A DNA stretch of 33,437 nucleotides, from the IMG/VR virus record IMGVR_UViG_2540341028_000013; one strand, 5' to 3'. Positions 1 to 33,437 of the stretch are shown here, piece after piece; positions within the stretch are counted from its first letter, which is position 1, and each line of letters opens with the position of its first letter. The notes below the pieces were generated by a model, which was not told the DNA's origin, did no database searches, and saw only the letters and a list, made by a program, of their open reading frames with translations. Origin of the DNA: a virus (lineage: Duplodnaviria; Heunggongvirae; Uroviricota; Caudoviricetes). The position numbers and the translations under genes are program-made.

Positions 1-208
1 GGTATCCGTTCTGCTGAAGTGTCATGGCGTTGATTTTACGGTGACTCTTCGACAGTGAAAAGAAAAAAGGCCGCAGAGCGGCCATAAACACAAGTAAAAA
101 TCAACAAGTTAGATAATTATCAAAGACTTACAGACACACAAAAACACAGCCAACCACAACAAATAACAGGGATGTGGTCACTTTGTGGATCATATCGCCG
201 CCATAAAT

Positions 209-649
209 TTACTTAATAACAGTAACCACAGCCACAAGCACGGCCATCGCAGACAGGACAATACCTGTGAGTAACCAAGTCTGATTTGCAAATGATTTCT
301 GAAGTTCAGTACGATGCTCAGCCATCTCAACTTTCAGAGACTGGCGTAAATCAGCCATCTCAGACTTCAGGGATTGGCGCGATTCTGCCATCTCAAGCCT
401 CAACCCTTCGCGAATCTCCAGTACATCAGATTTGGTAGCAAAGGATTCGCTTCTTGTGGTGAGAGTAATCAGGTTGTTTTTGATTTCAGTCACATCACTT
501 TCCAGGCAACTGACCCGCCGTTCAAGGTCGTCATTCATGCCATCACCTCCATCATTACCACTTCCTGTTACTTGGTTGTTGGATACATTATAGGCATTCT
601 CTTTCTTTTTTCTGAACCGCGAAATATGTGCAACATTCTCTGCCATCAC
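209..649 (-). CDS. Hypothetical coiled-coil protein with C-terminal transmembrane anchor (XhlA/DUF1640-like by architecture only)
   Basis: 146-aa ORF; heptad-like repeats (LEMAESRQSLKSEMADLRQSLKVEMAEH) followed by hydrophobic tail WLLTGIVLSAMAVLVAVVTVIK. True start uncertain. Confidence 0.4.
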   Translation of the reverse strand: MMAENVAHISRFRKKKENAYNVSNNQVTGSGNDGGDGMNDDLERRVSCLESDVTEIKNNLITLTTRSESFATKSDVLEIREGLRLEMAESRQSLKSEMADLRQSLKVEMAEHRTELQKSFANQTWLLTGIVLSAMAVLVAVVTVIK

Positions 650-876
650 TTCTCATCACCCTGCTTGCCTACCCAGTTCATAAAGGCCCGGGCCGAGTAA
701 CGATGAACAAACCCACATCTGTTACAGGTAAGTCGGAATTCATAGTTATGGATATTTTCCCGATCATGTCCCTCATATCCCGGATACCCAGTAAATGGAC
801 CGATGTAATCAAGCATAACAAATGAACCGCCCCGGGAATCCTGGAGACTAAACTCCCTGAGAAAGAGGTAAACAGG

Positions 877-1203
877 ATGACTAAAAATACTCGTTTTTCC
901 CCCGAAGTCCGTCAGAGGGCGATTCGTATGGTTCTGGAAAGTCAGGGCGAATATGACTCACAGTGGGCGGCAATTTGTTCCATTGCCCCAAAGATTGGCT
1001 GTACACCGGAGACTCTGCGTGTCTGGGTACGCCAGCATGAGCGGGATACCGGAGGCGGTGATGGCGGGCTCACCACCGCTGAACGTCAGCGTCTGAAAGA
1101 GCTGGAACGTGAAAATCGTGAACTGCGCCGCAGTAACGATATCCTTCGCCAGGCTTCCGCTTATTTTGCGAAGGCGGAGTTCGACCGCCTCTGGAAAAAG
1201 TGA
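877..1203 (+). CDS. IS629 OrfA (transposase DNA-binding subunit)
   Basis: 108 aa, [26 protein letters not shown]...; HTH plus leucine-zipper region typical of IS3-family OrfA; overlaps orfB in -1 frame. Confidence 0.9.
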
Positions 1204-2090
1204 TGCCACTGCTGGATAAGCTGCGTAAGCTGTACGGGGTCGGACCGGTATGCAGTGAACTACATATTGCCCCGTCAACGTATTACCACTGTCAGCAACA
1301 GCGACATCATCCTGATAAACGCAGTGCCCGTGCGCAGCGCGATGACTGGCTGAAGAAAGAGATACTGCGCGTATACGATGGGAATCATCAGGTATACGGT
1401 GTGCGTAAAGTCTGGCGTCAGTTGTTACGGGAAGGTATCAGAGTGGCCAGATGCACTGTGGCACGTCTCATGGCGGTTATGGGACTTGCCGGTGTTCTCC
1501 GGGGTAAAAAGGTCCGTACGACCATCAGCCGGAAAGCCGTTGCCGCAGGCGACCGCGTAAACCGTCAGTTCGTGGCAGAACGACCTGACCAGCTGTGGGT
1601 GGCTGATTTTACTTACGTCAGCACATGGCAGGGCTTCGTCTATGTGGCGTTCATTATTGATGTGTTTGCCGGATACATCGTGGGGTGGCGGGTCTCATCG
1701 TCCATGGAAACGACATTCGTGCTGGATGCTCTGGAGCAGGCGTTATGGGCCCGTCGACCGTCCGGCACGGTCCATCACAGTGATAAAGGTTCTCAGTATG
1801 TATCGCTGGCCTACACACAGCGGCTTAAGGAAGCCGGATTACTGGCATCAACAGGAAGTACAGGCGACTCGTATGACAACGCGATGGCGGAGAGCATCAA
1901 TGGTCTTTACAAAGCGGAGGTAATACACCGTAAGAGCTGGAAAAACCGTGCAGAAGTGGAACTGGCCACACTCACGTGGGTGGACTGGTATAATAATCGA
2001 CGATTGCTGGAAAGGCTGGGCCACATCCCTCCGGCAGAAGCAGAAAAAGCTTATTATGCTTCCATCGGAAACGATGATCTGGCAGCCTGA
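1200..2090 (+). CDS. IS629 OrfB (DDE transposase catalytic subunit)
   Basis: 296 aa with DDE-integrase-like region (WVADFTYV ... [10 protein letters not shown] ... YDNAMAES); 4-bp overlap with orfA as in IS3-family frameshift fusions. Confidence 0.9.
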
Positions 2091-2132
2091 GTTCACAGAT
2101 AAAACACTCTCCAGGAAACCCGGGGCGGTTCA

Positions 2133-2333
2133 GTGACTCCGGCGGGTAAAAACGGAGCCGACGAAGCCACTTACGTTTATCTGAACGGCACGCGACTGCT
2201 TGTGGAACTTCCGTACCAGACCGTACAAGAAATCATTAGCGAAGCTGAAAAGGCACGCCAGGTTAATGGCGATGAACCCTATATCGAAATTATTTGTATG
2301 GATTCAGAAGCTGAAATACAGAAAGCAGATTAA
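2133..2333 (+). CDS. Hypothetical small protein; GTG start immediately after the IS629 end
   Basis: 66-aa ORF from track; no recognisable family; may be the distal part of a gene interrupted by IS629. Confidence 0.25.
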   Translation: MTPAGKNGADEATYVYLNGTRLLVELPYQTVQEIISEAEKARQVNGDEPYIEIICMDSEAEIQKAD

Positions 2334-2341
2334 AGGGCGTT

Positions 2342-2581
2342 GTGATGGGCAAAGAATATAAAACTCTCATTAACAAAGCACTTGAGCGTTTTTATTTTCG
2401 CTTAAGTGCATCAGGCGCTCATGCTGAACGTGCGGCCCGTGACTCATTGACCAGAGCAATCCGAAGTCTGTATGACGTGGCTTTTTACGCTGATGATCTG
2501 GATGCACTTAACGAACTTTCCGAGCTGATCTGTGCCGCAGTGGATTTGCCCCTATATTTCCAGACATCTGTTATCACTTAA
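2342..2581 (+). pseudogene. Hypothetical small ORF whose 3' end runs into the IS2 terminus
   Basis: 79-aa ORF; last 11 residues ([11 protein letters not shown]) are encoded by the IS2 terminal sequence beginning at 2541, so the native C-terminus is replaced. Confidence 0.3.
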
Positions 2582-2805
2582 CCCATTACAAGCCCGCTGC
2601 CGCAGATATTCCCGTGGCGAGTGATAACCCAGCGCACTATGCGGATGCCATTCGTTATAATGCTCGAACGCCTCTGCAAGGTTCTTTGCTGCCGTTAACC
2701 CGTCTGGTTTGGGCATGATACTGATGTAGTCACGCTTTATCGTTTTCACGAAGCTCTCTGCTATTCCGTTACTCTCCGGACTCCGCACCGCCGTGTTCTT
2801 CGGTT
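2541..2805 (-). mobile_element. IS2 fragment (265 bp of the insD-proximal end), truncated by IS911 insertion
   Basis: Near-identical (about 1 mismatch) to 32521-32785 of the IS2 copy at the window end; starts with IS2 terminus TGGATTTGCCCCTATATTTCCAGACATCTG; homology stops exactly where the IS911 left IR begins (2806). Confidence 0.85.
2552..2805 (-). pseudogene. insD: IS2 insD 3' fragment (C-terminal ~85 codons)
   Basis: Translation ...[59 protein letters not shown]... identical to the C-terminus of the full insD at 32532-33437. Confidence 0.85.
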
Positions 2806-2877
2806 TGAAGTGGCACACTGAATTTGGCCACCTGAACAGAGGTGATATGCTCACCTCAGAACAACACAGGTGCTCCA

Positions 2878-4046
<1,169 letters not shown>

Positions 4047-4054
4047 CCACTTCA

Positions 4055-4660
4055 AACCGCAAAAAAGCGAACGTCATGCGCCCGGTGGAGTACCAGAACG
4101 GCGAAGCATTCACTATCCGTAACGTACAGGTTATGCCTGAATCCATTCCGGCTGGCTTTAAGGCACTGGCTGACATGAGTCCGTTTGAATCCCTGCTGAT
4201 TGTGGATTTGGGCGGAACCACGCTGGATGTGGCAAAGGTTCAGGGGCAACTGGCAGGTATCAGCCAGGTGTTTTGCGATCCACACGTGGGCGTTTCTCTG
4301 ATGGCCGATGCCGTACTGTCGGTGATGGCCACTAACGGTATGCGCACCAGTCACCACATCGCCAATACCATTATCGAACATCGCCATGATGAAGCCTGGC
4401 TGCGCCAGCACATCCACAATGACGCGCATTACGCCAGCCTGATGGCGGTAATTCGTGAAAAGGAAGAAACACTGAAACAACGCGTGATCCGCGCGCTGGC
4501 GGTTTTTTCGGGTTACGGGCGGGTGATGGTTGTCGGTGGAGGGGCGGAGATTGTGGCACCCGCTATCCGCGAAGCCTGCGGAGTTAATGCGACTTTCATC
4601 GCGGACGGGGTGCCACAGTTTGCTCTGGTTAATGGGCTGTACGCAATGGACAAGGAGTAA
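4055..4660 (+). pseudogene. parM: parM/stbA 3' fragment (actin-like plasmid segregation ATPase), 5' end removed by IS911
   Basis: Translation from the IS911 boundary: TIRNVQVMPESIPAGFKALADM...LLIVDLGGTTLDVAKV...GVSLMADAV...VMVVGGGAEIV matches the C-terminal ~190 aa of plasmid R1 ParM/StbA as recalled; N-terminal ~130 aa absent. Confidence 0.8.
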
Positions 4661-4664
4661 ACCA

Positions 4665-4976
4665 ATGACGACTCCAACCAGACGGATAAGTTTCTATCTG
4701 AAGCCCACCGCCGTCAAGAACGAAGGAGAAGCATGCGCCTGGCTGGACAGCCTTACACCAGAAGCCCGCAAAAGCGGCCAACGCGTGGCTTTTCTGGCCG
4801 GGCTGGCACTTCTGAAAATGAATCCGGCAGAGGCTTATCGACTGGCTGCATGGGCTGGTGATGAAGCGTTATCAGTGACACAAACCAGGACAGAACGCCC
4901 CGCATCACAGCCAGTATCAACCGCACAGATAACCAGTCAGATGGCCGGAAATATCCGGGCGTTATTTCCTGAATAA
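4665..4976 (+). CDS. parR: ParR/StbB-like centromere-binding protein
   Basis: 103 aa from ATG 4665, RBS AAGGAG overlapping the parM stop; RRISFYLKP...LDSL...FLAGLAL...IRALFPE resembles R1 ParR (TIAFKLNP...LDSI...LTAGLAL...LRSLFPKE). Confidence 0.55.
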   Translation: MTTPTRRISFYLKPTAVKNEGEACAWLDSLTPEARKSGQRVAFLAGLALLKMNPAEAYRLAAWAGDEALSVTQTRTERPASQPVSTAQITSQMAGNIRALFPE

Positions 4977-5039
4977 CACAACATCAGGGCGAGTTCGCCC
5001 TGCTCTCCACCTCAGAACATAAACAAGGAGAACGACTTA

Positions 5040-5630
5040 ATGAGCGAAATCAACTATCAGGCATTACGTGAACGTTATTCACCTGTGCCAGTACCGAAAT
5101 GCCCTATTTGCGGCGAGGAAATGTCAATTCAGCGAATATCTGGAGCACAGGTTGTTTATGCCTGCTCCGGTTATGGTGATGATGGAGATTTCAAAATTGG
5201 CCGAACTCTTGCTGACAAACATTATGAAAAATCACGCGTAACAGTGTTGGATGTCGGGGATCCTGAAGTATTGGCGCTACTTGATTGGCTGGAAACCAAA
5301 GACAACCGAATCGCTGAACTGGAAAAAATCGCCACTGACTATGCACTTAAATTCCAGAAAGCACAGGACGCATTAAAGCATGCCGCTTTGCTGCATAGCA
5401 GGACGGCGCAACAAACAAATAATTTTGCAGTATCGCTTCCGGACATAAGCGAATATTTCATTAATGACGTATTTCAGCCCTTGCGATACGAGCGGGATGT
5501 TGAAAGAGCCATCATAAAGGCTGGCGGAAAAGCATTGTGGCAGGAGAAACACGAGGACAGAACGCATCAGTCATGCGATGTAAATTGTGGATGGTTTAGC
5601 CCACTGACGACAGATAAAAATAACACCTGA
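5040..5630 (+). CDS. Hypothetical protein with N-terminal Cys-rich zinc-ribbon-like motif and central coiled coil
   Basis: 196-aa ORF; CPICGEE...YACSGYG motif; coiled-coil segment ALLDWLETKDNRIAELEKIATDYALKFQKAQDALKH; no family recognised. Confidence 0.5.
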   Translation: MSEINYQALRERYSPVPVPKCPICGEEMSIQRISGAQVVYACSGYGDDGDFKIGRTLADKHYEKSRVTVLDVGDPEVLALLDWLETKDNRIAELEKIATDYALKFQKAQDALKHAALLHSRTAQQTNNFAVSLPDISEYFINDVFQPLRYERDVERAIIKAGGKALWQEKHEDRTHQSCDVNCGWFSPLTTDKNNT

Positions 5631-5751
5631 TCCCCCTCAAACCAGGGCGATAATCGCACATCGCCCTGCTGCACATTTGCACAATTTTTTTGAACGAATT
5701 TTTGCCCTTCCAGCCCGCGTGGCGGCTGGATCCGTCAAGGATCCGTGCGTG

Positions 5752-5775
5752 CACAAAAAAACGCGCTTTTTCTGC
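5752..5775 (-). terminator. Putative rho-independent terminator (minus strand)
   Basis: GC stem CGCGC/GCGCG with 7-nt loop; on the minus strand it is followed by a run of 7 T. Approximate coordinates. Confidence 0.3.
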
Positions 5776-6057
5776 GCGCAGGTGACGGGGGAACAGCCCG
5801 CGTTTCAGGGGGTAAATAGCGTTCCCTTAACGATGTCGCAGCGACACGACAGAATGGCCGTATTTCTCACGCTGAGCGTGAAAAATACGTGAGGGATTCT
5901 GATTTGATGGGGTGAAAGGTAAGGCCGTCAAAATCGCACTGAGGCGGCGAGAACATGCAGTCAACGCGGTGGGATTGCGTAAGAGTCTGACCGTCGATGG
6001 TGGCGATAAACTGGAAGGCGTCGTGAAATTATCTGACTGATACAGGAGCTGGAGAGT

Positions 6058-6082
6058 CGGGGCATAAATTTTTTATGCCCCG
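6058..6082. terminator. Perfect palindromic hairpin just downstream of Q (possible bidirectional terminator)
   Basis: CGGGGCATAAA-TTT-TTTATGCCCCG, 11-bp stem; lies 27 bp beyond the Q stop on the minus strand. Confidence 0.4.
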
Positions 6083-6108
6083 GCGAAGCAGCAGACAAGC
6101 GAAGCGCG

Positions 6109-7145
6109 TCAGGATGTGGGCTGGATGTCTAACAGTGCGTAAGGGTTAAAGCGGATCACCTCTTCGCCAAGCCAGTCATTGATGTGCTTCATGGCCTCCA
6201 TGACGGGCATCAGCTCGTTAATTGCGTAAACCCGCGCGGCCTTCTCCACATCACCAAACGCACTTTTTTCACCCGGCATCGCCCCCATCAGTTGCGGCGG
6301 AACGCGGTGCGCAGCCAGCACATCATCACGGGATGCCGCCTTAACATTCATGAACTCATCCTTTGCGGTGATCTGCTGGAACGGCAAAATTTGCACCCCC
6401 TCTTTGCCCCCGTTGGGCGCATGAATGAGCACGTTTTTAAACGCACCACCACCACGCGCACCCTGTAGCGTTTCTTTCAGGGAGTCCATGCTTTCGCGGT
6501 TTACCTGCGCGGCACCGATGTAGATGATGCACCCGGCGTGGGATCCGTTGTCGTAATACAGTTTTCTGAACATGTCCGCCGAATGAGACAGGCTGGCCGA
6601 GAGTAATGCGCCGAGATATTCCGGCATGCCGTAGATTTCCTGGTTAATGTCAGGATTCATCAGGTGACACACTTTGCCTGGGCGAAACTGAAACGCATCC
6701 TTGCCATCCTGCACATACCTCCATGATTCAAGATCGCTTCCGCGTCGCATGTATTTCGCCAGGGCGTGCCGTAATTTAAGCGGTTCGCCGAGCATATTGC
6801 TTCGAAGCTCAAGGAATGCGTTACCGAACACAAACCAGTCCAGCGCCAGCGCCGAGAAATCCTGCCGGGAAAGCAGCGGGTGCGGGATGTAGCAACCGAG
6901 CAATACATTGCGCTTAAAATAAAGCGCAGACTGATGCCAGGACGTTTGCCGGGCAGCTCTTGCCAGACCGTACCAGTCCACCGGGGTTTCATACCACCGC
7001 CCGTTATCAGCACAGTACATATTGTCCAGCAGGTCAGGCGATAAGGACCATCAAATGTGAATGCACTGAGCGATGATTCTTTCCTGAGCGCATCAGCGAG
7101 ATCAATGCGTGAACTCATGCGCACTTTTTTATTTTTTCTGCTCAT
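6109..7145 (-). pseudogene. Q: P2-like portal protein gpQ, frameshifted near 7045
   Basis: Start ATG overlaps the P stop (ATGA). The N-terminal frame (MSRKNKKV...AFTFDGP) then degenerates; the conserved remainder (SLSPDLLDNMYCADNGRWYETPVDWYGLARAAR...HRVPPQLMGAMPGE...) is in another frame. A single missing base in a CC/TT dinucleotide at about 7044-7048 would restore one ORF of about 345 aa. Confidence 0.8.
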
Positions 7146-8896
7146 CAGAACTCCATAACCGTGAAACGCTCGTTTTCTCCTTCGCCGCCAATCGGTTCGT
7201 TAATGACAGCAAGCATGGTTGCCCACGCAAGGTCGCCGTGGCTGATCCCCCTCGCTCGGTCCGTTTCGTAAGTGATAAAGCCGCCCGGTGTTTTCACCTT
7301 ACGCACGGCGTTAAAGGCCGCGACCAGCTCGCGTTCGGCGCGATCGTATTCCCACCGCCCGGCACGCATTATTTGCAGCATTTTCAGTACCAGCGACCGT
7401 TTTGATGACAGCGTGAAGGTGTACGGAATAGCGGCAGGGAAAAACCGTTTCACTATCTGATAAACAGCCTCCCCGTTCCCGCCCGTCACATCAATGCCGA
7501 TGTGTTCCACGTTGTAGCGACACGTGAACTCTTCAATGACTCTGGCCTGTTCTTCAAACTCCAGCCCCTGAACGCGTCGCGTCTCCACCGTTCGAAAACG
7601 GCCACCAGGAACAGACGGAGGAACCACCACGGACACAGCGCCGCTGTCGCCGTTGCCACTGCTGCCGTTTGCGTCATACCCAATCCATACCGGACGATTC
7701 CCCATCGGGCGGGGAGCAAAAGGTTTCCAGTCTTTCCAGTCGTCGTATCCGTCAACGCCGCAGCCAATCAGGATATTCAGGTTAAATGCCGATTCCCCTT
7801 CGCGGACAAACTCACACATATAGAGATTGAGGAACTCGTCTTCGGTGTTTTCATCACGAATTTCGTCGATATCGGTGTGTTTCCAGCCGTGATTAACCAC
7901 ATCTTCCAGCGTGACAATTTGCCGCCACGTCCGGTCAGGGCAGATAAGCCCGTTATGCAGCGTTTTCCAGTCCACAGAAAAACGCTGGCGTTTATGCGAG
8001 GCCTTTTTCTCGTTCCAGCGGTCGCCGTTCCAGTAGGCGTATGCCTCGTGCGTTTCGGTGGATGGCGTGGAGAAGTAGGTGCGCCGCAGTCCGCTGAGGG
8101 TTGCCATAGCGCCAGCCACCTTGCGCAGTTCAGCAAAGCGACTGACCCAGAAAAATTCATCAAAATAAAAATTGCCCGTATAGGACTGTGCCGACGCAGC
8201 AGAAGTGCCGAGAAAATGCAGCTCTGCGCCGTTGGAGAGGATGATTTTATCGCCCCCTTTCAGCTCCACATCAACTTCAGCCGCGGCCTTCTGAATAATG
8301 CTTTTAAACTGGAACGCCTGACGACGCGACGCAGACAAAAAAATCTGGTTACGCTGGTAAGGTTGCGCCACATCGTCACGCAGCGCCATCAGCAGTGCTT
8401 CCTGTGCAAAATACCAGGTCGCCCCAATCTGTCGGGATTTCAGGATCATCCTGTTACGTATCCCGGCTTCCCTGCAAAGGGTCAGGGAGTCAAACCAGCC
8501 CCGCTGATGCCACTCCAGCCTGCTGATGATTTTTTCCCGCAGTGCGGCAATCTGTTCCGGCGTGAAATGATTTTTGAGTTTTTTCGCCCGGCCTTTCTTT
8601 CCTGCGGCCATCACATCCGGCTGGCCATCATGCAGCTTTTTAAGCTGCCGGGTCAGCAGGTCTATTTCCTTAAAGTCACCGCCTGTTTTATTCTGTTTTT
8701 CAGTAAGCTGGATGAGGCGCGCATCGATGGACTGCGTGACACGCTGCCCGGGTGGCGTTTCATCCCACTGGTCACGTTTTTTCCACGCATAAATCGTGTT
8801 CGGGTTTATTCCCATCAGACGTGATATTTCTGCGGGCGGATAACCCTGCCAGTAAAGTTGCCGCGCACGCTGGCGCACAAAAGCGTCCTGAATCAT
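7145..8896 (-). CDS. P: P2-like terminase large (ATPase) subunit gpP
   Basis: Intact 583-aa ORF (P2 gpP is about 590 aa); position immediately upstream of Q on the same strand as in P2. Confidence 0.9.
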   Translation of the reverse strand: MIQDAFVRQRARQLYWQGYPPAEISRLMGINPNTIYAWKKRDQWDETPPGQRVTQSIDARLIQLTEKQNKTGGDFKEIDLLTRQLKKLHDGQPDVMAAGKKGRAKKLKNHFTPEQIAALREKIISRLEWHQRGWFDSLTLCREAGIRNRMILKSRQIGATWYFAQEALLMALRDDVAQPYQRNQIFLSASRRQAFQFKSIIQKAAAEVDVELKGGDKIILSNGAELHFLGTSAASAQSYTGNFYFDEFFWVSRFAELRKVAGAMATLSGLRRTYFSTPSTETHEAYAYWNGDRWNEKKASHKRQRFSVDWKTLHNGLICPDRTWRQIVTLEDVVNHGWKHTDIDEIRDENTEDEFLNLYMCEFVREGESAFNLNILIGCGVDGYDDWKDWKPFAPRPMGNRPVWIGYDANGSSGNGDSGAVSVVVPPSVPGGRFRTVETRRVQGLEFEEQARVIEEFTCRYNVEHIGIDVTGGNGEAVYQIVKRFFPAAIPYTFTLSSKRSLVLKMLQIMRAGRWEYDRAERELVAAFNAVRKVKTPGGFITYETDRARGISHGDLAWATMLAVINEPIGGEGENERFTVMEF

Positions 8897-9050
8897 TGCT
8901 CCCCCTGAGTAATTACAGGAAGATTACCCGCGCGCGAAACTGTTCTCCTTAACCCTCTGTTCTGGCCGTTTTCTTACAACAAAAGCCCTTTGTATCAGCC
9001 TGTTACGCTTTGCCATCATGACTGAAGAACCAGTCAGAGGGGCAAAAACT
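8897..9050. promoter_or_regulatory. Divergent late-promoter region between P (leftward) and O (rightward)
   Basis: By synteny with P2, where Ogr-dependent promoters P_P and P_O diverge here; individual promoter elements not confidently mapped. Confidence 0.3.
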
Positions 9051-9887
9051 ATGGCTAATGAAAAAAAGACATCCCGCAAAAAGTTTCGCGTGGCTGTCTC
9101 CGGATCAACTGTTGATGGCCGTGAAATCAGTCCGGTGCATCTGCGTGAAGCCGCCGAGAACTTCAACCCGGATGTTTACGCTGCCCGCGTGAACGTTGAG
9201 CACTATCTCTCGCCATGCCCGTCAAGCGAATTTTCCGCAATGGGCGATGTCACCGCACTGAGTACGGAAGACATTACGGAAGGTCCGCTGGCCGGACGTA
9301 CTGCGCTGTATGCAGAAATCGAACCGACCGAGCGCATGAAGCAGCTTGTTGCGGACGGCAAGAAAATCTATTCCAGTATCGAACTGCACCCGCAGTTCTC
9401 CGTTAACGGGCGCGCCTATCTGGTCGGGCTGGCGATGACCGACACCCCGGCAAGCCTGGGCACTGAGCGCCTGAAATTCACGGCACAGCAACGTCAGGCG
9501 GTGATGACGTTTAACAGTATCCAGGGTGAAGCGCCGCTTATCTCCGAAGCCATCGAGTCTGAAATCATCGAAATGGCAGAACAACGCCAGGAAGAAGGCA
9601 CCCAGTGGTTTAACCGCGTAATGGGGATTATTGGCCGTGGCCGCAAAGCGGATGACGCCAGTTTTTCCCGTATTCAGGAAGCGGTGGAAGGCGTCGCAAC
9701 GTCACAGGCCGACATTATCGACCGTTTTAATGTGCTGGAAACCCGCCATCAGCAGGACCGCCAGAAAATTACGTCACTGACCACAGAGCTGGCAGCACTG
9801 AAGGAAAAACTGCGCACGCAGGACGGCGATCCGCAGAACCGCTTCACCGCAACGGGCGCAGCCTCCGACCAGCTGGCCGACTTCTGA
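9051..9887 (+). CDS. O: P2-like capsid scaffolding protein gpO
   Basis: 278 aa from ATG 9051 (RBS AGAGGGG); KFRVAVSGSTVDGREISP...YLVGLAMTDTPASLGTE resembles P2 gpO (FRIGVEGDTCDGRVIS...YLVGLAVTDDPASLGTE). Confidence 0.85.
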   Translation: MANEKKTSRKKFRVAVSGSTVDGREISPVHLREAAENFNPDVYAARVNVEHYLSPCPSSEFSAMGDVTALSTEDITEGPLAGRTALYAEIEPTERMKQLVADGKKIYSSIELHPQFSVNGRAYLVGLAMTDTPASLGTERLKFTAQQRQAVMTFNSIQGEAPLISEAIESEIIEMAEQRQEEGTQWFNRVMGIIGRGRKADDASFSRIQEAVEGVATSQADIIDRFNVLETRHQQDRQKITSLTTELAALKEKLRTQDGDPQNRFTATGAASDQLADF

Positions 9888-9910
9888 TTAGACAAAGGAG
9901 CAAATTTTTT

Positions 9911-10962
9911 ATGAATCTGGTGATGTCAGATATTACCCGCAACAAGCTGGGTTGCTATATGGCGCAGCAGGTGTCGCTTAATAATATCCCGGTATCTGCA
10001 CTGGTGTCGCGATTTACCGTGGAACCCGCGGTGCAGCAGCGTTTTGAAAACGCCTCAAAGGAAAGTACCGAATTTACGAAAAAAATAACGTGATCGGCGT
10101 GACCGACCAGAAAGGCGAAAAAATCCTCCTGGATACCACAGGACCGATTGCGCGCACGAATACCAGTTATGACGGCACAAAACGCCGTAACCCGAATAAC
10201 GTGGTTGATCTGAAAAACCGCAAATATCAGTGTGAACAGGTGAACTACGACACGTTTATTTCGTATCCGCAGCTTGATGCCTGGTCGGCACACCCTGATT
10301 TTCAGTCCCGCATCAGCGCACAGATTGCCCGACAGGTGGCGCTTGACCGCATCATGATCGGTTTCAACGGCACGTCTCACGCGGATGAGTCCAACTTCAG
10401 CACCAACAAGCTGCTTCAGGACGTTAACGTGGGCTGGCTGGAGCACATCAGAACCGACGCCAGCGAACGCGTTATGAATGACGTGACGCTGACCTCCCGC
10501 AACATGGACAACACCGTGGCGCACGCGGGTAAGTATGCGAACGCTGATGCACTGGTACAGGACGCGCGTTCATCCCTGCTAGATGAATGGCACAAGGAAG
10601 CTGACGACCTCGTGGTGATTATGGGGCGCAACCTGTTTAACTCGCTGCGTCTGCCCGTGCTGAACAGCATCAGCGGCCAGAATCCCAATGCGGAATTACT
10701 CGCCGGGCAGCTCATCCTGTCATCGCGCACCATTGGCGGGCTGGGCGTGTTCCTTGCGCCGTTCTTCCCGGATGCAACGATGCTGATCACCTCGTTCAAC
10801 AACCTGTCGATTTACTGGCAGAAAGGTTCAATGCGTCGCCTGATGAAAGACGAGCCGGAATACAACCGCATCGCCACCTACCAGTCCATCAATGACGCTT
10901 ATGTCGTTGAAGACTATGGCAAGTGCGCGATGGTTACTGGCCTGAAGTTCGCCGACAGCTAA
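9911..10962 (+). pseudogene. N: P2-like major capsid protein gpN, frameshifted at about 10087
   Basis: N-terminal 60 codons (…FTVEPAVQQRF…TEFTKKIT*) and the remaining 290 codons (…IGVTDQKGEKI…YVVEDYG…) are in different frames; restoring one A in ATAACG at about 10086-10090 gives TKKINVIGVTDQKGEKI, colinear with P2 gpN (TRINIVPVSEMKGEKI). Confidence 0.8.
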
Positions 10963-10971
10963 TCAACTCAC

Positions 10972-10990
10972 GGCGGGCATCATGCCCGCC
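10972..10990 (+). other. GC-rich hairpin between N and M
   Basis: GGCGGGC-ATCAT-GCCCGCC palindrome directly after the N stop; no T tract follows, so more likely an attenuator or RNA-stability element than a full terminator. Confidence 0.3.
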
Positions 10991-11007
10991 TGTAACGGAG
11001 AGCAAAA

Positions 11008-11754
11008 ATGATTACTCCTGCACAACAACACTGGCAGAACGTGATGGCACAGCGCGCAGGCCGGGCGAATGAAGGCGTGGACCACGCCGCGCGTACCGCG
11101 CATGAAGAGGTGCTGTATCGTCTGCGTCTGGCACAGGCCCGGCTTAAGGGCGTACAGGCCAGAAGCGCGAAAGCCGCCATCAAAAAAGAGTTGTTGCCGG
11201 ATTTTTCCGGCTGGATTGAGGGAACGCTGGAGGCTGACGGCGGGCAGCAGGATGAAGTGATTGCCACGCTGATGGTGTGGGCGATTGACTGTGGCGATCT
11301 TCCGCTTGCGCTGCGTATCGGCGCGTATGTAGTCCGTCACAACCTCATCATGCCGGATAACTTTGGCCGTACTGCTGCCACGGTACTGACCGAAGAAATC
11401 TGTAATCCGGTACTGACGCAGGCCGGGACGGATGCCGACGCGGATTTGTCCGCCTTTATCGAACCACTGGACACCCTCCGGGAGATTGTCACCGACCAGG
11501 ACATGCCGGACGAAGTGCGCGCCAAATTATGCAAAGCGTGCGCCTTTGCCCGCCGTGGCCTGAGTGATGCGGACAGCATGGCCCTGTCACTGAAGCTGCT
11601 GCGCGAAGCAATGCACCTGAACCCGAACGCAGGTGTGAAACGCGAGATTGCAACCCTTTCCCGCGCCCTGAAAAAAGCCGATTCCGCAGCCGAACCAGAA
11701 GACGCCAGCGCACAGCAGGCGCAGGACGAAAGCAGCAAAAAGCAGCAAAAGTAA
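11008..11754 (+). CDS. M: P2-like terminase small subunit gpM
   Basis: 248 aa; ...MPDEVRAKLCKACAFARRG... matches P2 gpM (...MPDEVRAKLHKITG...); RBS GGAGAG upstream. Confidence 0.85.
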   Translation: MITPAQQHWQNVMAQRAGRANEGVDHAARTAHEEVLYRLRLAQARLKGVQARSAKAAIKKELLPDFSGWIEGTLEADGGQQDEVIATLMVWAIDCGDLPLALRIGAYVVRHNLIMPDNFGRTAATVLTEEICNPVLTQAGTDADADLSAFIEPLDTLREIVTDQDMPDEVRAKLCKACAFARRGLSDADSMALSLKLLREAMHLNPNAGVKREIATLSRALKKADSAAEPEDASAQQAQDESSKKQQK

Positions 11755-11921
11755 AAAGACAACGCGGAAGCCTGCAACACGAAAAACCACCGCGACGCAG
11801 AAGGCGAAGCGCGGTTAACGACTGACCCCGTCAGCGGGCGGCGTGCGCGGTGTTCCAGTTTGACTCCGTGACCGTTTACACCGCGCACCCACCGCCCGAT
11901 TTTTTTTCAGGAGTGAACCCC

Positions 11922-12416
11922 ATGACTATAGTTGCCAGAACTGAACCCGGACCCGCAGAGGACGACATCACCGATACCGATGATGGCGATACCCGCATTT
12001 CAGCGGGTGCATTCTGGCCGGATATTGTGCTGCGCGAGCTGCGTCTGGCGGTACGACTGCCGGGGCGCGTGACCACCTCCCGCCTGCTGCATACTGCCAC
12101 CGGGGCTGTGGCACACGTTACCCGCGAGCTGGAAGCATGGCAGCAGGAACAGCAGGCAGCTGGCCATCAGACGCTGGCCGATGTTCCGGCACCCGTAATT
12201 AACGGAGAAAGCGTCAATCTCTGGCACTGGCGCAATGCTGTTTATACCGCCACGCGCGCCCTGATTCTGGAGCGTTATCGTGATGCAGACACTACGGACA
12301 AGGGCGACCGCCGGGCAGACGCTCTGGATATACAGACATCGGATTTGTGGCGTGATGTGAGCTGGGCCATCTCTGACATTCTGTGCCGCCCGCGAATCTT
12401 TGCGGAGTTGTGCTGA
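11922..12416 (+). CDS. L: P2-like head completion/stabilisation protein gpL
   Basis: 164 aa from ATG 11922 (RBS CAGGAG); gene order after M; stop overlaps the X start (TGATG). Confidence 0.8.
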   Translation: MTIVARTEPGPAEDDITDTDDGDTRISAGAFWPDIVLRELRLAVRLPGRVTTSRLLHTATGAVAHVTRELEAWQQEQQAAGHQTLADVPAPVINGESVNLWHWRNAVYTATRALILERYRDADTTDKGDRRADALDIQTSDLWRDVSWAISDILCRPRIFAELC

Positions 12417-12616
12417 TGAAAGTGAAGGCACTGGAAGGCGACACCGTGGATTCGCTCTGTTTCCGGTACTACGGCACGACGCAGGGCGTCACCGAAAAGG
12501 TGCTGGATGCCAACCCCGGACTCTGTCAGCAGGTATTTCTGGACGCCGGGCAGGAAGTGGAGATGCCGGAGCCGGAGAAGAAGAAACGAGAAATGATTCA
12601 GTTGTGGGGGGAGTAG
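12416..12616 (+). CDS. X: P2-like tail protein X (LysM-like)
   Basis: 66 aa, MKVKALEGDTVDSLCFRYYGTTQGVTEKVLDANPGL resembles P2 gpX (MKTFALQGDTLDAICVRYYGRTEGVVETVLAANPGL). Confidence 0.85.
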   Translation: MKVKALEGDTVDSLCFRYYGTTQGVTEKVLDANPGLCQQVFLDAGQEVEMPEPEKKKREMIQLWGE

Positions 12617-12618
12617 CA

Positions 12619-12942
12619 GTGAGCACCATTCAAACAGGGATCACAGAGCAGGTTATTGCGTGGCTCTTTGACCACCTGCCAACGGTGTATGCAGTAGGCG
12701 CGGCGGTCAGCATTTCCGCGCTGATGAGCCTTTATGACGGACGAACACTGGTTCAGACCGTAACGGGATCGCTGGCGTGCGGCGTTCTTGCCATGGCCGT
12801 GGCCGGGTCGTTGCGCTTCTTCGGGTTTCCTGAAGATGCCGTGACGTTTATCGGCGCATCAATCGGTTTTATGGGTGCAGAGAAAGCACGCGACAAGGTT
12901 ATTGCGGCCTTTAATCGCAGGGTGAAGGAGAAGGACGAATGA
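12619..12942 (+). CDS. Putative holin
   Basis: About 107 aa from GTG 12619 (RBS GGGGGGAG); two or three hydrophobic helices; sits between X and the endolysin as P2 gpY does. Confidence 0.6.
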   Translation: MSTIQTGITEQVIAWLFDHLPTVYAVGAAVSISALMSLYDGRTLVQTVTGSLACGVLAMAVAGSLRFFGFPEDAVTFIGASIGFMGAEKARDKVIAAFNRRVKEKDE

Positions 12943-13331
12943 GCAACACATTTAAATTCAGCAGCCGGAGCGAAAAGAATTTGCAGGGTGTAAATCCTGA
13001 TCTGGTGAAAGTGACCCGACGGGCACTGGAAATCTCGGAAGTGGATTTTGGTATCACCGAAGGGTTGCGCAGCCGTTACCGCCAGAAGCAACTGGTGGCC
13101 ACGGGTAAGAGCCAGACCATGAACAGCCGCCACCTTACGGGGCATGCCGTGGATGTTGTGGCTTATATCGGCAGCCAGATGTCATGGGAATGGCCGCTGT
13201 ACGAAAAAATCGCAGCAGCATTCAGACAGGCCAGCCGGGAACTGAATATTCCGGTGGAATGGGGCGGCGACTGGAAGACCCTGAAAGACGGACCGCATTT
13301 TCAGTTACCACACGGAGCCTATCCGGCATGA
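12939..13331 (+). CDS. Endolysin, peptidase M15 family (L-alanyl-D-glutamate endopeptidase type)
   Basis: 130 aa with the conserved SRHLTGHAVDV and GGDW...GPHFQL motifs typical of zinc D-Ala-D-Ala carboxypeptidase-like phage endolysins; not the P2 K-type lysozyme. Confidence 0.8.
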   Translation: MSNTFKFSSRSEKNLQGVNPDLVKVTRRALEISEVDFGITEGLRSRYRQKQLVATGKSQTMNSRHLTGHAVDVVAYIGSQMSWEWPLYEKIAAAFRQASRELNIPVEWGGDWKTLKDGPHFQLPHGAYPA

Positions 13332-13735
13332 AGCTCTGGCCCACGCTTGGCGTCGCTTTCCTTCTGACTGCCGGATGGGGAACATCCATGCGTCTGTCGT
13401 GGTCGCTGGGCCGGGAGAACGCCAGAAACGAAGCGCAGGCCAGCACCCTGAAAAGTACCGCCGACACCCTGAATATCATCAGCGCCGGGGTACAGGATAT
13501 GCAGCAGGTGCTGGCGCAACTCCGCGTGGAAAATCAGCAACGCAATCAGGACGGAGAGGTAAGACGTGAACAGCTACGCAACGATATTGCAAAAGATGAA
13601 TGCGCCCACGCTTTGCCTGACGCTCGTTTTACTGACAGGCTGCGCAGGCACGCAGAACGCGCCACTGCCAGCGCCGTCAGTCCGGCTTATACCGCAGACG
13701 CTGACCATACCGGTAACGCCTCCCCCCTTCCCTGA
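13328..13735 (+). CDS. i-spanin (Rz/LysB-like)
   Basis: ATG 13328; N-terminal membrane anchor (LWPTLGVAFLLTAGWG) then charged coiled-coil region; an o-spanin ORF is embedded and overlapping. Confidence 0.65.
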   Translation: MKLWPTLGVAFLLTAGWGTSMRLSWSLGRENARNEAQASTLKSTADTLNIISAGVQDMQQVLAQLRVENQQRNQDGEVRREQLRNDIAKDECAHALPDARFTDRLRRHAERATASAVSPAYTADADHTGNASPLP

Positions 13736-13886
13736 CACTCCCACATGGGGAAATCTCGGTATATGGGGCGACCGCCTTCTGGATGCACTGGAAACCTGTA
13801 ACGCGGATAAACGGGCCATTGAATTACTGGAACAGCGCAGGCTGCAACGACTGAACAACGAGGATAACAACCATGCTGAAAACTGA
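13566..13886 (+). CDS. o-spanin (Rz1/LysC-like outer-membrane lipoprotein)
   Basis: Lipobox LLTGC after a hydrophobic signal; proline-rich mature part (PLPAPSVRLIPQTLTIPVTPPPFPDTP); starts inside the i-spanin gene in another frame. Alternative start at 13596. Confidence 0.65.
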   Translation: MNSYATILQKMNAPTLCLTLVLLTGCAGTQNAPLPAPSVRLIPQTLTIPVTPPPFPDTPTWGNLGIWGDRLLDALETCNADKRAIELLEQRRLQRLNNEDNNHAEN

Positions 13887-14341
13887 TTCCCTGCGTGAAG
13901 CCATGACCCGTTCATGCCGATGGTGTCAGGCTAACCCGGAAAAATTCACCATTTTCGTGGAGAGCGGCAACATTGAAACGACCGGGAGAAACCCCATCGT
14001 TTGTTTACCGCTATCAGATGGTGATGTTTGTCATGGATTACGCCGGGGAGCTGGACGACCTCACGCTGCCGCTGCTGGCGTGGTTATCCGAAAATCAGCC
14101 ACAGTTGTTGCTCAACCCTGAGCGTAATCAGGACATCAAATTTTCCGCCGTTATCAATGACGATGACAGCGCCGATCTCCTGTTTACGCTCCCCCTGCGG
14201 GAACGCGTTCGCATCACGCGCAGCAGTCAGGGCACACCGCAGGCAGAACACCTGCTGGAGCCAAAACCCCGCCTGCCATCTTCCGAAGGCGACTGGTCGC
14301 ATGTATTCCAGGATGTGACGTGGGGTGAAAGCGATGGATAA
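13873..14341 (+). pseudogene. R: P2-like tail completion protein gpR, frameshifted at about 13990
   Basis: N-terminus MLKTDSLREAMT...IFVESGNIETTGRNP (frame A) and the remainder SFVYRYQMVMFVMDYAGELDDLTLPLLAWLSENQP... (frame B) both align to P2 gpR (MLKPDSLRRALT...IFVDNGSIA...SFEKRYTLNVIVTDFTGDFDLLIVPVLAWLRENQP); junction at a CCCC run. Confidence 0.75.
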
Positions 14342-14969
14342 GGCATTCACTCGCGTGGATGAAACCTTTGAGGCCATCCGCGACAGCCTGAATCAGCAGG
14401 CCATCAATAACATCGCCAGAAAGCTGGCACAGGATTTACGCCGCGCCCAGCAGGCACGTATCCGGCCACAGAAAGCGCCGGACGGGACCGCATGGACACC
14501 ACGCAGACGCCACGTAACCCGGATACAGGAGCGCATTCGCTTTATCTGGAATAACGAAGCACGCACGCTGAAAAACTGGCATCACGACACGGGGAAATAC
14601 GGGCGAACCATCACCGGGTGGGATGAGGATAAAAACAGCATCCGCACGTTTTACCGGGATGACATCGACCGCTTTCTGGAAATACGCACCCGGCGCATCA
14701 ACCAGGACAGCACAAAGCGCGTCCCCATGTTCGTAAAACTGCGCACCGCCCGCTACCTGAAAGCCCGTGCAGATGCTTCCGGTGTGACGGTGGGTTACAG
14801 CGGCGTGGCCGCACGTATTGCACGCGTTCATCAGTTCGGTGAGCGCGATCAGGTTGCGCCGGGCATTTTCACCGATTACCCGGTACGTGAGCTGCTGGGT
14901 ATCAGCCAGGCAGATGAGCGCCTGATTTATAACACGGTGCTGGGCCGGATTGCGGAGGCTGTACGGTGA
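14334..14969 (+). CDS. S: Tail completion / virion morphogenesis protein at the gpS position
   Basis: 211 aa from ATG 14334, overlapping the R stop; assigned by position between R and V; longer than P2 gpS (about 150 aa). Confidence 0.6.
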   Translation: MDKAFTRVDETFEAIRDSLNQQAINNIARKLAQDLRRAQQARIRPQKAPDGTAWTPRRRHVTRIQERIRFIWNNEARTLKNWHHDTGKYGRTITGWDEDKNSIRTFYRDDIDRFLEIRTRRINQDSTKRVPMFVKLRTARYLKARADASGVTVGYSGVAARIARVHQFGERDQVAPGIFTDYPVRELLGISQADERLIYNTVLGRIAEAVR

Positions 14970-15547
14970 GCGCAGAACTCATGCGGCTACTGAGCAATAT
15001 CATCCGCACCGGGATCATCTCTGAAGTTGATGAGAAGTCCTGGCGCGTGCGCGTTCGCAGCGGCGAACTGGAAACAGGTTGGCTGCGCTGGAACACCTCT
15101 CGCGCGGGAGCCTTCAATGTGTGGCTGCCGCCATCACCAGGCGAACAGGTGGTAATTGCCTGCATTGGCGGCAACCCGGAAACCGCCATGATAATTGGCA
15201 GCCTGTGGAGTGATGCCATTCCGGCCCCCGGCAAAAGCCTGAAAGAAATCGTGGTCAGCGCGCCGGATGGCGCGGTGTTCCGCTACGACGCGGACGCAGG
15301 CGCACTGAGCGCCAGCGGCATGAAAACAGCCACCCTGCAGGCATCCGTCAGCGTGACACTGGATACGCCCGTCGTGGAATGCACAGACCTTCTGAGAACG
15401 GCGACGCTTGACGTCACAAAAGGGGGAAAGATGAGCGGCAATATCACGCACAGCGGCGGCAATTTCACCTCAAACGGCATCACAGTGCATACGCATAAAC
15501 ACGGTGGCGTTAAAGGTGGCAGCGATTCGACAGGAGGCCCGCAGTGA
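14966..15547 (+). CDS. V: P2-like baseplate spike protein gpV
   Basis: GTG start overlapping the S stop; C-terminal ...VTKGGKMSGNITHSGGNFTSNGITVHTHKHGG... matches the P2 gpV motif (...VQKGGTMRGNIEHTGGELSSNGKVLHTHKHPG...). Confidence 0.85.
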   Translation: MSAELMRLLSNIIRTGIISEVDEKSWRVRVRSGELETGWLRWNTSRAGAFNVWLPPSPGEQVVIACIGGNPETAMIIGSLWSDAIPAPGKSLKEIVVSAPDGAVFRYDADAGALSASGMKTATLQASVSVTLDTPVVECTDLLRTATLDVTKGGKMSGNITHSGGNFTSNGITVHTHKHGGVKGGSDSTGGPQ

Positions 15548-15894
15548 CAACCCGCTACACAGGAATGAACCCGGACGGAACGGGAAACCTGAACGATATG
15601 GAGCACCTGAAACAGTCAGTCAGGGACATCCTGACCACCCCGCTGGCAAGCCGGGTTATGCGACGGGAATATGGCAGCCTTGTGCCTGATTTGATTGACG
15701 AACCCATGAATAACACCACGCGTCTGCAATGCATGAGTGCTGCCGTGATTGCGCTGACACGATGGGAACCCCGCATTGCCCTGGACGCTATCGACGTTGT
15801 CTGGAAGGCAGGAGGCCGCGCCGGGGTGACGCTGTCGGGCACTGTCATGCAGACCATGCAGAATGTTGAATTAACCATCACGCTGAGGGAGTAA
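15544..15894 (+). CDS. W: P2-like baseplate wedge protein gpW
   Basis: 116 aa; size and position as P2 gpW (115 aa); GTG start overlapping the V stop. Confidence 0.8.
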   Translation: MTTRYTGMNPDGTGNLNDMEHLKQSVRDILTTPLASRVMRREYGSLVPDLIDEPMNNTTRLQCMSAAVIALTRWEPRIALDAIDVVWKAGGRAGVTLSGTVMQTMQNVELTITLRE

Positions 15895-15897
15895 ATC

Positions 15898-16794
15898 ATG
15901 CCTGCCGTTGACCTTTCACAGTTACCGGAACCCGCCATCATCGCGGAGCCTGACTTTGAGGCAATTCTGGCTGACACAAAGGCCATGATGATTGCGTCCT
16001 ATCCCGCCGAACAGCGTGAAGCCGTTTCCGCCGCGCTGGAGCTGGAATCGGAACCCCTTAACGTTATCGCTCAAACCATGTCGTTTCGTGAAATGCTGTT
16101 ACGCCAGCGGGTCAATGAGGGTGCACGCGCCTGCATGCTAAGCCACAGCGCCGGGACAGACCTGGACAACCTCGCGGGCAATATGAACACAAAGCGCCTG
16201 GTTATCACTCCGGCAACGGATACCACCGATGCAGTGATGGAAAGTGACACCTCGCTGAGACTACGGGCGCAACGGGCATATGACGGTCTGAGTGTTGCTG
16301 GCCCGTCAGGTGCATACGAGTATTTTGCACGCAGCGCCAGCGGTCTGGTACGCGATGCGCGGGCCATCAGCCCGTCTCCGGCCAACGTGACGGTTTCCAT
16401 CCTGTCCACTGAGGGCGACGGCACAGCAACGGAGGCGTTGCTTAATACCGTTCGCGCCGTTCTGAATGCAGAGGATACCCGCCCGGTGGCCGACCGCCTG
16501 ACCGTACAGAGTGCCAGAATCGTGACATGGCGGCTGAATGCAAAACTGTACTTTTACCCCGGCCCGGAATCCGAACCTATTCTGGCCGCGGCTGAATCGT
16601 CGTTCAGGAAGTGGCTGGCTGAGCAGGGGCTTATCGGTCAGGACGTGGCGTTGTCCGCCATTGCTGCCGCACTGCATGTGCACGGTGTGCAACGCGTGGA
16701 GATAATCGAACCCACACAGAATATGGCCATCAGCGACATACAGGCGGCGCGCTGTGCGTCATTCACCATCAGCGAAGGTGGACGCAATGAGTAA
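15898..16794 (+). CDS. J: P2-like baseplate protein gpJ
   Basis: 298 aa (P2 gpJ about 302 aa); position after W. Confidence 0.8.
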   Translation: MPAVDLSQLPEPAIIAEPDFEAILADTKAMMIASYPAEQREAVSAALELESEPLNVIAQTMSFREMLLRQRVNEGARACMLSHSAGTDLDNLAGNMNTKRLVITPATDTTDAVMESDTSLRLRAQRAYDGLSVAGPSGAYEYFARSASGLVRDARAISPSPANVTVSILSTEGDGTATEALLNTVRAVLNAEDTRPVADRLTVQSARIVTWRLNAKLYFYPGPESEPILAAAESSFRKWLAEQGLIGQDVALSAIAAALHVHGVQRVEIIEPTQNMAISDIQAARCASFTISEGGRNE

Positions 16795-17317
16795 TTCGTT
16801 GTTACCACCATCAGCCAGCAATTTCATGCGTTGTGCCGAAGCCGTCGGAACACGCATTACAGACATTCCGGTAGACCTCAACACGCTGTGGTCGCCGGAC
16901 ACCTGCCCGGTGCATCTGCTGCCTTATCTCGCCTGGGCGTTTTCCGTTGACCGCTGGGATCGCAACTGGCCGGAAGAGACAAAGCGACAGGTTATTCGTG
17001 ATGCATGGCTGATACACCGACACAAAGGGACCATCAGCGCACTGCGCCGGGCCATTGAGCCGCTGGGATACCTCATTCGCGTGTCTGAGTGGTGGGAGTT
17101 CGGCGGAGAACCGGGAACATTTACCGTTGAAGTCGGCACGCTGGACAGTGGCGTGACGGAGGAAATGTATCTGGAAATGGAGCGGTTGATTGCTGATGCC
17201 CGCCCGGTCAGCCGCCACATGACAGGGCTGAATATCATTCAGGAAATTCCGGGGGATATTTTCGCAGCGGCGGCAACTTATGACGGTGAAGTTATTACCA
17301 TTTATCCAGGCGATTAA
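16787..17317 (+). CDS. I: P2-like baseplate protein gpI
   Basis: 176 aa from ATG 16787 (P2 gpI 176 aa); overlaps the J stop. Confidence 0.8.
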   Translation: MSNSLLPPSASNFMRCAEAVGTRITDIPVDLNTLWSPDTCPVHLLPYLAWAFSVDRWDRNWPEETKRQVIRDAWLIHRHKGTISALRRAIEPLGYLIRVSEWWEFGGEPGTFTVEVGTLDSGVTEEMYLEMERLIADARPVSRHMTGLNIIQEIPGDIFAAAATYDGEVITIYPGD

Positions 17318-17319
17318 GC

Positions 17320-19305
17320 ATGAGTACCACAACACGAAAATTTAAAACCATTATCACCGATACGGGTGCAAAAAAATTAGCTCAGGTAGCCGCGCCAGAT
17401 GGTAAGCCTGTCCGCCTGACTCATATGGCCGTGGGCGACGGTGGCGGCACGTTGCCCACACCAGACAGTAAGCAGACCCGTCTGGTGCATGAGGTGTGGC
17501 GACATACTGTTAATCGCGTCATCCTGGACGCAACACATCAGAACCGCATTATTGCGGAGCTGGTTATTCCTCCTGAAACGGGCGGATTCTGGATCCGGGA
17601 AATTGGTGTATTTGATGAGCACGGCGATTTAATCGCGGTGGGAAATACTGCCGAAAGTTACAAGCCAGCCGTTGCCGAAGGGTCCGGTCGTGCACAAACA
17701 TTTCGCACCATTCTGACCGTATCCAGCACTGCCACCGTGGCGCTTACCGTGGACAACACCATGGTGATGGCCACAGTGGATTACGTGGATGACAAACTGA
17801 AAGAGCATGAACAGTCACGACGTCACCCGGACGCCTCGCTGACCGCAAAAGGCTTTGTTCAACTCAGTAGCGCCACTAACAGCGTGTCTGAAACGCAGGC
17901 TGCAACGCCGAAAGCAGTAAAGGCCGCGTATGATCTTGCTAACGGTAAATATACTGCGCAGGATGCCAGCACGACGCGAAAAGGCCTTGTCCAGCTCAGT
18001 AGCGCCACCAACAGCACGTCTGAAACGCAGGCTGCAACGCCGAAAGCAGTAAAGGCCGCGTATGACCTTGCTAACGCAAAATATACCGCTCAGGACGCCA
18101 CGACGGCACAAAAAGGGATAGTCCAGCTCAGTAGTGCCACCAACAGCACGTCTGAAACACTGGCCGCGACATCGAAAGCGGTTAAGGCGGTAATGGATGA
18201 AACGAACAAGAAAGCGCCCTTAAACAGTCCTGCGCTGACCGGAACGCCAACAACGCCAGCTGCGCGACAGGGAACGAATAATACCCAAATCGCAAGCACG
18301 GCTTTCGTTATGGCTGCGATTGCCGCCCTTGTAGATTCGTCACCTGACGCACTGAATACGCTGAACGAGTTAGCGGCGGCGCTGGGAAACGCCCCGAATT
18401 TTGCGACCACCATGACTAACGCGCTTGCGGGTAAGCAACCGAAAGATGCCACCCTGACGGCGCTGGCCGGGCTTGCTACTGCGGCAGACAGGTTTCCGTA
18501 TTTTACGGGGAATGATGTCGCCAGCCTGGCAACCCTGACAAAAGTCGGGCGGGATATTCTTGCGAAATCGACCGTTGCTGCCGTTATCGAATACCTCGGT
18601 TTACGAGAACTCGGCACAAGCGGGGAGAAAATACCGTTACTCAGTACAGCGAATACCTGGACCAATCGACAAACATTCAGCGGTGGCCTTTCTGGGGAAC
18701 TGTCCGGCAATGCCGCTACTGCAACAAAGCTGAAAACAGCACGAAAAATTGCTGGAGTTGGTTTTGATGGTTCTAGCGATATTTCAATTAGTGCCAAAAA
18801 TGTCAATGCATTTGCACTCCGACAAACAGGTAATACTGTTAATGGTGATACATCCGTTGGATGGAATTGGGATAGTGGTGCATATAACGCCCTGATTGGT
18901 GGTGCATCTGCATTAATTCTTCACTTTAATATAAATGCTGGTAGCTGTCCTGCCGTACAATTCCGTGTGAATTATAAAAATGGTGGCATTTCCTACAGGT
19001 CGGCTCGTGATGGTTATGGGGTTGAATTAGGTTGGTCAGATTTCTATACCACGACACGAAAACCTTCAGCGGGAGATGTTGGTGCATATACGCGGGCAGA
19101 ATGTAACTCAAGGTTTATTACAGGTATTCGCCTTGGCGGTCTGTCATCTGTTCAGACATGGAATGGTCCCGGCTGGTCTGACAGGTCAGGTTATGTCGTT
19201 ACGGGTTCAGTTAACGGAAACCGTGATGAATTAATTGATACAACACAGGCAAGGCCAATTCAGTATTGCATTAATGGGACGTGGTATAACGCGGGGAGTA
19301 TTTAA
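17320..19305 (+). CDS. H: Tail fibre protein gpH (constant N-terminal part plus currently expressed variable C-terminal cassette)
   Basis: 661 aa; conserved P2-type N-terminus (MSTTTRKFKTIITDTGAKKLA...); internal tail-fibre repeats; C-terminus ...RPIQYCINGTWYNAGSI paralogous to the inverted cassette ending ...[17 protein letters not shown]. Confidence 0.85.
   Translation: MSTTTRKFKTIITDTGAKKLAQVAAPDGKPVRLTHMAVGDGGGTLPTPDSKQTRLVHEVWRHTVNRVILDATHQNRIIAELVIPPETGGFWIREIGVFDEHGDLIAVGNTAESYKPAVAEGSGRAQTFRTILTVSSTATVALTVDNTMVMATVDYVDDKLKEHEQSRRHPDASLTAKGFVQLSSATNSVSETQAATPKAVKAAYDLANGKYTAQDASTTRKGLVQLSSATNSTSETQAATPKAVKAAYDLANAKYTAQDATTAQKGIVQLSSATNSTSETLAATSKAVKAVMDETNKKAPLNSPALTGTPTTPAARQGTNNTQIASTAFVMAAIAALVDSSPDALNTLNELAAALGNAPNFATTMTNALAGKQPKDATLTALAGLATAADRFPYFTGNDVASLATLTKVGRDILAKSTVAAVIEYLGLRELGTSGEKIPLLSTANTWTNRQTFSGGLSGELSGNAATATKLKTARKIAGVGFDGSSDISISAKNVNAFALRQTGNTVNGDTSVGWNWDSGAYNALIGGASALILHFNINAGSCPAVQFRVNYKNGGISYRSARDGYGVELGWSDFYTTTRKPSAGDVGAYTRAECNSRFITGIRLGGLSSVQTWNGPGWSDRSGYVVTGSVNGNRDELIDTTQARPIQYCINGTWYNAGSI
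17848..18213 (+). repeat. Tandem in-frame 132-bp (44-aa) repeats within H, about 2.7 copies
   Basis: KGFVQLSSATNSVSETQAATPKAVKAAYDLANGKYTAQDASTTR / KGLVQLSSATNSTSETQAATPKAVKAAYDLANAKYTAQDATTAQ / KGIVQLSSATNSTSETLAATSKAVKA...; near-identical at DNA level. Confidence 0.85.
18584..18609 (+). repeat. gix/cix-like recombination site (left crossover site) inside H
   Basis: TTATCGAATACCTCGGTTTACGAGAA; about 20 of 26 positions match the reverse complement of the right site, including the central CCTCGGTTTAC core; encodes ...EYLGLRE..., the constant/variable junction of H. Confidence 0.6.
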
Positions 19306-19307
19306 CG

Positions 19308-19841
19308 ATGATGCACTTAAAAAACATTACTGCTGGCAACCCTAAAACAAAAGAGCAATACCAGCTAACAAAGCAATTTAACATCAAATGGCTTTATTCA
19401 GATGATGGGAAAAACTGGTATGAGGAACAAAAGAATTTCCAGCCAGACACTTTGAAAATGGTCTATTACCATAACGGCGTTATTATTTGTATTGAAAAGG
19501 ATGTTTCAGCAATTAATCCGGAAGGCGCAAGCGTCGTTGAATTACCTGATATTACAGCAAATCGCCGGGCTGATATTTCGGGGAAATGGTTGTTCAAAGA
19601 TGGCGTAGTGATAAAGCGAACTTATACCGAGGAAGAGCAGAGGCAACAAGCGGAAAATGAAAAGCAAAGCCTGTTGCAACTTGTCAGGGATAAAACCCAG
19701 CTATGGGACTCACAGCTACGGCTGGGCATCATTTCCGACGAGAATAAACAAAAATTAACCGAGTGGATGCTCTATGCGCAGAAAGTCGAATCTACAGACA
19801 CCTCCAGCCTGCCAGTAACGTTTCCCGAACAACCAGAATGA
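19308..19841 (+). CDS. G: Tail fibre assembly protein (gpG/Tfa), currently expressed orientation
   Basis: 177 aa starting 2 bp after the H stop; N-terminus [22 protein letters not shown] paralogous to the inverted copy. Confidence 0.8.
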   Translation: MMHLKNITAGNPKTKEQYQLTKQFNIKWLYSDDGKNWYEEQKNFQPDTLKMVYYHNGVIICIEKDVSAINPEGASVVELPDITANRRADISGKWLFKDGVVIKRTYTEEEQRQQAENEKQSLLQLVRDKTQLWDSQLRLGIISDENKQKLTEWMLYAQKVESTDTSSLPVTFPEQPE

Positions 19842-19869
19842 GAGAAGGCCCGATATTGGGCCTTAATTT

Positions 19870-20398
19870 TTACTCAGGCTTTTGTGGCCATTCGGGATTT
19901 GCTGTATCCACACGGCTGACCAGAACGCTGTAGCGTTCCCATGACTCCAGTCGTGTGCGTTCCTCATCCATCGCCATATTCAGCCTGACAGCGCGTTCCA
20001 GTGGCTGAATAACGCTTTCAGCTTCAGAAAGCAACGCGACCTTTTGTGATTCGGCCTGTTGTTGCTGTTCGTCTGCTGTATAAATCCGCTTAACCACAGT
20101 TCCGTCCTTAAACATCCACTTCCCTGAATCATCGGCACGACGATTGGCTGTTATATCTGGAATCTCAACGACACTAAAGCCTTCGGGATTAAGCGTTGGG
20201 GCATCTTTGGTTATGGCAACAATAATATTATTTTCGTCGTATACAATCTTTATGGTGTCGTCCTGAAAGTTATTTACTTCCTCATACCAGTTTTTACCGT
20301 CTTCGGACCATAACCAGATAACATCAAAATTCTTTGTTAGCTGATATTGTTCTTTTGTTTTTGGATTTCCGGACTTAATATTTTTTAATATGCTGCAT
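19870..20398 (-). pseudogene. Alternative tail fibre assembly protein (tfa'), frameshifted in codon 6-7
   Basis: ATG at 20398 follows the H' stop by 3 nt, but MQHIKKY* hits a stop; the conserved body ([20 protein letters not shown]...) is in the adjacent frame. Junction is a 6-T run at 20381-20386. Confidence 0.65.
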
Positions 20399-20401
20399 AA
20401 T

Positions 20402-21262
20402 TTACACCTGTGCGACGTTATACCATGTGCCATTGATGTATTTTTGTATTGGTCTGAAGATGGCTTCATCATCGCCATCTACTTCACCAATGATTCTTAA
20501 TCCGGTAATTGCGTGTCCGGCTTTTTCATAACGACCACCACGCGCCATCAATTGAACAACACGCGTACCCAGGCGAACATCTTTTACATAGCGTGAATCA
20601 AAATTCCCCCAGTTGCTGGGCTGTATCTGACCGTTAACAGAAAATATTACCGAGTTATCTGTATTTCGCTGGCTATAGAAATGCCATCCTGCCTCATTGC
20701 CTAACTCTGCAACTACTGGACGGGTTGAAGCACCCCATAAATTAAACGTTGCATTCTTTGTGGAGTTGTTGGAGCTGGATAGCGTGAATTTTTTACCATC
20801 CCCGGCCTGAATATTTTTAAAAGCAATAGCCACTCCATTCTGAAAGCGGAATACACGCTGACTATTAGCATAAACATCCAGAATACCGTCTCCATTCTGT
20901 TTAAATCCGGTGTCATTATCACCAAGAACAATAGAGCTACCACCTAACGCATTCGTCGAACCAACTCCAAGACTGCCATTAATGACAGCATTAACAAGAA
21001 TATTTAGTGCATCCCATTTCAGCGTCATCAGGTCTTTTGTTGTGGTGCTCTGGCGGCTTCTCCATTTGAAATATTCATTGCCGTTGTCGCCTGTTTCAAA
21101 CCACATGTATGAATCAGTGTCACCATCGGCATCATTTTTAAATCCAATCTTCGCCCAGTCAGTATTTCGAATCCAGGCAAGGATTGAGTCATTTTCAAAA
21201 GTAAGCCCACCGGACAAGGTATCGCCATTTTTTTGCACGGCGTTACCAGCCCTGTTTACCGT
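20402..21262 (-). CDS. Alternative tail-fibre C-terminal cassette (H'), silent in this orientation
   Basis: Frame open from the right gix site through ...[24 protein letters not shown]... to ...[18 protein letters not shown]; no start codon of its own upstream (TAA just left of the site); would fuse to H after inversion. Confidence 0.7.
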
Positions 21263-21288
21263 TTCCTGTAAACCGAGGTTTTAAATAA
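21263..21288 (-). repeat. gix/cix-like recombination site (right crossover site)
   Basis: TTCCTGTAAACCGAGGTTTTAAATAA, close to the Gin/Cin/Pin site consensus as recalled (TTCCTGTAAACCGAGGTTTTGGATAA); 55 bp upstream of the invertase start. Confidence 0.7.
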
Positions 21289-21342
21289 TGGCCGTTTCTG
21301 GCCTGCATGGCATGATTTGCGCTTTTGGACGGGAGATTCAGT

Positions 21343-21942
21343 GTGCTGATTGGCTATGTAAGGGTATCAACAAATGACCAGAATACAGACCTGCAACGAA
21401 ACGCTCTTGTTTGTGCAGGATGTGAACAAATATTTGAAGATAAATTAAGCGGGACAAAGACAGACCGACCGGGATTAAAACGCGCTTTAAAGCGCCTTCA
21501 AAAAGGTGACACGCTGGTTGTCTGGAAACTGGATCGCCTCGGGCGAAGCATGAAACATCTGATTTCTCTCGTCGGGGAACTACGGGAGCGAGGGATTAAT
21601 TTTCGCAGTCTGACCGACAGCATAGACACATCTTCTCCAATGGGGCGTTTTTTCTTCCACGTGATGGGTGCCCTGGCTGAAATGGAACGTGAATTAATTG
21701 TTGAACGTACACTGGCCGGGCTGGCGGCAGCGCGCGCAAGGGGGCGCACAGGCGGACGTCGACCGAAGCTGACAAAAGAACAGCATGAGCAAATAGCAAG
21801 GCTAATCAAAAACGGGCACGACAGAAAACAACTGGCAATAATTTACGGCATTGGCACATCGACGATTTATCGTTATCACCCTGTAGGCGATATACAGACT
21901 GAAGAAACAACCGGGCAGACTCAGGAAAATGAAAACCGCTAA
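21343..21942 (+). CDS. pin: Site-specific DNA invertase, serine recombinase of the Pin/Gin/Cin/Hin family
   Basis: GTG start 21343 (RBS GGGAG); (M)LIGYVRVSTNDQNTDLQRNAL...GDTLVVWKLDRLGRSMKHL...GINFRSLTDSIDTSSPMGRFFFHVMGALAEMERELIVERT, near-identical to e14 Pin as recalled, including the catalytic Ser in YVRVSTNDQ. Confidence 0.9.
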   Translation: MLIGYVRVSTNDQNTDLQRNALVCAGCEQIFEDKLSGTKTDRPGLKRALKRLQKGDTLVVWKLDRLGRSMKHLISLVGELRERGINFRSLTDSIDTSSPMGRFFFHVMGALAEMERELIVERTLAGLAAARARGRTGGRRPKLTKEQHEQIARLIKNGHDRKQLAIIYGIGTSTIYRYHPVGDIQTEETTGQTQENENR

Positions 21943-21965
21943 TCTGACCATTAGCGGTTTTTGTG
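21935..21965. terminator. Putative bidirectional rho-independent terminator between convergent pin and U
   Basis: ACCGCTAAT-CTGACC-ATTAGCGGT hairpin followed by TTTTGTG on plus and preceded by A-rich sequence (T-rich on minus). Confidence 0.5.
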
Positions 21966-21970
21966 TTAAA

Positions 21971-22465
21971 TCAGAACAGCCCTTTAACTGAACTGGCCGC
22001 GCTGTTAAGAGATGATGTCACCTTATCTTTGAAGCCGGACAGCATATCACTGAACGATGAGGATTGCAGGCGCTCCCGCAAATCCTCATCACAGCGTTCA
22101 AGAGTCAGTGAAAATTCTATCTTTTTCGCCTTACCGTAGCGATCAAACTCGGAGCGGGTCGTATTCGTTTCAGTCAGGACATACATGCCGTAAATCTGCC
22201 CGACGCCATCAATCAAAGGCCAGGGTCGTCCTGTATACGCCTGCGTAGTCAGCAGCGACAGCGACACTTCGCCACCTGTAATTTCAGGATAAAGCACACC
22301 AGAAAGAACGATGCGATCATCACCTGCACCGATATACTGCCAGCTTGCTGAACGGTTAACGCGTTCATTTTTCACATGCCGCCAGCTTTTGTTTTGCTGT
22401 AACTGCTGATGCGGCAGCGTGCGCAGCTCAAAAACAAACATGCCGTAGATCATCATCATGGCCAT
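21971..22465 (-). CDS. U: P2-like tail protein gpU
   Basis: 164-aa ORF; ...SWRH...LSG.LYPEITGG.VSL..L...GRPWPLIDG.G.IYGMYV... pattern as in P2 gpU. Confidence 0.8.
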   Translation of the reverse strand: MAMMMIYGMFVFELRTLPHQQLQQNKSWRHVKNERVNRSASWQYIGAGDDRIVLSGVLYPEITGGEVSLSLLTTQAYTGRPWPLIDGVGQIYGMYVLTETNTTRSEFDRYGKAKKIEFSLTLERCDEDLRERLQSSSFSDMLSGFKDKVTSSLNSAASSVKGLF

Positions 22466-22471
22466 GACTCC

Positions 22472-25315
22472 TCAATCTTTATCGTAAAAACAGCCACGCC
22501 CGGCACGGGCGCGCCGTTCCATTTCTGCCCTGACCATTTCACCGACCAGTTTCGCCAGTTCGCGGGGATTCTGCGTAACAACGTTATGCAGATGAACATG
22601 AATTTCACCACCAAATCCGAAGGCAACAGGCTCCCGGTTACGGGAAGTTACAGGAACTGATGCCACTGGAGATCGTATAGCCTCCGCCACCGGGCGGGAG
22701 CTGGCCGCAACAACAGGGACCAGCGCCGGAGGCAGCGGAGCCGGAACCACGGGTGTGATATTAATTGCGGGGGCAGGCTTACTGACCTGCGCAATCTTCC
22801 GCTCCTGCCACTCCCCACGAACAGCAAGTGCTCGGGGCAGGTTTTTAAAGACAATATCGCCGGGGCCAATGCGTTTTTTCGTCTCCTCAACCAGCTTACC
22901 TGTGTTATCAGCAATTTTGCTGAGTCTGCGCAGCGTACCGGTATTGCTGTCTGTGAGCGGTTTATTGTCTTTGGGGTTATCACCTCCGGTGCCATTGCCA
23001 TTTTCCACAGGCTTCGGCGGATTGATTTTCGCCAGATCCCCCTGAAGCAAGGCAACCTTGTCCTGAAGAATGGCCGCACGCTGTGCGTCTTCGATTTTCT
23101 TGCGCGCCCTTTCCGCTTCATCCGGAAGCACACCAAGCTTTTCAAGTATCCACGCCAGCGTATCCAGCAACATTTTTGCAGGTGTCAGAACAAGTTGTAA
23201 CGCACCGCCAAGAACGTTACCGAATATCTCGCCAGCACTGGTACATTTATCCAGAGTTTCCTTGCTGGACTCCATCGGTGACAGCAGCGATTTAAACCAG
23301 TTAAACACCTGGCTGATCCCACTCCCGATTGCGTCAAAAACAGGACCAAACCGTTCAAAGGTTTCGCGCAACGGGGTCAGCCTTTCCATAATCCCGCTGA
23401 ACACCCCGGCAAAAAATGCCCTGATGGGATCCCAGTATTTCCAGATAAGAACGGCAGCTCCGGCAAGCGCAGCCACGATAAGACCAACCGGACTGAACAA
23501 CGCCCCGATAGCGCCTCCCAGTAAAGAAACGGAACCCGTCACCATTCCCCATAGTGCTGGCAGAACCCTGACAGCATTCATTGATCCGGTCAGGAGGGAA
23601 AAACCAAGACGCAGTTTTGCCAGCGGGCCAGCAAGCACACCAATAGCCAGCGACAACGAGCCAACCGTTGCAGTCATTGCCAGCAATGCACCGCCTGCAA
23701 TCAGTAGCTGGCGCGTCAGTGCGGGATGGGCCTGCGCCAGCGCCGTCACCTTTGATACCACACGCGTGAGCCACTGCGTGACAGAACGCAGCGGACCGTC
23801 AATCAGATCTGCAATGCGGATGCGCAACCCTTCCCATGCACTGCTGAGTGATTTCAGATCGCCGTCAAGGTTGTTGGCCATAACCTTTGCCGTGCGTTCA
23901 GCCTCACCGCGCGCGCCTTCAAGTTCTTTTCTCAGTTTGGGTAAGGAGCCGTCACCTGCCGCATCAACGAGGGCCATAAATGATGTGAAAGCCTCTTCTC
24001 CGGCAATGTCCTTAAAGAACGATACCCGGTCAACTTCCCCGTATTTGCGGGTAGCTTTATAAAGGTCAGCCAGCACATCCTCCATCGGGCGCATTTTGCC
24101 CCCGGCATCCGAGACAGACACGCCAAGCTCTTTCAGCGCCTCTGCTGCCGCCTTTGGCGGTGATGCCAGACGAGCCAGGCTGGCACGCATTGCCGTACCA
24201 GCATCACTCCCCCTGATACCCATATTCGCCAGCACGCCCGCCATCGCTGCGGCCTGCTCCAGAGATATTCCCAGCTTACCCGCCACCGGACCTGCATATT
24301 TCATGGTTTCACCCAGTGCGCGAAGGTCAGTGTTGGTACGGGTAAACGCTGCGGTGAGTGTGTCGCCGACCCGGTCCATCTGGTCAGCAGAAAGACCGAA
24401 CTGCGTCAGAATATTTGAGCCAATATCCGCCGTCTCACCGAGGTCCATACCGCCAGCCGTTGCCATGCTCAGTACGCCAGGGAGCGCAGCCTGAATGGCC
24501 TGTGGTGTAAAGCCAGCCATTGCAAGAAATGCCTGTCCACTGGCGGCATCGCCTGCGGTGAACTGCGTTTCAGAGCCAAGTTTTAACGCCTGCTCACGCA
24601 GCGCCTTAAACTGCGGGCTGTTCTGGTCGATTCGCGTCAGTGCCTGAACGCGGGACATCTCTTTGCCGAACCCGATCGCAGGCTGCAAAAAACGCCCGGC
24701 AGCATAGCCGCCCGCCGCTGCCGCACCAATTGCCAGCGCACCACCTGTTTTCAGTTTTCCCGCTGTTTCCTGCGCGCGCGAATACCGCTCACGCGCCCGT
24801 GTTACACGCGCAAGCGCCTGCCGTTCGCGTTCAAGCTGGTTGTTGTACTGTTCGGTGCGTCTGATGGCCTGCTGGATGGTGTTATCGCTGCCTGTCAGGG
24901 AAATGCCGTGGCGTTTCAGCTCTCCGCCAAGCTCCCGCATTTTCTGAATTTCCCGTGTGCGCGATTCATTCAGGCGTTCAAGCCGGGTGCTTAACTGCTG
25001 CATCAGCTTTTGTTGTTTTTCGCTGAGCACTGTACCCGTGCGTTGTAACTGATTAAGGGCGTTAAGCTGGCGTCGTGCTTTCACGATGCCAGCATCCGCT
25101 TTACTGACAGCGTCACGGGCGCGCTCAAATGATCGCGCCTGACGCTCGAGATTTTTGATCGCCCCCTGCGTTCGCTGGATGGAGTCACCAAACTGCCCCA
25201 TCAGGCGGCGGGCGTTTTCGGCAGGCCGGGTCAGCCTGTCAACGGCGCTGAAAGCGACCCGGATATCAAGAGTCTTCATTGTCTGCATTCCCGCTACGAA
25301 GTGCCGCCCGCTCAC
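22472..25315 (-). CDS. T: Tail tape measure protein gpT
   Basis: Intact 947-aa ORF; long coiled-coil N-terminal half, Gly/Ala-rich hydrophobic middle segments, position between E/E' and U. Confidence 0.85.
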   Translation of the reverse strand: MSGRHFVAGMQTMKTLDIRVAFSAVDRLTRPAENARRLMGQFGDSIQRTQGAIKNLERQARSFERARDAVSKADAGIVKARRQLNALNQLQRTGTVLSEKQQKLMQQLSTRLERLNESRTREIQKMRELGGELKRHGISLTGSDNTIQQAIRRTEQYNNQLERERQALARVTRARERYSRAQETAGKLKTGGALAIGAAAAGGYAAGRFLQPAIGFGKEMSRVQALTRIDQNSPQFKALREQALKLGSETQFTAGDAASGQAFLAMAGFTPQAIQAALPGVLSMATAGGMDLGETADIGSNILTQFGLSADQMDRVGDTLTAAFTRTNTDLRALGETMKYAGPVAGKLGISLEQAAAMAGVLANMGIRGSDAGTAMRASLARLASPPKAAAEALKELGVSVSDAGGKMRPMEDVLADLYKATRKYGEVDRVSFFKDIAGEEAFTSFMALVDAAGDGSLPKLRKELEGARGEAERTAKVMANNLDGDLKSLSSAWEGLRIRIADLIDGPLRSVTQWLTRVVSKVTALAQAHPALTRQLLIAGGALLAMTATVGSLSLAIGVLAGPLAKLRLGFSLLTGSMNAVRVLPALWGMVTGSVSLLGGAIGALFSPVGLIVAALAGAAVLIWKYWDPIRAFFAGVFSGIMERLTPLRETFERFGPVFDAIGSGISQVFNWFKSLLSPMESSKETLDKCTSAGEIFGNVLGGALQLVLTPAKMLLDTLAWILEKLGVLPDEAERARKKIEDAQRAAILQDKVALLQGDLAKINPPKPVENGNGTGGDNPKDNKPLTDSNTGTLRRLSKIADNTGKLVEETKKRIGPGDIVFKNLPRALAVRGEWQERKIAQVSKPAPAINITPVVPAPLPPALVPVVAASSRPVAEAIRSPVASVPVTSRNREPVAFGFGGEIHVHLHNVVTQNPRELAKLVGEMVRAEMERRARAGRGCFYDKD

Positions 25316-25316
25316 G

Positions 25317-25534
25317 TCAGCTAACCACTTCGCCGGGCGTCATCATGAAAATTTCGGCGGGCGACCAGTTAAAAATGGCGGCAATATCCGCCACCAGATC
25401 TTCGATGTGCTCAAAGCACACCAGGGTGATTACGCTGCCGTCTCCTGCACGCTCTTCGCGCCAGAGTCTGGCTCGCTCATAAAATTTACAGCCACAGCGC
25501 ACAACTGAATAAAATCGCGTGACGACATTTTTTT
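25317..25534 (-). CDS. E' extension of the tail assembly chaperone (gpE+E' by -1 programmed frameshift)
   Basis: The -1 frame stays open from the A7 tract (plus-strand T7 at 25528-25534) to a stop at 25317 overlapping the T start; translation ...FEHIEDLVADIAAIFNWSPAEIFMMTPGEVVS. Exact slip position not determinable. Confidence 0.5.
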
Positions 25535-25804
25535 AATCATCACTTCATCCAGTCGTGGCGAGGTCACGCGAGGCAACAGCGTGAACATGGTATCCGCTTT
25601 CAGATTCAGCACATCAGACAGCGACAGACCACGCAGGGATCCAGCCTGCTCAATAGCCCCGGTGATCTCCACATACGTGATTTTTTCGCCACCACGCTCA
25701 ATTGGTCGGGTCAGTTTTACGCCACGTTCGACAGCCATATCCTCAACTGCCGTCACATTATCCGCCACGGTGTTATTCCGGGTTTCAGTATCGATGTCTT
25801 TCAT
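25430..25804 (-). CDS. E: Tail assembly chaperone gpE
   Basis: 124-aa ORF from ATG 25804 (RBS AAAAGGAGA); position between FII and T. Confidence 0.7.
   Translation of the reverse strand: MKDIDTETRNNTVADNVTAVEDMAVERGVKLTRPIERGGEKITYVEITGAIEQAGSLRGLSLSDVLNLKADTMFTLLPRVTSPRLDEVMIKKMSSRDFIQLCAVAVNFMSEPDSGAKSVQETAA
25528..25534 (-). promoter_or_regulatory. Candidate slippery tract for the E/E' -1 ribosomal frameshift
   Basis: AUUAAAAAAAUG on the mRNA; the -1 frame downstream is the long E' ORF. Confidence 0.4.
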
Positions 25805-25859
25805 CTGTTGTCTCCTTTTCAGTCAGAGGCGACGCACTGCGCCGCCAGCATATTACTTA

Positions 25860-26370
25860 TCAGCCAAGCCCAAGCGCGGAACGGATGCGATCGGGCACAA
25901 TGTCCTTGCCGTCCTTCCGGTAAATGAAGTTCAGCAGGTCAATCTCCCACAACGGGCGATCGTTAACACTCAGCTTGTAGTAGGTGTTTTAATGGCGTAA
26001 GTGTGTGATGTGGCTTCGCCCTGTTTGGCTTCCCCCATATCAATTTCCGTCACACGTCCGCGCATTTCGACTTCATACAGGTCGCTTTCTGCATCGGTGT
26101 AGTATTCACCCGCAAAACGCAGCAGCGTGCCGTCAATCGTGCCGCCATACTTAAGGAACAGCTCACGAACTGCGCCCCCATGACAAAGCTCGCATCAAGC
26201 GCGGAGTCGTCCAGACCGAGATCAATACTTACCGCACCCATCATGCCACCACCCCGGTAGCTGTCGGTTTTGCGCGTCAGCTTAGGCAGAGTGACGGACG
26301 TCACATTACCCACTTCGTTTTCACCATCCACAAACAGCGTAAAAAAGCGAAGATGTTTTGGCACAGCCAT
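25860..26370 (-). pseudogene. FII: P2-like tail tube protein gpFII, interrupted by two single-base homopolymer indels
   Basis: Three consecutive frames carry colinear tube-protein sequence: MAVPKHLRFFTLFVDGENEVGNVTSVTLPKLTRKTDSYRGGGMMGAVSIDLGLDD... / ...AVRELFLKYGGTIDGTLLRFAGEYYTDAESDLYEVEMRGRVTEIDMGEAKQGEATSHTYAIK / NTYYKLSVNDRPLWEIDLLNFIYRKDGKDIVPDRIRSALGLG*. Junctions at a G5 run (about 26176-26180) and an A4 run (about 25986-25989). Confidence 0.75.
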
Positions 26371-27554
26371 CAGGCACCTCCCAGCACCGCAAATGCGGGT
26401 TCAAAGTATTCATCAGTAAACGTCTGGTAAAGCTCCATGTCTTCCAGTGGCGGAACGGGCGTATATTTGTAGCGAATACGCACACGTCCCTGACGTAAAT
26501 CCGTGGTGCTGTTATCCACCACGTCATACCAGCACTCCGCGCCAATCAGTTTCCCGGCAGTCACCAGTGAATCCAGTTTTGCCCTGATGGCACTGATAAC
26601 ATCCTTCACATTCGCAGGCGTCAGTGGACTGTCGATGGTTTCAAACTGCGCTTCCGCAATTGAATCAGCCAGCACCTGTGCGGTTCGGGTATACACCTCA
26701 AAGATGTAGGCGTTCGTTTCCGGTGTGCGGTTACCCCAGAAGCGGAACCCGTTGCGACGAATAATGGTCGTGATTTCTTTGTTGTTGAGGCTGTTGGCAT
26801 CGCTGTCTTCGGCCTGCAACGACCAGAACACATGCCTCGACATCCCCAGCACATTTTTAACCGGAACGTTGGACAGCGATTTGTGCCATCCCTGTTCATG
26901 GTCAATGTACGCACGAAGGCCGCACGCATAGGCAGGCGCGGGGAACGTTTCGTTTTTGCCATTTTTCGGGTTGTAGGCGATGAAGTCCGGCCATAAGAGC
27001 ATCACCTCACGTTCGTTGAATTTCTGGCGGTAGGTAATTGCCTCGGCCATCGTGTTACAGCCATGACATGAGGCATACACAAACGCGCGCAGTTTATCTG
27101 CAATCACGCACAGGGATTTTGTTACCGCCTCCGTGTCCAGCTCCGGCGCGGCCAGAATACGCGGACGGTATCCGATGCTTTCATCCTGCTCTGCAACAAG
27201 CAGCGCATACATCCCCGTATAGCTGCCGTCATCCTCAGAACCACCGATAACCAGTTGATCCTGCGTCTTTCCGTCTTCTTCTTTGTGTTCAGCCACGCGA
27301 ACGACGATCACCTTTGTGCTCACCTGGTCTGCGATGGCCTTAAGCGCACGATAAAGCGTCCCCGTTGTCCCGCATTTTCCCAGCACGTCATTGACGCGGG
27401 TCAGCAGTGTGGGCTTGTTCAGCGGGAACAGCTTCGCGTCCGCATCATCCGCCGTTGCCACGATACCGATAACGCTGGAATCAACATCGTTAATCGCTGT
27501 TACCAGGTCGGTATTCTCCGTAACACGGGCACCATGAAAACGAGTTTCACTCAT
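26370..27554 (-). CDS. FI: P2-like tail sheath protein gpFI
   Basis: Intact 394 aa; ...FPLNKP.L.T.V...L...KGTL...L.AIADQ ... LRAFVYASCHGC ... GWHKSLSNV ... IRRNGFRFWGNRT ... YTRTAQV.AD ... YKYTPVPPLE, matching P2 gpFI (about 396 aa) as recalled. Confidence 0.9.
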   Translation of the reverse strand: MSETRFHGARVTENTDLVTAINDVDSSVIGIVATADDADAKLFPLNKPTLLTRVNDVLGKCGTTGTLYRALKAIADQVSTKVIVVRVAEHKEEDGKTQDQLVIGGSEDDGSYTGMYALLVAEQDESIGYRPRILAAPELDTEAVTKSLCVIADKLRAFVYASCHGCNTMAEAITYRQKFNEREVMLLWPDFIAYNPKNGKNETFPAPAYACGLRAYIDHEQGWHKSLSNVPVKNVLGMSRHVFWSLQAEDSDANSLNNKEITTIIRRNGFRFWGNRTPETNAYIFEVYTRTAQVLADSIAEAQFETIDSPLTPANVKDVISAIRAKLDSLVTAGKLIGAECWYDVVDNSTTDLRQGRVRIRYKYTPVPPLEDMELYQTFTDEYFEPAFAVLGGA

Positions 27555-27711
27555 AGCTTCAGCCCCTTGTATCCGTTAAATGATTCAGCAACAATCATCA
27601 CCCACCACGCGCGTAATCTCACCCCTGCGCCGTTCTCCCGCCACGGCGACAACAAAAAGCAGTAACCCCCTCCGCACGCACATGCGACCATGCCGCACAG
27701 GGAGGGAGCAG
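27555..27711. promoter_or_regulatory. Divergent intergenic region between FI (leftward) and D (rightward)
   Basis: 157-bp gap expected to hold the FI-operon promoter; contains TGATTCAGCAACAATCA dyad; whether any promoter here reads into D is unknown. Confidence 0.3.
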
Positions 27712-28821
27712 ATGACCGACACCACCATGCAATTGCTCAGTCAGGGCACGGCCCCCGTGAAAATGCCGGATTTTGATATTCTCTCGGAGGGTAAAACGCT
27801 GTCAGGCGTGGCGGAGCGCCTGATGAGCCTGTAACTGACCGACAACCGGGGATTTGAGGCGGACCAGCTCACCATCACGCTGGATGATGCGGATGGTCAG
27901 TTGCAGCTACCGCCACGGGGCGCGCGTCTGACGGTTCTCATTGGCTGGAAAGGGGAACCGCTGACAGAAAAAGGCACTTACATTGTTGATGAAATCGCTC
28001 ACGAAGGACCGCCGGACAGGCTGACTGTTTCAGCCAGAAGCGCAGATTTTCGGGATGAATTTAACGTTAAACGTGAGGTGTCCTGGCATGATGTGACCGT
28101 TGAGCGTGTGGTATCCGCCATCACTCATCGGTACGGTCTGAAACCGCAAATCAGCGAAATGCTGATGGATATCGAAATCGACCACGCCGACCAGACCGAA
28201 GAAAGCGACATGTCCTTTCTTACGCGCATGGCGGAAATGCTGGGAGCAATCGCCACGGTAAAAAGCGGCAATCTGTTATTCATCATGCCAGGTGGTGGCG
28301 TGAACGCACAGGGGCAGCCGTTGCCCTCGTTCGCCATTACACGCAGCAGCGGCGATCGCCATCAGTTCCGCATTGCTGACCGCGAGGCGTATACGGGGGT
28401 ACGCGCCTACTGGCTTGATCTTAATTACGGGAAAAAGAAAAAAGTCAGCGTGAAACGCCGCAAACCGCCAAAACCCAAAAAGGAGAAAAGCAGCAGTCGG
28501 GAAGGCGACTATATGGAAGGTGCGGAAGGCAACGTGTTTGTGTTACGCAAGACTTATCAGAACGAGCAGGCAGCAAGACGCGCAGCGGCGGCAAAGTGGC
28601 AGCAGCTACAACGCGGAGCCGCATCATTCTCCATCACGCTGGCGCGTGGTCGTGCAGAACTCTATCCCGAAATGCATGGCACAGTGACAGGCTTTAAAAG
28701 CGAGATTGATTATCAGGACTGGACTATTGCAAAAGCCGAGCACACCATTGATAACAGCGGCTTTACCACGCAGCTTGAACTTGAAGCAAAAATCCCGGAA
28801 TGGATAGCAGAAACAGAATAA
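27712..28821 (+). pseudogene. D: P2-like tail protein gpD with in-frame TAA at codon 41 (27832-27834)
   Basis: ATG 27712 (RBS GGGAGGGAG). One frame reads ...SGVAERLMSL-TAA-LTDNRGFEADQLTITLDDADGQLQLPPRGARLTVLIGWKG...WHD... to 28821, colinear with P2 gpD (...SRLVSLTLTDNRGFEADQLDIELNDADGQVGLP...); the stop replaces a single codon. Confidence 0.8.
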
Positions 28822-29069
28822 ATCTCTTAAAAATATTATTTTTGAGATGTGCTTCTACACTGACAGTAAGAACAAAAGATAATGTATCAGCCCACTAGAT
28901 GTCAGAGGTTGGGGCATCAACCAGATGCTAACAATAATACGGATGTTTTTCCCACATGACAGAGGAAGTCAAGTATAATCTTCACAGTCCATCCCGTCCA
29001 AGGGAATATGACTCAATAGTAAAAGTTCCAGTTTAGTTAGTAGACCCACACTTTATAGAAGAGTAATTC

Positions 29070-32000
29070 ATGATTGGACAATTTTTAAGTGCAACAGAGA
29101 TTTTAGCAAAGAACTATGTTCGTAATAAAATGGTTAAAAATCCATTTTATTCGAATTTAAAATGGAATTTTATTGAAAAAAACATCATAAGATTAACATC
29201 CTCACCGGTTAAATCAGTACTTTGCATATCAGCTTTTTCATTTGTACTACTTTATGTTGGATATTTAAACGAATTATTTATAAAAAATAATCTTTTACAT
29301 TATTTCCCGTTTAGGCATTCATTAACCGAATGGCAAACAACCATTTTAAGTGGCCAATTGACAATTATTGGTATTGTATACCCCCTTGTTATAGGTTTAG
29401 TAAGTGTCTTATTCCAAAAAAAGGCAGATAGAAAAATAGCCCAAACTGCTTATCAGCGTTACTCAGGATTCATGCTTGCTGGACTCAGCGGGCTTTTCTT
29501 ATCAGGATTTATACTTCTCAGTGTACTAATTAAAACTGTCTTTGGAAGTTATCTTTATGGTATAGCTTGTCTAATCAGCATATTATGGCTTTTGATAAAC
29601 ATAGTTCTTTCTATTTGGTTCTTTATCGTGAGTCTTGAAATTCTTGATGATGTAAAACGGCAAATAATTATAAAGCGATACATTGCCTTCGAAATAGTAA
29701 TGCCCCATATTTGTAACAAAATATCAGCCAAGCTTAGGTTATACCCTATCTATCAAAAACATAACTATTCAAATTTAGAAATCACGCAAGCCGATTACAA
29801 AGGAGAATACATATCTGTGGCTAGCAGTTATTCTAAGGAAGATGAGTTAAGTTTATATCACCGTCCTTTTCAACTTACTCTTAATCTTATTAATTACCAA
29901 CTAAAAAAGAAGAATCATTTTGCGTCATTTGTCATTGGTGATAATCGTACAAAAGAAACAGAATCCACGGGTAAGATACTTTTTAGCGTTAAAAATATCA
30001 AACCAGACAGCTTATTAATAAAAATACTTAAGCAATGTTTTTATAGGGCTCCGATTAAAGGAGGAGATTTTTCCGTAAGTCTTACAATGCAGGCTATAAC
30101 AGCAGATACGTATATGTATCTGCGGGATTCTGATCTCATTAGTTTTGACAATGCTATCTCTGCATTAATTAATAACTTTAATAATCTCTGCGATTTGTAT
30201 TTTTTTCAAGATGATAATACCAACAATAACTTCTTACTGATCACTACAGAATTATTTGAACGGAGTTTTCAATATGAGTTTTCAGATGAAGTTTATAAAA
30301 TATCAAATAATTCCATGGATAAAATTAATCTTTCTGAAAGATTTTTTGAATTATGTCTTTGGAGCGGAGTGCGTATTATCAATAATAGAAAACATCTTAT
30401 CAGCAATGAACTTTGTATCTATATGGGAATTACTCGTTCACAATGGTCAATATTAACAGAATGGTTCCGAAACAACCAATCACTCTTAAATGCCTCGCTT
30501 CGTTCACGTTATAATCGTATATTAAGAACCTATATCACTGTTTGGGAGCAATATCAAGAAAGCATAAACTTTCGTTTCTGCAATACAGAGAATTCAGATT
30601 TATTTGAATTATTTTGCAAAACGCAACTACAAGAACTTCCATCGATGATTATTGATGCAACACAGACTCGCGATCCTTCTACTATTGATACAGCCGTCGA
30701 TCTTATTAACCGATGGCAGCACTCAATGAATATTGACAGCCATTCGGTAGAAAAATACAGTTACAAAGGCCAGCTTTTTAACCCGGGTTTTTTCATATCC
30801 AAAAAACTAAACTTCAATTCAGACAGAGAGTGGTTCAATATTGCCATCATAAATGCGTTGACTGACATGCGTATATGCACATGTCTTTATCTGACATCAA
30901 GAATCAATACTTCTGACAAACTAATGACACATTACATTAAACTTATTTTAGAGGGTAAACTTATTGACCAAACCGGTGGATATGAAACTCCCACTGAAGA
31001 AATTGATAATGCAAGCCAACTAATCAAGATATTAATTAGAATCTGCCTGTGGACATGGTCTGAAAATATGGAGCACAATGGGTGGATGAATAGTTTAGCA
31101 AGGCGTTTACGTGACTATGATAAAACAGACATGGTGATGGGCAGAGTTTACAGTAATGTTTTTGACTGTGGATTTATTGATATGGAACAATCATGGGTTC
31201 AGCTATTATTAATTTTTTCTAACAAGAACGATAGCGTATCAAAAGAAATAAAAGAAGCAATAGAAAACAACTATATAACATATCGTGAGAAGCAACGACT
31301 CATTGGAGTATTATCAAAAATTTGTAACTCCATCGAATACACTAAAATCAAGCTGACTTTAACATTGGACGATCTCCAAACAAAAAAAGAAAACTTAAGA
31401 AAGTTGCTTCAAGAGCATATTAACATGCTAAAGAAAGATCTTGATATGAGACTTCAGGATGCTGCCATAGATGTACATCGACTAGATAGCACTGCACGTA
31501 AAACATCAGAACATCTTCGTAAACGCATCAAGAAAACGCTCCCTCTTTCACTTTTCAAATCTATTGATTTTAAGCAGGCTAGCGATTGTTTCACAAAACA
31601 TAAGATATCTATTAAGATAGATAAAGAACCGTATGCCGAAGGAATAGAATCCATCCCTTATATCAATGAAGGTGATATTCAAGCAGACTTAATTCTCAAG
31701 GACATCCAGAGAATAATACTTTCAAATTTATTTAGCACTGGCTGTTCGCAACATACCGTAATAGAAGATTTCAATATGTTGATTGATCACATAAAATCAT
31801 CTGCTGACTTGGCTGGCAAACTGGTTCTTGTGATGAGTAAAGAGATCTTTCAGCAATATAATCGTATGCTTTTCGATAATCCCAACCTCAGAGAACTAAT
31901 GAGAAAAAATGATGATGGCTCTATGAACATAACTACTGAATCCGGTACCCGTAAGGTTTACTTCTTACCATTTGTTAATCAACCATTTTCTCTTGTGGTA

Positions 32001-32189
32001 AAGGATAACTACTTCACTAAATTAATTATTAGAGAATATGATAATAATAAGTTAGTAAATGTCACTTCAGAGAATATCAAAAGTGACTCAGATAAATTCA
32101 AGCTAACTCTTAACTATGAGTTGAATATAGTATTTGAAGGAAACGCTGATTTAAAAATAGCTCACTCGCAAAGAGTGACATCAGAATAA
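29070..32189 (+). CDS. Large hypothetical membrane-anchored protein (1039 aa): about four N-terminal TM helices plus an ~850-aa soluble region of unknown function
   Basis: Uninterrupted 3.1-kb ORF in visibly AT-rich DNA; predicted TM segments around residues 50-70, 90-115, 130-155 and 160-190; no nucleotide-binding, nuclease or protease motif recognised by eye. Confidence 0.85.
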   Translation: MIGQFLSATEILAKNYVRNKMVKNPFYSNLKWNFIEKNIIRLTSSPVKSVLCISAFSFVLLYVGYLNELFIKNNLLHYFPFRHSLTEWQTTILSGQLTIIGIVYPLVIGLVSVLFQKKADRKIAQTAYQRYSGFMLAGLSGLFLSGFILLSVLIKTVFGSYLYGIACLISILWLLINIVLSIWFFIVSLEILDDVKRQIIIKRYIAFEIVMPHICNKISAKLRLYPIYQKHNYSNLEITQADYKGEYISVASSYSKEDELSLYHRPFQLTLNLINYQLKKKNHFASFVIGDNRTKETESTGKILFSVKNIKPDSLLIKILKQCFYRAPIKGGDFSVSLTMQAITADTYMYLRDSDLISFDNAISALINNFNNLCDLYFFQDDNTNNNFLLITTELFERSFQYEFSDEVYKISNNSMDKINLSERFFELCLWSGVRIINNRKHLISNELCIYMGITRSQWSILTEWFRNNQSLLNASLRSRYNRILRTYITVWEQYQESINFRFCNTENSDLFELFCKTQLQELPSMIIDATQTRDPSTIDTAVDLINRWQHSMNIDSHSVEKYSYKGQLFNPGFFISKKLNFNSDREWFNIAIINALTDMRICTCLYLTSRINTSDKLMTHYIKLILEGKLIDQTGGYETPTEEIDNASQLIKILIRICLWTWSENMEHNGWMNSLARRLRDYDKTDMVMGRVYSNVFDCGFIDMEQSWVQLLLIFSNKNDSVSKEIKEAIENNYITYREKQRLIGVLSKICNSIEYTKIKLTLTLDDLQTKKENLRKLLQEHINMLKKDLDMRLQDAAIDVHRLDSTARKTSEHLRKRIKKTLPLSLFKSIDFKQASDCFTKHKISIKIDKEPYAEGIESIPYINEGDIQADLILKDIQRIILSNLFSTGCSQHTVIEDFNMLIDHIKSSADLAGKLVLVMSKEIFQQYNRMLFDNPNLRELMRKNDDGSMNITTESGTRKVYFLPFVNQPFSLVVKDNYFTKLIIREYDNNKLVNVTSENIKSDSDKFKLTLNYELNIVFEGNADLKIAHSQRVTSE

Positions 32190-32198
32190 TATCTTTGA

Positions 32199-32228
32199 CG
32201 GCGCTCCTTAGAGTGCCGTTCGTTTATT
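32199..32228 (+). terminator. Rho-independent terminator downstream of the 1039-aa ORF
   Basis: CGGCGCTC-CTTA-GAGTGCCG stem-loop (8 bp with one G-U) followed by TTCGTTTATT, 10 bp after the stop codon. Confidence 0.55.
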
Positions 32229-32324
32229 AACTAATGCTAAAAATCATTATATAGAGAAAGTCATGTTTAAATCTTAGAGAATACAACCTAGAATAGTGTA
32301 AGCACTACAATAAGAGAGGTCGCT

Positions 32325-32520
32325 ATGTTCCGTTGTCCGCTTTGTGGCGCATCTGCCCGTATCCGCACCAGTCGTCCGGAAAATGATTCAAACACCGTGA
32401 GACAAAAGTATTATCAGTGTAACAATCTAGAATGCGGCGTATGTTTCTCAACACTGGAAGCCTTCCACAAATTCACTTCAAAGCACGCCTCCCCCATTCA
32501 CTCATCAGAGGGCATCCCGT
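32325..32520 (+). pseudogene. ogr: ogr (P2 late-gene activator, zinc-finger protein), 3' end disrupted by IS2
   Basis: MFRCPLCGASARIRTSRPENDSNTVRQKYYQCNNLECGVCF resembles P2 Ogr (MFHCPLCQHAAHARTSRYITDTTKERYHQCQNVNCSATF) with the four Cys conserved; the reading frame continues into the IS2 terminus at 32521, giving a foreign C-terminus. Confidence 0.8.
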
Positions 32521-33437
32521 TGGATTTGCCCCTATATTTCCAGACATCTGTTATCACTTAACCCATTACAAGCCCGCTGCCGCAGATATTCCCGTGGCGA
32601 GCGATAACCCAGCGCACTATGCGGATGCCATTCGTTATAATGCTCGAACGCCTCTGCAAGGTTCTTTGCTGCCGTTAACCCGTCTGGTTTGGGCATGATA
32701 CTGATGTAGTCACGCTTTATCGTTTTCACGAAGCTCTCTGCTATTCCGTTACTCTCCGGACTCCGCACCGCCGTGTTCTTCGGTTCAAGTCCCAACATCC
32801 GGGCGAACTGGCGTGTTTCATTAGCCCGGTAGCATGAACCATTATCCGTCAGCCACTCCACTGGAGACGACGGAAGATCGTTGCCGAAGCGGCGTTCCAC
32901 CGCTCCCAGCATGACGTCCTGTACTGTTTCACTGTTGAAGCCGCCGGTAGTCACCGCCCAGTGCAGTGCCTCACGATCACAGCAGTCCAGCGCGAACGTG
33001 ACACGCAGTCTCTCTCCGTTATCACAGCAGAACTCGAACCCGTCAGAGCACCATCGCTGATTGCTTTCTTTCACGGCCACTCTGCCTGTATGTGCCCGTT
33101 TCGATGGCGGTACAGCAGGTTTTCGCTCAAGCAACAGCGCATTCTGGCGCATGATCCGGTAAACACGTTTGGCATTGATCGCAGGCATACCATCAAGTTC
33201 TGCCTGTCTGCGAAGCAGCGCCCATACCCGACGATAACCATACGTGGGCAGCTCTCCGATAACATGGTGTATACGGAGAAGCACATCCGTATCATCAGTG
33301 TGACGACTGCGGCGGCCATCCATCCAGTCATCGGTTCGTCTGAGAATGACGTGCAACTGCGCACGCGACACCCGGAGACAACGGCTGACTAAGCTTACTC
33401 CCCATCCCCGGGCAATAAGGGCGCGTGCGCTATCCAC
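32521..33437 (-). mobile_element. IS2, partial (insD-proximal 917 bp; continues beyond the window edge)
   Basis: Begins with IS2 terminus TGGATTTGCCCCTATATTTCCAGACATCTGTTATCACTTAACCC and encodes full-length insD on the minus strand; matches the IS2 sequence as recalled. Confidence 0.9.
32532..33437 (-). CDS. insD: IS2 transposase InsD (OrfB)
   Basis: 301 aa; the window ends exactly at its GTG start codon; ...[32 protein letters not shown]...WLTDNGSCY... DDE-type catalytic region. Confidence 0.9.

Follow-up and report, generated by a model that had tools for sequence, protein, structure and literature searches.

A truncated parM–parR pair in a decayed P88-like prophage and its intact relatives in P2-type phages

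The parM–parR pair at positions 4055-4976 of the 33,437-nucleotide viral DNA analysed here (the window) is very probably a remnant of the ParM–ParR cassette that P88-like temperate phages carry in the hotspot between genes A and Q (gpA–gpQ). The element around it is a heavily decayed P88-like prophage (Xuanwuvirus, P2 family) that is disrupted by multiple insertion sequences (IS) and integrated in the chromosome, in the ihfA terminator between btuC and ihfA. The module in the window is dead and its copy is unable to function, because the phosphate-1 ATP-binding motif, most of the ParM N-terminal domain and the region upstream of the gene are gone; parR survives as an unchanged orphan open reading frame (ORF). 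The cassette is an ordinary, catalogued element, phage-borne StbA and Plasmid_stab_B being already known. The window copy is a further example of a gene eroded by IS in a defective prophage of the Shigella type, and its analysis corrects the idea that the prophage might be plasmid-borne. The use of ParMR to integrating P2-like phages is a real question, which this broken copy does not advance.

The truncated parM and the intact parR

The parM fragment (4055-4660, + strand) is a pseudogene consisting of codons 119-319 and the stop codon of the gene for the actin-like ATPase ParM, as delimited by Pfam matches and by alignment with intact genes. Its translation covers the whole profile of the ParM C-terminal domain (PF21523, positions 1-159 of 159, E 2.3e-69) but only the last 39 positions matched in that of the N-terminal domain (PF06406, profile positions 119-157 of 158). 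The first base of the fragment corresponds to nucleotide 355 of the 957-nt intact gene (an offset of 354 nt); compared with the intact relatives, codons 1-118 are missing and 201 of 319 residues (63%) are kept. The DDGST phosphate-1 motif lies within the missing codons and is absent from the window. A complete actin-fold ATPase, with both domains and the phosphate-1, phosphate-2 and adenosine motifs, is thus not encoded by the window copy. It is encoded in the intact relatives, where both Pfam domains are full length and the full-length ParM aligns end to end with ParM of plasmid R1 (PDB 1mwk, E 1.2e-92). A preliminary description, made from the sequence alone, had read 4055-4976 as the C-terminal two-thirds of a ParM followed by an intact ParR-like gene, together a plasmid-type partition module that is now inactive. 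These coordinates are exact, Pfam and PHROG matches bear out both genes, the full PF21523 match and the alignment of the relative with R1 ParM identify the ATPase fragment as truly ParM, and the loss of DDGST with most of the N-terminal domain agrees with inactivity.

The downstream gene parR (stbB; 4665-4976, + strand) begins 4 nt past the parM stop, where type II ParMRC systems have their adaptor. It is intact, and its 103 codons specify a ribbon-helix-helix adaptor that matches PF10784 (Plasmid_stab_B, ParR/StbB; E 3.1e-23) and the PHROG family 2515 'partition protein' (E 1.7e-57); a comparison of ParR with solved structures gave no match. Its sequence is the same as in the intact prophages IHE3034 and P884B11. 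The parM fragment shares 99.8% identity with their intact genes, and it differs from its nearest intact relative at 2 nt, both changes being non-synonymous. These few differences, together with the unchanged ParR protein, point to a recent truncation, and because the truncation is recent the intact parR ORF is uninformative on selection.

The host prophage

Comparison by blastn with phage P88 (NC_026014; Peduoviridae, Xuanwuvirus) identifies the window as a P88-like prophage. Positions 2169-2540 correspond to P88 2516-2887 (gp05-gp06, 92.7% identity), positions 4055-5002 to P88 9210-10157 (parM from codon 119, and parR), positions 5670-18604 and 21251-28817 to the P88 late region, and positions 32285-32518 to the ogr region. 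The parM fragment is contiguous with P88-like phage DNA (97-99.8% identity). The order of genes in the window agrees with that of P88 from parM codon 119 onward, over Q, P and the late genes; the A side is deleted. Identity over 4055-5040 is 99.8% in the closest relatives, namely P884B11, IHE3034 and many E. coli chromosomes.

The left end of the prophage (84-822, - strand), recognised by its match to E. coli SE11, holds a hypothetical gene (209-649) and the start of a second gene that is cut by an IS. Positions 1-822 are 100% identical to the SE11 chromosome, at the left end of a P88-like prophage that adjoins btuC, and in SE11 the same two left-end genes are followed by int, C and cox of that prophage. 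An early-region remnant (2133-2540, + strand), assigned by its P88 match and by Pfam, comprises part of gp05 and the DUF4754 gene gp06 (E 1.8e-41) with its 3' end cut. To the right of parR stands an ead/Ea22-like gene (5040-5630, + strand; PF13935, E 3.6e-32), another gene of the hotspot, which is found with parMR in the closest relatives and has the same order in IHE3034 and P884B11. The portal gene Q (6109-7145, - strand) forms the right border of the hotspot and is frameshifted, being split into two overlapping ORFs (6109-7020 and 6660-7145) compared with one gene of 348 codons in P88. It is followed by gene P for the terminase large subunit (7145-8896, - strand), a 583-aa ORF 99% identical to P88-like terminases. 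Besides parM, the genes broken in the prophage are Q, the capsid gene, the tail tube gene, D and ogr, and the prophage is defective. As the preliminary description had noted, int, C, cox and A cannot be recognised in the window, where blastn and tblastn found no homologues of them; nor does the window contain rep, oriT or tra genes. One neighbouring gene is named from S. boydii, and a record of S. boydii 600657 shares the IS911 junction of the window; both mark the host as Shigella-like.

Insertion sequences and the origin of the truncation

An IS3-family element of 1310 bp (823-2132, + strand), recognised by its ORFs (877-1203 and 1200-2090) and its flanks, stands in place of int, C, cox and the DUF4761 gene. 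DNA matching this element is annotated 'IS3 family transposase', and from its OrfA we take it to be IS629-like; its flanks map to non-adjacent positions of the prophage. The DUF4754 gene is interrupted by a 265-bp terminal fragment of IS2 (2541-2805, - strand), and the end of the IS2 copy at 32521-32785 matches this fragment at 99.6% identity. Next to it lies a complete IS911 of 1249 bp (2806-4054, + strand), with inverted repeats reading TGAAGTGG... from 2806 and ...CCACTTCA up to 4054, orfA at 2842-3180 and orfB at 3207-4046. The names IS911 and IS2 are those given in RefSeq to matching DNA, which for IS911 reads 'IS3-like element IS911 family transposase'.

The loss of the parM 5' end had been ascribed in the preliminary description to the insertion of IS911. 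The gene is indeed cut at the IS911 end, since the right inverted repeat stops at 4054 and phage homology starts at 4055, i.e. at codon 119. However, a deletion of about 6.3 kb adjacent to the element fits better than a simple insertion, because the left flank of IS911 is the IS2 fragment and no target-site duplication is present, the 3-bp flanks GTT and AAC being different. By blastn, P88 coordinates 2888-9209 are missing from the window. Judging from the junctions only, IS911 would have inserted at parM codon 118/119, after which a deletion beside its left end (~6.3 kb, P88 2888-9209) would have reached the nearby IS2 and fused IS911 to the IS2 fragment. Such a deletion would have taken gp07 to the replication gene A, the A–parM intergenic region and parM codons 1-118, and a second IS would have removed int, C and cox. 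The absence of int, C, cox and A here is the result of IS-associated deletions and not of the design of the phage.

Chromosomal context

The window opens with chromosomal btuC–ihfA intergenic DNA (1-83), which extends up to the attL junction in the ihfA terminator hairpin. This DNA is 100% identical to E. coli K-12 MG1655 directly upstream of btuC, and the identity stops at 83. Sister chromosomes (4.66-4.73 Mb) are 99.98-100% identical over their part of window positions 23070-33437, and on their right side IS2 and hok/gef are followed by ihfA, pheT and pheS. Furthermore, a 91-kb sister contig with the same truncated parM allele carries btuD-btuE-btuC, the two left-end genes and a 45-aa integrase remnant, as well as IS elements, the truncated parM, parR, ead, Q and P. 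The btuC–ihfA left flank, the ihfA–pheT–pheS order in the sister chromosomes and the btuC-bearing sister contig place the prophage in the chromosome. Integrase and attachment sites, which the preliminary description had proposed to look for, are represented by the attL junction at window position 83 and by the 45-aa remnant in the sister contig, the window itself having no int.

That the prophage or the parMR fragment is plasmid-borne, or that the fragment is what remains of an unrelated plasmid integrated beside the prophage, is extremely improbable. ParM and ParR are classic plasmid genes, and seven PLSDB 'plasmid' records hold this DNA, among them one of Shigella boydii 600657 with the same IS911 junction. 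However, the records inspected are a linear 26.7-kb contig, Mb-sized or chimeric records with chromosomal genes, and an excised phage circle, and both this inspection and the btuC/ihfA flanks led us to reject a plasmid context. The fragment is moreover contiguous with phage DNA and occupies the same place in 14 phage genomes, plasmid ParMs are no more than 52% identical, and rep, oriT and tra genes are lacking in the window. The autonomous low-copy replicon that carries type II ParMRC systems is not found here, and the suggestion that the prophage sits on a plasmid, made in the preliminary description, is refuted by the chromosomal flanks.

Among the deposited 'plasmids' is a circle of 34,461 bp that is a complete P88-like genome and still has int. 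This circle was considered as evidence of episomal maintenance and rejected, as a P2-like circle without parMR (pENTAS02) is likewise deposited; given the retained int and the pENTAS02 record, circular 'plasmid' entries of this kind are no sign of plasmid maintenance. The hok/gef gene was considered as a co-selected second stability module and also rejected, since it is present in the parMR-less SE11 prophage too.

The parMR cassette in the gpA–gpQ hotspot

In P88, P884B11 and the IHE3034 prophage the gene order is int, C, cox, ..., A, parM, parR, ..., Q, P, so that parMR lies between A and Q on a collinear P2-type backbone. The arrangement A-parM-parR-...-Q recurs in P88, P884B11 and 12 other phage records (14 in total). 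The gpA–gpQ interval is a hotspot that holds old/tin in P2 and is dominated by anti-phage systems (Rousset et al. 2022, PMC9122126), in agreement with the earlier placement of the module at the tin/old position of P2. About one quarter of P2-like phages carry StbA with Plasmid_stab_B, the arrangements being given in tables of the same study, and a one-sentence remark there is the only functional statement that we found in the literature on ParMR of P88 or Xuanwuvirus (Rousset et al. 2022, PMC9122126).

Of 5426 complete E. coli genomes, 1285 contain the parMR DNA. An actin-type segregation pair is thus found in ~24% of them, in integrating phages, with a role that has so far been guessed; 1424 of the 1426 places are chromosomal and 2 are on plasmids. 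The cassette is exchangeable: the SE11 prophage occupies the same integration site, and its portal protein has the same accession as that of IHE3034, but three unrelated genes stand where parMR would be. Sibling prophages therefore carry alternative gene sets at the hotspot, which marks parMR as hotspot cargo. Of the origins considered in the preliminary description, descent from a phage-plasmid that partitions instead of integrating is not supported, as P88, P884B11 and IHE3034 have int, C, cox and A together with parMR. Capture as cargo is the sole one of its three proposals that fits, in the form of an old and widespread hotspot cargo, plasmid ParMs being at most 52% identical. A ParM search of genome contigs returned three loci only, all very close. 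In IMG/VR, the relatives among the 80 best loci are all at least 99% identical, and they include no distant phage-borne ParMR for a comparison of centromeres.

Relation to known partition systems

The closest characterised counterpart is the ParMRC system of plasmids R1 and NR1 (parA/stbAB). Phage ParM is 46-52% identical to its ParM over the whole length, and the DDGST, E147-equivalent, DLGGTT and GGGA motifs of R1 ParM are conserved in the intact phage protein. Phage ParR, whose gene starts 4 nt after parM, likewise belongs to the short ribbon-helix-helix proteins, and its N-terminal domain can be aligned with R1-type ParR. However, it is shorter than R1 ParR, lacking the segment between the ribbon-helix-helix domain and the tail, and it ends in a motif NI(R/Q)xLFPE (NIxxLFPE) that is kept in both phage allele classes, is unlike the R1 tail and is similar to the C-terminus of an IncF ParR (NNIKNLFPDDE). 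The phage cassette also resides on an integrating phage instead of a plasmid, and it has neither tandem 10-11-bp iterons nor a consensus promoter upstream; the window copy differs further in its truncated ParM and deleted upstream region. Among PLSDB ParMs, 6 records are at least 95% identical, followed by a gap, with more than 4990 plasmids at no more than 52%. The records at or above 95% that were inspected are all prophage DNA in mislabelled or chimeric entries. This identity gap indicates that the phage ParMs form an old and distinct clade and not a recent capture.

With StbA and Plasmid_stab_B of P88, P884B11, PhiSM and SopE-phage-like prophages, the window genes share 93-99.8% DNA identity, position and orientation, and the ead/Ea22 neighbour is as in P884B11 and IHE3034; the window differs in having lost parM codons 1-118, gene A and the intergenic region, and in belonging to a defective prophage. 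In the P1-like phage-plasmid D6, too, the phage encodes a ParM, 47.5% identical, with a small ParR-like gene behind it. However, the D6 prophage is a plasmid of 91 kb outside the chromosome and depends on partition, whereas P88-like phages integrate, and the non-coding DNA upstream measures about 260 bp in D6 compared to 76 bp in P88-like phages. An extrachromosomal prophage with plasmid replication functions, as in phage-plasmids of the P1, D6 or N15 kind, is not what is seen here, and no plasmid replicon genes were found.

In combining an actin-like ATPase with a DNA-binding adaptor in an integrating prophage, the intact relatives may be likened to AlpAC of the Corynebacterium glutamicum prophage CGP3. 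AlpC is only distantly related to ParM. The AlpC/AlpA/alpS system acts on excised, replicating phage DNA, and AlpAC is needed for efficient replication of the phage DNA (PMC4446434). The old and tin genes of P2 share with parMR the slot between A and Q/cos and the character of exchangeable accessory cargo, but they are exclusion genes and unrelated in sequence. ParM and ParR gave no match to defence-system models in PADLOC.

Selection and candidate ParR sites in intact phages

Among 11 intact loci the dN/dS of parM is 0.01-0.10, and parM in intact phages is under strong purifying selection. In a set of 89 loci, defined as those still carrying the conserved parM start sequence, the 319-codon parM is open in all 89, and its diversity is 0.005 at codon positions 1+2 compared to 0.066 at 4-fold sites. 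ParR falls into two allele classes, with 59 and 20 of the 89 loci, which are separated by a dS of ~1 in the DNA-binding domain. The beta-strand TRRISFYLKP is identical across both classes, and the diverged ParR alleles stand beside nearly identical parM.

The parM start lies 76 bp from the A stop, on the same strand. A crude consensus search, which a weak or activated promoter could escape, found no sigma-70 promoter upstream of parM, and no + strand terminator was found between A and parM. According to the preliminary description, any upstream parC centromere had been lost with the parM 5' end. The region upstream is gone from the window, but the tandem ~10-11-bp iterons around a promoter that typify parC are also lacking in the intact relatives tested. 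Tandem Repeats Finder (TRF) and repeat finding detected no iteron array in the part of the IHE3034 locus that starts 850 bp ahead of parM and ends at Q, and TRF detected none anywhere in the 35.8-kb P88 genome; as a control, TRF detected the 11-bp arrays of an R1-like system.

The only repeat upstream, and with it the only repeated sequence that could act as centromere or operator, is a 38-nt unit present twice at a distance of 73 bp; each copy contains a 20-bp palindrome ACGGGAYT-N4-AATCCCGT. The first palindrome falls within the last part of gene A, and the second immediately precedes the ribosome-binding site of parM. The whole P88 genome (35.8 kb) contains the motif at these two sites only, with 0.12 expected by chance, and the window contains none. 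The two palindromes are weak candidates for ParR sites. They may not serve as such, because their arms show no extra conservation (diversity 0.058 vs 0.066 at 4-fold sites), their sequence does not covary with the ParR allele class in the 89-locus set, and on the minus strand they score as terminator-like hairpins. To our knowledge, every characterised parC has far more boxes than these two, which, with no iteron array in P88, makes it hard to see how a ParR–DNA complex would cap a ParM filament.

Possible functions in intact phages

For the intact relatives, we give roughly an even chance to a function on replicating phage DNA outside the chromosome. In this scheme parMR would be read through from the early replication operon, and ParR would bind the two palindromes at the 3' end of gene A. 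Once a cell is infected or the prophage induced, ParM-ATP filaments, caught by the ParR complexes, would move the extrachromosomal circles of replicating phage DNA apart or into position. The benefit would be a better inheritance or replication of the circles before integration or packaging. Stable lysogeny of the plasmid type is a rather unlikely variant and the least likely of the proposed benefits, because integration is near-universal, there is no plasmid replicon, and circles without parMR are deposited as well.

A related reading, suggested by Rousset et al. (2022, PMC9122126), is that the lineage descends from, or is, a low-copy P2-like phage-plasmid that uses ParMR instead of or alongside integration. 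In its favour are a bona fide type II partition pair under purifying selection, the deposited 34,461-bp circle, a hok/gef-type gene in the lineage and the use of a ParM 47.5% identical by the phage-plasmid D6. Nevertheless we consider it improbable. Every intact relative examined has int, C, cox and attachment beside host genes, and all but 2 of the 1426 copies in complete E. coli genomes lie in chromosomes; the circular record retains int, and the pENTAS02 circle is called a plasmid without having parMR. In P2, gene A belongs to the early operon repressed by C and encodes an initiator of rolling-circle replication, which also counts against a phage-plasmid, as do the hok/gef gene, present with or without parMR, and the cassette itself, for which no plasmid replicon, iteron parC or promoter of its own was detected.

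A cytoskeleton of the lytic cycle, which would position replicating phage DNA for replication or packaging and not for inheritance at division, is possible by analogy, if doubtful. P2-type phages package from monomeric circles, which ParMR could separate, and parMR lies directly downstream of A in the same orientation with no promoter or terminator detected between them. AlpAC of the Corynebacterium prophage CGP3 offers a precedent (PMC4446434, PMC5539076). However, about three quarters of P2-like phages lack ParMR and siblings with the same backbone carry other cargo, so that ParMR is not needed for the basic lytic cycle. A device for competition or defence, acting for example through incompatibility with ParMR plasmids or through phage exclusion by ParR titration or ParM filament poisoning, would suit a locus dominated by anti-phage systems (PMC9122126) and the two deeply diverged ParR alleles (dS ~1), a pattern known from specificity and immunity determinants. 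This is very unlikely, as neither ParM nor ParR matches PADLOC, the DNA-reading beta-strand of ParR is the same in both alleles, which argues against diversified specificity, and ParR has low identity to plasmid ParRs.

The handling of extrachromosomal circles by a ParMR read from the early operon is therefore the function that we favour for the intact phages. The intact relatives P88 and PhiSM are inducible and genetically tractable, making the use of a partition motor to an integrating phage directly testable, and the comparison narrows the targets to a system with no iteron array, two palindromes at the A end and probable read-through from the early operon. Tentatively, ParMR may be an early-operon phage cytoskeleton with a minimal two-palindrome centromere that would separate or place circles arising from rolling-circle replication on infection or induction, a Gram-negative counterpart of AlpAC and not a plasmid-stability cassette. 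If so, the diverged ParR alleles beside a near-invariant ParM would mark a second layer of specificity.

parR alleles in intact relatives

The ParR proteins of intact relatives (parR at 14611-14922 in locus L004 and 4630-4944 in locus L012, and also present in locus L009) fall into two deeply diverged allele classes, with a dS of about 1 and 31 non-synonymous differences over 65 codons. The ParM proteins encoded beside these two classes are nevertheless 98-99% identical, and the palindromes upstream of parM do not change between them. The combination of a diverged ParR with a near-identical ParM and unchanged palindromes points to recombination that exchanged parR by itself.

The D-ogr junction

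A further site of gene exchange may be present between gpD and the ogr-like gene, where an ORF of 1039 aa is located (29070-32189, + strand), with membrane segments at its N-terminus. The insert holding this ORF has a GC content of 31-37%, compared to about 54% for the phage. Since P88 is empty between D and ogr, where the sibling prophage of SE11 carries a different gene, this place appears to be a second site for cargo besides the hotspot containing parMR. Searches of the ORF against Pfam, PHROG and PADLOC returned no matches. In NCBI it is labelled 'MFS transporter [Shigella boydii]', a name that looks unfounded. Its homologues (1030-1070 aa, 26-71% identity) are all unannotated and are spread across the Enterobacterales, with some being plasmid-borne.

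Decay of the window prophage

Several late genes are broken in the window. The portal gene Q (6109-7145) is split into two overlapping ORFs, and the major capsid gene (9955-10962) is reduced to an ORF of 290 codons, being found as 60 + 290 aa in the sister contigs. Furthermore, the tail tube gene (26050-26370) retains 106 codons compared to about 170, gpD (27901-28821) has lost its start, and ogr (32325-32561) is interrupted by IS2. With these genes broken, the prophage cannot form particles.

IS2 is present as two copies or fragments (2541-2805 and 32521-33437) that have the terminal 265 bp in common; the former breaks a DUF4754 early gene and the latter ogr, and both generate an identical fused C-terminal peptide in the ORFs they interrupt. 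A 1310-bp IS3-family element (823-2132) also occurs in the sister contig L027 (3037-4346), where the left side retains an extra 327 bp, including a 45-aa integrase remnant, while window positions 2133-2418 are missing on the right. The differing flanks on both sides suggest that IS elements caused deletions either independently or in succession, or else that the assembly collapsed.

Other features of P88-like prophages

The tail-fibre and tail-fibre-assembly segment (18580-21292), which adjoins a DNA invertase gene, is inverted compared to P88, consistent with an invertible host-range segment. The Salmonella record pS2122_1 (NZ_CP110658.1), labelled as an IncHI2 plasmid, contains the chromosomal genes aroF, tyrA and pheA together with a complete P88-like prophage with parMR and sopE, and represents either a cointegrate of chromosome and plasmid or an assembly error. 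A hok/gef-family gene is located near the right end of P88-like prophages, adjoining attR/ihfA (34928-35068 in locus L001, 10105-10245 in L031 and 11042-11182 in L019), and is found with or without parMR in the hotspot. In the source genome, this gene would lie just past the right edge of the window.

What the first reader, a model, noticed from the sequence alone, without database searches (positions are those of the whole stretch)
5040..5630. Unassigned 196-aa zinc-ribbon plus coiled-coil protein between the partition remnant and the phage portal gene
It lies in the interval corresponding to the P2 tin/old accessory position and has a CxxC...C Cys cluster plus a coiled coil, but no recognisable family. 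Small proteins in this position in P2-like phages are often exclusion or anti-defence factors. It is followed by two hairpin elements (5752-5775 and 6058-6082).
Basis: inference. Interest (0 to 1): 0.4.

Follow-up and report, generated by a model that had tools for sequence, protein, structure and literature searches.

The report
Ea22-family accessory gene in P2-like prophage
The "unassigned" 196-residue protein belongs to the known but poorly understood phage Ead/Ea22 family; it sits as a swappable one-gene cargo in the variable slot of a decayed P2-like (P88-type) prophage, so it is ordinary and its function remains untested.

Summary
The ORF at 5040-5630 (+) is real. It has an AAGGAG ribosome-binding site and is under purifying selection. 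The claim of "no recognisable family" is wrong: it matches Pfam PF13935 Ead_Ea22 at E=3.6e-32, and near-identical RefSeq proteins are named "ead/Ea22-like family protein".

The window is an IS-truncated, portal-frameshifted P88-type (Xuanwuvirus, P2-like) prophage. The gene fills exactly the variable slot between parR and the conserved segment before portal Q. This is the published gpA-gpQ hotspot. Rousset et al. [quoted passage not shown]

The protein is a three-module mosaic: an N-terminal CCCH zinc module, a coiled coil and a small C-terminal domain. Each module also occurs with other partners in P2-like and lambdoid prophages and, for the N-module, on large plasmids.

It occurs without parMR, so it is not a partition factor. 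It always lies on the gpA strand as the last gene, opposite in orientation to P2 old/tin, and matches no defence model.

Most likely it is an early-operon binding protein like lambda Ea22. Its function is untested. Interest is low.

The parts
5040..5630 (+). Ead/Ea22-like family gene, 196 aa plus stop. It is intact and differs from RefSeq WP_001289966 by one residue (E60K).
   Evidence: (PF13935, E=3.6e-32)
5025..5030 (+). Shine-Dalgarno sequence AAGGAG, 9 nt before the ATG
   Evidence: Read from the sequence
5040..5072 (+). N-terminal leader, aa 1-11 (MSEINYQALRE). It matches lambda Ea22 at 10 of 11 residues and is the family's shared junction motif.
5073..5273 (+). N-terminal zinc module, aa 12-78, with putative CCCH ligands C21, C24, C42 and H61. 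In the 150 best representatives listed (259 with E<=0.001) it sits at the N-terminus.
   Evidence: Zinc binding is inferred, not shown.
5262..5414 (+). Central coiled-coil helix, aa 75-125
   Evidence: AlphaFold2 helix, pLDDT 73-90; heptad register
5421..5543 (+). Small C-terminal domain core, aa 128-168 (FAVSLPDISEYFINDVFQPLRYERDVERAIIKAGGKALW). It is conserved and also occurs joined to other N-modules.
5544..5627 (+). Unconstrained tail, aa 169-196. It is predicted disordered (pLDDT about 40), absent in some orthologues, has dN about equal to dS, and its Cys residues are not conserved.
4985..5002 (.). Hairpin CAGGGCG-AGTT-CGCCCTG between parR and the gene. There is no T-run on the + strand, so read-through from upstream is likely.
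   Evidence: z -2.6
5643..5668 (.). Hairpin CAGGGCGAT-N8-ATCGCCCTG just after the stop codon, with the same arm sequence as the upstream hairpin. It marks the right edge of the cargo slot.
   Evidence: (z -2.8)
4977..5671 (.). Variable cargo slot of P88-type phages. Homology to relatives with other cargo stops at 4976-5028 and resumes at 5670-5672 (5624 in phage Chuche).
4055..4976 (+). Partition remnant. parM lacks its N-terminal part (cut by an IS911-type element ending near 4054). parR (4665-4976) is intact.
5672..6108 (.). Conserved backbone between the slot and the portal gene. It holds TGCACAA repeats (5672-5690), a minus-strand terminator-like site (5761-5779), an inverted repeat (5859-5889) and a hairpin (6058-6082). 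The linear record of phage P88_4B11 breaks at 5702/5703. The cos site was not located.
6109..7145 (-). Portal gene Q, a pseudogene here. A 10-bp deletion near 7032, relative to the intact prophage of strain M19, shifts the frame.

Best explanation
The ORF is a member of the phage Ead/Ea22 family. It is a non-essential accessory gene carried as a one-gene cargo in the gpA-gpQ variable hotspot of a P88-type (Xuanwuvirus, P2-like) prophage. The prophage here is defective.

Shown: the protein is a mosaic of an 11-residue leader, a CCCH zinc module, a coiled coil and a small C-terminal domain. Each module is exchanged independently among P2-like and lambdoid prophages, and the N-module also occurs on large plasmids.

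Inferred: the gene is transcribed as the last gene of the rightward gpA(-parMR) early operon, much as lambda ea22 is a distal gene of the pL early operon. The coiled coil makes an oligomer that presents the two end modules. The protein has no catalytic domain, so it most likely works by binding a host or phage target. By analogy with lambda Ea22, the likeliest effect is a bias of early development, favouring lysogeny or host survival, rather than a defence function expressed in the lysogen.

In this window its upstream operon has been removed by an IS element, so it may no longer be expressed.
For: Family: PF13935 at 112 bits. All 515 homologues that carry a name are called ead/Ea22-like. 125 of 140 diverse proteins carrying the N-module also match PF13935. 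Lambda Ea22 matches the same model and shares the leader.

Architecture: module swapping is visible. This matches the three-part, tetrameric lambda Ea22 described in PMC10834534.

Hotspot cargo: the slot boundaries are. Other cargo occupies the slot in related phages. [quoted passage not shown]

Early-operon reading: in 46 P2-like IMG/VR loci the gene is always on the strand opposite the portal gene. In the 35 loci that reach gpA it is always on the gpA strand. In most of them it is the last gene about 494 nt from the portal 3' end. It overlaps the upstream gene by 4-14 nt in three relatives. No plus-strand terminator and no promoter-like site lie upstream.

Selection: dN/dS is about 0.10 on the three modules, with dS saturated.

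Lambda Ea22 is an early pL-operon gene with a pro-lysogenic effect (PMC7093339, PMC10834534).
Against: No experiment bears on this protein. Similarity to lambda Ea22 itself is limited to the 11-residue leader and the coiled coil. The zinc module and the C-terminal domain are unrelated to lambda's, so lambda's phenotype may not transfer.

The location is a hotspot enriched in defence systems. A 2026 survey predicts antiviral function for 15-32% of unknown P2 hotspot proteins.

Co-transcription is inferred from gene layout only. The structure models are of moderate confidence (pLDDT 66-67) and gave no fold match. About 8 of 46 loci carry a copy truncated after residue ~124, which shows the gene is dispensable.
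Confidence: 0.55

Rival explanations
1. Counter-defence factor. The protein would be made early after infection or induction and use its zinc module or C-terminal domain to bind and neutralise a host immune protein, such as a restriction or abortive-infection component.
For: The gene sits in the early-operon position. Module shuffling is rapid. Plus-strand neighbours in the same slot include a Mom-like protein (below Pfam's cut-off: 22.4 vs 27.1 bits) and a free ClpX zinc-finger protein. There are weak zinc-knuckle resemblances to Lar.
Against: The Lar resemblance fails testing: Pfam gives 13 bits against a cut-off of 28.6, and hhalign against K-12 RalR gives 4.9% probability. No anti-defence literature mentions Ea22. 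A 2026 survey found very few known anti-defence genes in P2-likes.
Confidence: 0.2
2. Anti-phage exclusion or defence gene, expressed from the prophage to block competing phages as P2 old and tin do.
For: It occupies the same gpA-gpQ hotspot as old/tin. Untested unknown genes in such hotspots often prove defensive. Minus-strand cargo in the same slot includes a PADLOC candidate, PDC-M04A.
Against: There is no PADLOC match. Its orientation is opposite to old/tin and it appears translationally coupled to early-operon genes. No promoter-like site lies upstream. It has no enzymatic or membrane effector domain. Relatives sit in lambdoid early-left operons between the recombination genes and int.
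Confidence: 0.15
3. Accessory component of the ParMR partition system, for example a stability or centromere-binding helper.
For: It lies immediately after parR in this window and in most close relatives.
Against: Orthologues occur in P2-like prophages that lack parMR: E. albertii (89% identical) and a second lineage. P88-type phages that keep parMR replace the gene with unrelated cargo. The family's other homes are lambdoid early operons.
Confidence: 0.03
4. In this particular genome the gene is a silent relic, intact by chance inside a decaying prophage and doing nothing.
For: An IS911-type element removes gpA and the start of parM. The portal gene is frameshifted. The copy carries E60K at a position conserved in at least 90% of relatives, next to the putative ligand H61. 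No promoter-like site was found.
Against: The reading frame is complete, with only one substitution relative to the copies in 133 complete E. coli genomes. This rival concerns this copy only and is compatible with the best explanation for the family.
Confidence: 0.4

Closest known systems
Lambda Ea22 (exo-xis region; Pfam PF13935 Ead_Ea22)
   Same: Both match the same Pfam family well above cut-off. They share the N-terminal leader MSEINxQALRE (10 of 11 residues). Both have a leader or N-region, a long central coiled coil and a variable C-terminal domain (PMC10834534). Both sit as non-essential genes near the far end of an early operon.
   Different: This protein carries a 67-residue CCCH zinc module that lambda Ea22 lacks. 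Its C-terminal domain is unrelated to the solved lambda domain (no PDB match). It sits in a P2-like phage next to the portal gene, not between exo and xis. Oligomeric state and phenotype are untested.
Ea22 variants of Stx and lambdoid prophages (for example the O157:H7 early-left operon, some with a DUF551 C-terminal domain)
   Same: The N-terminal zinc module is the same at 82-85% DNA identity. Module exchange follows the same logic. Five of 140 N-module proteins carry DUF551.
   Different: The C-terminal modules differ and the host phage type differs.
P2 Old and Tin (lysogenic-conversion exclusion genes)
   Same: They occupy the same genomic interval between replication gene A and portal gene Q.
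   Different: Old and Tin are on the opposite strand with their own promoter and are expressed in the lysogen. Old is an ATPase-nuclease. There is no sequence or domain similarity.
P2 orf91 (DUF3850), the small gene directly after A
   Same: It has the same strand and the same position as a distal passenger of the early replication operon.
   Different: It belongs to an unrelated family.
Lar/RalR-type restriction-alleviation zinc ribbons (PF14354)
   Same: Both have a CPxCG knuckle followed by a beta strand.
   Different: The match is not significant: 13 bits against a cut-off of 28.6, and hhalign probability 4.9%. The resemblance is that of a generic zinc knuckle.

Membership tests
Pfam PF13935 Ead_Ea22 | Whole-protein score above the curated gathering cut-off (27 bits) | tested here: met
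   112.3 bits, E=3.6e-32, aa 2-140 on model positions 1-134 of 139
Pfam PF13935 Ead_Ea22 | N-terminal leader shared with lambda Ea22 | tested here: met
   MSEINYQALRE versus MSEINSQALRE, 10 of 11 identical
Pfam PF13935 Ead_Ea22 | Long central coiled coil | tested here: met
   AlphaFold2 helix 75-125. Heptad register with 79% hydrophobic a/d positions; 148 of 5000 shuffles reach it.
Lambda ea22 orthologue (functional sense) | Located in the exo-xis region of a lambdoid pL operon | tested here: not met
   It lies between parR and portal Q of a P2-like prophage. Only remote relatives sit in lambdoid operons.
Lambda ea22 orthologue (functional sense) | C-terminal domain homologous to the solved lambda Ea22 domain | tested here: not met
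   No PDB sequence match at E<=10 other than noise. Pairwise BLASTP finds only the leader.
Lambda ea22 orthologue (functional sense) | Tetramer; pro-lysogenic phenotype | not testable with these tools
   Needs SEC-MALS and phage genetics. The literature basis is PMC7093339 and PMC10834534.
P2-hotspot anti-phage system (old/tin type) | Lies in the variable gpA-gpQ interval | tested here: met
   Slot boundaries; hotspot definition; listed in Table S5A
P2-hotspot anti-phage system (old/tin type) | Matches a known or candidate defence model | tested here: not met
   PADLOC gives 0 families at E<=1
P2-hotspot anti-phage system (old/tin type) | Autonomous unit on the strand opposite gpA with its own promoter, as for old/tin | tested here: not met
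   The gene is on the gpA strand in every locus that reaches gpA. It overlaps the upstream gene in relatives. The consensus scan finds no promoter-like site, but that scan is weak evidence.
P2-hotspot anti-phage system (old/tin type) | Protects against phage infection | not testable with these tools
   Needs plaque assays
ParMR partition accessory | Obligate co-occurrence with parMR | tested here: not met
   Present without parMR in L017, L018-L020 and L064. Absent from parMR-bearing phages L005-L008.
Lar_restr_allev (PF14354) | Score above the cut-off (28.6 bits), or profile similarity to RalR | tested here: not met
   13.1 bits, E=0.12; hhalign probability 4.9%
Zinc ribbon (structural class) | Four conserved metal ligands on knuckles or a beta hairpin | tested here: inconclusive

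The most novel reading that the evidence does not exclude
The zinc-module Ead/Ea22 proteins could be a family of modular adaptor inhibitors. A coiled-coil oligomer would carry interchangeable N- and C-terminal target-binding modules, and temperate phages of unrelated types (P2-like, lambdoid, large phage-plasmids) would trade them to neutralise host immune proteins or exclude rival phages. That would give the Ea22 family its first molecular function and explain why it lands in the P2 defence hotspot.
Probability: 0.2. Interest if true: 0.55.

Novelty: already known. Interest (0 to 1): 0.18.

Why it matters
It matters little for discovery. The gene is annotated in RefSeq in hundreds of genomes, and this exact arrangement is already listed in the published survey of the P2 hotspot.

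It does illustrate two modest points. First, the gpA-gpQ hotspot of P88-type phages carries two kinds of cargo in the phages sampled here. One kind is plus-strand extensions of the early operon, built from lambdoid "ea-region" modules. The other is minus-strand autonomous genes, some of which match candidate defence models. Second, the Ead/Ea22 family contains a well-conserved CCCH zinc-module subtype that the Ea22 papers read here do not describe. Anyone studying Ea22 function could use this subtype as a more tractable handle, because it offers conserved ligands to mutate.

Tried and rejected
- **Solved structures.** A PDB sequence search found nothing, so the protein is unrelated to the solved lambda Ea22 C-terminal domain.
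- **Other libraries.** PADLOC and NCBIfam gave nothing. PHROGs gave only families of unknown function.
- **Lar/RalR lead.** Rejected. The Rac zinc-binding protein YdaE showed no similarity.
- **RNA families.** Rfam on 4500-6400 gave no match.
- **cos site.** The best match to the P2 19-mer was 13 of 19, reached by 12% of shuffles. The site was therefore not located. The break in the P88_4B11 record at 5702/5703 may be arbitrary.
- **Locus search with alignment A1.** The single protein was used instead.
- **Literature.** Searches linking Ea22 to defence or counter-defence found nothing relevant.
- **Best DNA hit.** The S. boydii 'plasmid' NZ_CP049283 is riddled with homopolymer indels and is unannotated. 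It was not used for inference.

Full report
**1. The observation**

The ORF at 5040-5630 (+) encodes 196 residues from an ATG. AAGGAG lies at 5025-5030, 9 nt upstream of the start. In an alignment of 140 representatives of 50%-identity clusters, C21 and H61 are invariant and C24 and C42 are at least 90% conserved. The likely metal site is therefore CCCH.

AlphaFold2 predicts a beta hairpin at residues 29-41 and a single long helix at 75-125, with pLDDT up to 90. The helix keeps one heptad register with 79% hydrophobic a/d positions; 148 of 5000 shuffles reach this.

The gene is coding. 515 homologues were found. Against a 66%-identical orthologue, dN/dS is about 0.10 across all three structured parts, although dS is saturated and the ratio is rough. 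Against an 89%-identical E. albertii copy, the last 28 residues evolve at dN about equal to dS. They are predicted disordered and are absent in some orthologues.

**2.

The protein is not unassigned. It scores 112.3 bits (cut-off 27, E=3.6e-32) on Pfam PF13935 Ead_Ea22 over residues 2-140. Every homologue that carries a name is an "ead/Ea22-like family protein". The same gene is annotated this way in complete E. coli genomes.

**3. The host element**

The window is a P88-type (Xuanwuvirus, Peduoviridae, P2-like) prophage. It is defective:
- An IS911-type element ending near 4054 has removed gpA and the start of parM.
- The portal gene has a 10-bp deletion near 7032 that shifts the frame.
- parR (4665-4976) and the terminase gene are intact.

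The ORF differs from the copy in phage P88_4B11 and in E. coli M19 (WP_001289966) by one residue, E60K. That position is at least 90% conserved and lies next to H61.

**4. The slot**

Eight related phages and prophages were aligned to the window. Homology stops at 4976-5028 and resumes at 5670-5672 (5624 in phage Chuche). The interval between holds different cargo in different phages:
- This gene, in P88_4B11 and M19.
- A ClpX-zinc-finger protein plus a 112-residue protein, in P88.
- Seven ORFs including a weak Mom-like match (22.4 bits, below Pfam's 27.1 cut-off), in PhiR44_2.
- A minus-strand DUF4760 protein, in Shae_phiSM and Entero_P88(23).
- A minus-strand DUF3800 protein matching the PADLOC candidate PDC-M04A, in Chuche.

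This is the gpA-gpQ hotspot described by Rousset et al. 2022. They note that about a quarter of P2-likes carry a partition system there (PMC9122126). [quoted passage not shown] The full cassette is present in 133 of 5426 complete E. coli genomes.

**5. The hairpins**

- 5761-5779 is terminator-like on the minus strand but weak as a fold.
- 6058-6082 is an 11-bp perfect stem, 27 nt beyond the portal stop.

Both lie in the backbone shared by all relatives whatever their cargo. They belong to the portal-side backbone (the presumed cos region), not to this gene.

The gene is flanked by two other hairpins with the same arms (CAGGGCGA/TCGCCCTG), at 4985-5002 and 5643-5668. I could not locate cos. 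The P2 19-mer has no significant match. The P88_4B11 record breaks at 5702/5703, which may be arbitrary.

**6. Anatomy of the protein**

Comparing homologues shows independent modules:
- A leader, MSEINYQALRE, 10 of 11 identical to lambda Ea22.
- A zinc module, residues 12-78. Other family members replace it with unrelated N-regions.
- The coiled coil.
- A roughly 40-residue C-terminal core. Other members replace it with DUF551 or other domains, many ending in "GIRIKGE".

A search of 1.84 billion representatives with the zinc module alone found 259 clusters. In the 150 best hits listed, the module sits at residues ~10-95 of proteins of 42-363 residues. 125 of 140 of these also match PF13935. 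The module is therefore a subtype of this family and is not seen as a free-standing domain elsewhere.

No solved structure, predicted viral structure or PDB fold matches it. A weak resemblance to Lar/RalR fails testing.

**7. Context survey**

- An 89%-identical copy in E. albertii follows gpA, a ClpX-zinc-finger gene and a 174-residue gene, with no parMR.
- A 66%-identical copy in another P2-like lineage follows gpA and a DUF7446 gene and precedes ogr and the portal gene, again with no parMR.

Among 80 IMG/VR loci, 46 are P2-like. In all 46 the gene is on the strand opposite the portal gene. In the 35 that reach gpA it is on the gpA strand. In most it is the last gene, about 494 nt from the portal 3' end. 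The remaining, more distant matches are mostly to the coiled coil alone. Where marker genes identify the context, they sit in lambdoid early-left operons (cIII-kil-gam-bet-exo-orf60a/63/61...int), the canonical ea22 position. Many of these loci matched no marker.

The N-module also occurs on ~100-110 kb E. coli plasmids.

In three relatives the gene overlaps the upstream gene by 4-14 nt. In this window no promoter-like site and no plus-strand terminator lie upstream. P2 old and tin lie on the opposite strand with their own mapped promoter.

**8. Most likely mechanism**

Shown: family membership, modular architecture, hotspot cargo status, purifying selection, and independence from parMR.

Inferred: the gene is the distal passenger of the rightward early operon, much as lambda ea22 is of pL. 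The coiled coil oligomerises; lambda Ea22 is a tetramer (PMC10834534). With no catalytic domain, the protein would act by binding a target through its end modules. Lambda Ea22 favours lysogeny and host survival (PMC7093339), but its partner is unknown, and two-hybrid screens found none. I rate this reading at about 0.55.

Counter-defence (0.2) and lysogen-expressed exclusion (0.15) remain open. A partition role is effectively excluded. Separately, this particular copy may be silent, because its operon has been cut off (0.4; compatible with the above).

**9. Novelty and verdict**

The family, the hotspot and this very arrangement are already in databases and in a published table. The finding is ordinary. 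The only mildly new points are the conserved CCCH subtype of Ea22 and the strand dichotomy of cargo in this slot. The dichotomy rests on a handful of loci. Interest is about 0.18.

Noticed in passing
window 5672-5700: Direct repeats of TGCACAA mark the right border of the cargo slot. Relatives have three copies (TGCACAATAGTGCACAAATTTGCACAATTTTTTT). This window has lost one through a 12-bp deletion. They may be a protein-binding array in the presumed cos region or a leftward promoter region.
   Followed up: partly
window 6109-7145 (-): The portal gene is a pseudogene. A 10-bp deletion near 7032, relative to the intact M19 prophage, splits it into 303- and 161-residue frames.
   Followed up: yes
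window 2842-4054: An IS911-type IS3-family element abuts the prophage, and further IS elements lie to its left. Together they delete gpA, the early genes and the start of parM. Pile-ups like this are typical of Shigella genomes (from general knowledge).
   Followed up: partly
L003:3486-3818 (phage P88 gp19); also L017:4084-4419: A free-standing ClpX C4 zinc-finger protein of 110 aa (PF06689, E=8e-18) is recurrent plus-strand cargo in the same slot, often just upstream of the Ead/Ea22 gene. It could be a decoy for ClpX N-domain-dependent substrate or adaptor binding.
   Followed up: no
L013:4274-4798; L004:3475-3999; L008:3612-4136: A 174-residue protein of no known family begins MVINYKQLRE, which resembles the Ea22 leader. 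It occupies either the position just before the Ead/Ea22 gene or a second small insertion site next to the portal gene (window ~6112-6134).
   Followed up: partly
L004, L003 and homologues P0047, P0077, P0093, P0097: Several plus-strand cargo proteins of the P2-like slot end in '...GIRIKGE', as many lambdoid early-left accessory proteins do. This suggests a conserved gene-boundary sequence used for module exchange between phage types.
   Followed up: no
L007:1665-2471 (-), L008:1509-2888 (-), L005:1524-2042 (-): Minus-strand cargo in the same slot includes a DUF3800 protein matching the PADLOC candidate PDC-M04A (E=2.6e-35), and DUF4760 proteins, in L008 paired with a membrane protein that weakly resembles Csx27. 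Plus-strand cargo has no PADLOC match.
   Followed up: partly
L045-L051, L063, L012 (E. coli O121): A recurrent variant truncates the Ead/Ea22 gene after residue ~124 and carries a minus-strand 176-residue ORF of no known family in place of the 3' half.
   Followed up: partly
window 5912-6040 (+): A 42-residue ORF in the conserved backbone is annotated as a hypothetical protein in P88, P88_4B11 and PhiR44_2. Whether it is a real gene is unknown.
   Followed up: no
window 5859-5889: A near-perfect inverted repeat with 15-nt arms (93% complementary, 1-nt loop) lies in the conserved segment between the slot and the portal gene. Its function is unknown.
   Followed up: no
L001 (NZ_CP049283.1, S. 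boydii 'plasmid'): The closest public match to the window is an unannotated 26.8-kb linear record full of single-base homopolymer indels. It is probably an uncorrected long-read assembly and not a true plasmid sequence.
   Followed up: partly

Follow-up and report, generated by a model that had tools for sequence, protein, structure and literature searches.

A P88/P2-like prophage remnant in Shigella in which eight of nine point lesions are very probably inherited mutations

P88/P2-like phages carry their late genes in the order Q-P, then O-N-M-L-X-Y-K-lysB-lysC-R-S-V-W-J-I-H-G, followed by an invertible fibre segment, U-T-E′-E-FII-FI, D, and ogr. Cryptic prophages and IS-driven decay are known from Shigella, where accelerated gene loss has been described (PMC2374995). 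The locus analyzed here has the same IS-rich host as those prophages and shares with them frameshift, nonsense, and IS pseudogenes and vertical inheritance. It differs from them in nothing essential and is one more example, resolved lesion by lesion across strains.

The element and its closest relatives

The stretch of DNA analyzed (the window; 33,437 nucleotides, to which all positions below refer) is 100.000% identical to AERO01000026.1 (GCA_000193935.2), from the draft genome of CDC 796-83. This strain is Shigella flexneri serotype 6 and has been described as "partially sequenced" (PMC4206707). The papers that mention the strain or its accession, AERO01, do not state the sequencing platform. 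The prophage is flanked by btuC/btuE/btuD on one side and by hok/ihfA/pheT on the other, the same chromosomal site across Shigella copies, and the insertion side adjoining ihfA matches that of ETEC4088. Escherichia phage 503458, classified as Xuanwuvirus, showed 97.8% nucleotide identity over 98% of positions 6000 to 27600, and the intact relatives in E. coli O145 RM8995, UTI89, and ETEC4088 were 98.0 to 99.7% identical to the window.

The late genes follow the P88/P2-like order, and the Pfam families are the same as in P88, phage 503458, RM8995, UTI89, and ETEC4088 (nucleotide identity, 97.8 to 99.7%). The P2-type families recognized from Pfam and collinear annotation comprised portal, terminase, GPO, P2 capsid, GpL, X, R, and S, together with V, W, J, I, H, sheath, tube, GpE, tape measure, GpU, GpD, and Ogr. 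In contrast with P88/P2-like phages, the window has no integrase, repressor, or replication genes, carries insertion sequences in the early region and in ogr, and has nine point lesions in its morphogenesis genes. It lacks the complete functional genome (integrase, immunity, replication, and intact morphogenesis genes) of a phage. As judged from these comparisons, what lies between btuC and ihfA is a P88/P2-like prophage (Peduoviridae, Xuanwuvirus) reduced to a remnant and scarred by insertion sequences.

The early region, from position 823 to 4054, has been replaced by IS elements. An IS3-family insertion sequence of 1310 bp (823 to 2132, plus strand; orfA, 877 to 1203; orfB, 1200 to 2090), 97.3% identical to an annotated element in L001, takes the place of the left, int-side part of the prophage. 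Adjoining it, at 822/823, is a 327-bp deletion private to CDC 796-83, with which the int remnant of the relatives is gone. Two early genes are left over, a 66-aa ORF and a DUF4754 ORF (2133 to 2581, plus strand; Pfam DUF4754 on the orthologous 78-aa product), the latter also present in Xuanwuvirus 503458. An IS911-like element follows (2805, an approximate left end, to 4054, plus strand; orfA, 2842 to 3180; orfB, 3207 to 4046) and matches an annotated "IS3-like element IS911 family transposase." Its presence cuts parM short, and the C/cox/B/A region has given way to the two insertion sequences together; homology to intact prophages resumes at position 4055. The 5′-truncated parM (4040 to 4660, plus strand; Pfam ParM_N/StbA_N) encodes 206 aa, its N-terminal domain being matched only from profile position 119; intact parM in L001 measures 960 nt.

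At the other end, the late-gene activator gene ogr (32325 to 32561, plus strand; Pfam Ogr_Delta) has its 3′ end cut. Comparison with ogr of ETEC4088 placed the interruption after codon 65 of 86, and the alignment with the intact locus stops at position 32520. The interrupting IS2-like element (32521 to 33437, minus strand), which matches an annotated "IS3-like element IS2 family transposase," runs off the window. Beyond it, the CDC 796-83 flank differs from that of the relatives (L009 versus L004 to L013).

A Gin/Cin-type invertible tail-fibre segment (18580 to 21292) is bounded by imperfect inverted crossover sites (18580 to 18604 and 21268 to 21292) that agree at 21 of 25 positions in inverted orientation. 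The segment was seen both ways among assemblies and is inverted relative to the window in L006, L008, L011, L014, and others. The adjoining gene encodes an intact DNA invertase of 199 aa (21343 to 21942, plus strand; Pfam Resolvase and HTH_7), a serine invertase.

Lesions in the morphogenesis genes

The first-pass annotation had described Q, N, R, tfa′, and FII as split by single-base indels at short homopolymers. When compared with RM8995, UTI89, and ETEC4088, which have none of the nine lesions and encode each protein in a single frame, all five genes were indeed out of frame close to the predicted breaks. Single-base indels account for N, R, tfa′, and both FII sites, and they run in both directions as proposed (N and FII lose bases, R and tfa′ gain them); Q, however, carries a 10-bp deletion between GGTCA repeats, and runs of 5 to 6 bases are found at the two FII sites and at no others. 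The M duplication, the nonsense mutations in D and E′, IS2 in ogr, and the IS-replaced early region had not been listed.

In the description that follows, contig counts refer to exact truncated products. Q (portal; 6109 to 7145, minus strand) is a pseudogene; at codon 37 of 348 it lacks 10 bp, GGTCATGCCC, the deletion lying between a pair of direct GGTCA repeats (junction, 7031 to 7036). The deletion is present in 10 other assemblies, and the 303-aa C-fragment was found on 288 contigs. P (large terminase; 7145 to 8896, minus strand) is intact, at 583 aa. The N pseudogene (major capsid; 9911 to 10962, plus strand) has lost one T of a TT after position 10086, at codon 59 of 350, and its 60-aa and 290-aa fragments were found on 636 and 690 contigs, respectively; Sb227 has the same lesion. 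M (small terminase; 11008 to 11818, plus strand) contains a 10-bp tandem duplication (11729 to 11748) at codon 244 of 266, by which 5 residues replace the last 23. Its 248-aa product occurs on 436 contigs, Sb227 included, and the site is wild type in L023 only. R (tail completion; 13873 to 14341, plus strand) has an extra G at codon 38 of 155 (GG to GGG, 13984 to 13986).

In tfa′, the alternative tail-fibre assembly gene (19870 to 20433, minus strand), the break had been assigned to a run of six T's at 20381 to 20386; this run is unchanged, and a T is instead inserted in an AAA at position 20389, codon 4 of 175. The body of the gene is re-fused to an upstream ATG to give a 187-aa product (506 contigs), and the insertion is common to Sb227, L008, L011, L012, L014, L019, L021, and L023. 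The E′ frame (GpE family; 25266 to 25421, minus strand; PF06528 on the intact product) has a nonsense mutation, TGG to TGA (25317 to 25319), at codon 35 of 51, which is common to Sb227, L008, L011, and L012. The FII pseudogene (tail tube; 25860 to 26370, minus strand) has two 1-bp deletions, C6 to C5 at codon 64 (26175 to 26179) and T5 to T4 at codon 129 of 170 (25987 to 25990). Both were present in all nine other assemblies examined, and the 106-aa fragment was found on 953 contigs. D (late control D, tail/baseplate hub family; 27712 to 28821, plus strand) has a nonsense mutation, TCA to TAA, at codon 41 of 369 (27832 to 27834), likewise in nine of nine other assemblies, with 40-aa and 306-aa fragments on 643 and 670 contigs.

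An intact ORF of 1039 aa lies between D and ogr (29070 to 32189, plus strand; GC content, 31 to 35%) and stands apart from the decay pattern. It has no family assignment: searches of Pfam, NCBIfam, PHROGs, PADLOC, and the sequences of the PDB gave no match. The product name given by PGAP, "MFS transporter," found no support and was set aside, and fold searches returned only a domain-level HK97-like resemblance and generic helical repeats. The protein is predicted to be membrane anchored and to contain a domain, roughly 200 residues long, with a resemblance to HK97-type capsid/encapsulin proteins. Distant relatives of the protein are found in plasmid neighbourhoods that resemble defence/addiction islands.

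Stepwise inherited decay and the R exception

Sequencing error and pseudogenization had been regarded as equally compatible with the frameshifts. The two are not equal: the comparison across strains shows genuine pseudogenization at five of the six sites then named and for eight of the nine point lesions. These eight lesions recur, base for base, in independent assemblies, including the finished genome of S. boydii Sb227 and re-assembled read sets. Sb227, whose genome we take to be Sanger sequenced, carries the N, M, tfa′, E′, D, and both FII lesions; Logan runs are mostly Illumina data. The tfa′ and E′ lesions occur together in four of nine other assemblies (Sb227, L008, L011, and L012), and the M lesion occurs in all but one. 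When SNPs were clustered with indels ignored, the Shigella copies formed one clade and the carriers of the tfa′ and E′ lesions formed one sub-clade within the data. The lesions are nested and match the SNP clustering, which argues for stepwise inherited decay. One case of homoplasy was found: in L028, the Q deletion accompanies the SNP haplotype of the group in which Q is intact. The nesting is thus not perfect, and the cause would be recurrent slippage or recombination.

Together, these results show that eight of the nine point lesions, all except the extra G in R, are real inherited mutations, and the explanation by stepwise decay as a whole is very probably correct. With similarly high confidence, the remnant is immobile and has been passed on vertically in the Shigella lineage to which S. 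boydii Sb227 and S. flexneri serotype 6 belong. The integrase/immunity/replication module was presumably lost first, through IS insertion and deletion; the late genes would then not have been needed and would have decayed by ordinary mutation. Replication slippage may have produced the 1-bp indels, the 10-bp deletion between GGTCA repeats in Q, and the 10-bp tandem duplication in M, alongside base substitutions that gave two stop codons and further IS hits such as IS2 in ogr. The proposed order begins with both FII deletions, the D stop, and the N −1 deletion, followed by the tfa′ insertion and the E′ stop, then the M duplication, then the Q deletion, and possibly the R insertion. The contig counts of truncated products fall in this same order. 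The ratio of nonsynonymous to synonymous changes was 11:10 on the Shigella branch and 34:139 among intact prophages (Fisher P = 0.002), but the short ETEC branch (6:3) is equally raised, so the ratio is not specific evidence of relaxed selection.

The R insertion alone is private to the CDC 796-83 assembly, and the sequencing-error reading therefore remains for R only. Private differences were counted with normalised indel positions (BLAST gap placement differs between strands). Across the 32.6 kb compared, a single indel, the G in R, and a single substitution, at position 25350, are private to the window. We consider it roughly an even question whether the extra G is a terminal-branch mutation of CDC 796-83 or a consensus error. 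The reading that this draft is wrong at R, and that the real gene is intact as in the relatives, has not quite an even chance. In its favor, R is wild type in 18 other assemblies, 10 of which carry the Q deletion and lie 1 to 4 SNPs from the window over about 10 kb, and the repaired allele was found on 826 contigs while frameshift products occur in the CDC 796-83 assembly only (1 contig). None of the alternative-start R fragments (82, 107, 105, and 102 aa) was present in the protein collection, and the +1 junction gave zero hits in a genome-contig scan of low power, made on species-representative genomes with few Shigella among them. Against it, the site is a 2-base run, not typical of miscalls, and the 33 runs of 6 to 8 bases in the late region are called in CDC 796-83 as in most other assemblies. 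CDC 796-83 also has other private changes, namely, the substitution at 25350, the 327-bp IS-adjacent deletion, and the IS2-linked rearrangement; a terminal branch therefore exists.

It had also been proposed that the answer on sequencing error decides whether the prophage could produce particles. It does not: portal, capsid, tail tube, and D are verifiably broken, and the integrase, repressor, and replication genes are gone. The element has no means of excision, replication, or head or tail assembly, whatever the truth on R.

Other readings and consequences for annotation

It is conceivable, if unlikely, that hundreds of Shigella genomes have retained the dead prophage for a cargo that is still useful, and not simply as junk awaiting deletion, with the 1039-aa protein as the main candidate. 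If so, that protein might represent an anti-phage or exclusion factor of a new type, and the frameshifts would be incidental around a selected gene. A further reading, to which we give very little credence, is that selection has kept the remnant as a domesticated tailocin or for its remaining phage genes, the decay being selective and not neutral. Many of the large genes (P, T, H, FI, and those for the baseplate, invertase, and lysis) remain intact, and the tail-fibre segment still inverts. However, FII, D, the E+E′ chaperone, and ogr show damage in all Shigella copies or across large sub-clades; IS1 insertions in FII and H, as well as a split O, are seen in other lineages; and with about nine lesions spread over 23 kb, genes of 2 to 3 kb have a fair chance of being intact by luck.

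That the frameshifts all stem from homopolymer miscalling in a single error-prone assembly (454 or long reads), the late region being really intact, is highly improbable, even though the CDC 796-83 genome is an unfinished draft and the C6-to-C5 and T5-to-T4 changes in FII do sit in homopolymers. A comparison of homopolymer lengths with orthologous prophages confirmed shortened runs at these two sites, the only ones with runs of at least 5 bases. Errors of this type can be seen where the prophage has been assembled in other public genomes: CP026731.1 and CP026797.1 have 17 and 8 private one-base losses, respectively, all in runs of 2 to 7 bases. These resemble the window lesions in being single-base indels that split ORFs, but they are private and one-directional (bases missing) and lie mostly in runs of 3 to 7 bases, whereas the window lesions are common to assemblies (R excepted), bidirectional, and mostly outside such runs. 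None of the 118 runs of at least 5 bases in the late region (5676 to 28817) has a private indel in CDC 796-83; the single private indel sits in a 2-base run. The Q and M lesions are 10-bp events, those in D and E′ are substitutions, those in N, R, and tfa′ fall in runs of at most 3 bases, and the lesions follow the SNP phylogeny. The same lesions recur in up to nine of nine other assemblies and on hundreds of contigs from different sources, and by this shared occurrence miscalling is already refuted for eight of them.

E′, which extends the tail chaperone E, lies in the −1 frame relative to it; the two overlap at the end of E, and the E′ frame stays open upstream of the stop codon of E. E/E′, which lies outside the five genes of the first-pass annotation, is predicted to be the only legitimate frame change in the region. 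The notion that the frameshifts are functional, by programmed ribosomal frameshifting or phase-variable slippage that still yields full-length proteins, can practically be dismissed: one programmed −1 frameshift (E/E′) does operate in P2-type phages, E′ is here in the −1 register, and two lesions lie in slippery-looking runs, but intact relatives encode each protein in one frame, FII needs two separate corrections, Q is short and M long by 10 bp, D and E′ carry stop codons, and the lesions are fixed, not variable, within sub-clades.

With stepwise inherited decay as the preferred explanation, the ORF breaks at this locus should be labelled pseudogenes of a defective prophage and not "polished away," and the locus should not score as an intact or inducible prophage. 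The comparison also provides a recipe for use without raw reads, in which a shared, nested lesion is set against a private, one-directional, homopolymer-confined one. Applied here, it flags one unverified base (R, 13984 to 13986) and, among public genomes, two labelled "complete" in which indel errors are evidently numerous. As biology, the case is one of ordinary prophage and gene decay in Shigella, which is already known.

Identity and location of the prophage

The window holds the late region of a P2-type prophage with insertion sequences on its flanks. It matched AERO01000026.1 of Shigella flexneri CDC 796-83 (assembly GCA_000193935.2) at 100.000%, and two loci retrieved from this assembly, L020 and L009, cover window positions w1-20093 and w16050-33437, respectively. 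CDC 796-83 is a partially sequenced serotype 6 strain (PMC4206707). In related Shigella genomes, the site is bordered by btuC/btuE/btuD on one side and hok/ihfA/pheT on the other; the exact locus was absent from the complete E. coli genomes searched. The window shares 98-99.7% identity with the intact prophages of E. coli O145 RM8995, UTI89, and ETEC4088, and in the late region it shares 97.8% with Escherichia phage 503458 (Peduoviridae, genus Xuanwuvirus). In the RefSeq record of that phage (NC_049341.1), the sheath, terminase, portal, and scaffold/protease genes are each in several pieces and IS100 is present. This closest classified "phage" is probably itself a degraded or error-laden prophage prediction.

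Lesions in individual genes

Lesions were defined by aligning the window base by base with the intact relatives and by mapping it gene by gene. The first-pass annotation had attributed splits in Q, N, R, tfa′, and FII to single-base indels at homopolymers; the alignment bore out a broken frame near each site but not the details of the lesions. Q (portal) has lost not one base but 10 bp, deleted between two GGTCA repeats (junction w7031-7036; codon 37 of 348). In N (major capsid), one T of a TT pair is lost after w10086 (codon 59 of 350); beside this 1-bp deletion and within 5 bp of it, a G-to-A substitution makes an A7 run out of AAAAGAA (w10079-10086). R (tail completion) has an extra G that converts GG to GGG (w13984-13986; codon 38 of 155). 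FII (tail tube) carries two deletions, C6 to C5 at w26175-26179 (codon 64 of 170) and T5 to T4 at w25987-25990 (codon 129 of 170).

The tail-fibre assembly gene tfa′ (19870-20433, minus strand) is broken by a T inserted into AAA at w20389 (codon 4 of 175); the T6 run to which the break had been assigned is unaltered relative to the intact relatives. The shifted frame gains an upstream ATG, yielding a 187-aa product with nearly the whole protein. Because this restarted product keeps its Caudo_TAP domain, it may still function. Public annotation hides the frameshift, naming the product "MULTISPECIES: tail fiber assembly protein [Shigella]."

Further damage had been overlooked. M (small terminase) contains a 10-bp tandem duplication (w11729-11748) that replaces its final 23 residues with 5, D (late control) has a nonsense substitution (TCA to TAA) at codon 41 of 369, and E′, the −1-frame extension of the tail chaperone, has TGG changed to TGA at codon 35 of 51. 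In the late-gene activator gene ogr, an IS2-like element interrupts the frame after codon 65 (gene and element together, window 32325-33437), and the integrase/immunity/replication side is replaced by IS3-family and IS911-like elements, with a truncated parM remaining.

Both flanks of the CDC 796-83 prophage have features of their own. At w822/823, adjoining the IS3-family element, the strain lacks 327 bp (the remainder of a 120-aa ORF and a 45-aa integrase remnant) that all relatives examined, including CCH060, have kept. Beyond the IS2-like element (L009 1-2535) are genes of the inositol-phosphatase (Pfam Inositol_P) and 5′-nucleotidase (Metallophos/5_nucleotid_C) families, possibly cysQ and cpdB, where every other Shigella locus has hok/ihfA/pheT. 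This difference suggests an IS2-mediated rearrangement or a contig misjoin.

Recurrence of the lesions and the question of sequencing error

We searched ~15 billion predicted proteins for the exact truncated products. The 106-aa FII fragment was found on 953 contigs, the 60- and 290-aa N fragments on 636 and 690, the 40- and 306-aa D fragments on 643 and 670, the 187-aa tfa′ form on 506, the 248-aa M form on 436, and the 303-aa Q fragment on 288. Named sources included S. boydii Sb227, S. flexneri CCH060, CDC 796-83, and S. dysenteriae. A slightly different 106-aa truncated tail-tube product occurred on 98 contigs and was named from E. coli DEC12B; the C6-to-C5 lesion of FII may reach beyond strains named Shigella.

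Each site was also checked in DNA from independent assemblies. The D stop and the two FII deletions were present in 9/9 other assemblies examined, and the tfa′ insertion and E′ stop occurred together in four of these nine (Sb227, L008, L011, and L012). The N deletion was in all retrieved assemblies, partly by construction, but Sb227 is among them. The M duplication was missing from a single assembly (L023), and the Q deletion was found in 10 others, two of them Logan re-assemblies of read runs. The finished Sb227 genome, from 2005, carries the N, M, tfa′, E′, D, and both FII lesions, with Q and R intact. All lesions except the extra G in R recur in other assemblies.

The extra G is the sole lesion limited to the window's own assembly. 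GG was present in 18 other assemblies; in 10 of these the Q deletion is present as well, and 1-4 SNPs over ~10 kb separate them from the window. The repaired 155-aa R allele was found on 826 contigs, and outside the window's own assembly the protein collection contained no frameshifted R product from any plausible start. The junction had 0 copies in a scan of species-representative genomes. Private differences were then counted between the window and 20 other assemblies (22 loci) over 32.6 kb, with indel positions normalised. The window had one private indel, the G in R (missing from 13/13 covering loci), and one private substitution (w25350). We consider a consensus error in the CDC 796-83 draft about as probable as a private mutation. 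Against error, the R site is only a 2-base run, and long runs are called correctly in this assembly: the late region (w5676-28817) contains 118 runs of at least 5 bases, 33 of them of at least 6, and none has a private indel relative to the 20 assemblies. CDC 796-83 also has further private changes, namely the IS-adjacent deletion and the IS2-linked change of flanking DNA.

Sequencing artefact does not account for the other lesions. In the same prophage, CP026731.1 (L008, L015, and L037) privately lacked single bases at 17 places in 32.6 kb and CP026797.1 (L010) at 8 in 14.4 kb, every one of them a missing base in a run of 2-7. Of the 20 assemblies, 14 had none. The losses in these two public "complete" Shigella genomes interrupt W, J, H, T, D, and the cargo ORF described below, and are probably uncorrected long-read errors.

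Inheritance, retained genes, and functional state

The lesions are nested: carriers of the two FII, D, and N lesions contain those of tfa′ and E′, which contain M, then Q, then R. Contig counts of the exact truncated products drop in the same order. When clustering used substitutions only, all Shigella copies grouped into one clade, the intact relative closest to it was ETEC4088, and the tfa′-E′ carriers formed one subclade. The lesions therefore behave as inherited characters. One exception is L028 (Logan SRR36302413_75, equivalent to window 5217-16757), where the Q deletion is flanked on both sides by the SNP alleles of the group in which Q is intact. It follows that either slippage between the GGTCA repeats produced the deletion a second time or recombination transferred it. 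In other Shigella lineages (L004, L005, L007, and L010), IS1 insertions were seen in the 3′ part of FII and the H/G region (~window 25909-25921 and 19019), and the scaffold gene O is split in another (L026 7134-7970).

Some genes remain intact. The Gin/Cin-type tail-fibre segment (window 18580-21292) is bounded by inverted crossover sites at w18580-18604 and w21268-21292 (21/25 matches), beside an intact 199-aa invertase gene (window 21343-21942). Both orientations occur among Shigella assemblies, so the invertase of this dead prophage is still active or was until recently. The interval from D to ogr contains an intact low-GC ORF of 1039 aa, for which Pfam, NCBIfam, PHROGs, PADLOC, and PDB sequences gave no match. 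The 183 homologues found (~1030-1070 aa, Enterobacterales) likewise have no Pfam domain. An AlphaFold2 model (pLDDT 80.9, pTM 0.66) has an N-terminal helical region of ~225 residues, which is probably membrane spanning, as well as a long helical repeat and alpha/beta parts. A distant homologue is located on plasmid-sized contigs (108-206 kb) near an AAA_15/AAA_21 ATPase, a RES-domain protein, MazE/PIN, and DUF3800. We treat these observations as a lead only.

The element sits at a fixed site, its excision, immunity, and replication genes are missing, and the damage to portal, capsid, tail tube, D, chaperone extension, and late activator was inherited. The first-pass annotation held that the choice between error and decay decides particle production; portal, capsid, and tube are broken whatever the status of R, and from its gene content the prophage is predicted to be incapable of producing particles either way. 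It is a vertically inherited cryptic prophage rather than a functional phage. The ratio of nonsynonymous to synonymous changes was 11:10 on the Shigella branch versus 34:139 between intact prophages (P = 0.002), with an equally high 6:3 on the short ETEC branch. Accelerated gene loss has been described for Shigella (PMC2374995). The element was probably immobilised first, and slippage, substitution, and IS activity could then have eroded its late genes in an IS-rich host under weak purifying selection. Both the phage group to which this defective element belongs and the process it is undergoing are well known, and nothing observed is new in kind.

Follow-up and report, generated by a model that had tools for sequence, protein, structure and literature searches.

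The prophage in the window (the whole 33,437-nucleotide stretch of DNA that was analysed) is 100% identical to AERO01000026.1, which belongs to S. flexneri CDC 796-83 (PMC5429569). Its tail-fibre region holds the following features:

17320..18596, plus strand: constant N-terminal part of the tail-fibre gene H (Sc equivalent), with Pfam matches to Phage_tail_fib (E 3.6e-53) and, three times, to Phage_fiber_2 (E 3.6e-61)
18584-18609, minus strand: left crossover site (gix/bix-type), inside H at the constant/variable junction; the minus strand reads TTCTCGTAAACC-GA-GGTATTCGATAA
18597..19305, plus strand: variable tip at the C-terminus of H, expressed (Mu S' / P1 Sv' type), matching PHROG tail-fibre families
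19308..19841, plus strand: chaperone G for tail-fibre assembly, expressed (Mu U' type; 177 aa), Pfam Caudo_TAP (E 4.9e-36)
19845..19864, plus strand: GC-rich hairpin with a T-rich tract behind it, in the gap between the convergent chaperone genes; terminator-like by consensus match only
19870..20398, minus strand: silent chaperone G' (Mu U type), Pfam Caudo_TAP (E 3.2e-35)
20402..21275, minus strand: silent variable tail-fibre tip (Sv' equivalent), Pfam Gp34_trimer and PHROG 454 (E 5.8e-84)
21263-21288, plus strand: right crossover site, TTCCTGTAAACC-GA-GGTTTTAAATAA, with two mismatches to Mu gix and one to bixR
21343..21942, plus strand: intact serine DNA invertase of the Gin/PinB type with 199 aa, translated from a GTG; Pfam matches to Resolvase (E 1.4e-50) and HTH_7
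21361..21432, plus strand: stretch within the invertase gene (+19 to +90) equivalent to the annotated Cin recombinational enhancer, equal to Mu gin at 72/72 and to the P1 cin enhancer at 55/72 positions

The constant part of H includes three tandem repeats of 132 nt each (17847-18242, repeat family D1) and runs into a tip that, over its C-terminal 165 aa, matches Mu S' at 87.9% and P1 Sv' at 87.3% identity. The chaperone G that follows shares 96.6% identity with Mu U', and the state expressed in the window (S'-like tip, U'-like chaperone) matches Mu G(-); the hairpin behind G is likely the terminator of this cassette. The silent state combines a tip related to P1 S (55% identity to its C-terminus) and Mu S (47%) with a chaperone that is 96.5% identical to Mu U. 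As the preliminary description of this DNA, made from its sequence, had proposed, two tip-plus-chaperone cassettes oppose each other: each tip has its own chaperone behind it, both chaperones match Caudo_TAP, and they lie tail to tail, 55% identical to each other, one of them being frameshifted in this lineage. The claim that the silent frame continues through the crossover site, fit for fusion to H, was borne out as well. Minus-strand translation is open through the right site, with a TAA directly upstream of the site, and inversion performed in silico yields an unbroken 716-aa H' in which the silent tip continues the frame of the H constant part; the same 716-aa fusion protein is called in the annotation of inverted sister genomes. 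A single constant fibre N-terminus can thus be joined to either of two C-termini by inversion. The statement that the silent cassette has no start codon was slightly too strong, since an in-frame GTG occurs at 21238, where annotation pipelines start a 278-aa ORF. What the annotated genomes list as a 278-aa "hypothetical protein / phage tail fiber protein" and as a "recombinase family protein" should be read as the silent cassette and the invertase, respectively, of a Gin/PinB-type switch; beyond such correct annotation the relevance of the locus is small.

The silent chaperone does carry the reported frameshift, although outside the 6-T run to which it had been assigned. One nucleotide is inserted at 20389, behind codon 3 (on the gene strand CAT, the inserted A, then TTAAAAAAT), two bases from the T6 run at 20381-20386, the length of which is unchanged in intact relatives. 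This extra base leads to a stop at codon 8, leaving the other 172 codons undamaged, while the G' gene of the relatives is intact and encodes 175 aa. The insertion is common to the sister Shigella assemblies, so that it is an inherited lesion and not, as had been allowed for, a wrong call. Since the silent chaperone is broken, one of the two states probably yields no assembled fibres.

The cassettes are bounded by two inverted, imperfectly palindromic 26-bp sites with equal 2-bp cores. A repeat search of the window returned inverted-repeat arms at 18580-18609 / 21263-21292, and the left 26-mer on the plus strand, TTATCGAATACC-TC-GGTTTACGAGAA (18584-18609), equals the right one on the minus strand, TTATTTAAAACC-TC-GGTTTACAGGAA (21288-21263), at 21/26 positions, including the central TC/GA dinucleotide and a 12-bp core, ACCTCGGTTTAC, that is identical in both sites. 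Compared with Mu gix, the right site agrees at 24/26 and the left site at 22/26 positions, and both match the gix/bix rows of a published table (PMC3241671). The pattern TTCNNGTAAACCGAGGTNTTNNATAA matches only these two places in the window, with 0 matches expected from shuffles. The gix-like sites put forward in the preliminary description are thus real, and their placement was right: the left one lies within H at the constant/variable junction, where the encoded residues read ..AVIEYLGLRELG, and the right one ends 54 nt (55 bp in the earlier account) before the GTG start of the invertase at 21343.

The inversion itself has occurred in nature. Two pairs of near-clonal E. coli, UTI89 and NU14 as well as 32F4 and 33E, carry the segment in opposite orientation, with more than 5 kb of flanking DNA showing 0 mismatches and a 2662-nt interior that is the exact reverse complement. 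Among the sister Shigella assemblies of the same prophage (numbered with L), L016, L017, L019, L022 and L024 are inverted relative to the window and possess hybrid sites around an exact or near-exact reverse-complement interior; in L016 the interior is inverted exactly and the left flank has 0 mismatches, and in L024 the interior differs by 1 mismatch and the flanks by 0. The hybrid sites are reciprocal, as expected for exchange at the site cores, and locate the crossover only to within the 12-bp core. In complete E. coli genomes, the predicted inverted junction was found in 356 and the native junction in 159. The preliminary description had named the lack of an inverted form, together with an inactive invertase, as an observation that would count against its inversion switch; genomes that are identical apart from this segment, sister assemblies of the same prophage among them, show both orientations, which answers this test and favours a working switch. 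Moreover, because the flanks of the opposite-orientation assemblies differ from the window by 0-1 nt, the inversion must be very recent relative to point mutation. The locus can be used to mark very recent rearrangement between near-identical Shigella or E. coli genomes, and assemblies of the same strain may legitimately disagree in the orientation of the 2.7-kb segment.

The gene beside the right site encodes, as had been recognised, a Pin/Gin-family enzyme, i.e., a small serine recombinase with an N-terminal catalytic Ser domain (Resolvase) and a C-terminal helix-turn-helix (HTH_7). Residues 1-183 align to the Gin structures 4m6f/3uj3 (phmmer, E 3e-100) with MLIGYVRVSTNDQ conserved, the catalytic Ser9 is present, the catalytic domain is nearly identical to that of Mu Gin, and the protein differs from its E. 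coli orthologue by one residue. At the DNA level, the right site and the 5' region of the gene are ~98% identical to Mu, the first 110 nt being 100% identical to Mu gin, and only the DNA-binding third of the gene falls to ~55% identity to gin; the observed inversions suggest that this diverged third nevertheless fits the two sites. The P1 record places the Cin enhancer at +19..+90 of cin, and the title of an early paper places a stimulating site within the invertase gene (Kahmann 1985, cited in PMC4513852). Recombinational enhancers of Din-family systems act in cis, have two Fis sites and typically lie in the first part of the invertase gene; by its sequence, the corresponding stretch, 21361..21432, is a putative enhancer of this kind and is presumed to bind Fis.

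All structural elements of a Mu G / P1 C / Shigella B-type switch are present and homologous at the DNA level. Taken together, the region is very probably a two-state, Fis/enhancer-dependent serine-invertase switch of the Din family (Gin/Cin/Pin/PinB). By analogy with these systems, invertase dimers would bind both 26-bp sites, which would then synapse at the enhancer in the 5' end of the invertase gene; cleavage at the central GA/TC dinucleotide would be followed by inversion of the 2.68-kb segment. Inversion would detach the current tip and chaperone from the constant part of H and place the alternative pair, in frame, behind the same promoter and N-terminus. Fis dependence is suggested by the enhancer-like stretch, and homology to Mu S'/U' and P1 S predicts that the two states differ in receptor/host specificity, through which the switch may affect host range.

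The module is carried by a prophage of the Xuanwuvirus type (P88-like, P2-related) that is defective and belongs to the S. flexneri serotype-6 / S. boydii lineage. A P2-type structural set is found (Q P O N M L X, lysis, R S V W J I H G, FI FII E T U D, ogr), the Pfam families GpU, Tail_P2_I and Baseplate_J are matched in the window, and each gene of an annotated E. coli relative could be placed on it. The earlier term "P2-like prophage" therefore holds for the gene set, whereas the layout is that of Xuanwuvirus (P88-like) and not of P2. As the preliminary description had pointed out, canonical P2 has a fixed H-G pair. Its gene order is H-G-fun(Z)-FI without an invertase, FI-FII-E-T-U-D being co-oriented with V-W-J-I-H-G; in the window, FI..U lie on the opposite strand, D is apart from U, and an invertase is present. 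This is not an intact inducible prophage: Q, N, M, R, FII, D and G' contain frameshifts or a nonsense codon, the early region is replaced by IS elements, and ogr is truncated by IS elements. Because the prophage is defective and its early genes are replaced, the switch most likely flips without making infectious particles, as the e14 P segment does in E. coli K-12, and there is probably no state-specific phenotype here. The locus thus represents a clean natural case of a site-specific inversion system that survives its carrier phage.

Such decay raises the question of whether the switch is a frozen relic, i.e., an ancestral switch that inverts no more in the source strain, the differences in orientation being old events or events of other strains. 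Besides the heavily decayed prophage, this reading draws on the invertase itself, which is inactivated in some sister strains by a frameshift (A5 to A4 at the position of 21500 in the window), so that the module is decaying in the lineage; a simple scan for a sigma-70-like promoter upstream of the invertase found none. However, the window shows no damage in the invertase, in either site or in the stretch equivalent to the enhancer, the assemblies of opposite orientation have flanks within 0-1 nt of it, and homologous prophage switches invert constantly in culture (PMC4272514). We therefore consider a relic unlikely, and the intact elements suggest that the switch is still active in the source strain.

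The same frameshifts bear on a second explanation, in which the invertase is kept by the host, acting in trans on other invertible loci or complementing other Din invertases, while the tail-fibre segment is a passenger. The gene is intact amid at least seven other broken prophage genes, cross-action of the Salmonella invertases Fin and Hin is documented (Kutsukake 2006, as cited in PMC4272514), and strains with the A4-frameshifted invertase occur in both orientations (L008 and L011 native, L016 inverted), which is compatible with flipping by another invertase. However, the A4 frameshift could have arisen independently, or later than the last inversion, and loss of the invertase by frameshift in some sister strains argues against strong selection for it. 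Hence, we regard this explanation as improbable, and see no more than a slight chance either that the host uses the invertase (e.g., at other loci in trans) or that other Shigella Din invertases flip the segment where its own enzyme is frameshifted; if true, prophage invertases would in either variant form a small cross-acting network that outlasts genome decay. A RecA-dependent origin of the inversions, through homologous recombination at the short inverted repeats instead of the invertase, is highly improbable: the sites do share an identical 12-bp core within which the crossover is placed, but 12 bp is far short of the length of an efficient RecA substrate, the sites fit the recognition sequence of the adjoining Gin orthologue, and a longer 40-nt inverted repeat (I1, 19252-19291 / 20416-20455, 78% complementary) shows no rearrangement in the relatives examined.

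A serine-invertase switch of this type is already known, both from Shigella PinB (Tominaga 1991, as cited in PMC3241671) and from P2-like prophages of E. coli (PMC4272514). The Shigella invertible B segment with pinB (GenBank D00660; Tominaga, Ikemizu and Enomoto 1991, cited in PMC3241671) comes from the same host genus and likewise has 26-bp sites with a GA core. The outer half of bixL, as published (Table 3, PMC3241671), equals that of the left site in the window, bixR differs from the right site by one base, and one inner half-site in the window reads TTCTCG... instead of TTCCTG.... We compared pinB via its sites and the P1 record, which gives 93% identity between the central U'/U region of P1 and D00660; our own comparison shows the segment in the window to be ~90% identical to that P1 region. 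For the locus described here, the P2-like remnant context is established.

Overall, the segment is ~89-94% identical in DNA to those of Mu, D108, P1 and P7. The G segment of phage Mu with gin (also D108 and SfMu) has the same arrangement, Sc, gix, Sv-U / U'-Sv', gix and invertase, and the likeness extends to the start of the invertase gene, the catalytic domain, the two chaperones (~96.5% to U' and U) and the expressed tip (88% to S'). In contrast, the constant fibre part is P2-H-like and not Mu-S-like, the silent tip reaches only 47% to Mu S, the DNA-binding domain of the invertase has diverged, and the carrier is a P2-related prophage whereas Mu is a transposable phage. In P1/P7, the C segment with cin is also a two-state tail-fibre switch, in which Sv-U / U'-Sv' cassettes converge and the enhancer sits within the 5' end of cin. 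Identity to P1 is 87% for the expressed tip (against Sv') and 55% for the silent tip (against S), and the constant part of H shows 56% identity to P1 S, which has an annotated 132-nt repeated element (a1). Unlike the window, P1 has an AA core in cix, a 4.2-kb segment, and cin on the opposite side, at the site of the silent cassette.

Invertible tail-fibre loci also occur in P2-like E. coli prophages and phages (EPEC E2348/69, UTI89/NU14, and phages 503458 and P88 of the genus Xuanwuvirus), which belong to the same prophage family and carry the same module. Escherichia phage 503458 has an identical gene layout at 96.5% DNA identity, and the UTI89 prophage is 98.8% identical across the module. 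In P2-like EPEC prophages, phase variation by inversion was demonstrated experimentally, with orientations coexisting in culture (PMC4272514). Compared with these loci, the copy in the window belongs to a decayed remnant in Shigella in which G' is broken and many other genes are pseudogenes, and it has two sites only, whereas three sites form a shufflon at one EPEC locus. In its present state, the element is functionally most like the P segment of e14 with pinE in E. coli K-12, in which a Din-family invertase inverts a tail-fibre segment within a defective prophage (PMC4272514); e14 differs in being lambdoid, in its sites, with an AA core in pix, and in its cassettes, which are not closely related to those described here.

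The segment between the two crossover sites is, in our view with high confidence, a Gin/PinB-type, enhancer-dependent inversion switch for the tail-fibre tip, in which the invertase would swap the tip between two states. The preliminary description, which saw a Mu/P1/e14-style switch here, had read the locus correctly: each defining feature tested, whether of inversion systems of the Din family or of the cassette type known from Mu G, P1 C and Shigella B, is present. The locus is made up as follows.

Elements of the switch (coordinates, strand, description)
17320-19305, +, H, P2-type tail fibre with Phage_tail_fib and three Phage_fiber_2 repeats
18584-18609, no strand assigned, left crossover site, inside H, coding for ..AVIEYLGLRELG
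18584-18609, +, 26-bp core of the left site, TTATCGAATACC-TC-GGTTTACGAGAA
19308-19841, +, expressed chaperone G (Caudo_TAP)
19845-19864, +, hairpin
19870-20398, -, second, silent chaperone G' (Caudo_TAP)
20402-21275, -, second, silent fibre tip, its frame running through the right site
21288-21263, -, 26-bp core of the right site, TTATTTAAAACC-TC-GGTTTACAGGAA
21343-21942, +, 199-aa invertase (Resolvase+HTH_7)

A repeat search of the window returned an inverted repeat (arms 18580-18609 and 21263-21292). The two 26-mers, which had been proposed as inverted gix-like sites, match each other at 21 of 26 positions, the central dinucleotide included. Read in the opposite direction, the left core is TTCTCGTAAACC-GA-GGTATTCGATAA and the right core TTCCTGTAAACC-GA-GGTTTTAAATAA. 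Set against the published Din-family site list (Table 3 of PMC3241671), the right site lies two bases off the Mu crossover site gix and one base off Shigella bixR, and the left site has the same outer half as bixL; the gix match is borne out by aligning directly to the Mu genome. Moreover, a 20-base degenerate gix/bix pattern occurs at exactly two places in 33.4 kb, namely the two sites, where shuffled sequences would be expected to give none. A third crossover site, as in an EPEC-like shufflon, was rejected, since the only extra core-like match (19103-19116, inside the segment) is weak, with three mismatches, does not extend to a 26-mer and stands at chance level, which points to a two-site system.

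The proposed Pin/Gin-family serine invertase beside the switch is borne out as well: its residues 1-183 align with two solved Gin structures (E 3e-100), and the catalytic domain is near-identical to that of Gin, with MLIGYVRVSTNDQ (Ser9) intact. Over its first 110 nt the gene shows 100% identity with Mu gin; identity remains high up to about nt 360 and falls in the DNA-binding domain. Our placement of the Gin enhancer rests on the P1 record, where the enhancer of the related invertase Cin is annotated at +19 to +90 of cin; for G inversion, too, a stimulating site has been placed within the invertase gene (Kahmann 1985, as cited in PMC4513852). The enhancer-equivalent stretch is thus conserved in the invertase gene of the window, and we infer that Fis would bind there. 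A simple promoter scan found no promoter for the invertase.

Near-identical genome pairs are decisive in showing that the segment inverts. In UTI89 and NU14 the compared flanks (3193 nt on the left, 2118 nt on the right) are identical throughout, each 2662-nt interior is the exact reverse complement of the other, and the crossover sites form reciprocal hybrids; 32F4 and 33E likewise combine identical flanks with a reverse-complement interior and reciprocal hybrid sites. Among complete E. coli genomes, the junction inverted in silico was found, at a coverage of at least 80%, in 356, and the native one, as in the window, in 159. Sister Shigella loci of the same prophage, located by an exact look-up of the window's G protein and carrying the same G' lesion, show the inverted orientation in six assemblies (L016, L017, L019, L022, L024 and L025) and the native one in several others (L018, L020 and L008-L012). 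L016 differs from the window by no mismatch in the left flank or the inverted interior, and L024 by none in either flank and one in the interior; inversion at the site core therefore happened very recently within the window's own lineage. The sites align as inverted repeats and both orientations occur in near-identical genomes. The silent tip had been expected to fuse in frame to the constant part of H, and in-silico inversion of 18597-21275 indeed gives an uninterrupted fusion protein H' of 716 aa, which is also the gene called in the inverted genomes.

That the switch in the window's strain is frozen and no longer inverts seems to us unlikely, as the invertase, the sites and the enhancer region are all intact, and relatives with zero mismatches have the opposite orientation. 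The switch is most probably still structurally competent inside a dead prophage, although we hold its current activity with less confidence than its identity and mechanism. More improbable, and speculative, is a domesticated invertase with a trans-acting role, in whose favour stand strains with a frameshifted invertase in either orientation. This frameshift, A5 to A4 at the position of window 21500, occurs in some sister Shigella assemblies (L008 and L011, native; L016, inverted); either it arose repeatedly, or it postdates the most recent inversion, or a different invertase works in trans. RecA-mediated inversion across the 12-bp core is hardly credible. Inversion by the Gin/PinB-type enzyme is also the kind of tail-fibre switch that is already known: in Shigella, pin genes together with invertible tail-fibre segments have been on record since 1991 (Tominaga et al., as cited in PMC3241671), phase variation by inversion has been demonstrated experimentally in E. 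coli P2-like prophages (PMC4272514), and RefSeq phage 503458 has the same module, annotated 'DNA invertase'.

The expressed cassette is the counterpart of Mu G(-): the chaperone shares 96.6% identity with Mu U', and over its last 165 residues the expressed tip shares 88% with Mu S' and 87% with P1 Sv'. For the silent chaperone, identity to Mu U reaches 96.5%; the silent tip is further off (47% to Mu S, 55% to P1 S). The segment DNA shares 89-94% identity with Mu, D108, P1, P7 and D6 and 96.5-98.6% with Xuanwuvirus phages and Citrobacter phage Shae_phiSM; its lower GC content (42-47%, versus 53-59% in the surrounding prophage) fits a horizontally exchanged module. The constant part of H holds three 132-nt tandem repeats (17847-18242) matching the Phage_fiber_2 repeats, the later two 87% and 61% identical to the first; in P1 S, too, a 132-nt 'repeated element a1' is annotated. 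An inverted repeat of 40 nt (19252-19291 / 20416-20455; 78% complementary) is made up of the conserved C-terminal ends of both tips (..RPIQ.(C/Y)INGTWYN..) and reflects protein sequence common to them; no rearrangement tied to it was found in any relative examined.

The frameshift reported in the silent chaperone is real, its location being beside the T6 run (20381-20386) and not in it. Intact relatives begin G' with ATG CAG CAT TTA AAA AAT ATT AAG (MQHLKNIK...) and the window with ATG CAG CAT ATT AAA AAA TAT TAA, the extra base falling at 20389, two bases outside the run. A homopolymer sequencing error, and with it the miscall that had been considered, was rejected: the T6/A6 run is of equal length in intact relatives, and the insertion is found in all sister Shigella assemblies examined, many of them independent, native and inverted alike. 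Hence it is a true inherited lesion, older than at least some inversions. An exact-pattern scan of species-representative genomes gave no match to the frameshifted start. From an in-frame upstream ATG (20478 or 20433) gene callers can obtain a product of 202 or 187 aa, but a reading of the sequence shows no evident ribosome-binding site at that point.

The window matches AERO01000026.1 of S. flexneri CDC 796-83 (PMC5429569) at 100% identity over 13,986 nt; CP055124.1, a complete sister genome, belongs to S. flexneri serotype 6 (PMC9455713). Comparison with GDSC2BY4G, an apparently intact E. coli relative integrated beside ihfA, gave the following lesions.

Lesions in phage genes of the window (position, gene, change)
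7032, Q (portal), 10-bp deletion
10086, N (capsid), frameshift
11729, M, 10-bp duplication
13984, R, frameshift, GG to GGG, in this assembly only, possibly a sequencing error
20389, G', 1-base insertion
25987 and 26175, FII (tube), two frameshifts
27832-27834, D, nonsense at codon 41

Those in D and FII are found again in complete sister genomes. IS3-family elements at 821-4058 (two orfA/orfB pairs, ~877-2090 and 2842-4046) displace most of the early region and cut parM at 4055, and an IS2-like element at the right end adjoins and shortens ogr (32532-33437). Given these insertions and the gene lesions, the prophage is defective. Of the early-region DNA, a 409-nt island (2132-2540) is left over.

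The label 'P2-like prophage' stands as regards the P2-type structural gene set, but not for gene order, which is that of Xuanwuvirus. As in Xuanwuvirus phage 503458, FI-FII-E-T-U lie on the opposite strand, D is detached and the invertase stands between the segment and U, unlike P2 (H-G-fun(Z)-FI...D-ogr), which has no invertase. At 21971-28821, U, T, E, FII and FI are opposite in strand to V-W-J-I-H-G, with D after FI and off U, whereas FI-FII-E-T-U-D are all co-oriented in P2; since phage 503458 has the same U-T arrangement downstream of its invertase, the tail-gene rearrangement beside the invertase gene looks like a genus-level one.

An Ead/Ea22-like protein is encoded at 5040-5630 (+; Pfam E 3.6e-32), in the interval from the par genes to the portal gene, in place of the PAPS-reductase-domain pseudogene seen in the E. 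coli relative; this spot appears to be a variable cargo site of the prophage family. Between gpD and ogr lies an ORF of 1039 aa (29070-32189, +) with a GC content of 31-35%, versus 53-59% in the prophage; several membrane helices are predicted at its N-terminus, ahead of a large soluble part. It had no match in Pfam, NCBIfam, PADLOC, PHROGs, PDB sequences or phage genomes (tblastn), and PGAP names its E. coli orthologue 'MFS transporter'. Of 5426 complete E. coli genomes just 5 carry it, yet it is intact in most Shigella sister genomes having phage genes as pseudogenes, and it is a candidate moron or defence gene.

Follow-up and report, generated by a model that had tools for sequence, protein, structure and literature searches.

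An ochre codon in the baseplate hub gene of a P88-like prophage remnant is shared across a group of Shigella strains

Laboratory nonsense mutants in gene D of phage P2 are tail-defective and conditional-lethal, and an early nonsense codon abolishes tails unless the phage is grown in a suppressor host. Those mutants were engineered or selected in otherwise intact phages, whereas the gene D lesion that we describe here is a natural, fixed one in a multiply broken prophage remnant, and we know of no suppressor in the Shigella hosts that carry it. The protein encoded by an intact orthologue of this D gene resembles a baseplate component of pyocin R2 of known structure (6u5h chain C, which we take to be PA0628), with an alignment over residues 18-356 (E value 3.3e-41). 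Codon 41, where the lesion lies, falls in the N-terminal block that is best conserved in this alignment. PA0628-PA0616 constitute the pyocin hub-spike complex, the counterpart of T4 gp27-gp5 (PMC10811340). The R-type pyocin gene is functional in a domesticated tailocin, whereas in the remnant neither the hub gene nor the tube gene is intact. Decay of prophages through point mutation, small indels and insertion sequence (IS) activity is well known in Shigella. Our literature search for a description of this particular prophage in Shigella returned nothing specific.

Relationship to P88-like prophages

The DNA that we analysed, hereafter the window, is the 33,437-nucleotide IMG/VR virus record IMGVR_UViG_2540341028_000013. 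In searches of a phage collection, the region showed a nucleotide identity of 94-96% to P88-like phages and prophages (Xuanwuvirus, Peduoviridae); matches of 95-99% were obtained in over 1,100 E. coli genomes. Compared with P88 itself, the window is 96-98% identical over positions 5670-28817 (about 20 kb matched) and has the same gene order, so that both identity and synteny are those of a Xuanwuvirus (P88-like) element. The likeness extends to the arrangement of the tail genes, in which the FI-FII-E-T-U block is divergent from D (sheath, tube, E, tape-measure and U on the minus strand, D on the plus strand), and to gene D, whose start codon is the same and whose length is nearly the same. What sets the window apart is that P88 and the intact prophage relatives have a TCA at codon 41 of D and intact tube, portal, capsid, int and gpA genes, all of which are lost or broken in the window. 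The element thus does not hold the complete set of integration, replication, head and tail genes of a viable Xuanwuvirus.

The prophages of E. coli GDSC2BY4G and ETEC4088 are closer still: they are 99.7% identical to the window over positions 17001-32520 and carry the same cargo gene between D and ogr. The right-hand neighbours of the GDSC2BY4G prophage, hok-ihfA-pheT, are also those of the sister Shigella loci, and the neighbouring genes indicate a prophage site between btuC and ihfA. Both E. coli prophages differ from the window in having a full-length, 369-aa D with Ser-41 and an intact tube gene.

The ochre codon of gene D and its distribution

Gene D (27712-28821, plus strand; baseplate hub, Phage_GPD family) spans 369 codons with one internal stop, a TAA at codon 41 (27832-27834). 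Its native start, ATG at 27712, is served by a strong Shine-Dalgarno sequence, GGGAGGGAG, at 27700-27708 on the plus strand (anti-SD duplex -11.6 kcal/mol). The stop leaves an N-terminal open reading frame of 40 aa (27712-27834, plus strand). Past codon 41, the frame stays open until the natural stop at 28819-28821, and the first in-frame restart, a TTG at codon 64 with a weak Shine-Dalgarno sequence, opens a residual reading frame of 306 aa (27901-28821, plus strand). Translated through the stop, the gene is 98.6% identical to the intact D of E. coli GDSC2BY4G over residues 1-369 (tblastn). Four intact relatives encode SLSLTDNRGFEADQL around codon 41, where the window has SL*LTDNRGFEADQL. In the Pfam family PF05954, 'Phage tail baseplate hub (GPD)', for which the curated cut-off is 30.1 bits, the 306-aa fragment reaches 59.0 bits and the intact orthologue 60.6 bits; D also matches PHROG 52, 'tail protein', with an E value of 8e-166. 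Both the family profile and the homology to a solved hub thus assign D to the Phage_GPD baseplate hubs, to which it does not bring an uninterrupted full-length frame. Because of the TAA at codon 41, we classify the locus as a pseudogene of the PF05954 family rather than as a functional member.

Codon 41 is TCA (Ser) in the four intact relatives, namely E. coli ETEC4088, GDSC2BY4G and VG38-53E1 and phage P88, and it is likewise TCA in the D gene of UTI89. A single C>A transversion at position 27833 thus turned Ser-41 into an ochre codon. These results bear out the initial annotation of the window, which had described an in-frame TAA at codon 41 of D, had attributed it to a base substitution and had found the rest of the gene open and conserved.

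That annotation had also pointed out that a sense codon in other data would make the TAA a base-calling error and leave D intact, and it had proposed a comparison with D in sister strains. To map the allele, we scanned public collections with a pattern in which base 27833 was left free, and obtained 122 loci. The equivalent base is C in 121 of them and A in one, a rearranged copy of the Shigella type on an IMG/VR contig. Looking up the exact 40-aa and 306-aa products retrieved 20 independent assemblies, and every one of them carries the TAA, which brings the tally to 21 of 21 Shigella-type loci with the IMG/VR contig included. Among these assemblies are S. boydii Sb227 (CP000036) and several other complete genomes, together with Logan assemblies built from separate SRA runs; the Sb227 genome was reportedly Sanger-sequenced, in 2005. 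Both fragments of D are on record in large numbers. The 40-aa product occurs on 643 contigs, under 'MULTISPECIES: hypothetical protein [Shigella]' and S. dysenteriae (indexed in 927 blocks), and the 306-aa product on 670 contigs, named for S. boydii Sb227, S. flexneri and Shigella sp. FC1764 (749 blocks). AERO01000026.1, a contig of S. flexneri CDC 796-83 (PMC5429569), matches the window at 100% identity.

Since the TAA recurs in all of the independent Shigella-type sequences, it is no base-call error. The window assembly does contain one lesion that is found nowhere else (a +G in gpR at 13986), so occasional errors in it are conceivable. Against an error at codon 41 stand the identical TAA in 21 independently produced sequences, complete genomes, Sb227 and Logan assemblies among them, and the hundreds of contigs on which the fragment products are recorded. 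We therefore give practically no credence to the idea that an assembly artefact conceals an intact D, and the sense codon that would have spoken for it did not turn up in any Shigella-type sequence. The TAA allele is thus fixed within a Shigella group and has been inherited clonally there.

Outside this group the ancestral codon prevails. None of the complete E. coli RefSeq genomes is 100% identical to the window, and the three best (99.0-99.7%) all have TCA. A contig collection with one genome per species, a poor sample of Shigella diversity, gave two matches, in Salmonella enterica and Vagococcus, both with TCA. The latter is an exact 32-nt match to P88-type D at positions 3012-3043 of a 226-kb contig, NZ_JBQPOM010000071.1, assigned to Vagococcus sp. 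WN89Y (Firmicutes), and looks like contamination or a mislabelled assembly.

Two features of database annotation touch on the same gene. In many E. coli genomes, the PGAP pipeline calls the intact 369-codon D as a 266-aa 'contractile injection system protein, VgrG/Pvc8 family'. In E. coli RefSeq records this coding sequence is found, for instance, at 3422-4222 of our locus L001 and also in L003 and L155, equivalent to window positions 28021-28821; its start is placed at an internal CTG, and the annotation adds a spurious antisense pseudogene next to it. We considered whether these 266-aa entries, which include O104:H4 and UTI89, mean that a D stop is widespread in E. coli, and rejected the idea: the DNA is intact with TCA, and the short entry is an annotation quirk. 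Separately, 31 E. coli contigs carry a 109-aa N-terminal D fragment (product P0018, for example CBJ01518.1) that differs from the 40-aa one. The prefix CBJ presumably points to E. coli strain 042. Going by the 109-aa fragment, D has probably been truncated independently in further lineages.

Companion lesions and a probable relaxation of constraint

We catalogued the other lesions of the element against the intact GDSC2BY4G prophage (99.7% identical) and P88. In the tail module, the tube gene FII (25863-26370, minus strand) has two 1-bp deletions, at 25986 and 26174, each of which shifts the frame. Both deletions are present in 17 of 20 sister loci, and in the other three at least one of the two sites is deleted or unmatched. 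The sheath, tape-measure and baseplate genes of the window are intact. In the head module, the portal gene (6109-7145, minus strand) has lost 10 bp at about 7031 between GGTCA direct repeats, and a 303-aa portal fragment is indexed in 320 blocks. The major capsid gene (9911-10962, plus strand) is frameshifted by -1 within a run of A at about 10085, and the small terminase gene gpM (11008-11754, plus strand) carries a 10-bp tandem duplication at 11729-11738 that alters its C-terminus. The portal, capsid and gpM lesions are common to four sister assemblies (L028-L031). In these same four, the tail completion gene R (13873-14341, plus strand) is wild type, and its +G at 13986 is the only lesion confined to the window assembly, where it could reflect either a mutation of this strain or a genuine error of assembly.

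The ends of the element have been remodelled by insertion sequences. On the left, IS3-family elements (877-4054, comprising 877-2090, 2842-4046 and a partial copy at 2541-2805) stand in place of int, C, cox and gpA, and ParM is truncated at 4055. Transposase domains are detected in the IS3-family elements, and tblastn with the P88 integrase, C (repressor), cox and gpA (replication) proteins gave no match in the window. On the right, the 3' end of ogr is replaced by another IS3-family element (32325-33437, with a transposase reading frame at 32532-33437 on the minus strand), and colinearity with the intact prophage stops at 32520. Past the IS element at ogr (32520-33437 in the window, past 15537 in locus L008) lie unrelated chromosomal genes, among them inositol monophosphatase-like and 5'-nucleotidase genes; the same right-end position in most sister strains is occupied by hok-ihfA-pheT, which points to a strain-specific IS-mediated rearrangement at this end of the prophage. 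Sister strains have decayed further: IS1 copies interrupt D, the tube gene and the cargo gene, and larger deletions are present.

These lesions, about ten in number and including the lost early region and the broken portal, capsid and tube genes, agree with the original view that the prophage is genuinely defective. Two other parts of that view need revision. The D stop was held to be the strongest single piece of evidence for the defect, but the portal, gpM and early-region lesions are at least as decisive, and they cannot be suppressed. The stop was also set apart from homopolymer frameshifts, which were regarded as possible length miscalls. The tube deletions and the capsid frameshift recur in independent assemblies, however, and are therefore real inherited mutations as well.

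The pattern of substitution is in keeping with this decay. From the invertase gene through the cargo gene, the branch leading to the window accumulated 3 synonymous, 5 non-synonymous and 1 nonsense substitution, as against 66 synonymous and 15 non-synonymous in four intact relatives over the same region (Fisher p = 0.004 versus the window branch). Within D itself, all three window-branch changes alter the protein. The intact relative ETEC4088, with no synonymous and 6 non-synonymous changes, makes an odd control. Counts on the window branch are small, and their direction fits a loss of purifying selection there.

We consider it very probable that the D nonsense mutation was inherited as part of the neutral decay of a multiply broken P88-like remnant. 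In this P88-like prophage (Xuanwuvirus, Peduoviridae), D encodes the baseplate hub, and the C>A transversion from TCA (Ser-41) to ochre arose in an ancestor of the Shigella group to which S. boydii Sb227, isolates of S. dysenteriae and S. flexneri CDC 796-83 belong. Ribosomes that begin at the strong native start would stop after 40 residues, and a functional hub would not be made. The stop was passed on clonally together with the tube frameshifts, the portal deletion, the capsid frameshift, the gpM duplication and the IS-mediated loss of the early region. The element is a decaying remnant that can build neither heads nor tails, and we read the D stop as a neutral step in that decay, in whichever order the lesions arose.

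Residual function, cargo and significance

A truncated gene may still yield product, and several routes to a functional D can be envisaged: an ochre-suppressor tRNA, read-through of the UAA-C, re-initiation at the TTG of codon 64, or association of the 40-aa and 306-aa fragments. The reading frame remains open beyond codon 41, and the base 3' of the TAA is a C, which gives the weakest and leakiest termination context in E. coli. The in-frame TTG lies 66 nt downstream of the stop behind a weak SD-like sequence (-6.3 kcal/mol), and a single tail requires just three copies of the hub. On the other side, ARAGORN found no tRNA gene within the window, and with it no cognate suppressor encoded by the element. 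The relatives have a sense codon at this position, so codon 41 is no programmed recoding site and read-through no evolved feature; a programmed site would have its stop conserved in functional homologues, whereas TCA is found at 121 of the 122 loci and TAA only in decayed copies of the Shigella type. A product started at codon 64 would be without residues 18-63, which comprise the start of the alignment to the solved pyocin hub and its most conserved motif. The Pfam match is silent on this region (in intact D, the PF05954 match starts at residue 91, which says nothing on residues 1-63), and we set it aside as proof that the N-terminus is essential. Even a working D would have no assembly partners, given the broken tube, capsid and portal genes and replication module, and in sister strains D has been hit by IS1, while two more amino-acid changes have accumulated in D. 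Trace read-through of the UAA-C may occur, without consequence given the broken capsid, portal and tube genes. We regard rescue of D as unlikely, and the idea that the gene is functional despite its stop as scarcely credible.

Other parts of the remnant are better preserved. A Cin/Gin-type invertase gene (21343-21942, plus strand) is intact, encoding 199 aa that are 99% identical to those of the intact prophage. The invertible tail-fibre segment (window 18580-21292) is oriented in L008 and L020 as in the window and is inverted in most sister assemblies (L006, L009, L017 and L023, for example). Site-specific inversion thus seems to have continued in a prophage that is unable to make particles. 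Between D and ogr lies an AT-rich reading frame for a membrane protein of 1039 aa (29070-32189, plus strand), intact in the window. It is labelled 'MFS transporter' in RefSeq, and searches of Pfam, NCBIfam, PADLOC and PHROGs gave no match. The frame is present in the intact sister prophages and absent from P88 and UTI89, and on that distribution we take it to be a cargo (moron) gene. In several sister strains it is broken by IS1 or frameshifts.

The survival of these genes raises the question of whether the D nonsense codon was favoured by selection, as a step in a domestication in which a lethal prophage or tailocin was disarmed while a useful cargo was kept. Fixation of the lesion across the whole clade would be in line with this, as would the intact invertase gene and cargo frame of the window and the two orientations of the invertible segment among strains. 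Yet int, gpA, portal and capsid are lost or broken as well and, depending on the order of events, there was perhaps nothing left to disarm; the cargo frame has itself been broken in several sister strains; and where reproduction is clonal and the effective population small, as in Shigella, a mutation can be fixed without selection. We therefore judge selection for the D stop to be very unlikely. A broader variant holds that the remnant is kept for its still-working parts, with the D stop among the lesions that lock the carrier in place and the 1039-aa frame as a new host-beneficial or anti-phage cargo; this we regard as improbable. Neutral decay remains our preferred account.

In summary, the D stop is a case of ordinary gene decay with no new biology, and its fragments are already in public databases. 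There the 40-aa and 306-aa pieces are catalogued separately on hundreds of Shigella contigs and should instead be treated as one pseudogene. Together with the tube frameshifts, the stop means that the tail module is as dead as the head module; because the hub and tube genes are both broken, by a nonsense codon and by two frameshifts, respectively, the remnant cannot be an R-type tailocin, and such a role is excluded. For the strains that carry them, the D allele and the lesions that accompany it are stable markers of common ancestry across the clade, uniting strains of S. boydii, S. dysenteriae and the S. flexneri CDC 796-83 type.

Follow-up and report, generated by a model that had tools for sequence, protein, structure and literature searches.

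A recurrent cargo site between D and ogr in P88-like prophages of the P2 family, bounded by inverted-repeat modules

Anti-phage systems of E. coli have P2-like prophages among their principal carriers, and the hotspots of these prophages have been mined for discovery. Their published cargo sites are gpA–gpQ (the tin/old position) and Z/fun. The latter was reportedly described in 2004 by Nilsson, Karlsson and Haggard-Ljungquist, in Mol Biol Evol 21:1, as a cargo locus with flanking inverted repeats. A 2026 NAR study adds an interval 'downstream of GpL', which is lumped because only seven landmark genes were used. Among the studies consulted, none resolves D–ogr as a separate site of P88-like prophages.

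We analyzed a stretch of 33,437 nucleotides from a virus of the Caudoviricetes (IMG/VR record IMGVR_UViG_2540341028_000013), hereafter the window. The prophage backbone in the window is a P88-like branch of the P2 family (Peduoviridae; Xuanwuvirus/Gemsvirus), not P2 proper. Its D protein is ~99% identical to that of P88, and its gene order matches P88, 500465-2, and E. coli prophages. The conserved late genes D, ogr, portal, terminase, sheath, and tube are present (Pfam), and the sheath-to-U block lies on the strand opposite to D, as in the P88-type arrangement, in which ogr is followed by hok and att. The D frame terminates with TAA at 28819–28821, and ogr starts at 32325, leaving an interval of 3503 bp between the two genes. 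The features of the junction are as follows.

27712–28821, plus strand: tail gene D (late control D/baseplate hub), a pseudogene (PF05954, phrog_52)
28825–28831, no strand assigned: left 7-bp direct repeat TCTTAAA (consensus ACTTAGA), from empty versus filled junctions
28830–28926, plus strand: left inverted-repeat module, a diverged copy with a hairpin-like segment at ~28905–28926 (nhmmer profile)
28854–28979, plus strand: candidate cargo promoter region (consensus scan and sequence reading, which are not evidence of function)
29070–32189, plus strand: cargo gene, encoding a 1039-aa protein (ORF list)
32197–32230, plus strand: terminator-like hairpin (32197–32220) and T-rich tail, 3′ of the cargo gene (sequence scan)
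32260–32285, plus strand: putative right inverted-repeat remnant GTCATGTTTAAATCTTAGAGAATACA, ending ...TACA (manual alignment)
32266–32294, plus strand: putative ogr promoter, TTTAAA / TAGAAT with a 17-bp spacer (scan)
32286–32292, no strand assigned: right 7-bp direct repeat ACCTAGA, from empty versus filled junctions
32325–32520, plus strand: ogr (late-gene activator), C-terminus lost (PF04606, ogr/Delta zinc finger, E 4e-14)
32521–33437, minus strand: IS2 end and orfB, inserted in ogr (IS2 matches; orfB ORF 32532–33437)

A preliminary description of the window had placed ~3.5 kb of foreign-looking DNA, with one gene and a terminator, between D and ogr, and our measurements agree. The GC content is 0.26–0.37 from ~28900 to ~32300, compared with 0.52–0.58 (~54%) in the flanking DNA; a single long ORF of 1039 aa on the plus strand occupies the interval, and the terminator-like hairpin follows it. 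The TATAAT at 28974–28979 had been noted as lacking a convincing −35, and reading of the upstream sequence likewise found only a poor one. A consensus scan yielded a second candidate promoter, TCTACA-18-GATAAT at 28854–28883, which is a weak match. The same description stated that ogr stands close behind D in P2, and this is so: D and ogr are 81 bp apart in P2, and D and B are 66 bp apart in 186. The cassette occupies the D–ogr interval rather than the space separating the tail-fibre assembly gene G from the sheath gene FI. It resembles the morons (Juhala et al. 2000; Cumby et al. 2012, PMC3594210) in being an extra, AT-rich, self-contained unit between genes that are adjacent in relatives, with promoter-like sequences (weak consensus matches only), a terminator-like hairpin, atypical composition, and absence from relatives. 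Morons are defined without boundary repeats, whereas the D–ogr cassettes have conserved inverted-repeat bounds.

The prophage in the window is decaying while its cargo ORF stays intact. Translation against the intact copies of P88 and CP128578 revealed an in-frame stop in D at 27832–27834. From residue 66 the C-terminus of ogr, which in intact relatives has 86 aa, is replaced by read-through into IS2; homology to the intact prophage ends at 32520, and the IS2 end lies at ~32521. FII, D, and ogr are all broken in the window, and the cargo ORF is not. The tin/old (gpA–gpQ) locus of the window holds a ParM partition module disrupted by an IS, and the G-to-FI equivalent in the P88-like lineage contains an invertible tail-fibre segment.

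We compared D–ogr junctions in a viral set of 80 IMG/VR loci, whose D protein is ~99% identical, and in 5426 complete E. coli genomes. Approximately 40 of the 80 viral loci have an empty gap of 40–42 bp, and the remaining loci fall into at least 18 gap length classes of 989–3523 bp. Because the junctions of relatives with ~99% identical D are either empty or hold other cargos, the interval in the window is beyond chance. Clustering gave at least 19 unrelated cargo types at this junction, with GC contents of 0.32–0.43 and in either orientation. Among the E. coli genomes, 1202 (about a fifth) contain the junction, as a contiguous (empty) copy in 720 and split in ~480 (~40%). In ~40–50% of P88-like elements, D–ogr holds a low-GC cassette of 1–3.5 kb with one or two genes. 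Cargos of relatives include Thoeris (ThsA, E 6e-203; ThsB, E 3e-70), Shedu (SduA, E 1e-208), a PifA-like system (E 1e-64), and bSEFIR (E 2e-44); the majority of the cargo types have no PADLOC assignment. D–ogr is therein like tin/old (Rousset et al. 2022, PMC9122126; Vassallo et al. 2022), another variable locus between conserved phage genes where known and unknown defence systems turn over rapidly in near-identical phages. Tin/old differs in position, and no inverted-repeat modules have been reported there.

In the P2 and 186 lineages the junction is short. The D–ogr gap is 80–82 bp in 79 of 79 P2-type loci and 66–78 bp in 41 of 41 186-type loci, so that neither group has variable genes at this position, and it is at most 111 bp in 70 of 80 species-representative loci. 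D–ogr is a true recurrent cargo hotspot, and only in the P88-like lineage (Xuanwuvirus/Gemsvirus). The preliminary description had offered two readings, and each survives in part. A third cargo site of P2-like prophages is borne out as to recurrence (at least 19 cargos; ~40% of junctions split) but is confined to the P88-like lineage, with P2 and 186 empty; a lineage-specific acquisition is right in restricting the site to one lineage and wrong in implying a one-off event, as many cargos occupy it. It is not the case that most P2-like phages carry genes at D–ogr, the P2-type and 186-type junctions all being short, nor is the ORF a conserved core gene, being present in five of the 5426 complete E. 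coli genomes and in Shigella.

Cargos also occur at D–ogr junctions of Providencia and Rahnella. No inverted-repeat modules were detected around them, and they are probably independent events.

Conserved flanks occur across unrelated D–ogr cargos. At one end of a cassette stands a left module of ~100 bp and at the other a right module of ~60–100 bp, the second repeating the first in inverted orientation (ends TGTA...TACA); the consensus module ends, TGTAYTAGCTCAGA..., show this inverted relation. A left-module profile matches 38 of 41 cassettes, and in the window it matches at 28834–28922 (nhmmer, E 7.9e-5). A right-module profile matches 37 of 41 other cassettes and has no match in the window, where manual alignment of the putative remnant with the right-module consensus GTCAGTTGGAATCTGAGCTAGTACA gives ~19 of 26 identities. 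The scars that the preliminary description had suggested looking for exist, as ~100-bp inverted-repeat modules (the right one in the window being putative) and a decayed 7-bp direct repeat.

The left-module profile also matches P2 directly 3′ of gene G (E 1.9e-15) and the segment annotated as 'left inverted repeat' in P2-EC46 (E 1.2e-19). Judged by this sequence similarity, the D–ogr modules and the inverted repeats that annotations place on either side of the P2 Z-region are homologous, which makes D–ogr a site mechanistically tied to the classical locus rather than an independent one. The Z/fun locus (AJ512677–AJ512685) shares with D–ogr the homologous left and right ~100-bp inverted-repeat modules, low-GC, one- or two-gene cargos that occur in both orientations, and some cargo types, such as DUF3800. 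The two differ in that Z/fun is the G-to-FI position of P2-like coliphages whereas the present hotspot is the D-to-ogr position of the P88-like lineage, and in that D–ogr, unlike Z/fun, has an empty form, where a 7-bp sequence present twice in filled sites occurs once. A further P2-like prophage of E. coli has the modules at its Z/fun site, and they are also found in CP4-type islands and the island L387, and around cargo adjoining tfa in Salmonella lambdoid prophages, there with a perfect 7-bp repeat, ATTAATG. A right-module motif scan of viral contigs gave 51 matches, approximately half of them apparently due to chance (a rough expectation was of similar order), and the informative ones were recognized solely through extended similarity.

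Structural and enzymatic readings of the flanks were also considered. A long-range RNA stem (RNase III-type) between the flanks was rejected, as complementarity was 0.387 within and 0.381 between cassettes (p 0.26); no covariation links the two modules of a cassette, which speaks against active mobility. The flanks have no Rfam match at gathering threshold or E ≤ 1. A covarying hairpin in the left module was likewise discarded: RNAalifold gave no consensus structure, and variation in the GTCCGC/GCGGAC stem consists mainly of mismatches. The modules are unlike gix and hix sequences, and cargo orientation is independent of module orientation, so invertase sites were set aside.

Comparison of empty and filled junctions identified the 7-bp sequence as ACTTAGA, with one copy in empty sites and two in filled ones. 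The D–ogr repeats have decayed to 3–6 matches out of 7; six of seven positions agree in 10 of 19 cargo types, and all seven in none. This decay counts against active mobility of the cassettes, as do three further observations. No D–ogr cassette contains a recombinase or transposase gene, there is no clear duplication at the P2-EC46 Z site, and searches of E. coli genomes and viral contigs turned up no unoccupied version of the Salmonella lambdoid target site. Like non-autonomous, MITE-like transposable elements with cargo and like integron cassettes, the D–ogr cassettes have terminal inverted repeats ending in TG..CA, a short putative duplication of the target, no internal mobility gene, and the same bounds around many cargos; one island with multiple inner modules interspersed among its genes adds to this likeness. 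They depart from those systems in their decayed direct repeats, in their as yet hypothetical mobility, and in having repeats on both sides of the cargo, unlike attC.

It is possible, though in our estimate somewhat doubtful, that the turnover of cargos is ordinary homologous recombination via D and ogr arms and that the modules are regulatory, serving the late operon as insulator or terminator and ogr as promoter, rather than sites of recombination or transposition. D and ogr are 95–99% identical across elements with different cargos, and the last codons and stop codon of D differ by cassette type, which suggests crossovers within D. In the putative ogr promoter the −35 (TTTAAA) comes from the right module, 17 bp from a −10 (TAGAAT) that belongs to the backbone and direct repeat; other cassettes at the same place have TTGGAA-17-TAGAAT. 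The lack of a mobility gene and the decay of the direct repeats fit such an account as well. However, the same modules occur at loci with unlike flanks (P2 G-to-FI, the Salmonella lambdoid tfa region, CP4-type islands, and L387), for which neither homologous D and ogr arms nor an ogr promoter function can account. Moreover, their inverted arrangement, TG..CA ends, and internal subrepeats recall the ends of transposons, and the target sequence is single in empty and double in filled D–ogr sites.

The cargo protein starts with an N-terminal membrane part (four to five hydrophobic, transmembrane helices within residues 45–196), is helical in its middle region, and ends in a domain at residues ~760–1039. 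This C-terminal domain is predicted to adopt the HK97 capsid fold, as in major capsid proteins and encapsulins, and soluble helical and capsid-fold domains together are predicted to make up ~800 residues. The protein has no Pfam, PADLOC, or PHROG matches, a PDB profile search was negative, and a match to SU10_MCP in two members of the family is not significant (E 0.16). It differs from HK97-fold proteins outside virions (encapsulins, satellite capsid proteins) in combining the predicted HK97 domain with a membrane anchor and a ~500-residue helical region and in having no sequence similarity to capsid proteins; shell formation would be conjectural. An identical protein occurs on 183 contigs, mainly of Shigella. 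A dN/dS of ~0.45, calculated over 31 differences, points only weakly to constraint.

By guilt by association, the cargo is probably a defence gene. Its homologues on plasmids and islands adjoin RES, AAA-ATPase, PIN_12, and DUF3800 genes, and it resides in a defence-rich locus, sharing its junction with Thoeris, Shedu, PifA-like, and bSEFIR cargos. Cargos at phage hotspots are not all defensive.

That the cargo works as a transporter, or as a different lysogenic-conversion or virulence factor directed at the host envelope rather than at phages, is in our judgment unlikely. RefSeq names the protein an MFS transporter, it has an N-terminal membrane domain, and it is retained in Shigella, a pathogen; morons of phages commonly encode envelope or virulence functions (PMC3573123). 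The MFS assignment itself was rejected, as none of 37 family members has a Pfam MFS match, or any transporter match, and four to five hydrophobic helices contrast with the 12 of MFS proteins. The ~800 residues modeled as soluble helical and capsid-fold domains, the four recognized defence systems at the same junction, and the RES, PIN, DUF3800, and AAA-ATPase neighbors of the homologues also speak against an envelope role. A single lineage-specific acquisition by one prophage, without general meaning for the site, would suit the rarity of the 1039-aa cargo (5 of 5426 E. coli genomes, otherwise mostly Shigella) and the lack of any insert in P2 and 186 lineages, but it is highly improbable, being already refuted by at least 19 unrelated cargos at the exact same junction in near-identical backbones and by the ~40% of junction-bearing E. 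coli genomes that are split there.

We consider it likely that the interval is one cassette of a lineage-specific cargo hotspot in P88-like prophages of the P2 family. Under this reading, an element bounded by inverted repeats would originally have inserted at D–ogr with a 7-bp duplication, and cargos would later have been swapped along with the repeat modules, through crossovers falling either inside the modules or inside the conserved flanks formed by D and ogr. Every cassette may act as a moron, with its own promoter and a terminator that would stop read-through from the late operon, and its right module would give ogr back a −35. The cargo in the window would most likely be an anti-phage or inter-element conflict gene, kept as the prophage decays; as a membrane-anchored protein, it may engage phage capsid assembly with its capsid-fold C-terminal domain and use its membrane domain as effector.

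A bolder combination, which we hold to be improbable as a whole, would join a trans-mobilized, integron- or MITE-like cassette system of ~100-bp modules with a cargo that represents a new, capsid-fold class of defence. In such a system, defence genes would travel singly between P2-like phages (at two sites), lambdoid phages, and the CP4-type islands of Enterobacterales. The capsid proteins of an invading phage would be sensed by, or would assemble jointly with, an exapted, membrane-tethered HK97 domain, which would thereby trigger a membrane effector.

For the P2 family, the boundary repeats link D–ogr to Z/fun, to lambdoid prophages, and to chromosomal islands. These shared boundaries reopen a question reportedly raised in 2004, namely how such cassettes move, and the cargo of the window, a membrane protein with a predicted capsid-fold domain, is an unusual candidate for experiments.

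The window is a prophage of the P2 family; its backbone belongs to the P88-like branch (Xuanwuvirus/Gemsvirus), not to P2 proper. Members of this branch encode the sheath-to-U block and D on opposite strands, and ogr is followed by hok/gef and then by the attachment site. The preliminary description had reported about 3.5 kb of foreign-looking DNA between D and ogr and had stated that ogr closely follows D in P2; both statements are correct, as the following features and the gaps of P2 and 186 indicate.

28819-28821, TAA stop of gene D (PF05954, phrog_52)
29070-32189 (+), single long ORF of the interval, 1039 aa (the cargo)
32197-32220, terminator-like hairpin
32325, start of the Ogr/Delta zinc-finger ORF (PF04606)

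The interval measures 3503 bp, with a GC content of 26-37% versus 52-58% in both flanks. The D-to-ogr gap of P2 is 81 bp and houses the ogr promoter, and the D-to-B gap of 186 is 66 bp. The TATAAT hexamer described at 28974-28979 is present, and its -35 element is poor.

We measured the gap between the D stop codon and the ogr start codon in 80 viral contigs encoding a D protein ~99% identical to that of P88. The gap was 40-42 bp in ~40 contigs; 38 were filled by inserts of 989-3523 bp in at least 18 length classes, and in the remainder the junction runs past the contig end. Filled junctions from contigs and annotated genomes form 19 unrelated sequence clusters, all of low GC (0.32-0.43), each with one or two genes in either orientation. 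PADLOC recognized four known systems among the cargos, namely Thoeris (ThsA, ThsB), Shedu (SduA), PifA-like and bacterial SEFIR; among the remainder are PIN, DUF3800 and ParA-like proteins, along with several that had no match. When the empty P88 junction was searched against 5426 complete E. coli genomes, 1202 matched and 720 held a contiguous copy; the other matched genomes are split at the junction, so that ~40% are filled. A sequence labelled Vagococcus sp. (L251) carries a P88-like D 99% identical to E. coli D and a junction filled by 1492 bp; its label probably reflects contamination or mislabelling.

P2-type and 186-type loci have small gaps: 80-82 bp at 79 of 79 P2-type loci and 66-78 bp at 41 of 41 186-type loci. 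In a set of 80 species-representative genomes, whose D homologues range from 48 to 99% identity, 70 have a gap of at most 111 bp. The ten exceptions are an E. coli-like locus (1492 bp), a Providencia locus (1356 bp), six Rahnella loci (360-772 bp), a Symbiopectobacterium locus (357 bp) and one locus whose overlapping blast-derived coordinates give a computed gap of -4 bp. A search for boundary modules around the inserts in Providencia and Rahnella was negative. The hotspot therefore exists, but it is specific to one lineage. The preliminary description had offered a third cargo site or a lineage-specific acquisition: the site is recurrent, with 19 cargo clusters, but it is not general to P2-like phages. 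Of the two refutations named there, neither is borne out: most representatives carry no variable genes between D and ogr, and the window's ORF, found in only 5 of the 5426 E. coli genomes, is not a conserved core gene.

Comparison of empty and filled junctions defines the cassette ends. The empty site reads TGA-GCAACTTAGAATAGCGGCAGCACCACGTTAAGGGAGGTCGCT-ATG. Filled sites start with GCAACTTAGA, followed by TGTATTAG(C/T)TCAGAC..., and finish with ...GTCAGTTGGAATCTGAGCTAGTACA, followed by ACTTAGAATAGCGG... The heptamer ACTTAGA is therefore single in empty sites and present on both sides in filled ones. Within one cassette, the two copies share three to six of their seven positions; six are shared in 10 of 19 types, and all seven in none. 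Inside them, cassettes with unrelated cargos have in common ~100 nt at the left end and 60-100 nt at the right end, at ~70-80% identity. These left and right modules are inverted copies of each other, and each module end bears two ACTGTCAG-type subrepeats and a hairpin-like GTCCGC...GCGGAC segment. The modules showed no left-right covariation within a cassette, no consensus RNA structure and no Rfam match. The preliminary description had suggested a search for short direct repeats or recombination scars at the insert edges of the window. On the left, the module was matched by profile at 28834-28922 (E 7.9e-5). The right module has diverged beyond what the profile recognizes but can be aligned by eye at 32260-32285. 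The 7-bp repeat was found as decayed copies.

The same modules occur at other loci. A distant blastn search of a phage collection matched the G-to-FI interval in P2 and in many Peduovirus genomes, as well as the GenBank "Z-region" entries of P2-EC31, EC46, EC48 and EC67 (Nilsson, Karlsson and Haggard-Ljungquist, 2004), which label the corresponding stretches "left inverted repeat" and "right inverted repeat". Judged by this similarity, the modules are already on record as the Z-region inverted repeats. A profile built mainly from D-ogr cassettes matched P2 directly after gene G (E 1.9e-15) and, inverted, just upstream of the pF activator site (E 7.6e-6), thus bracketing fun(Z). Scanning viral contigs for the exact motif located the right module, with the same ...GTACA end, joined to different sequence in Salmonella prophages with a Gifsy-2-like tfa, where modules bracket 0.75-kb or 3.2-kb cargos next to tfa, flanked by a perfect 7-bp repeat, ATTAATG. 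In E. coli genomes, the inner, hairpin-containing part of the module was also found at Z/fun of a further P2-like prophage, whose cargo there is DUF3800, and at the borders of variable regions in CP4-type islands, next to a gene for a YeeP-like GTPase. A metagenomic island with a cargo homologue (L387) has three intergenic copies.

L384 4160-7407, Salmonella tfa-side cargo (also in L339, L355, L352, L377, L379 and L383)
L393 ~4501-4549 and L395 ~4501-4541, inner module copies in CP4-type islands
L387 2168-2211, 3170-3205 and 14058-14096, inner module copies

Cargo turnover with D and ogr as homologous arms cannot account for such a distribution, which extends to Z/fun, Salmonella tfa, CP4-type islands and L387. 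A boundary element that is, or once was, mobile would be expected to show this pattern. No cassette contains a recombinase or transposase gene, and no autonomous relative turned up in the scans of viral contigs and E. coli genomes.

The D-ogr junction holds a bounded cassette with empty and filled alleles and with boundaries common to other cargo sites. An element bounded by inverted repeats probably inserted once, with a 7-bp duplication, and its cargo, modules included, was probably exchanged later by recombination. Such exchange would account for the decayed repeats, for modules more diverged than D and ogr, and for the last D codons, which co-vary with cassette type. The cassette interrupts D-ogr at what is, in empty elements, a 42-bp junction without a terminator. 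Its right module contributes TTGGAA (in the window, TTTAAA), which lies upstream of the backbone TAGAAT at a distance of 17 bp; the pair forms a putative promoter of ogr's own.

The cargo protein matched nothing in Pfam, PADLOC, PHROG or PDB sequences. Its database name, "MFS transporter", is unsupported, as only four to five hydrophobic helices are present (residues 45-196). The full-length AlphaFold model (pLDDT 81) combines a membrane domain with a helical middle part and a C-terminus rich in beta structure; residues 760-1039 modeled separately gave pLDDT 88 and pTM 0.81. The family spans ~240 clusters at 50% identity (1040-1130 aa) in Enterobacterales, and the exact protein occurs on 183 contigs, mostly named Shigella. 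Between alleles, dN/dS is ~0.45, from 31 differences. Relatives lie on colicin-type plasmids and islands, with RES, AAA-ATPase, PIN_12 and DUF3800 genes next to them. Two of these kinds, PIN and DUF3800, also occur as D-ogr cargos in their own right, and PIN_12 or DUF3800 genes adjoin homologues or paralogues of the 1039-aa protein at three loci.

L389 6840-7919, Pantoea plasmid
L334 10139-11272, E. coli plasmid
L387 14408-15123, metagenomic island

PIN_12, DUF3800 and cargo-family genes seem to travel in the same neighborhoods. Judged by its context, the cargo probably has a defensive role. A literature search found no description of a defense protein of such architecture. More speculatively, the predicted capsid-fold domain might engage phage capsid assembly.

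The window's copy of the prophage is decaying. An in-frame stop in D (27832-27834), where P88 and E. coli VG38-53E1 have a sense codon, makes the gene a pseudogene here. The tail tube gene FII (25855-26370, -) is frameshifted after ~residue 65, compared with an intact 170-aa copy in an E. coli genome (L001). IS2 (32521-33437) interrupts ogr near its 3′ end, from ~32521, and replaces about the last 21 residues; hok/gef and the attachment site, 3′ of ogr in relatives, were not seen within the window. At the classical gpA-gpQ cargo locus (877-4660), a ParM-type partition gene is truncated by two IS3-family elements.

877-2090 and ~2842-4046, IS3-family transposase ORFs
5040-5630, Ead/Ea22-like gene
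21325-21942, resolvase-type DNA invertase of the tail-fibre segment at the Z/fun-equivalent position

The equivalent of the P2 Z/fun position (19870-21942) is occupied by an invertible tail-fibre segment, which encodes on its minus strand an alternative C-terminus for the fibre together with an assembly gene, and also includes the invertase gene listed above. PGAP annotates D in several E. coli genomes (L001, L002, L003, L004) as a late-starting 266-aa "VgrG/Pvc8 family" protein and adds a spurious partial ORF on the opposite strand; translation of the L001 gene gave a full open reading frame of ~370 aa.

Rousset et al. 2022 (PMC9122126) limited their analysis to the gpA-gpQ locus, to which Vassallo et al. 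2022 added fun; a 2013 paper gave "at least two" moron positions in P2-like phages, and a 2026 NAR study with seven landmark genes gave a hotspot "downstream of GpL", which would lump Z/fun and D-ogr. The P88-like D-ogr site, its empty and filled alleles and its common boundary repeats are not explicitly described in the P2-like cargo-site literature examined. Sites of this kind, however, are already known. D-ogr is a genuine third cargo site, lineage-specific and mechanistically related to Z/fun, and the main points of note are boundary repeats across element types and a cargo that pairs a membrane domain with a predicted capsid-fold domain.

Follow-up and report, generated by a model that had tools for sequence, protein, structure and literature searches.

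A membrane-anchored 1039-residue cargo protein of a P2-like prophage, with a predicted capsid-like domain, is a probable phage-defence protein of a new kind

What kind of protein is encoded by a long, AT-rich gene that lies open among the broken genes of a decayed prophage? The locus was found in the virus record IMGVR_UViG_2540341028_000013, whose entire 33,437 nucleotides constitute the window of our study and harbour a decayed P2-like prophage from a genome of Shigella/E. coli background. An ATG-started ORF at 29070-32189 (stop included) encodes a protein of 1039 residues; it is the longest ORF of the window and contains no internal stop codons either there or in two E. coli genomes, in agreement with the original prediction, which had been made from the sequence alone. 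The gene, its parts, its cassette and the flanking gpD and ogr genes all lie on the + strand. The same prediction had described the gene as far more AT-rich than its surroundings, and this was confirmed: its GC content is 32.8% (GC3 29.7%), compared with 53.2% for the window outside the cassette and 54.7% for positions 22000-28819, and the protein is high in L, I, S, N, K and F.

The gene is the only one in a 3.45 kb cargo cassette (28820-32273, 33.1% GC) that occupies the slot between gpD and ogr. The borders of this cassette were defined by comparison with prophage L013, whose homology to the window ends at 28819 and restarts at 32274, and which carries a DUF2971 gene in the slot. This gene, which corresponds to the PADLOC candidate PDC-S31 and occupies exactly this slot in sister prophages, is likewise a single-gene cargo; nevertheless, its product is unrelated to the 1039-residue protein, being soluble, 261 residues long and encoded on the opposite strand. 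Synonymous divergence is 4-9 times lower in the cassette (dS 0.018) than in the flanking phage genes (0.08-0.16). The sharp borders, the low dS and a GC content 20 points under that of the flanks bear out the proposal that the gene is horizontally acquired cargo. Neither direct nor inverted repeats were detected at the cassette ends, and the cassette was consequently rejected as a transposon-like unit.

It had also been claimed that the gene remains intact while its neighbours are broken, and this is indeed the case. On the left, gpD (tail/late control D; 27712-28821) is a pseudogene which, when aligned to intact gpD, is gap-free and 97% identical at the protein level except that codon 41 (27832-27834) is an in-frame nonsense codon. 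On the right, the late-gene activator ogr (32325-32520) has lost its 3' end to an IS2 element (approximately 32521-33437). Additionally, a frameshift near 10080 disrupts the capsid gene gpN, and the portal ORF is split. The suggestion that this intactness reflects selection on the gene found no support: among near-identical copies its dN/dS is about 0.46, estimated from only 31 substitutions, compared with 0.06-0.12 in the flanking phage genes, which indicates a weaker constraint on the gene than on those neighbours. Two other features of the window were considered and set aside. The inverted orientation of the tail operon is normal in this prophage lineage, including copies with an intact gpD, and is not a sign of rearrangement; and the low GC of a second region (18.5-21.5 kb) marks not additional defence cargo but an invertible tail-fibre segment, which carries a Gin/Cin-type invertase. 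The only RNA element detected with Rfam was an IS3-type ALIL frameshift pseudoknot (1158-1274).

The original prediction regarded the gene as an autonomous unit with its own expression signals, and this was sustained only in part. An AT-rich upstream region is present (28820-29069), where reading of the sequence suggests a candidate promoter at 28854-28883 and a weak Shine-Dalgarno sequence (AGAAGAG) 5' of the ATG, and a sequence scan located, 8 nt past the stop codon, a terminator-like hairpin with a T-rich tail behind it (32197-32220). However, promoter-like hexamers upstream of the ORF are not enriched (25 versus 17.5 +/- 4.5 in shuffled sequences), so that a promoter of its own is plausible and no more, and the three terminator-like sites of the region are not above the 2.1 expected by chance. 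Because the gene is AT-rich, it may be silenced in its present host, for example by H-NS.

In our study, we conducted sequence searches against annotation libraries, and those in Pfam, NCBIfam, PADLOC, PHROGs and the PDB were all negative. Neither Pfam nor NCBIfam returned a family at E <= 1 for the 1039-residue protein or at E <= 0.01 for 42 diverse relatives. PADLOC-DB v2.0.0 (5,027 models) gave no match at E <= 1 for the protein and one chance-level match (E 0.005) for the 42 relatives, and the only PHROGs match of the protein was a chance one (E 0.015, 37 residues). As a tblastn search of the gene against 50,697 deposited phage genomes also found none, the earlier statement that the protein does not resemble phage structural, lysis or regulatory proteins holds. 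Homologues are nonetheless numerous: a single search gave 183 matches, and a profile search (E <= 1e-3) extended the family to at least 500 clusters at 50% identity, nearly all of them full length, with members of about 1030-1150 residues. Their distribution is patchy, covering Gammaproteobacteria and one Desulfobacterota genome, and the gene itself is rare (5 of 5,426 complete E. coli genomes). [quoted passage not shown] Our accession and keyword searches of the literature retrieved neither a description of this family nor an HK97-fold domain in any defence protein, and the systems reported from P4/P2 hotspots (Bandua, Aernus, Toga, Reve, Crouga and Hailong; PMC13586616) differ from it in architecture.

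Hydropathy analysis identified four hydrophobic segments (residues about 47-66, 90-115, 134-158 and 160-190), which are also helices in the AF2 model. The N-terminus, the loop between TM2 and TM3 and the segment after TM4 are rich in K and R, which points to an N-in/C-in topology and hence to a cytoplasmic location of the remaining ~850 residues. The architecture originally proposed, four N-terminal TM helices followed by a soluble part of about 850 residues, was thus reproduced by hydropathy, positive-inside analysis and the AF2 helices. The four-helix TM module (residues 47-192; 29208-29645) is the best-conserved part of the family: it has two invariant residues (P105 and N177) and others that are kept in at least 90% of the sequences (Q96, G138, S140, W173 and F184), and the polar residues Q96, S140 and N177 lie inside the bilayer. 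It is followed by a small, variable cytoplasmic alpha/beta domain without fold assignment (residues 236-335; 29775-30074), delimited by AF2 secondary structure and low conservation, and by an all-helical cytoplasmic region of about 430 residues (336-765; 30075-31364) with scattered conserved polar residues (W492, E493, H519, D544, W549, N595, D599 and R657). Within the helical region, a loop (residues 686-699; 31125-31166) that AF2 modelled with low confidence (pLDDT <50) carries a G-R-x-Y motif (G691, R692, Y694) whose residues are 91-98% conserved among 96 family members. In a 35-sequence alignment (A1), mean pairwise identity is 64% for the TM module, 34% for the alpha/beta domain and 32% for the C-terminal HK97-like domain, a pattern that fits a conserved effector joined to variable sensor parts.

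Special attention was given to the C-terminal ~270 residues (about 766-1035; 31365-32174), which are predicted to adopt the HK97 fold of capsids and encapsulins. The prediction was built on a 35-sequence alignment and monomer models. AF2 modelled the full-length protein with a pLDDT of 78 and, in an independent run, the C-terminal domain alone with a pLDDT of 88 and a pTM of 0.81; the predicted domain displays the spine helix, the A-domain and the P-domain, and a Foldseek search with the model also pointed to capsids. This prediction changes the likely identity of the "sensor" that had been placed in the soluble part. The capsid-like fold itself had been missed in the first reading of the sequence. 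At the sequence level, the domain does not belong to the capsid and encapsulin families searched (Pfam Phage_capsid, Phage_cap_P2 and Linocin_M18, and the PHROGs head proteins): scanning 10 diverse C-terminal domains against PHROGs returned no head-protein family even at E <= 10, and the PDB sequence-profile search of the protein and its relatives gave no match and so no link to capsids. Its identity to known capsids is only 4-12%, and the domain is roughly equidistant from all capsid lineages. An origin by recent duplication of gpN, the capsid gene of the prophage itself, was considered and rejected (BLASTP E 1.6-2.5; hhalign score 17.7, inside the shuffled range of up to 18.2). We consider it quite unlikely that the capsid-fold call is a prediction artefact and that the gene encodes a membrane protein with an ordinary alpha/beta C-terminal domain, an uncharacterised cargo.

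The survey of homologues for a consistent prophage or defence-island neighbourhood, which had been put forward as a check on a defence role, was clearly positive. The family genes always stand alone, on mobile or defence-type DNA. One homologue, 71% identical, directly adjoins the Lamassu genes LmuA/LmuB (E <= 1e-175), and another a CAP12-PCTIR TIR protein; that of a P4-like satellite lies in the variable region beside a PDC-S15 protein, HNH and DUF3800; one in a Serratia island is found with DUF3800, HNH and TIR genes; one in the cargo region of an ICE accompanies AAA_15, HEPN-RES and Mrr genes; and homologues on IncF plasmids adjoin HEC-04/AriA-like ATPase, RES and OLD-like genes. Four type I R-M loci have the order hsdM-hsdS-[gene]-hsdR, and it is important to consider that these four cases are not independent events, since the operons are related (HsdM 78-96% identical among them). 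In 18 of 20 loci, the gene has a lower GC content than its flanks. We found neither a conserved partner gene nor adjacent head-morphogenesis genes (portal, protease, terminase) or encapsulin cargo across more than 20 contexts; a pair of genes for 247- and 323-residue proteins, without PADLOC match, recurs only near close Pantoea-type relatives. Recurrent adjacency to defence genes, occupation of variable mobile-element slots and patchy spread were all observed, which places the family in the operational class of defence-island/MGE-hotspot cargo. The variable loci of P2 and P4 are known reservoirs of defence genes (PMC9122126, PMC13586616).

Given this placement among anti-phage genes, the protein probably represents a new type of phage defence. 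Specifically, we assign a probability of roughly 55% to the reading, based on genomic association, that this stand-alone gene spreads horizontally and encodes an anti-phage (anti-MGE) protein of an undescribed family. In the mechanism that we propose, the variable cytoplasmic part would serve for sensing or assembly and the invariant membrane module as the effector. The capsid-fold domain might drive a capsomer-like (penta- or hexameric) self-assembly, or it might be an integrated capsid mimic engaged by a head-assembly component of the infecting phage, for which the major capsid protein, scaffold, prohead protease, portal and decoration protein are candidates. In both cases, the membrane modules would be clustered or rearranged, leading to a pore or another loss of membrane integrity, and the resulting collapse would abort the infection before progeny release. 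The membrane-disruption step is proposed solely because the TM module is conserved; the protein has no recognisable enzymatic or known pore-forming effector domain. It is possible, although we put this forward only tentatively, that the protein would be the first one in immunity to be based on a domesticated capsid fold: its HK97-fold domain, tethered under the inner membrane via a helical arm, would serve as an integrated decoy or a capsomer-like assembly platform, sense the head assembly of an infecting phage and open the conserved four-helix pore.

Other explanations must be weighed against this phage-defence reading. The gene could be cargo of mobile elements that serves in maintenance or in a conflict other than phage defence, such as plasmid/ICE exclusion, addiction-type stabilisation of its carrier or counter-defence, with the capsid-fold domain merely an oligomerisation scaffold. 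The distribution of the family over plasmids (a relative is present in 377 plasmid records, of which 216 are conjugative), ICEs, satellites, prophages and islands agrees with such a role, and defence islands also contain non-defence conflict genes. Nevertheless, the immediate neighbours are overwhelmingly of anti-phage type (Lamassu, type I R-M, TIR and PDC candidates), abortive-infection genes typically occupy the position between hsdS and hsdR, and no antitoxin-like partner gene is conserved alongside; we therefore regard this alternative as rather unlikely. The names given to some records by automated annotation, "MFS transporter" (PGAP) and "nicotinate-nucleotide adenylyltransferase" (the UniRef label of one relative), have an extremely small chance of being correct. 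The first fails the defining features of its family, because there are four TM helices within residues 47-190, not twelve in two six-helix bundles, about 80% of the chain lies in the cytoplasm, outside the membrane, and no MFS_1, Sugar_tr or NCBIfam profile matches; the second has no profile match either, and near-identical copies are named "hypothetical protein" by PGAP itself. A confident match to a housekeeping or transporter family, which had been named in advance as evidence against a defence role, did not emerge.

A further possibility is a direct interference with capsid assembly that does not kill the cell, in which the tethered HK97-fold domain would cap, or co-assemble with, the capsomers or procapsids of a superinfecting phage and trap them at the membrane. 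This idea is modelled on satellite-encoded capsid homologues that redirect the capsid assembly of their helper. An example is Ccm of SaPIbov5, which redirects helper capsid size; it is a soluble capsid paralogue of ~260 residues that is built into capsids and has no membrane anchor or large helical region. The low identity of our domain to capsids and its equidistance from their lineages make a specific co-assembly with capsomers unlikely, and the idea leaves unexplained why conservation is highest in the membrane module, which carries polar residues within the bilayer. For these reasons, we consider capsid interference improbable.

Comparison with known systems helps to delimit what is particular to the phage-defence reading. 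To our knowledge, the HK97 fold has so far been found only in virus capsids, GTAs and encapsulins. The HK97-fold shell proteins (tailed-phage, herpesvirus and GTA capsids, and encapsulins) have no detectable sequence similarity to the C-terminal domain; here, the fold would form the C-terminal fifth of an inner-membrane protein of 1039 residues, without adjacent portal, protease, terminase or cargo genes and with no sign of a closed shell. The only described fusion of an HK97 fold with a few TM helices that we found is that of the Family 3 encapsulins, which in Mesorhizobium bear a C-terminal extension of 4-5 TM helices annotated as "MFS" (Andreas & Giessen 2021, PMC8346489), a misannotation common to both. 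In those fusions, however, the capsid precedes the TM helices, is detectable by sequence as Pfam Phage_capsid and is encoded in biosynthetic gene clusters, whereas our protein has the reversed order, an intervening region of ~550 residues and no Phage_capsid match, and its gene lies in mobile-element/defence DNA.

The lambda protein RexB is a four-TM channel activated by the sensor RexA. Similarly to RexAB, our protein is prophage-borne and combines a small helical membrane module with a putative cytoplasmic sensing part, and a loss of membrane integrity is proposed; the suggested logic would be that of RexAB and other membrane-effector Abi systems in one polypeptide instead of two, with an unrelated sensing part, no PADLOC match and an inferred mechanism. 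In type I R-M operons, the gene of the anticodon nuclease PrrC lies between hsdS and hsdR, the position of the homologues in the four loci described above; unlike PrrC, our protein has no nuclease or ATPase domain, and the copy in the window occupies a prophage slot and not an R-M operon. Phage head proteins often trigger bacterial immunity, as reported for Avs7/8/10, CapRel and Lit (PMC12803255), so that an HK97-fold head protein would be the focus of phage sensing in all of these cases. Those systems bind or cleave the capsid protein of the phage, whereas here the protein itself would have the capsid-like fold, and it contains no STAND NTPase, toxin or protease domain.

Provided that the prediction is right, every annotation library has overlooked a widespread family whose members are mislabelled as "MFS transporter", and the bacterial immune repertoire would gain a new single-gene system. 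The combination of an HK97 fold and a membrane anchor in defence would represent a new route by which cells or rival mobile elements recruit viral structural proteins, and would offer a testable model for the sensing of late-stage head assembly at the membrane. Should the domain act as a decoy or assembly platform, immunity would become a third use of the HK97 fold, after virus shells and encapsulin compartments, and bacteria would have a counterpart of the integrated-decoy domains found in plant NLRs. The gpD-ogr junction, in turn, is a further site of cargo swapping, in one P2-like prophage lineage, which adds to the variable loci reported in PMC9122126. Finally, relatives of the gene are common on IncF resistance/virulence plasmids of E. 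coli, Klebsiella and Enterobacter, where the family may matter for phage therapy.

The intact 1039-aa ORF at 29070-32189 (plus strand) is the longest in the window, as the original prediction had described it, and starts with ATG. GC analysis bore out the marked AT-richness also claimed there, since the ORF has 32.8% GC (GC3 29.7%), against 53.2% in the rest of the window; the adjoining tail genes have 54.7%. By hydropathy analysis, the stretch from residue ~47 to ~190 contains four hydrophobic segments, in agreement with the proposed bundle of about four N-terminal transmembrane (TM) helices followed by a large soluble region. Because the N-terminus, the TM2-TM3 loop and the segment after TM4 are rich in K/R, both termini and the ~850-residue remainder are placed in the cytoplasm. 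The protein is a stand-alone, horizontally mobile inner-membrane protein, held by a conserved anchor of four helices and otherwise largely cytoplasmic. At 32197-32220, 8 nt 3' of the stop codon, there is a hairpin that ends in a T-rich tail. Promoter-like hexamers are present 5' of the ORF at a frequency not above that of shuffled sequence, so that a promoter of its own is only plausible for this gene.

Within a P2-like prophage that is integrated beside ihfA-pheT in related E. coli genomes, the gene is flanked by gpD (Pfam Phage_GPD) and ogr (Ogr_Delta). Homology to a sister prophage carrying another gene in this slot ends with the stop codon of gpD (28819) and begins again at 32274, some 50 bp ahead of ogr, which defines a single-gene cassette of 3.45 kb; no terminal repeats were found flanking it. 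Five other E. coli prophages from the lineage (L013, at 4949-6000, and L042-L045) have in this slot its commoner occupant, an oppositely oriented DUF2971 gene that encodes 261 aa and matches the PADLOC candidate PDC-S31 (E 5e-27). Between genomes, dS is 0.018 for the gene and its cassette, 0.16 for gpD and 0.08 for the sheath gene; that is, the cassette (28820-32273) is 4-9 times less diverged than the phage genes at 26370-28821 (0.08-0.16) in the same genome pair. This low divergence indicates a recent spread of the cassette across prophage backgrounds, and the contrast indicates that cargo and prophage backbone have different histories, the cassette having been exchanged recently through recombination between conserved flanking sequences. 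The dN/dS of the ORF is ~0.46, a value based on only 31 substitutions. The gpD-ogr slot appears to be a cargo site in addition to the two variable loci known from P2-like phages, Z/fun and tin/old, and it would therefore be a further swap site. Both described loci carry anti-phage genes (PMC9122126).

The claim that the gene is intact among broken neighbors also held. The ORF is open in the window and in two E. coli genomes, while the prophage around it is defective: gpD (27712-28821) has a nonsense mutation at codon 41 (27832-27834), ogr (32325-32520) is truncated by IS2, gpN, the major capsid gene (9900-10960), is frameshifted near 10080, and the portal ORF (6109-7200) is split near 7020-7100. 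Several E. coli prophages of the lineage are annotated with this same short gpD ORF, and others have an intact gpD. The IS load of the window is typical of Shigella: IS2, of the IS3 family (32521-33437), extends past the right end, and another IS3-family element with orfA/orfB (877-2090) contains an ALIL frameshift pseudoknot (Rfam RF01497, 1158-1274, 116 bits). Near the latter lies a gene for an Ead/Ea22-like protein (5040-5627, Pfam E 3.6e-32), a type typical of lambdoid phages, and the first ~6 kb may be DNA of another prophage or mosaic. At the prophage end, related E. coli genomes have a hok/gef toxin gene 3' of ogr (15977-16117 in the related locus L001), a position occupied by IS2 in the window. 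A second low-GC stretch, at 18500-21950 (0.42-0.45), was considered as defense cargo and rejected; it is an invertible tail-fiber module, an ordinary host-range switch, in which an alternative tail-fiber C-terminus (20402-21235, minus strand) and a tail-fiber assembly gene (19870-20475, minus strand) face the main fiber genes, together with a Gin/Cin-type serine invertase (21325-21939, plus strand).

The gene is rare, being present in 5 of 5,426 complete E. coli genomes. The cluster to which it belongs at 90% identity comprises 692 members, whose sources are Shigella boydii, S. sonnei, S. dysenteriae, S. flexneri and E. coli; IMG/VR holds eight near-identical prophage copies. A word-indexed search returned 183 relatives; Erwinia and Pantoea are the sources of those with 50-71% identity, and a ~1069-aa form with ~27% identity occurs widely among Enterobacteriaceae. 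Exhaustive searching with a profile yielded 500 clusters (50% identity) at E<=1e-3 and 148 at E<=1e-30, nearly all with full-length members of 1030-1150 aa. In a scan of species-representative genomes, the family was also found in Vibrio, Shewanella, Pseudoalteromonas, Alteromonas, Psychromonas, Psychrobacter and Oceanisphaera, as well as in one Desulforhopalus genome. A relative is encoded in 377 plasmid records, of which 216 are conjugative; nothing similar was found in 50,697 deposited phage genomes.

Conservation is centered on the membrane module, the most conserved segment in the alignment of 35 members (64% mean pairwise identity); variability is highest in the C-terminal domain (32%) and in the domain at 236-335 (34%). 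Among 96 members, P105 and N177 are invariant and Q96, V107, Y128, G138, S140, L144, W173 and F184 are at least 90% conserved, all of them in or beside membrane helices. F829 is 97% conserved in the same 96 members and invariant in subsets of 42 and 46 sequences. The helical region has scattered conserved polar residues (W492, E493, D544, W549, N595, D599, R657) and a G691-R692-x-Y694 motif that is 91-98% conserved (residues 686-699, window 31125-31166). This conserved but seemingly flexible GRxY loop is the only long loop with an AlphaFold pLDDT below 50, and one may speculate that it is a site of binding or recognition, modification or cleavage.

The survey of homologue neighborhoods agrees with the mobile and defense contexts anticipated in the original prediction. 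The gene is always solitary, in variable mobile or defense DNA, and no conserved partner was found across the contexts examined. These comprise the variable region of a P4-like satellite (with HNH, DUF3800 and a PDC-S15 protein), a CP4-type island (SymE, CbtA/CbeA), a small Pectobacterium islet (KAP NTPase, integrase fragment), a Serratia island (DUF3800, HNH, TIR), an ICE cargo region (AAA_15, HEPN-RES, Mrr), IncF plasmids (HEC-04/AriA-like ATPase, RES, OLD-like) and a plasmid-like contig (CAP12-PCTIR TIR protein); the closest homologue (71% identity) directly adjoins Lamassu LmuA/LmuB. The 129 flanking ORFs at 23 loci include type I R-M subunits, PDC-S02, MADS components, RES, DUF3800, integrases and transposases, and at 18 of 20 loci the gene has a lower GC than the DNA on either side. 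At four loci, with type I R-M operons related to one another, the homologue lies between hsdS and hsdR, the site of PrrC-type abortive-infection genes. In an uncultured Psychromonas locus (L037), a 4.5-kb family match with 21% identity (10001-14524) also lies between hsdS (~6844-7962) and hsdR (18017-21328); this may represent a copy that is interrupted, extended or in tandem, along with additional embedded genes. Two unannotated genes of 247 and 323 aa, on the opposite strand, directly follow the homologue in two different Pantoea-type contexts (L010, 13208-14989; L040, 11211-12990); they have no PADLOC match and could be a lineage-specific accessory pair or merely a co-transferred block.

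Annotation by sequence gave no name to the protein: it has no Pfam, NCBIfam or PADLOC match at E<=1 and only a chance match in PHROGs, profile searches of all PDB sequences were empty, and 42 diverse members searched individually against Pfam and PADLOC gave nothing meaningful. The rival explanation that the database names 'MFS transporter' and, for one relative, 'nicotinate-nucleotide adenylyltransferase' are correct is unsupported, given four TM helices instead of twelve and no profile match. The full-length AlphaFold2 model (pLDDT 78.4, pTM 0.67) consists of the helical membrane bundle, a small alpha/beta domain at residues 236-335, a purely helical region that extends from 336 to ~765 and, preceded by a 32-residue helix, a C-terminal alpha/beta domain. 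Foldseek with this model against the PDB found nothing significant overall and listed several phage capsid proteins. The best 40 structural matches are all HK97-fold shell proteins, as are 57 of the best 60; the matches also include a GTA capsid and the floor domains of herpesvirus MCPs. Sequence identity to these matches is 4-12%, the relationship was detected neither when ten diverse C-terminal domains were scanned against PHROGs nor by BLASTP against the prophage's own capsid, and hhalign against that capsid scored no better than shuffled controls. Invisible to these sequence methods, the link is a fold-level prediction; the C-terminal domain is predicted with good confidence to have an HK97 fold, and a prediction artefact is a rival reading. 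The same BLASTP and hhalign negatives rejected the possibility that the resident capsid gene had recently been duplicated.

Some capsid homologues, such as Ccm, are encoded by satellites and redirect assembly; direct poisoning of capsid assembly is a rival to a sensing role. Avs7/8/10, CapRel and Lit are defense systems that sense the HK97-fold capsid protein (PMC12803255). In the literature, we found no description of a defense-associated or membrane-anchored protein that itself contains this fold; what comes closest is a family 3 encapsulin of Mesorhizobium that is extended by 4-5 TM helices at its C-terminus (PMC8346489), whose domain order is opposite, which is recognizable as a capsid by sequence, and which is located in biosynthetic clusters. 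None of the recently named P4/P2 hotspot systems (PMC13586616) matches the 1039-aa architecture. A non-defense role in conflicts between mobile elements is a further rival, compatible with the satellite, ICE and plasmid settings; the recurrent company of defense genes supports an anti-phage function well, and we infer the latter. The variable cytoplasmic region would sense infection and the conserved membrane module would execute the response; most simply, the membrane would lose its integrity, as it does with RexAB and other systems that have TM effectors. Capsomer-like self-assembly might gather 20-24 TM helices, or the HK97 domain might be an integrated capsid mimic engaged by a phage head-assembly factor.

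Our study identifies a large, unannotated family that travels with defense genes. Although function and fold both rest on computation, we place it, by the libraries searched, outside every described kind of system, and the unexpected capsid-fold domain adds interest beyond the prophage cargo originally predicted.
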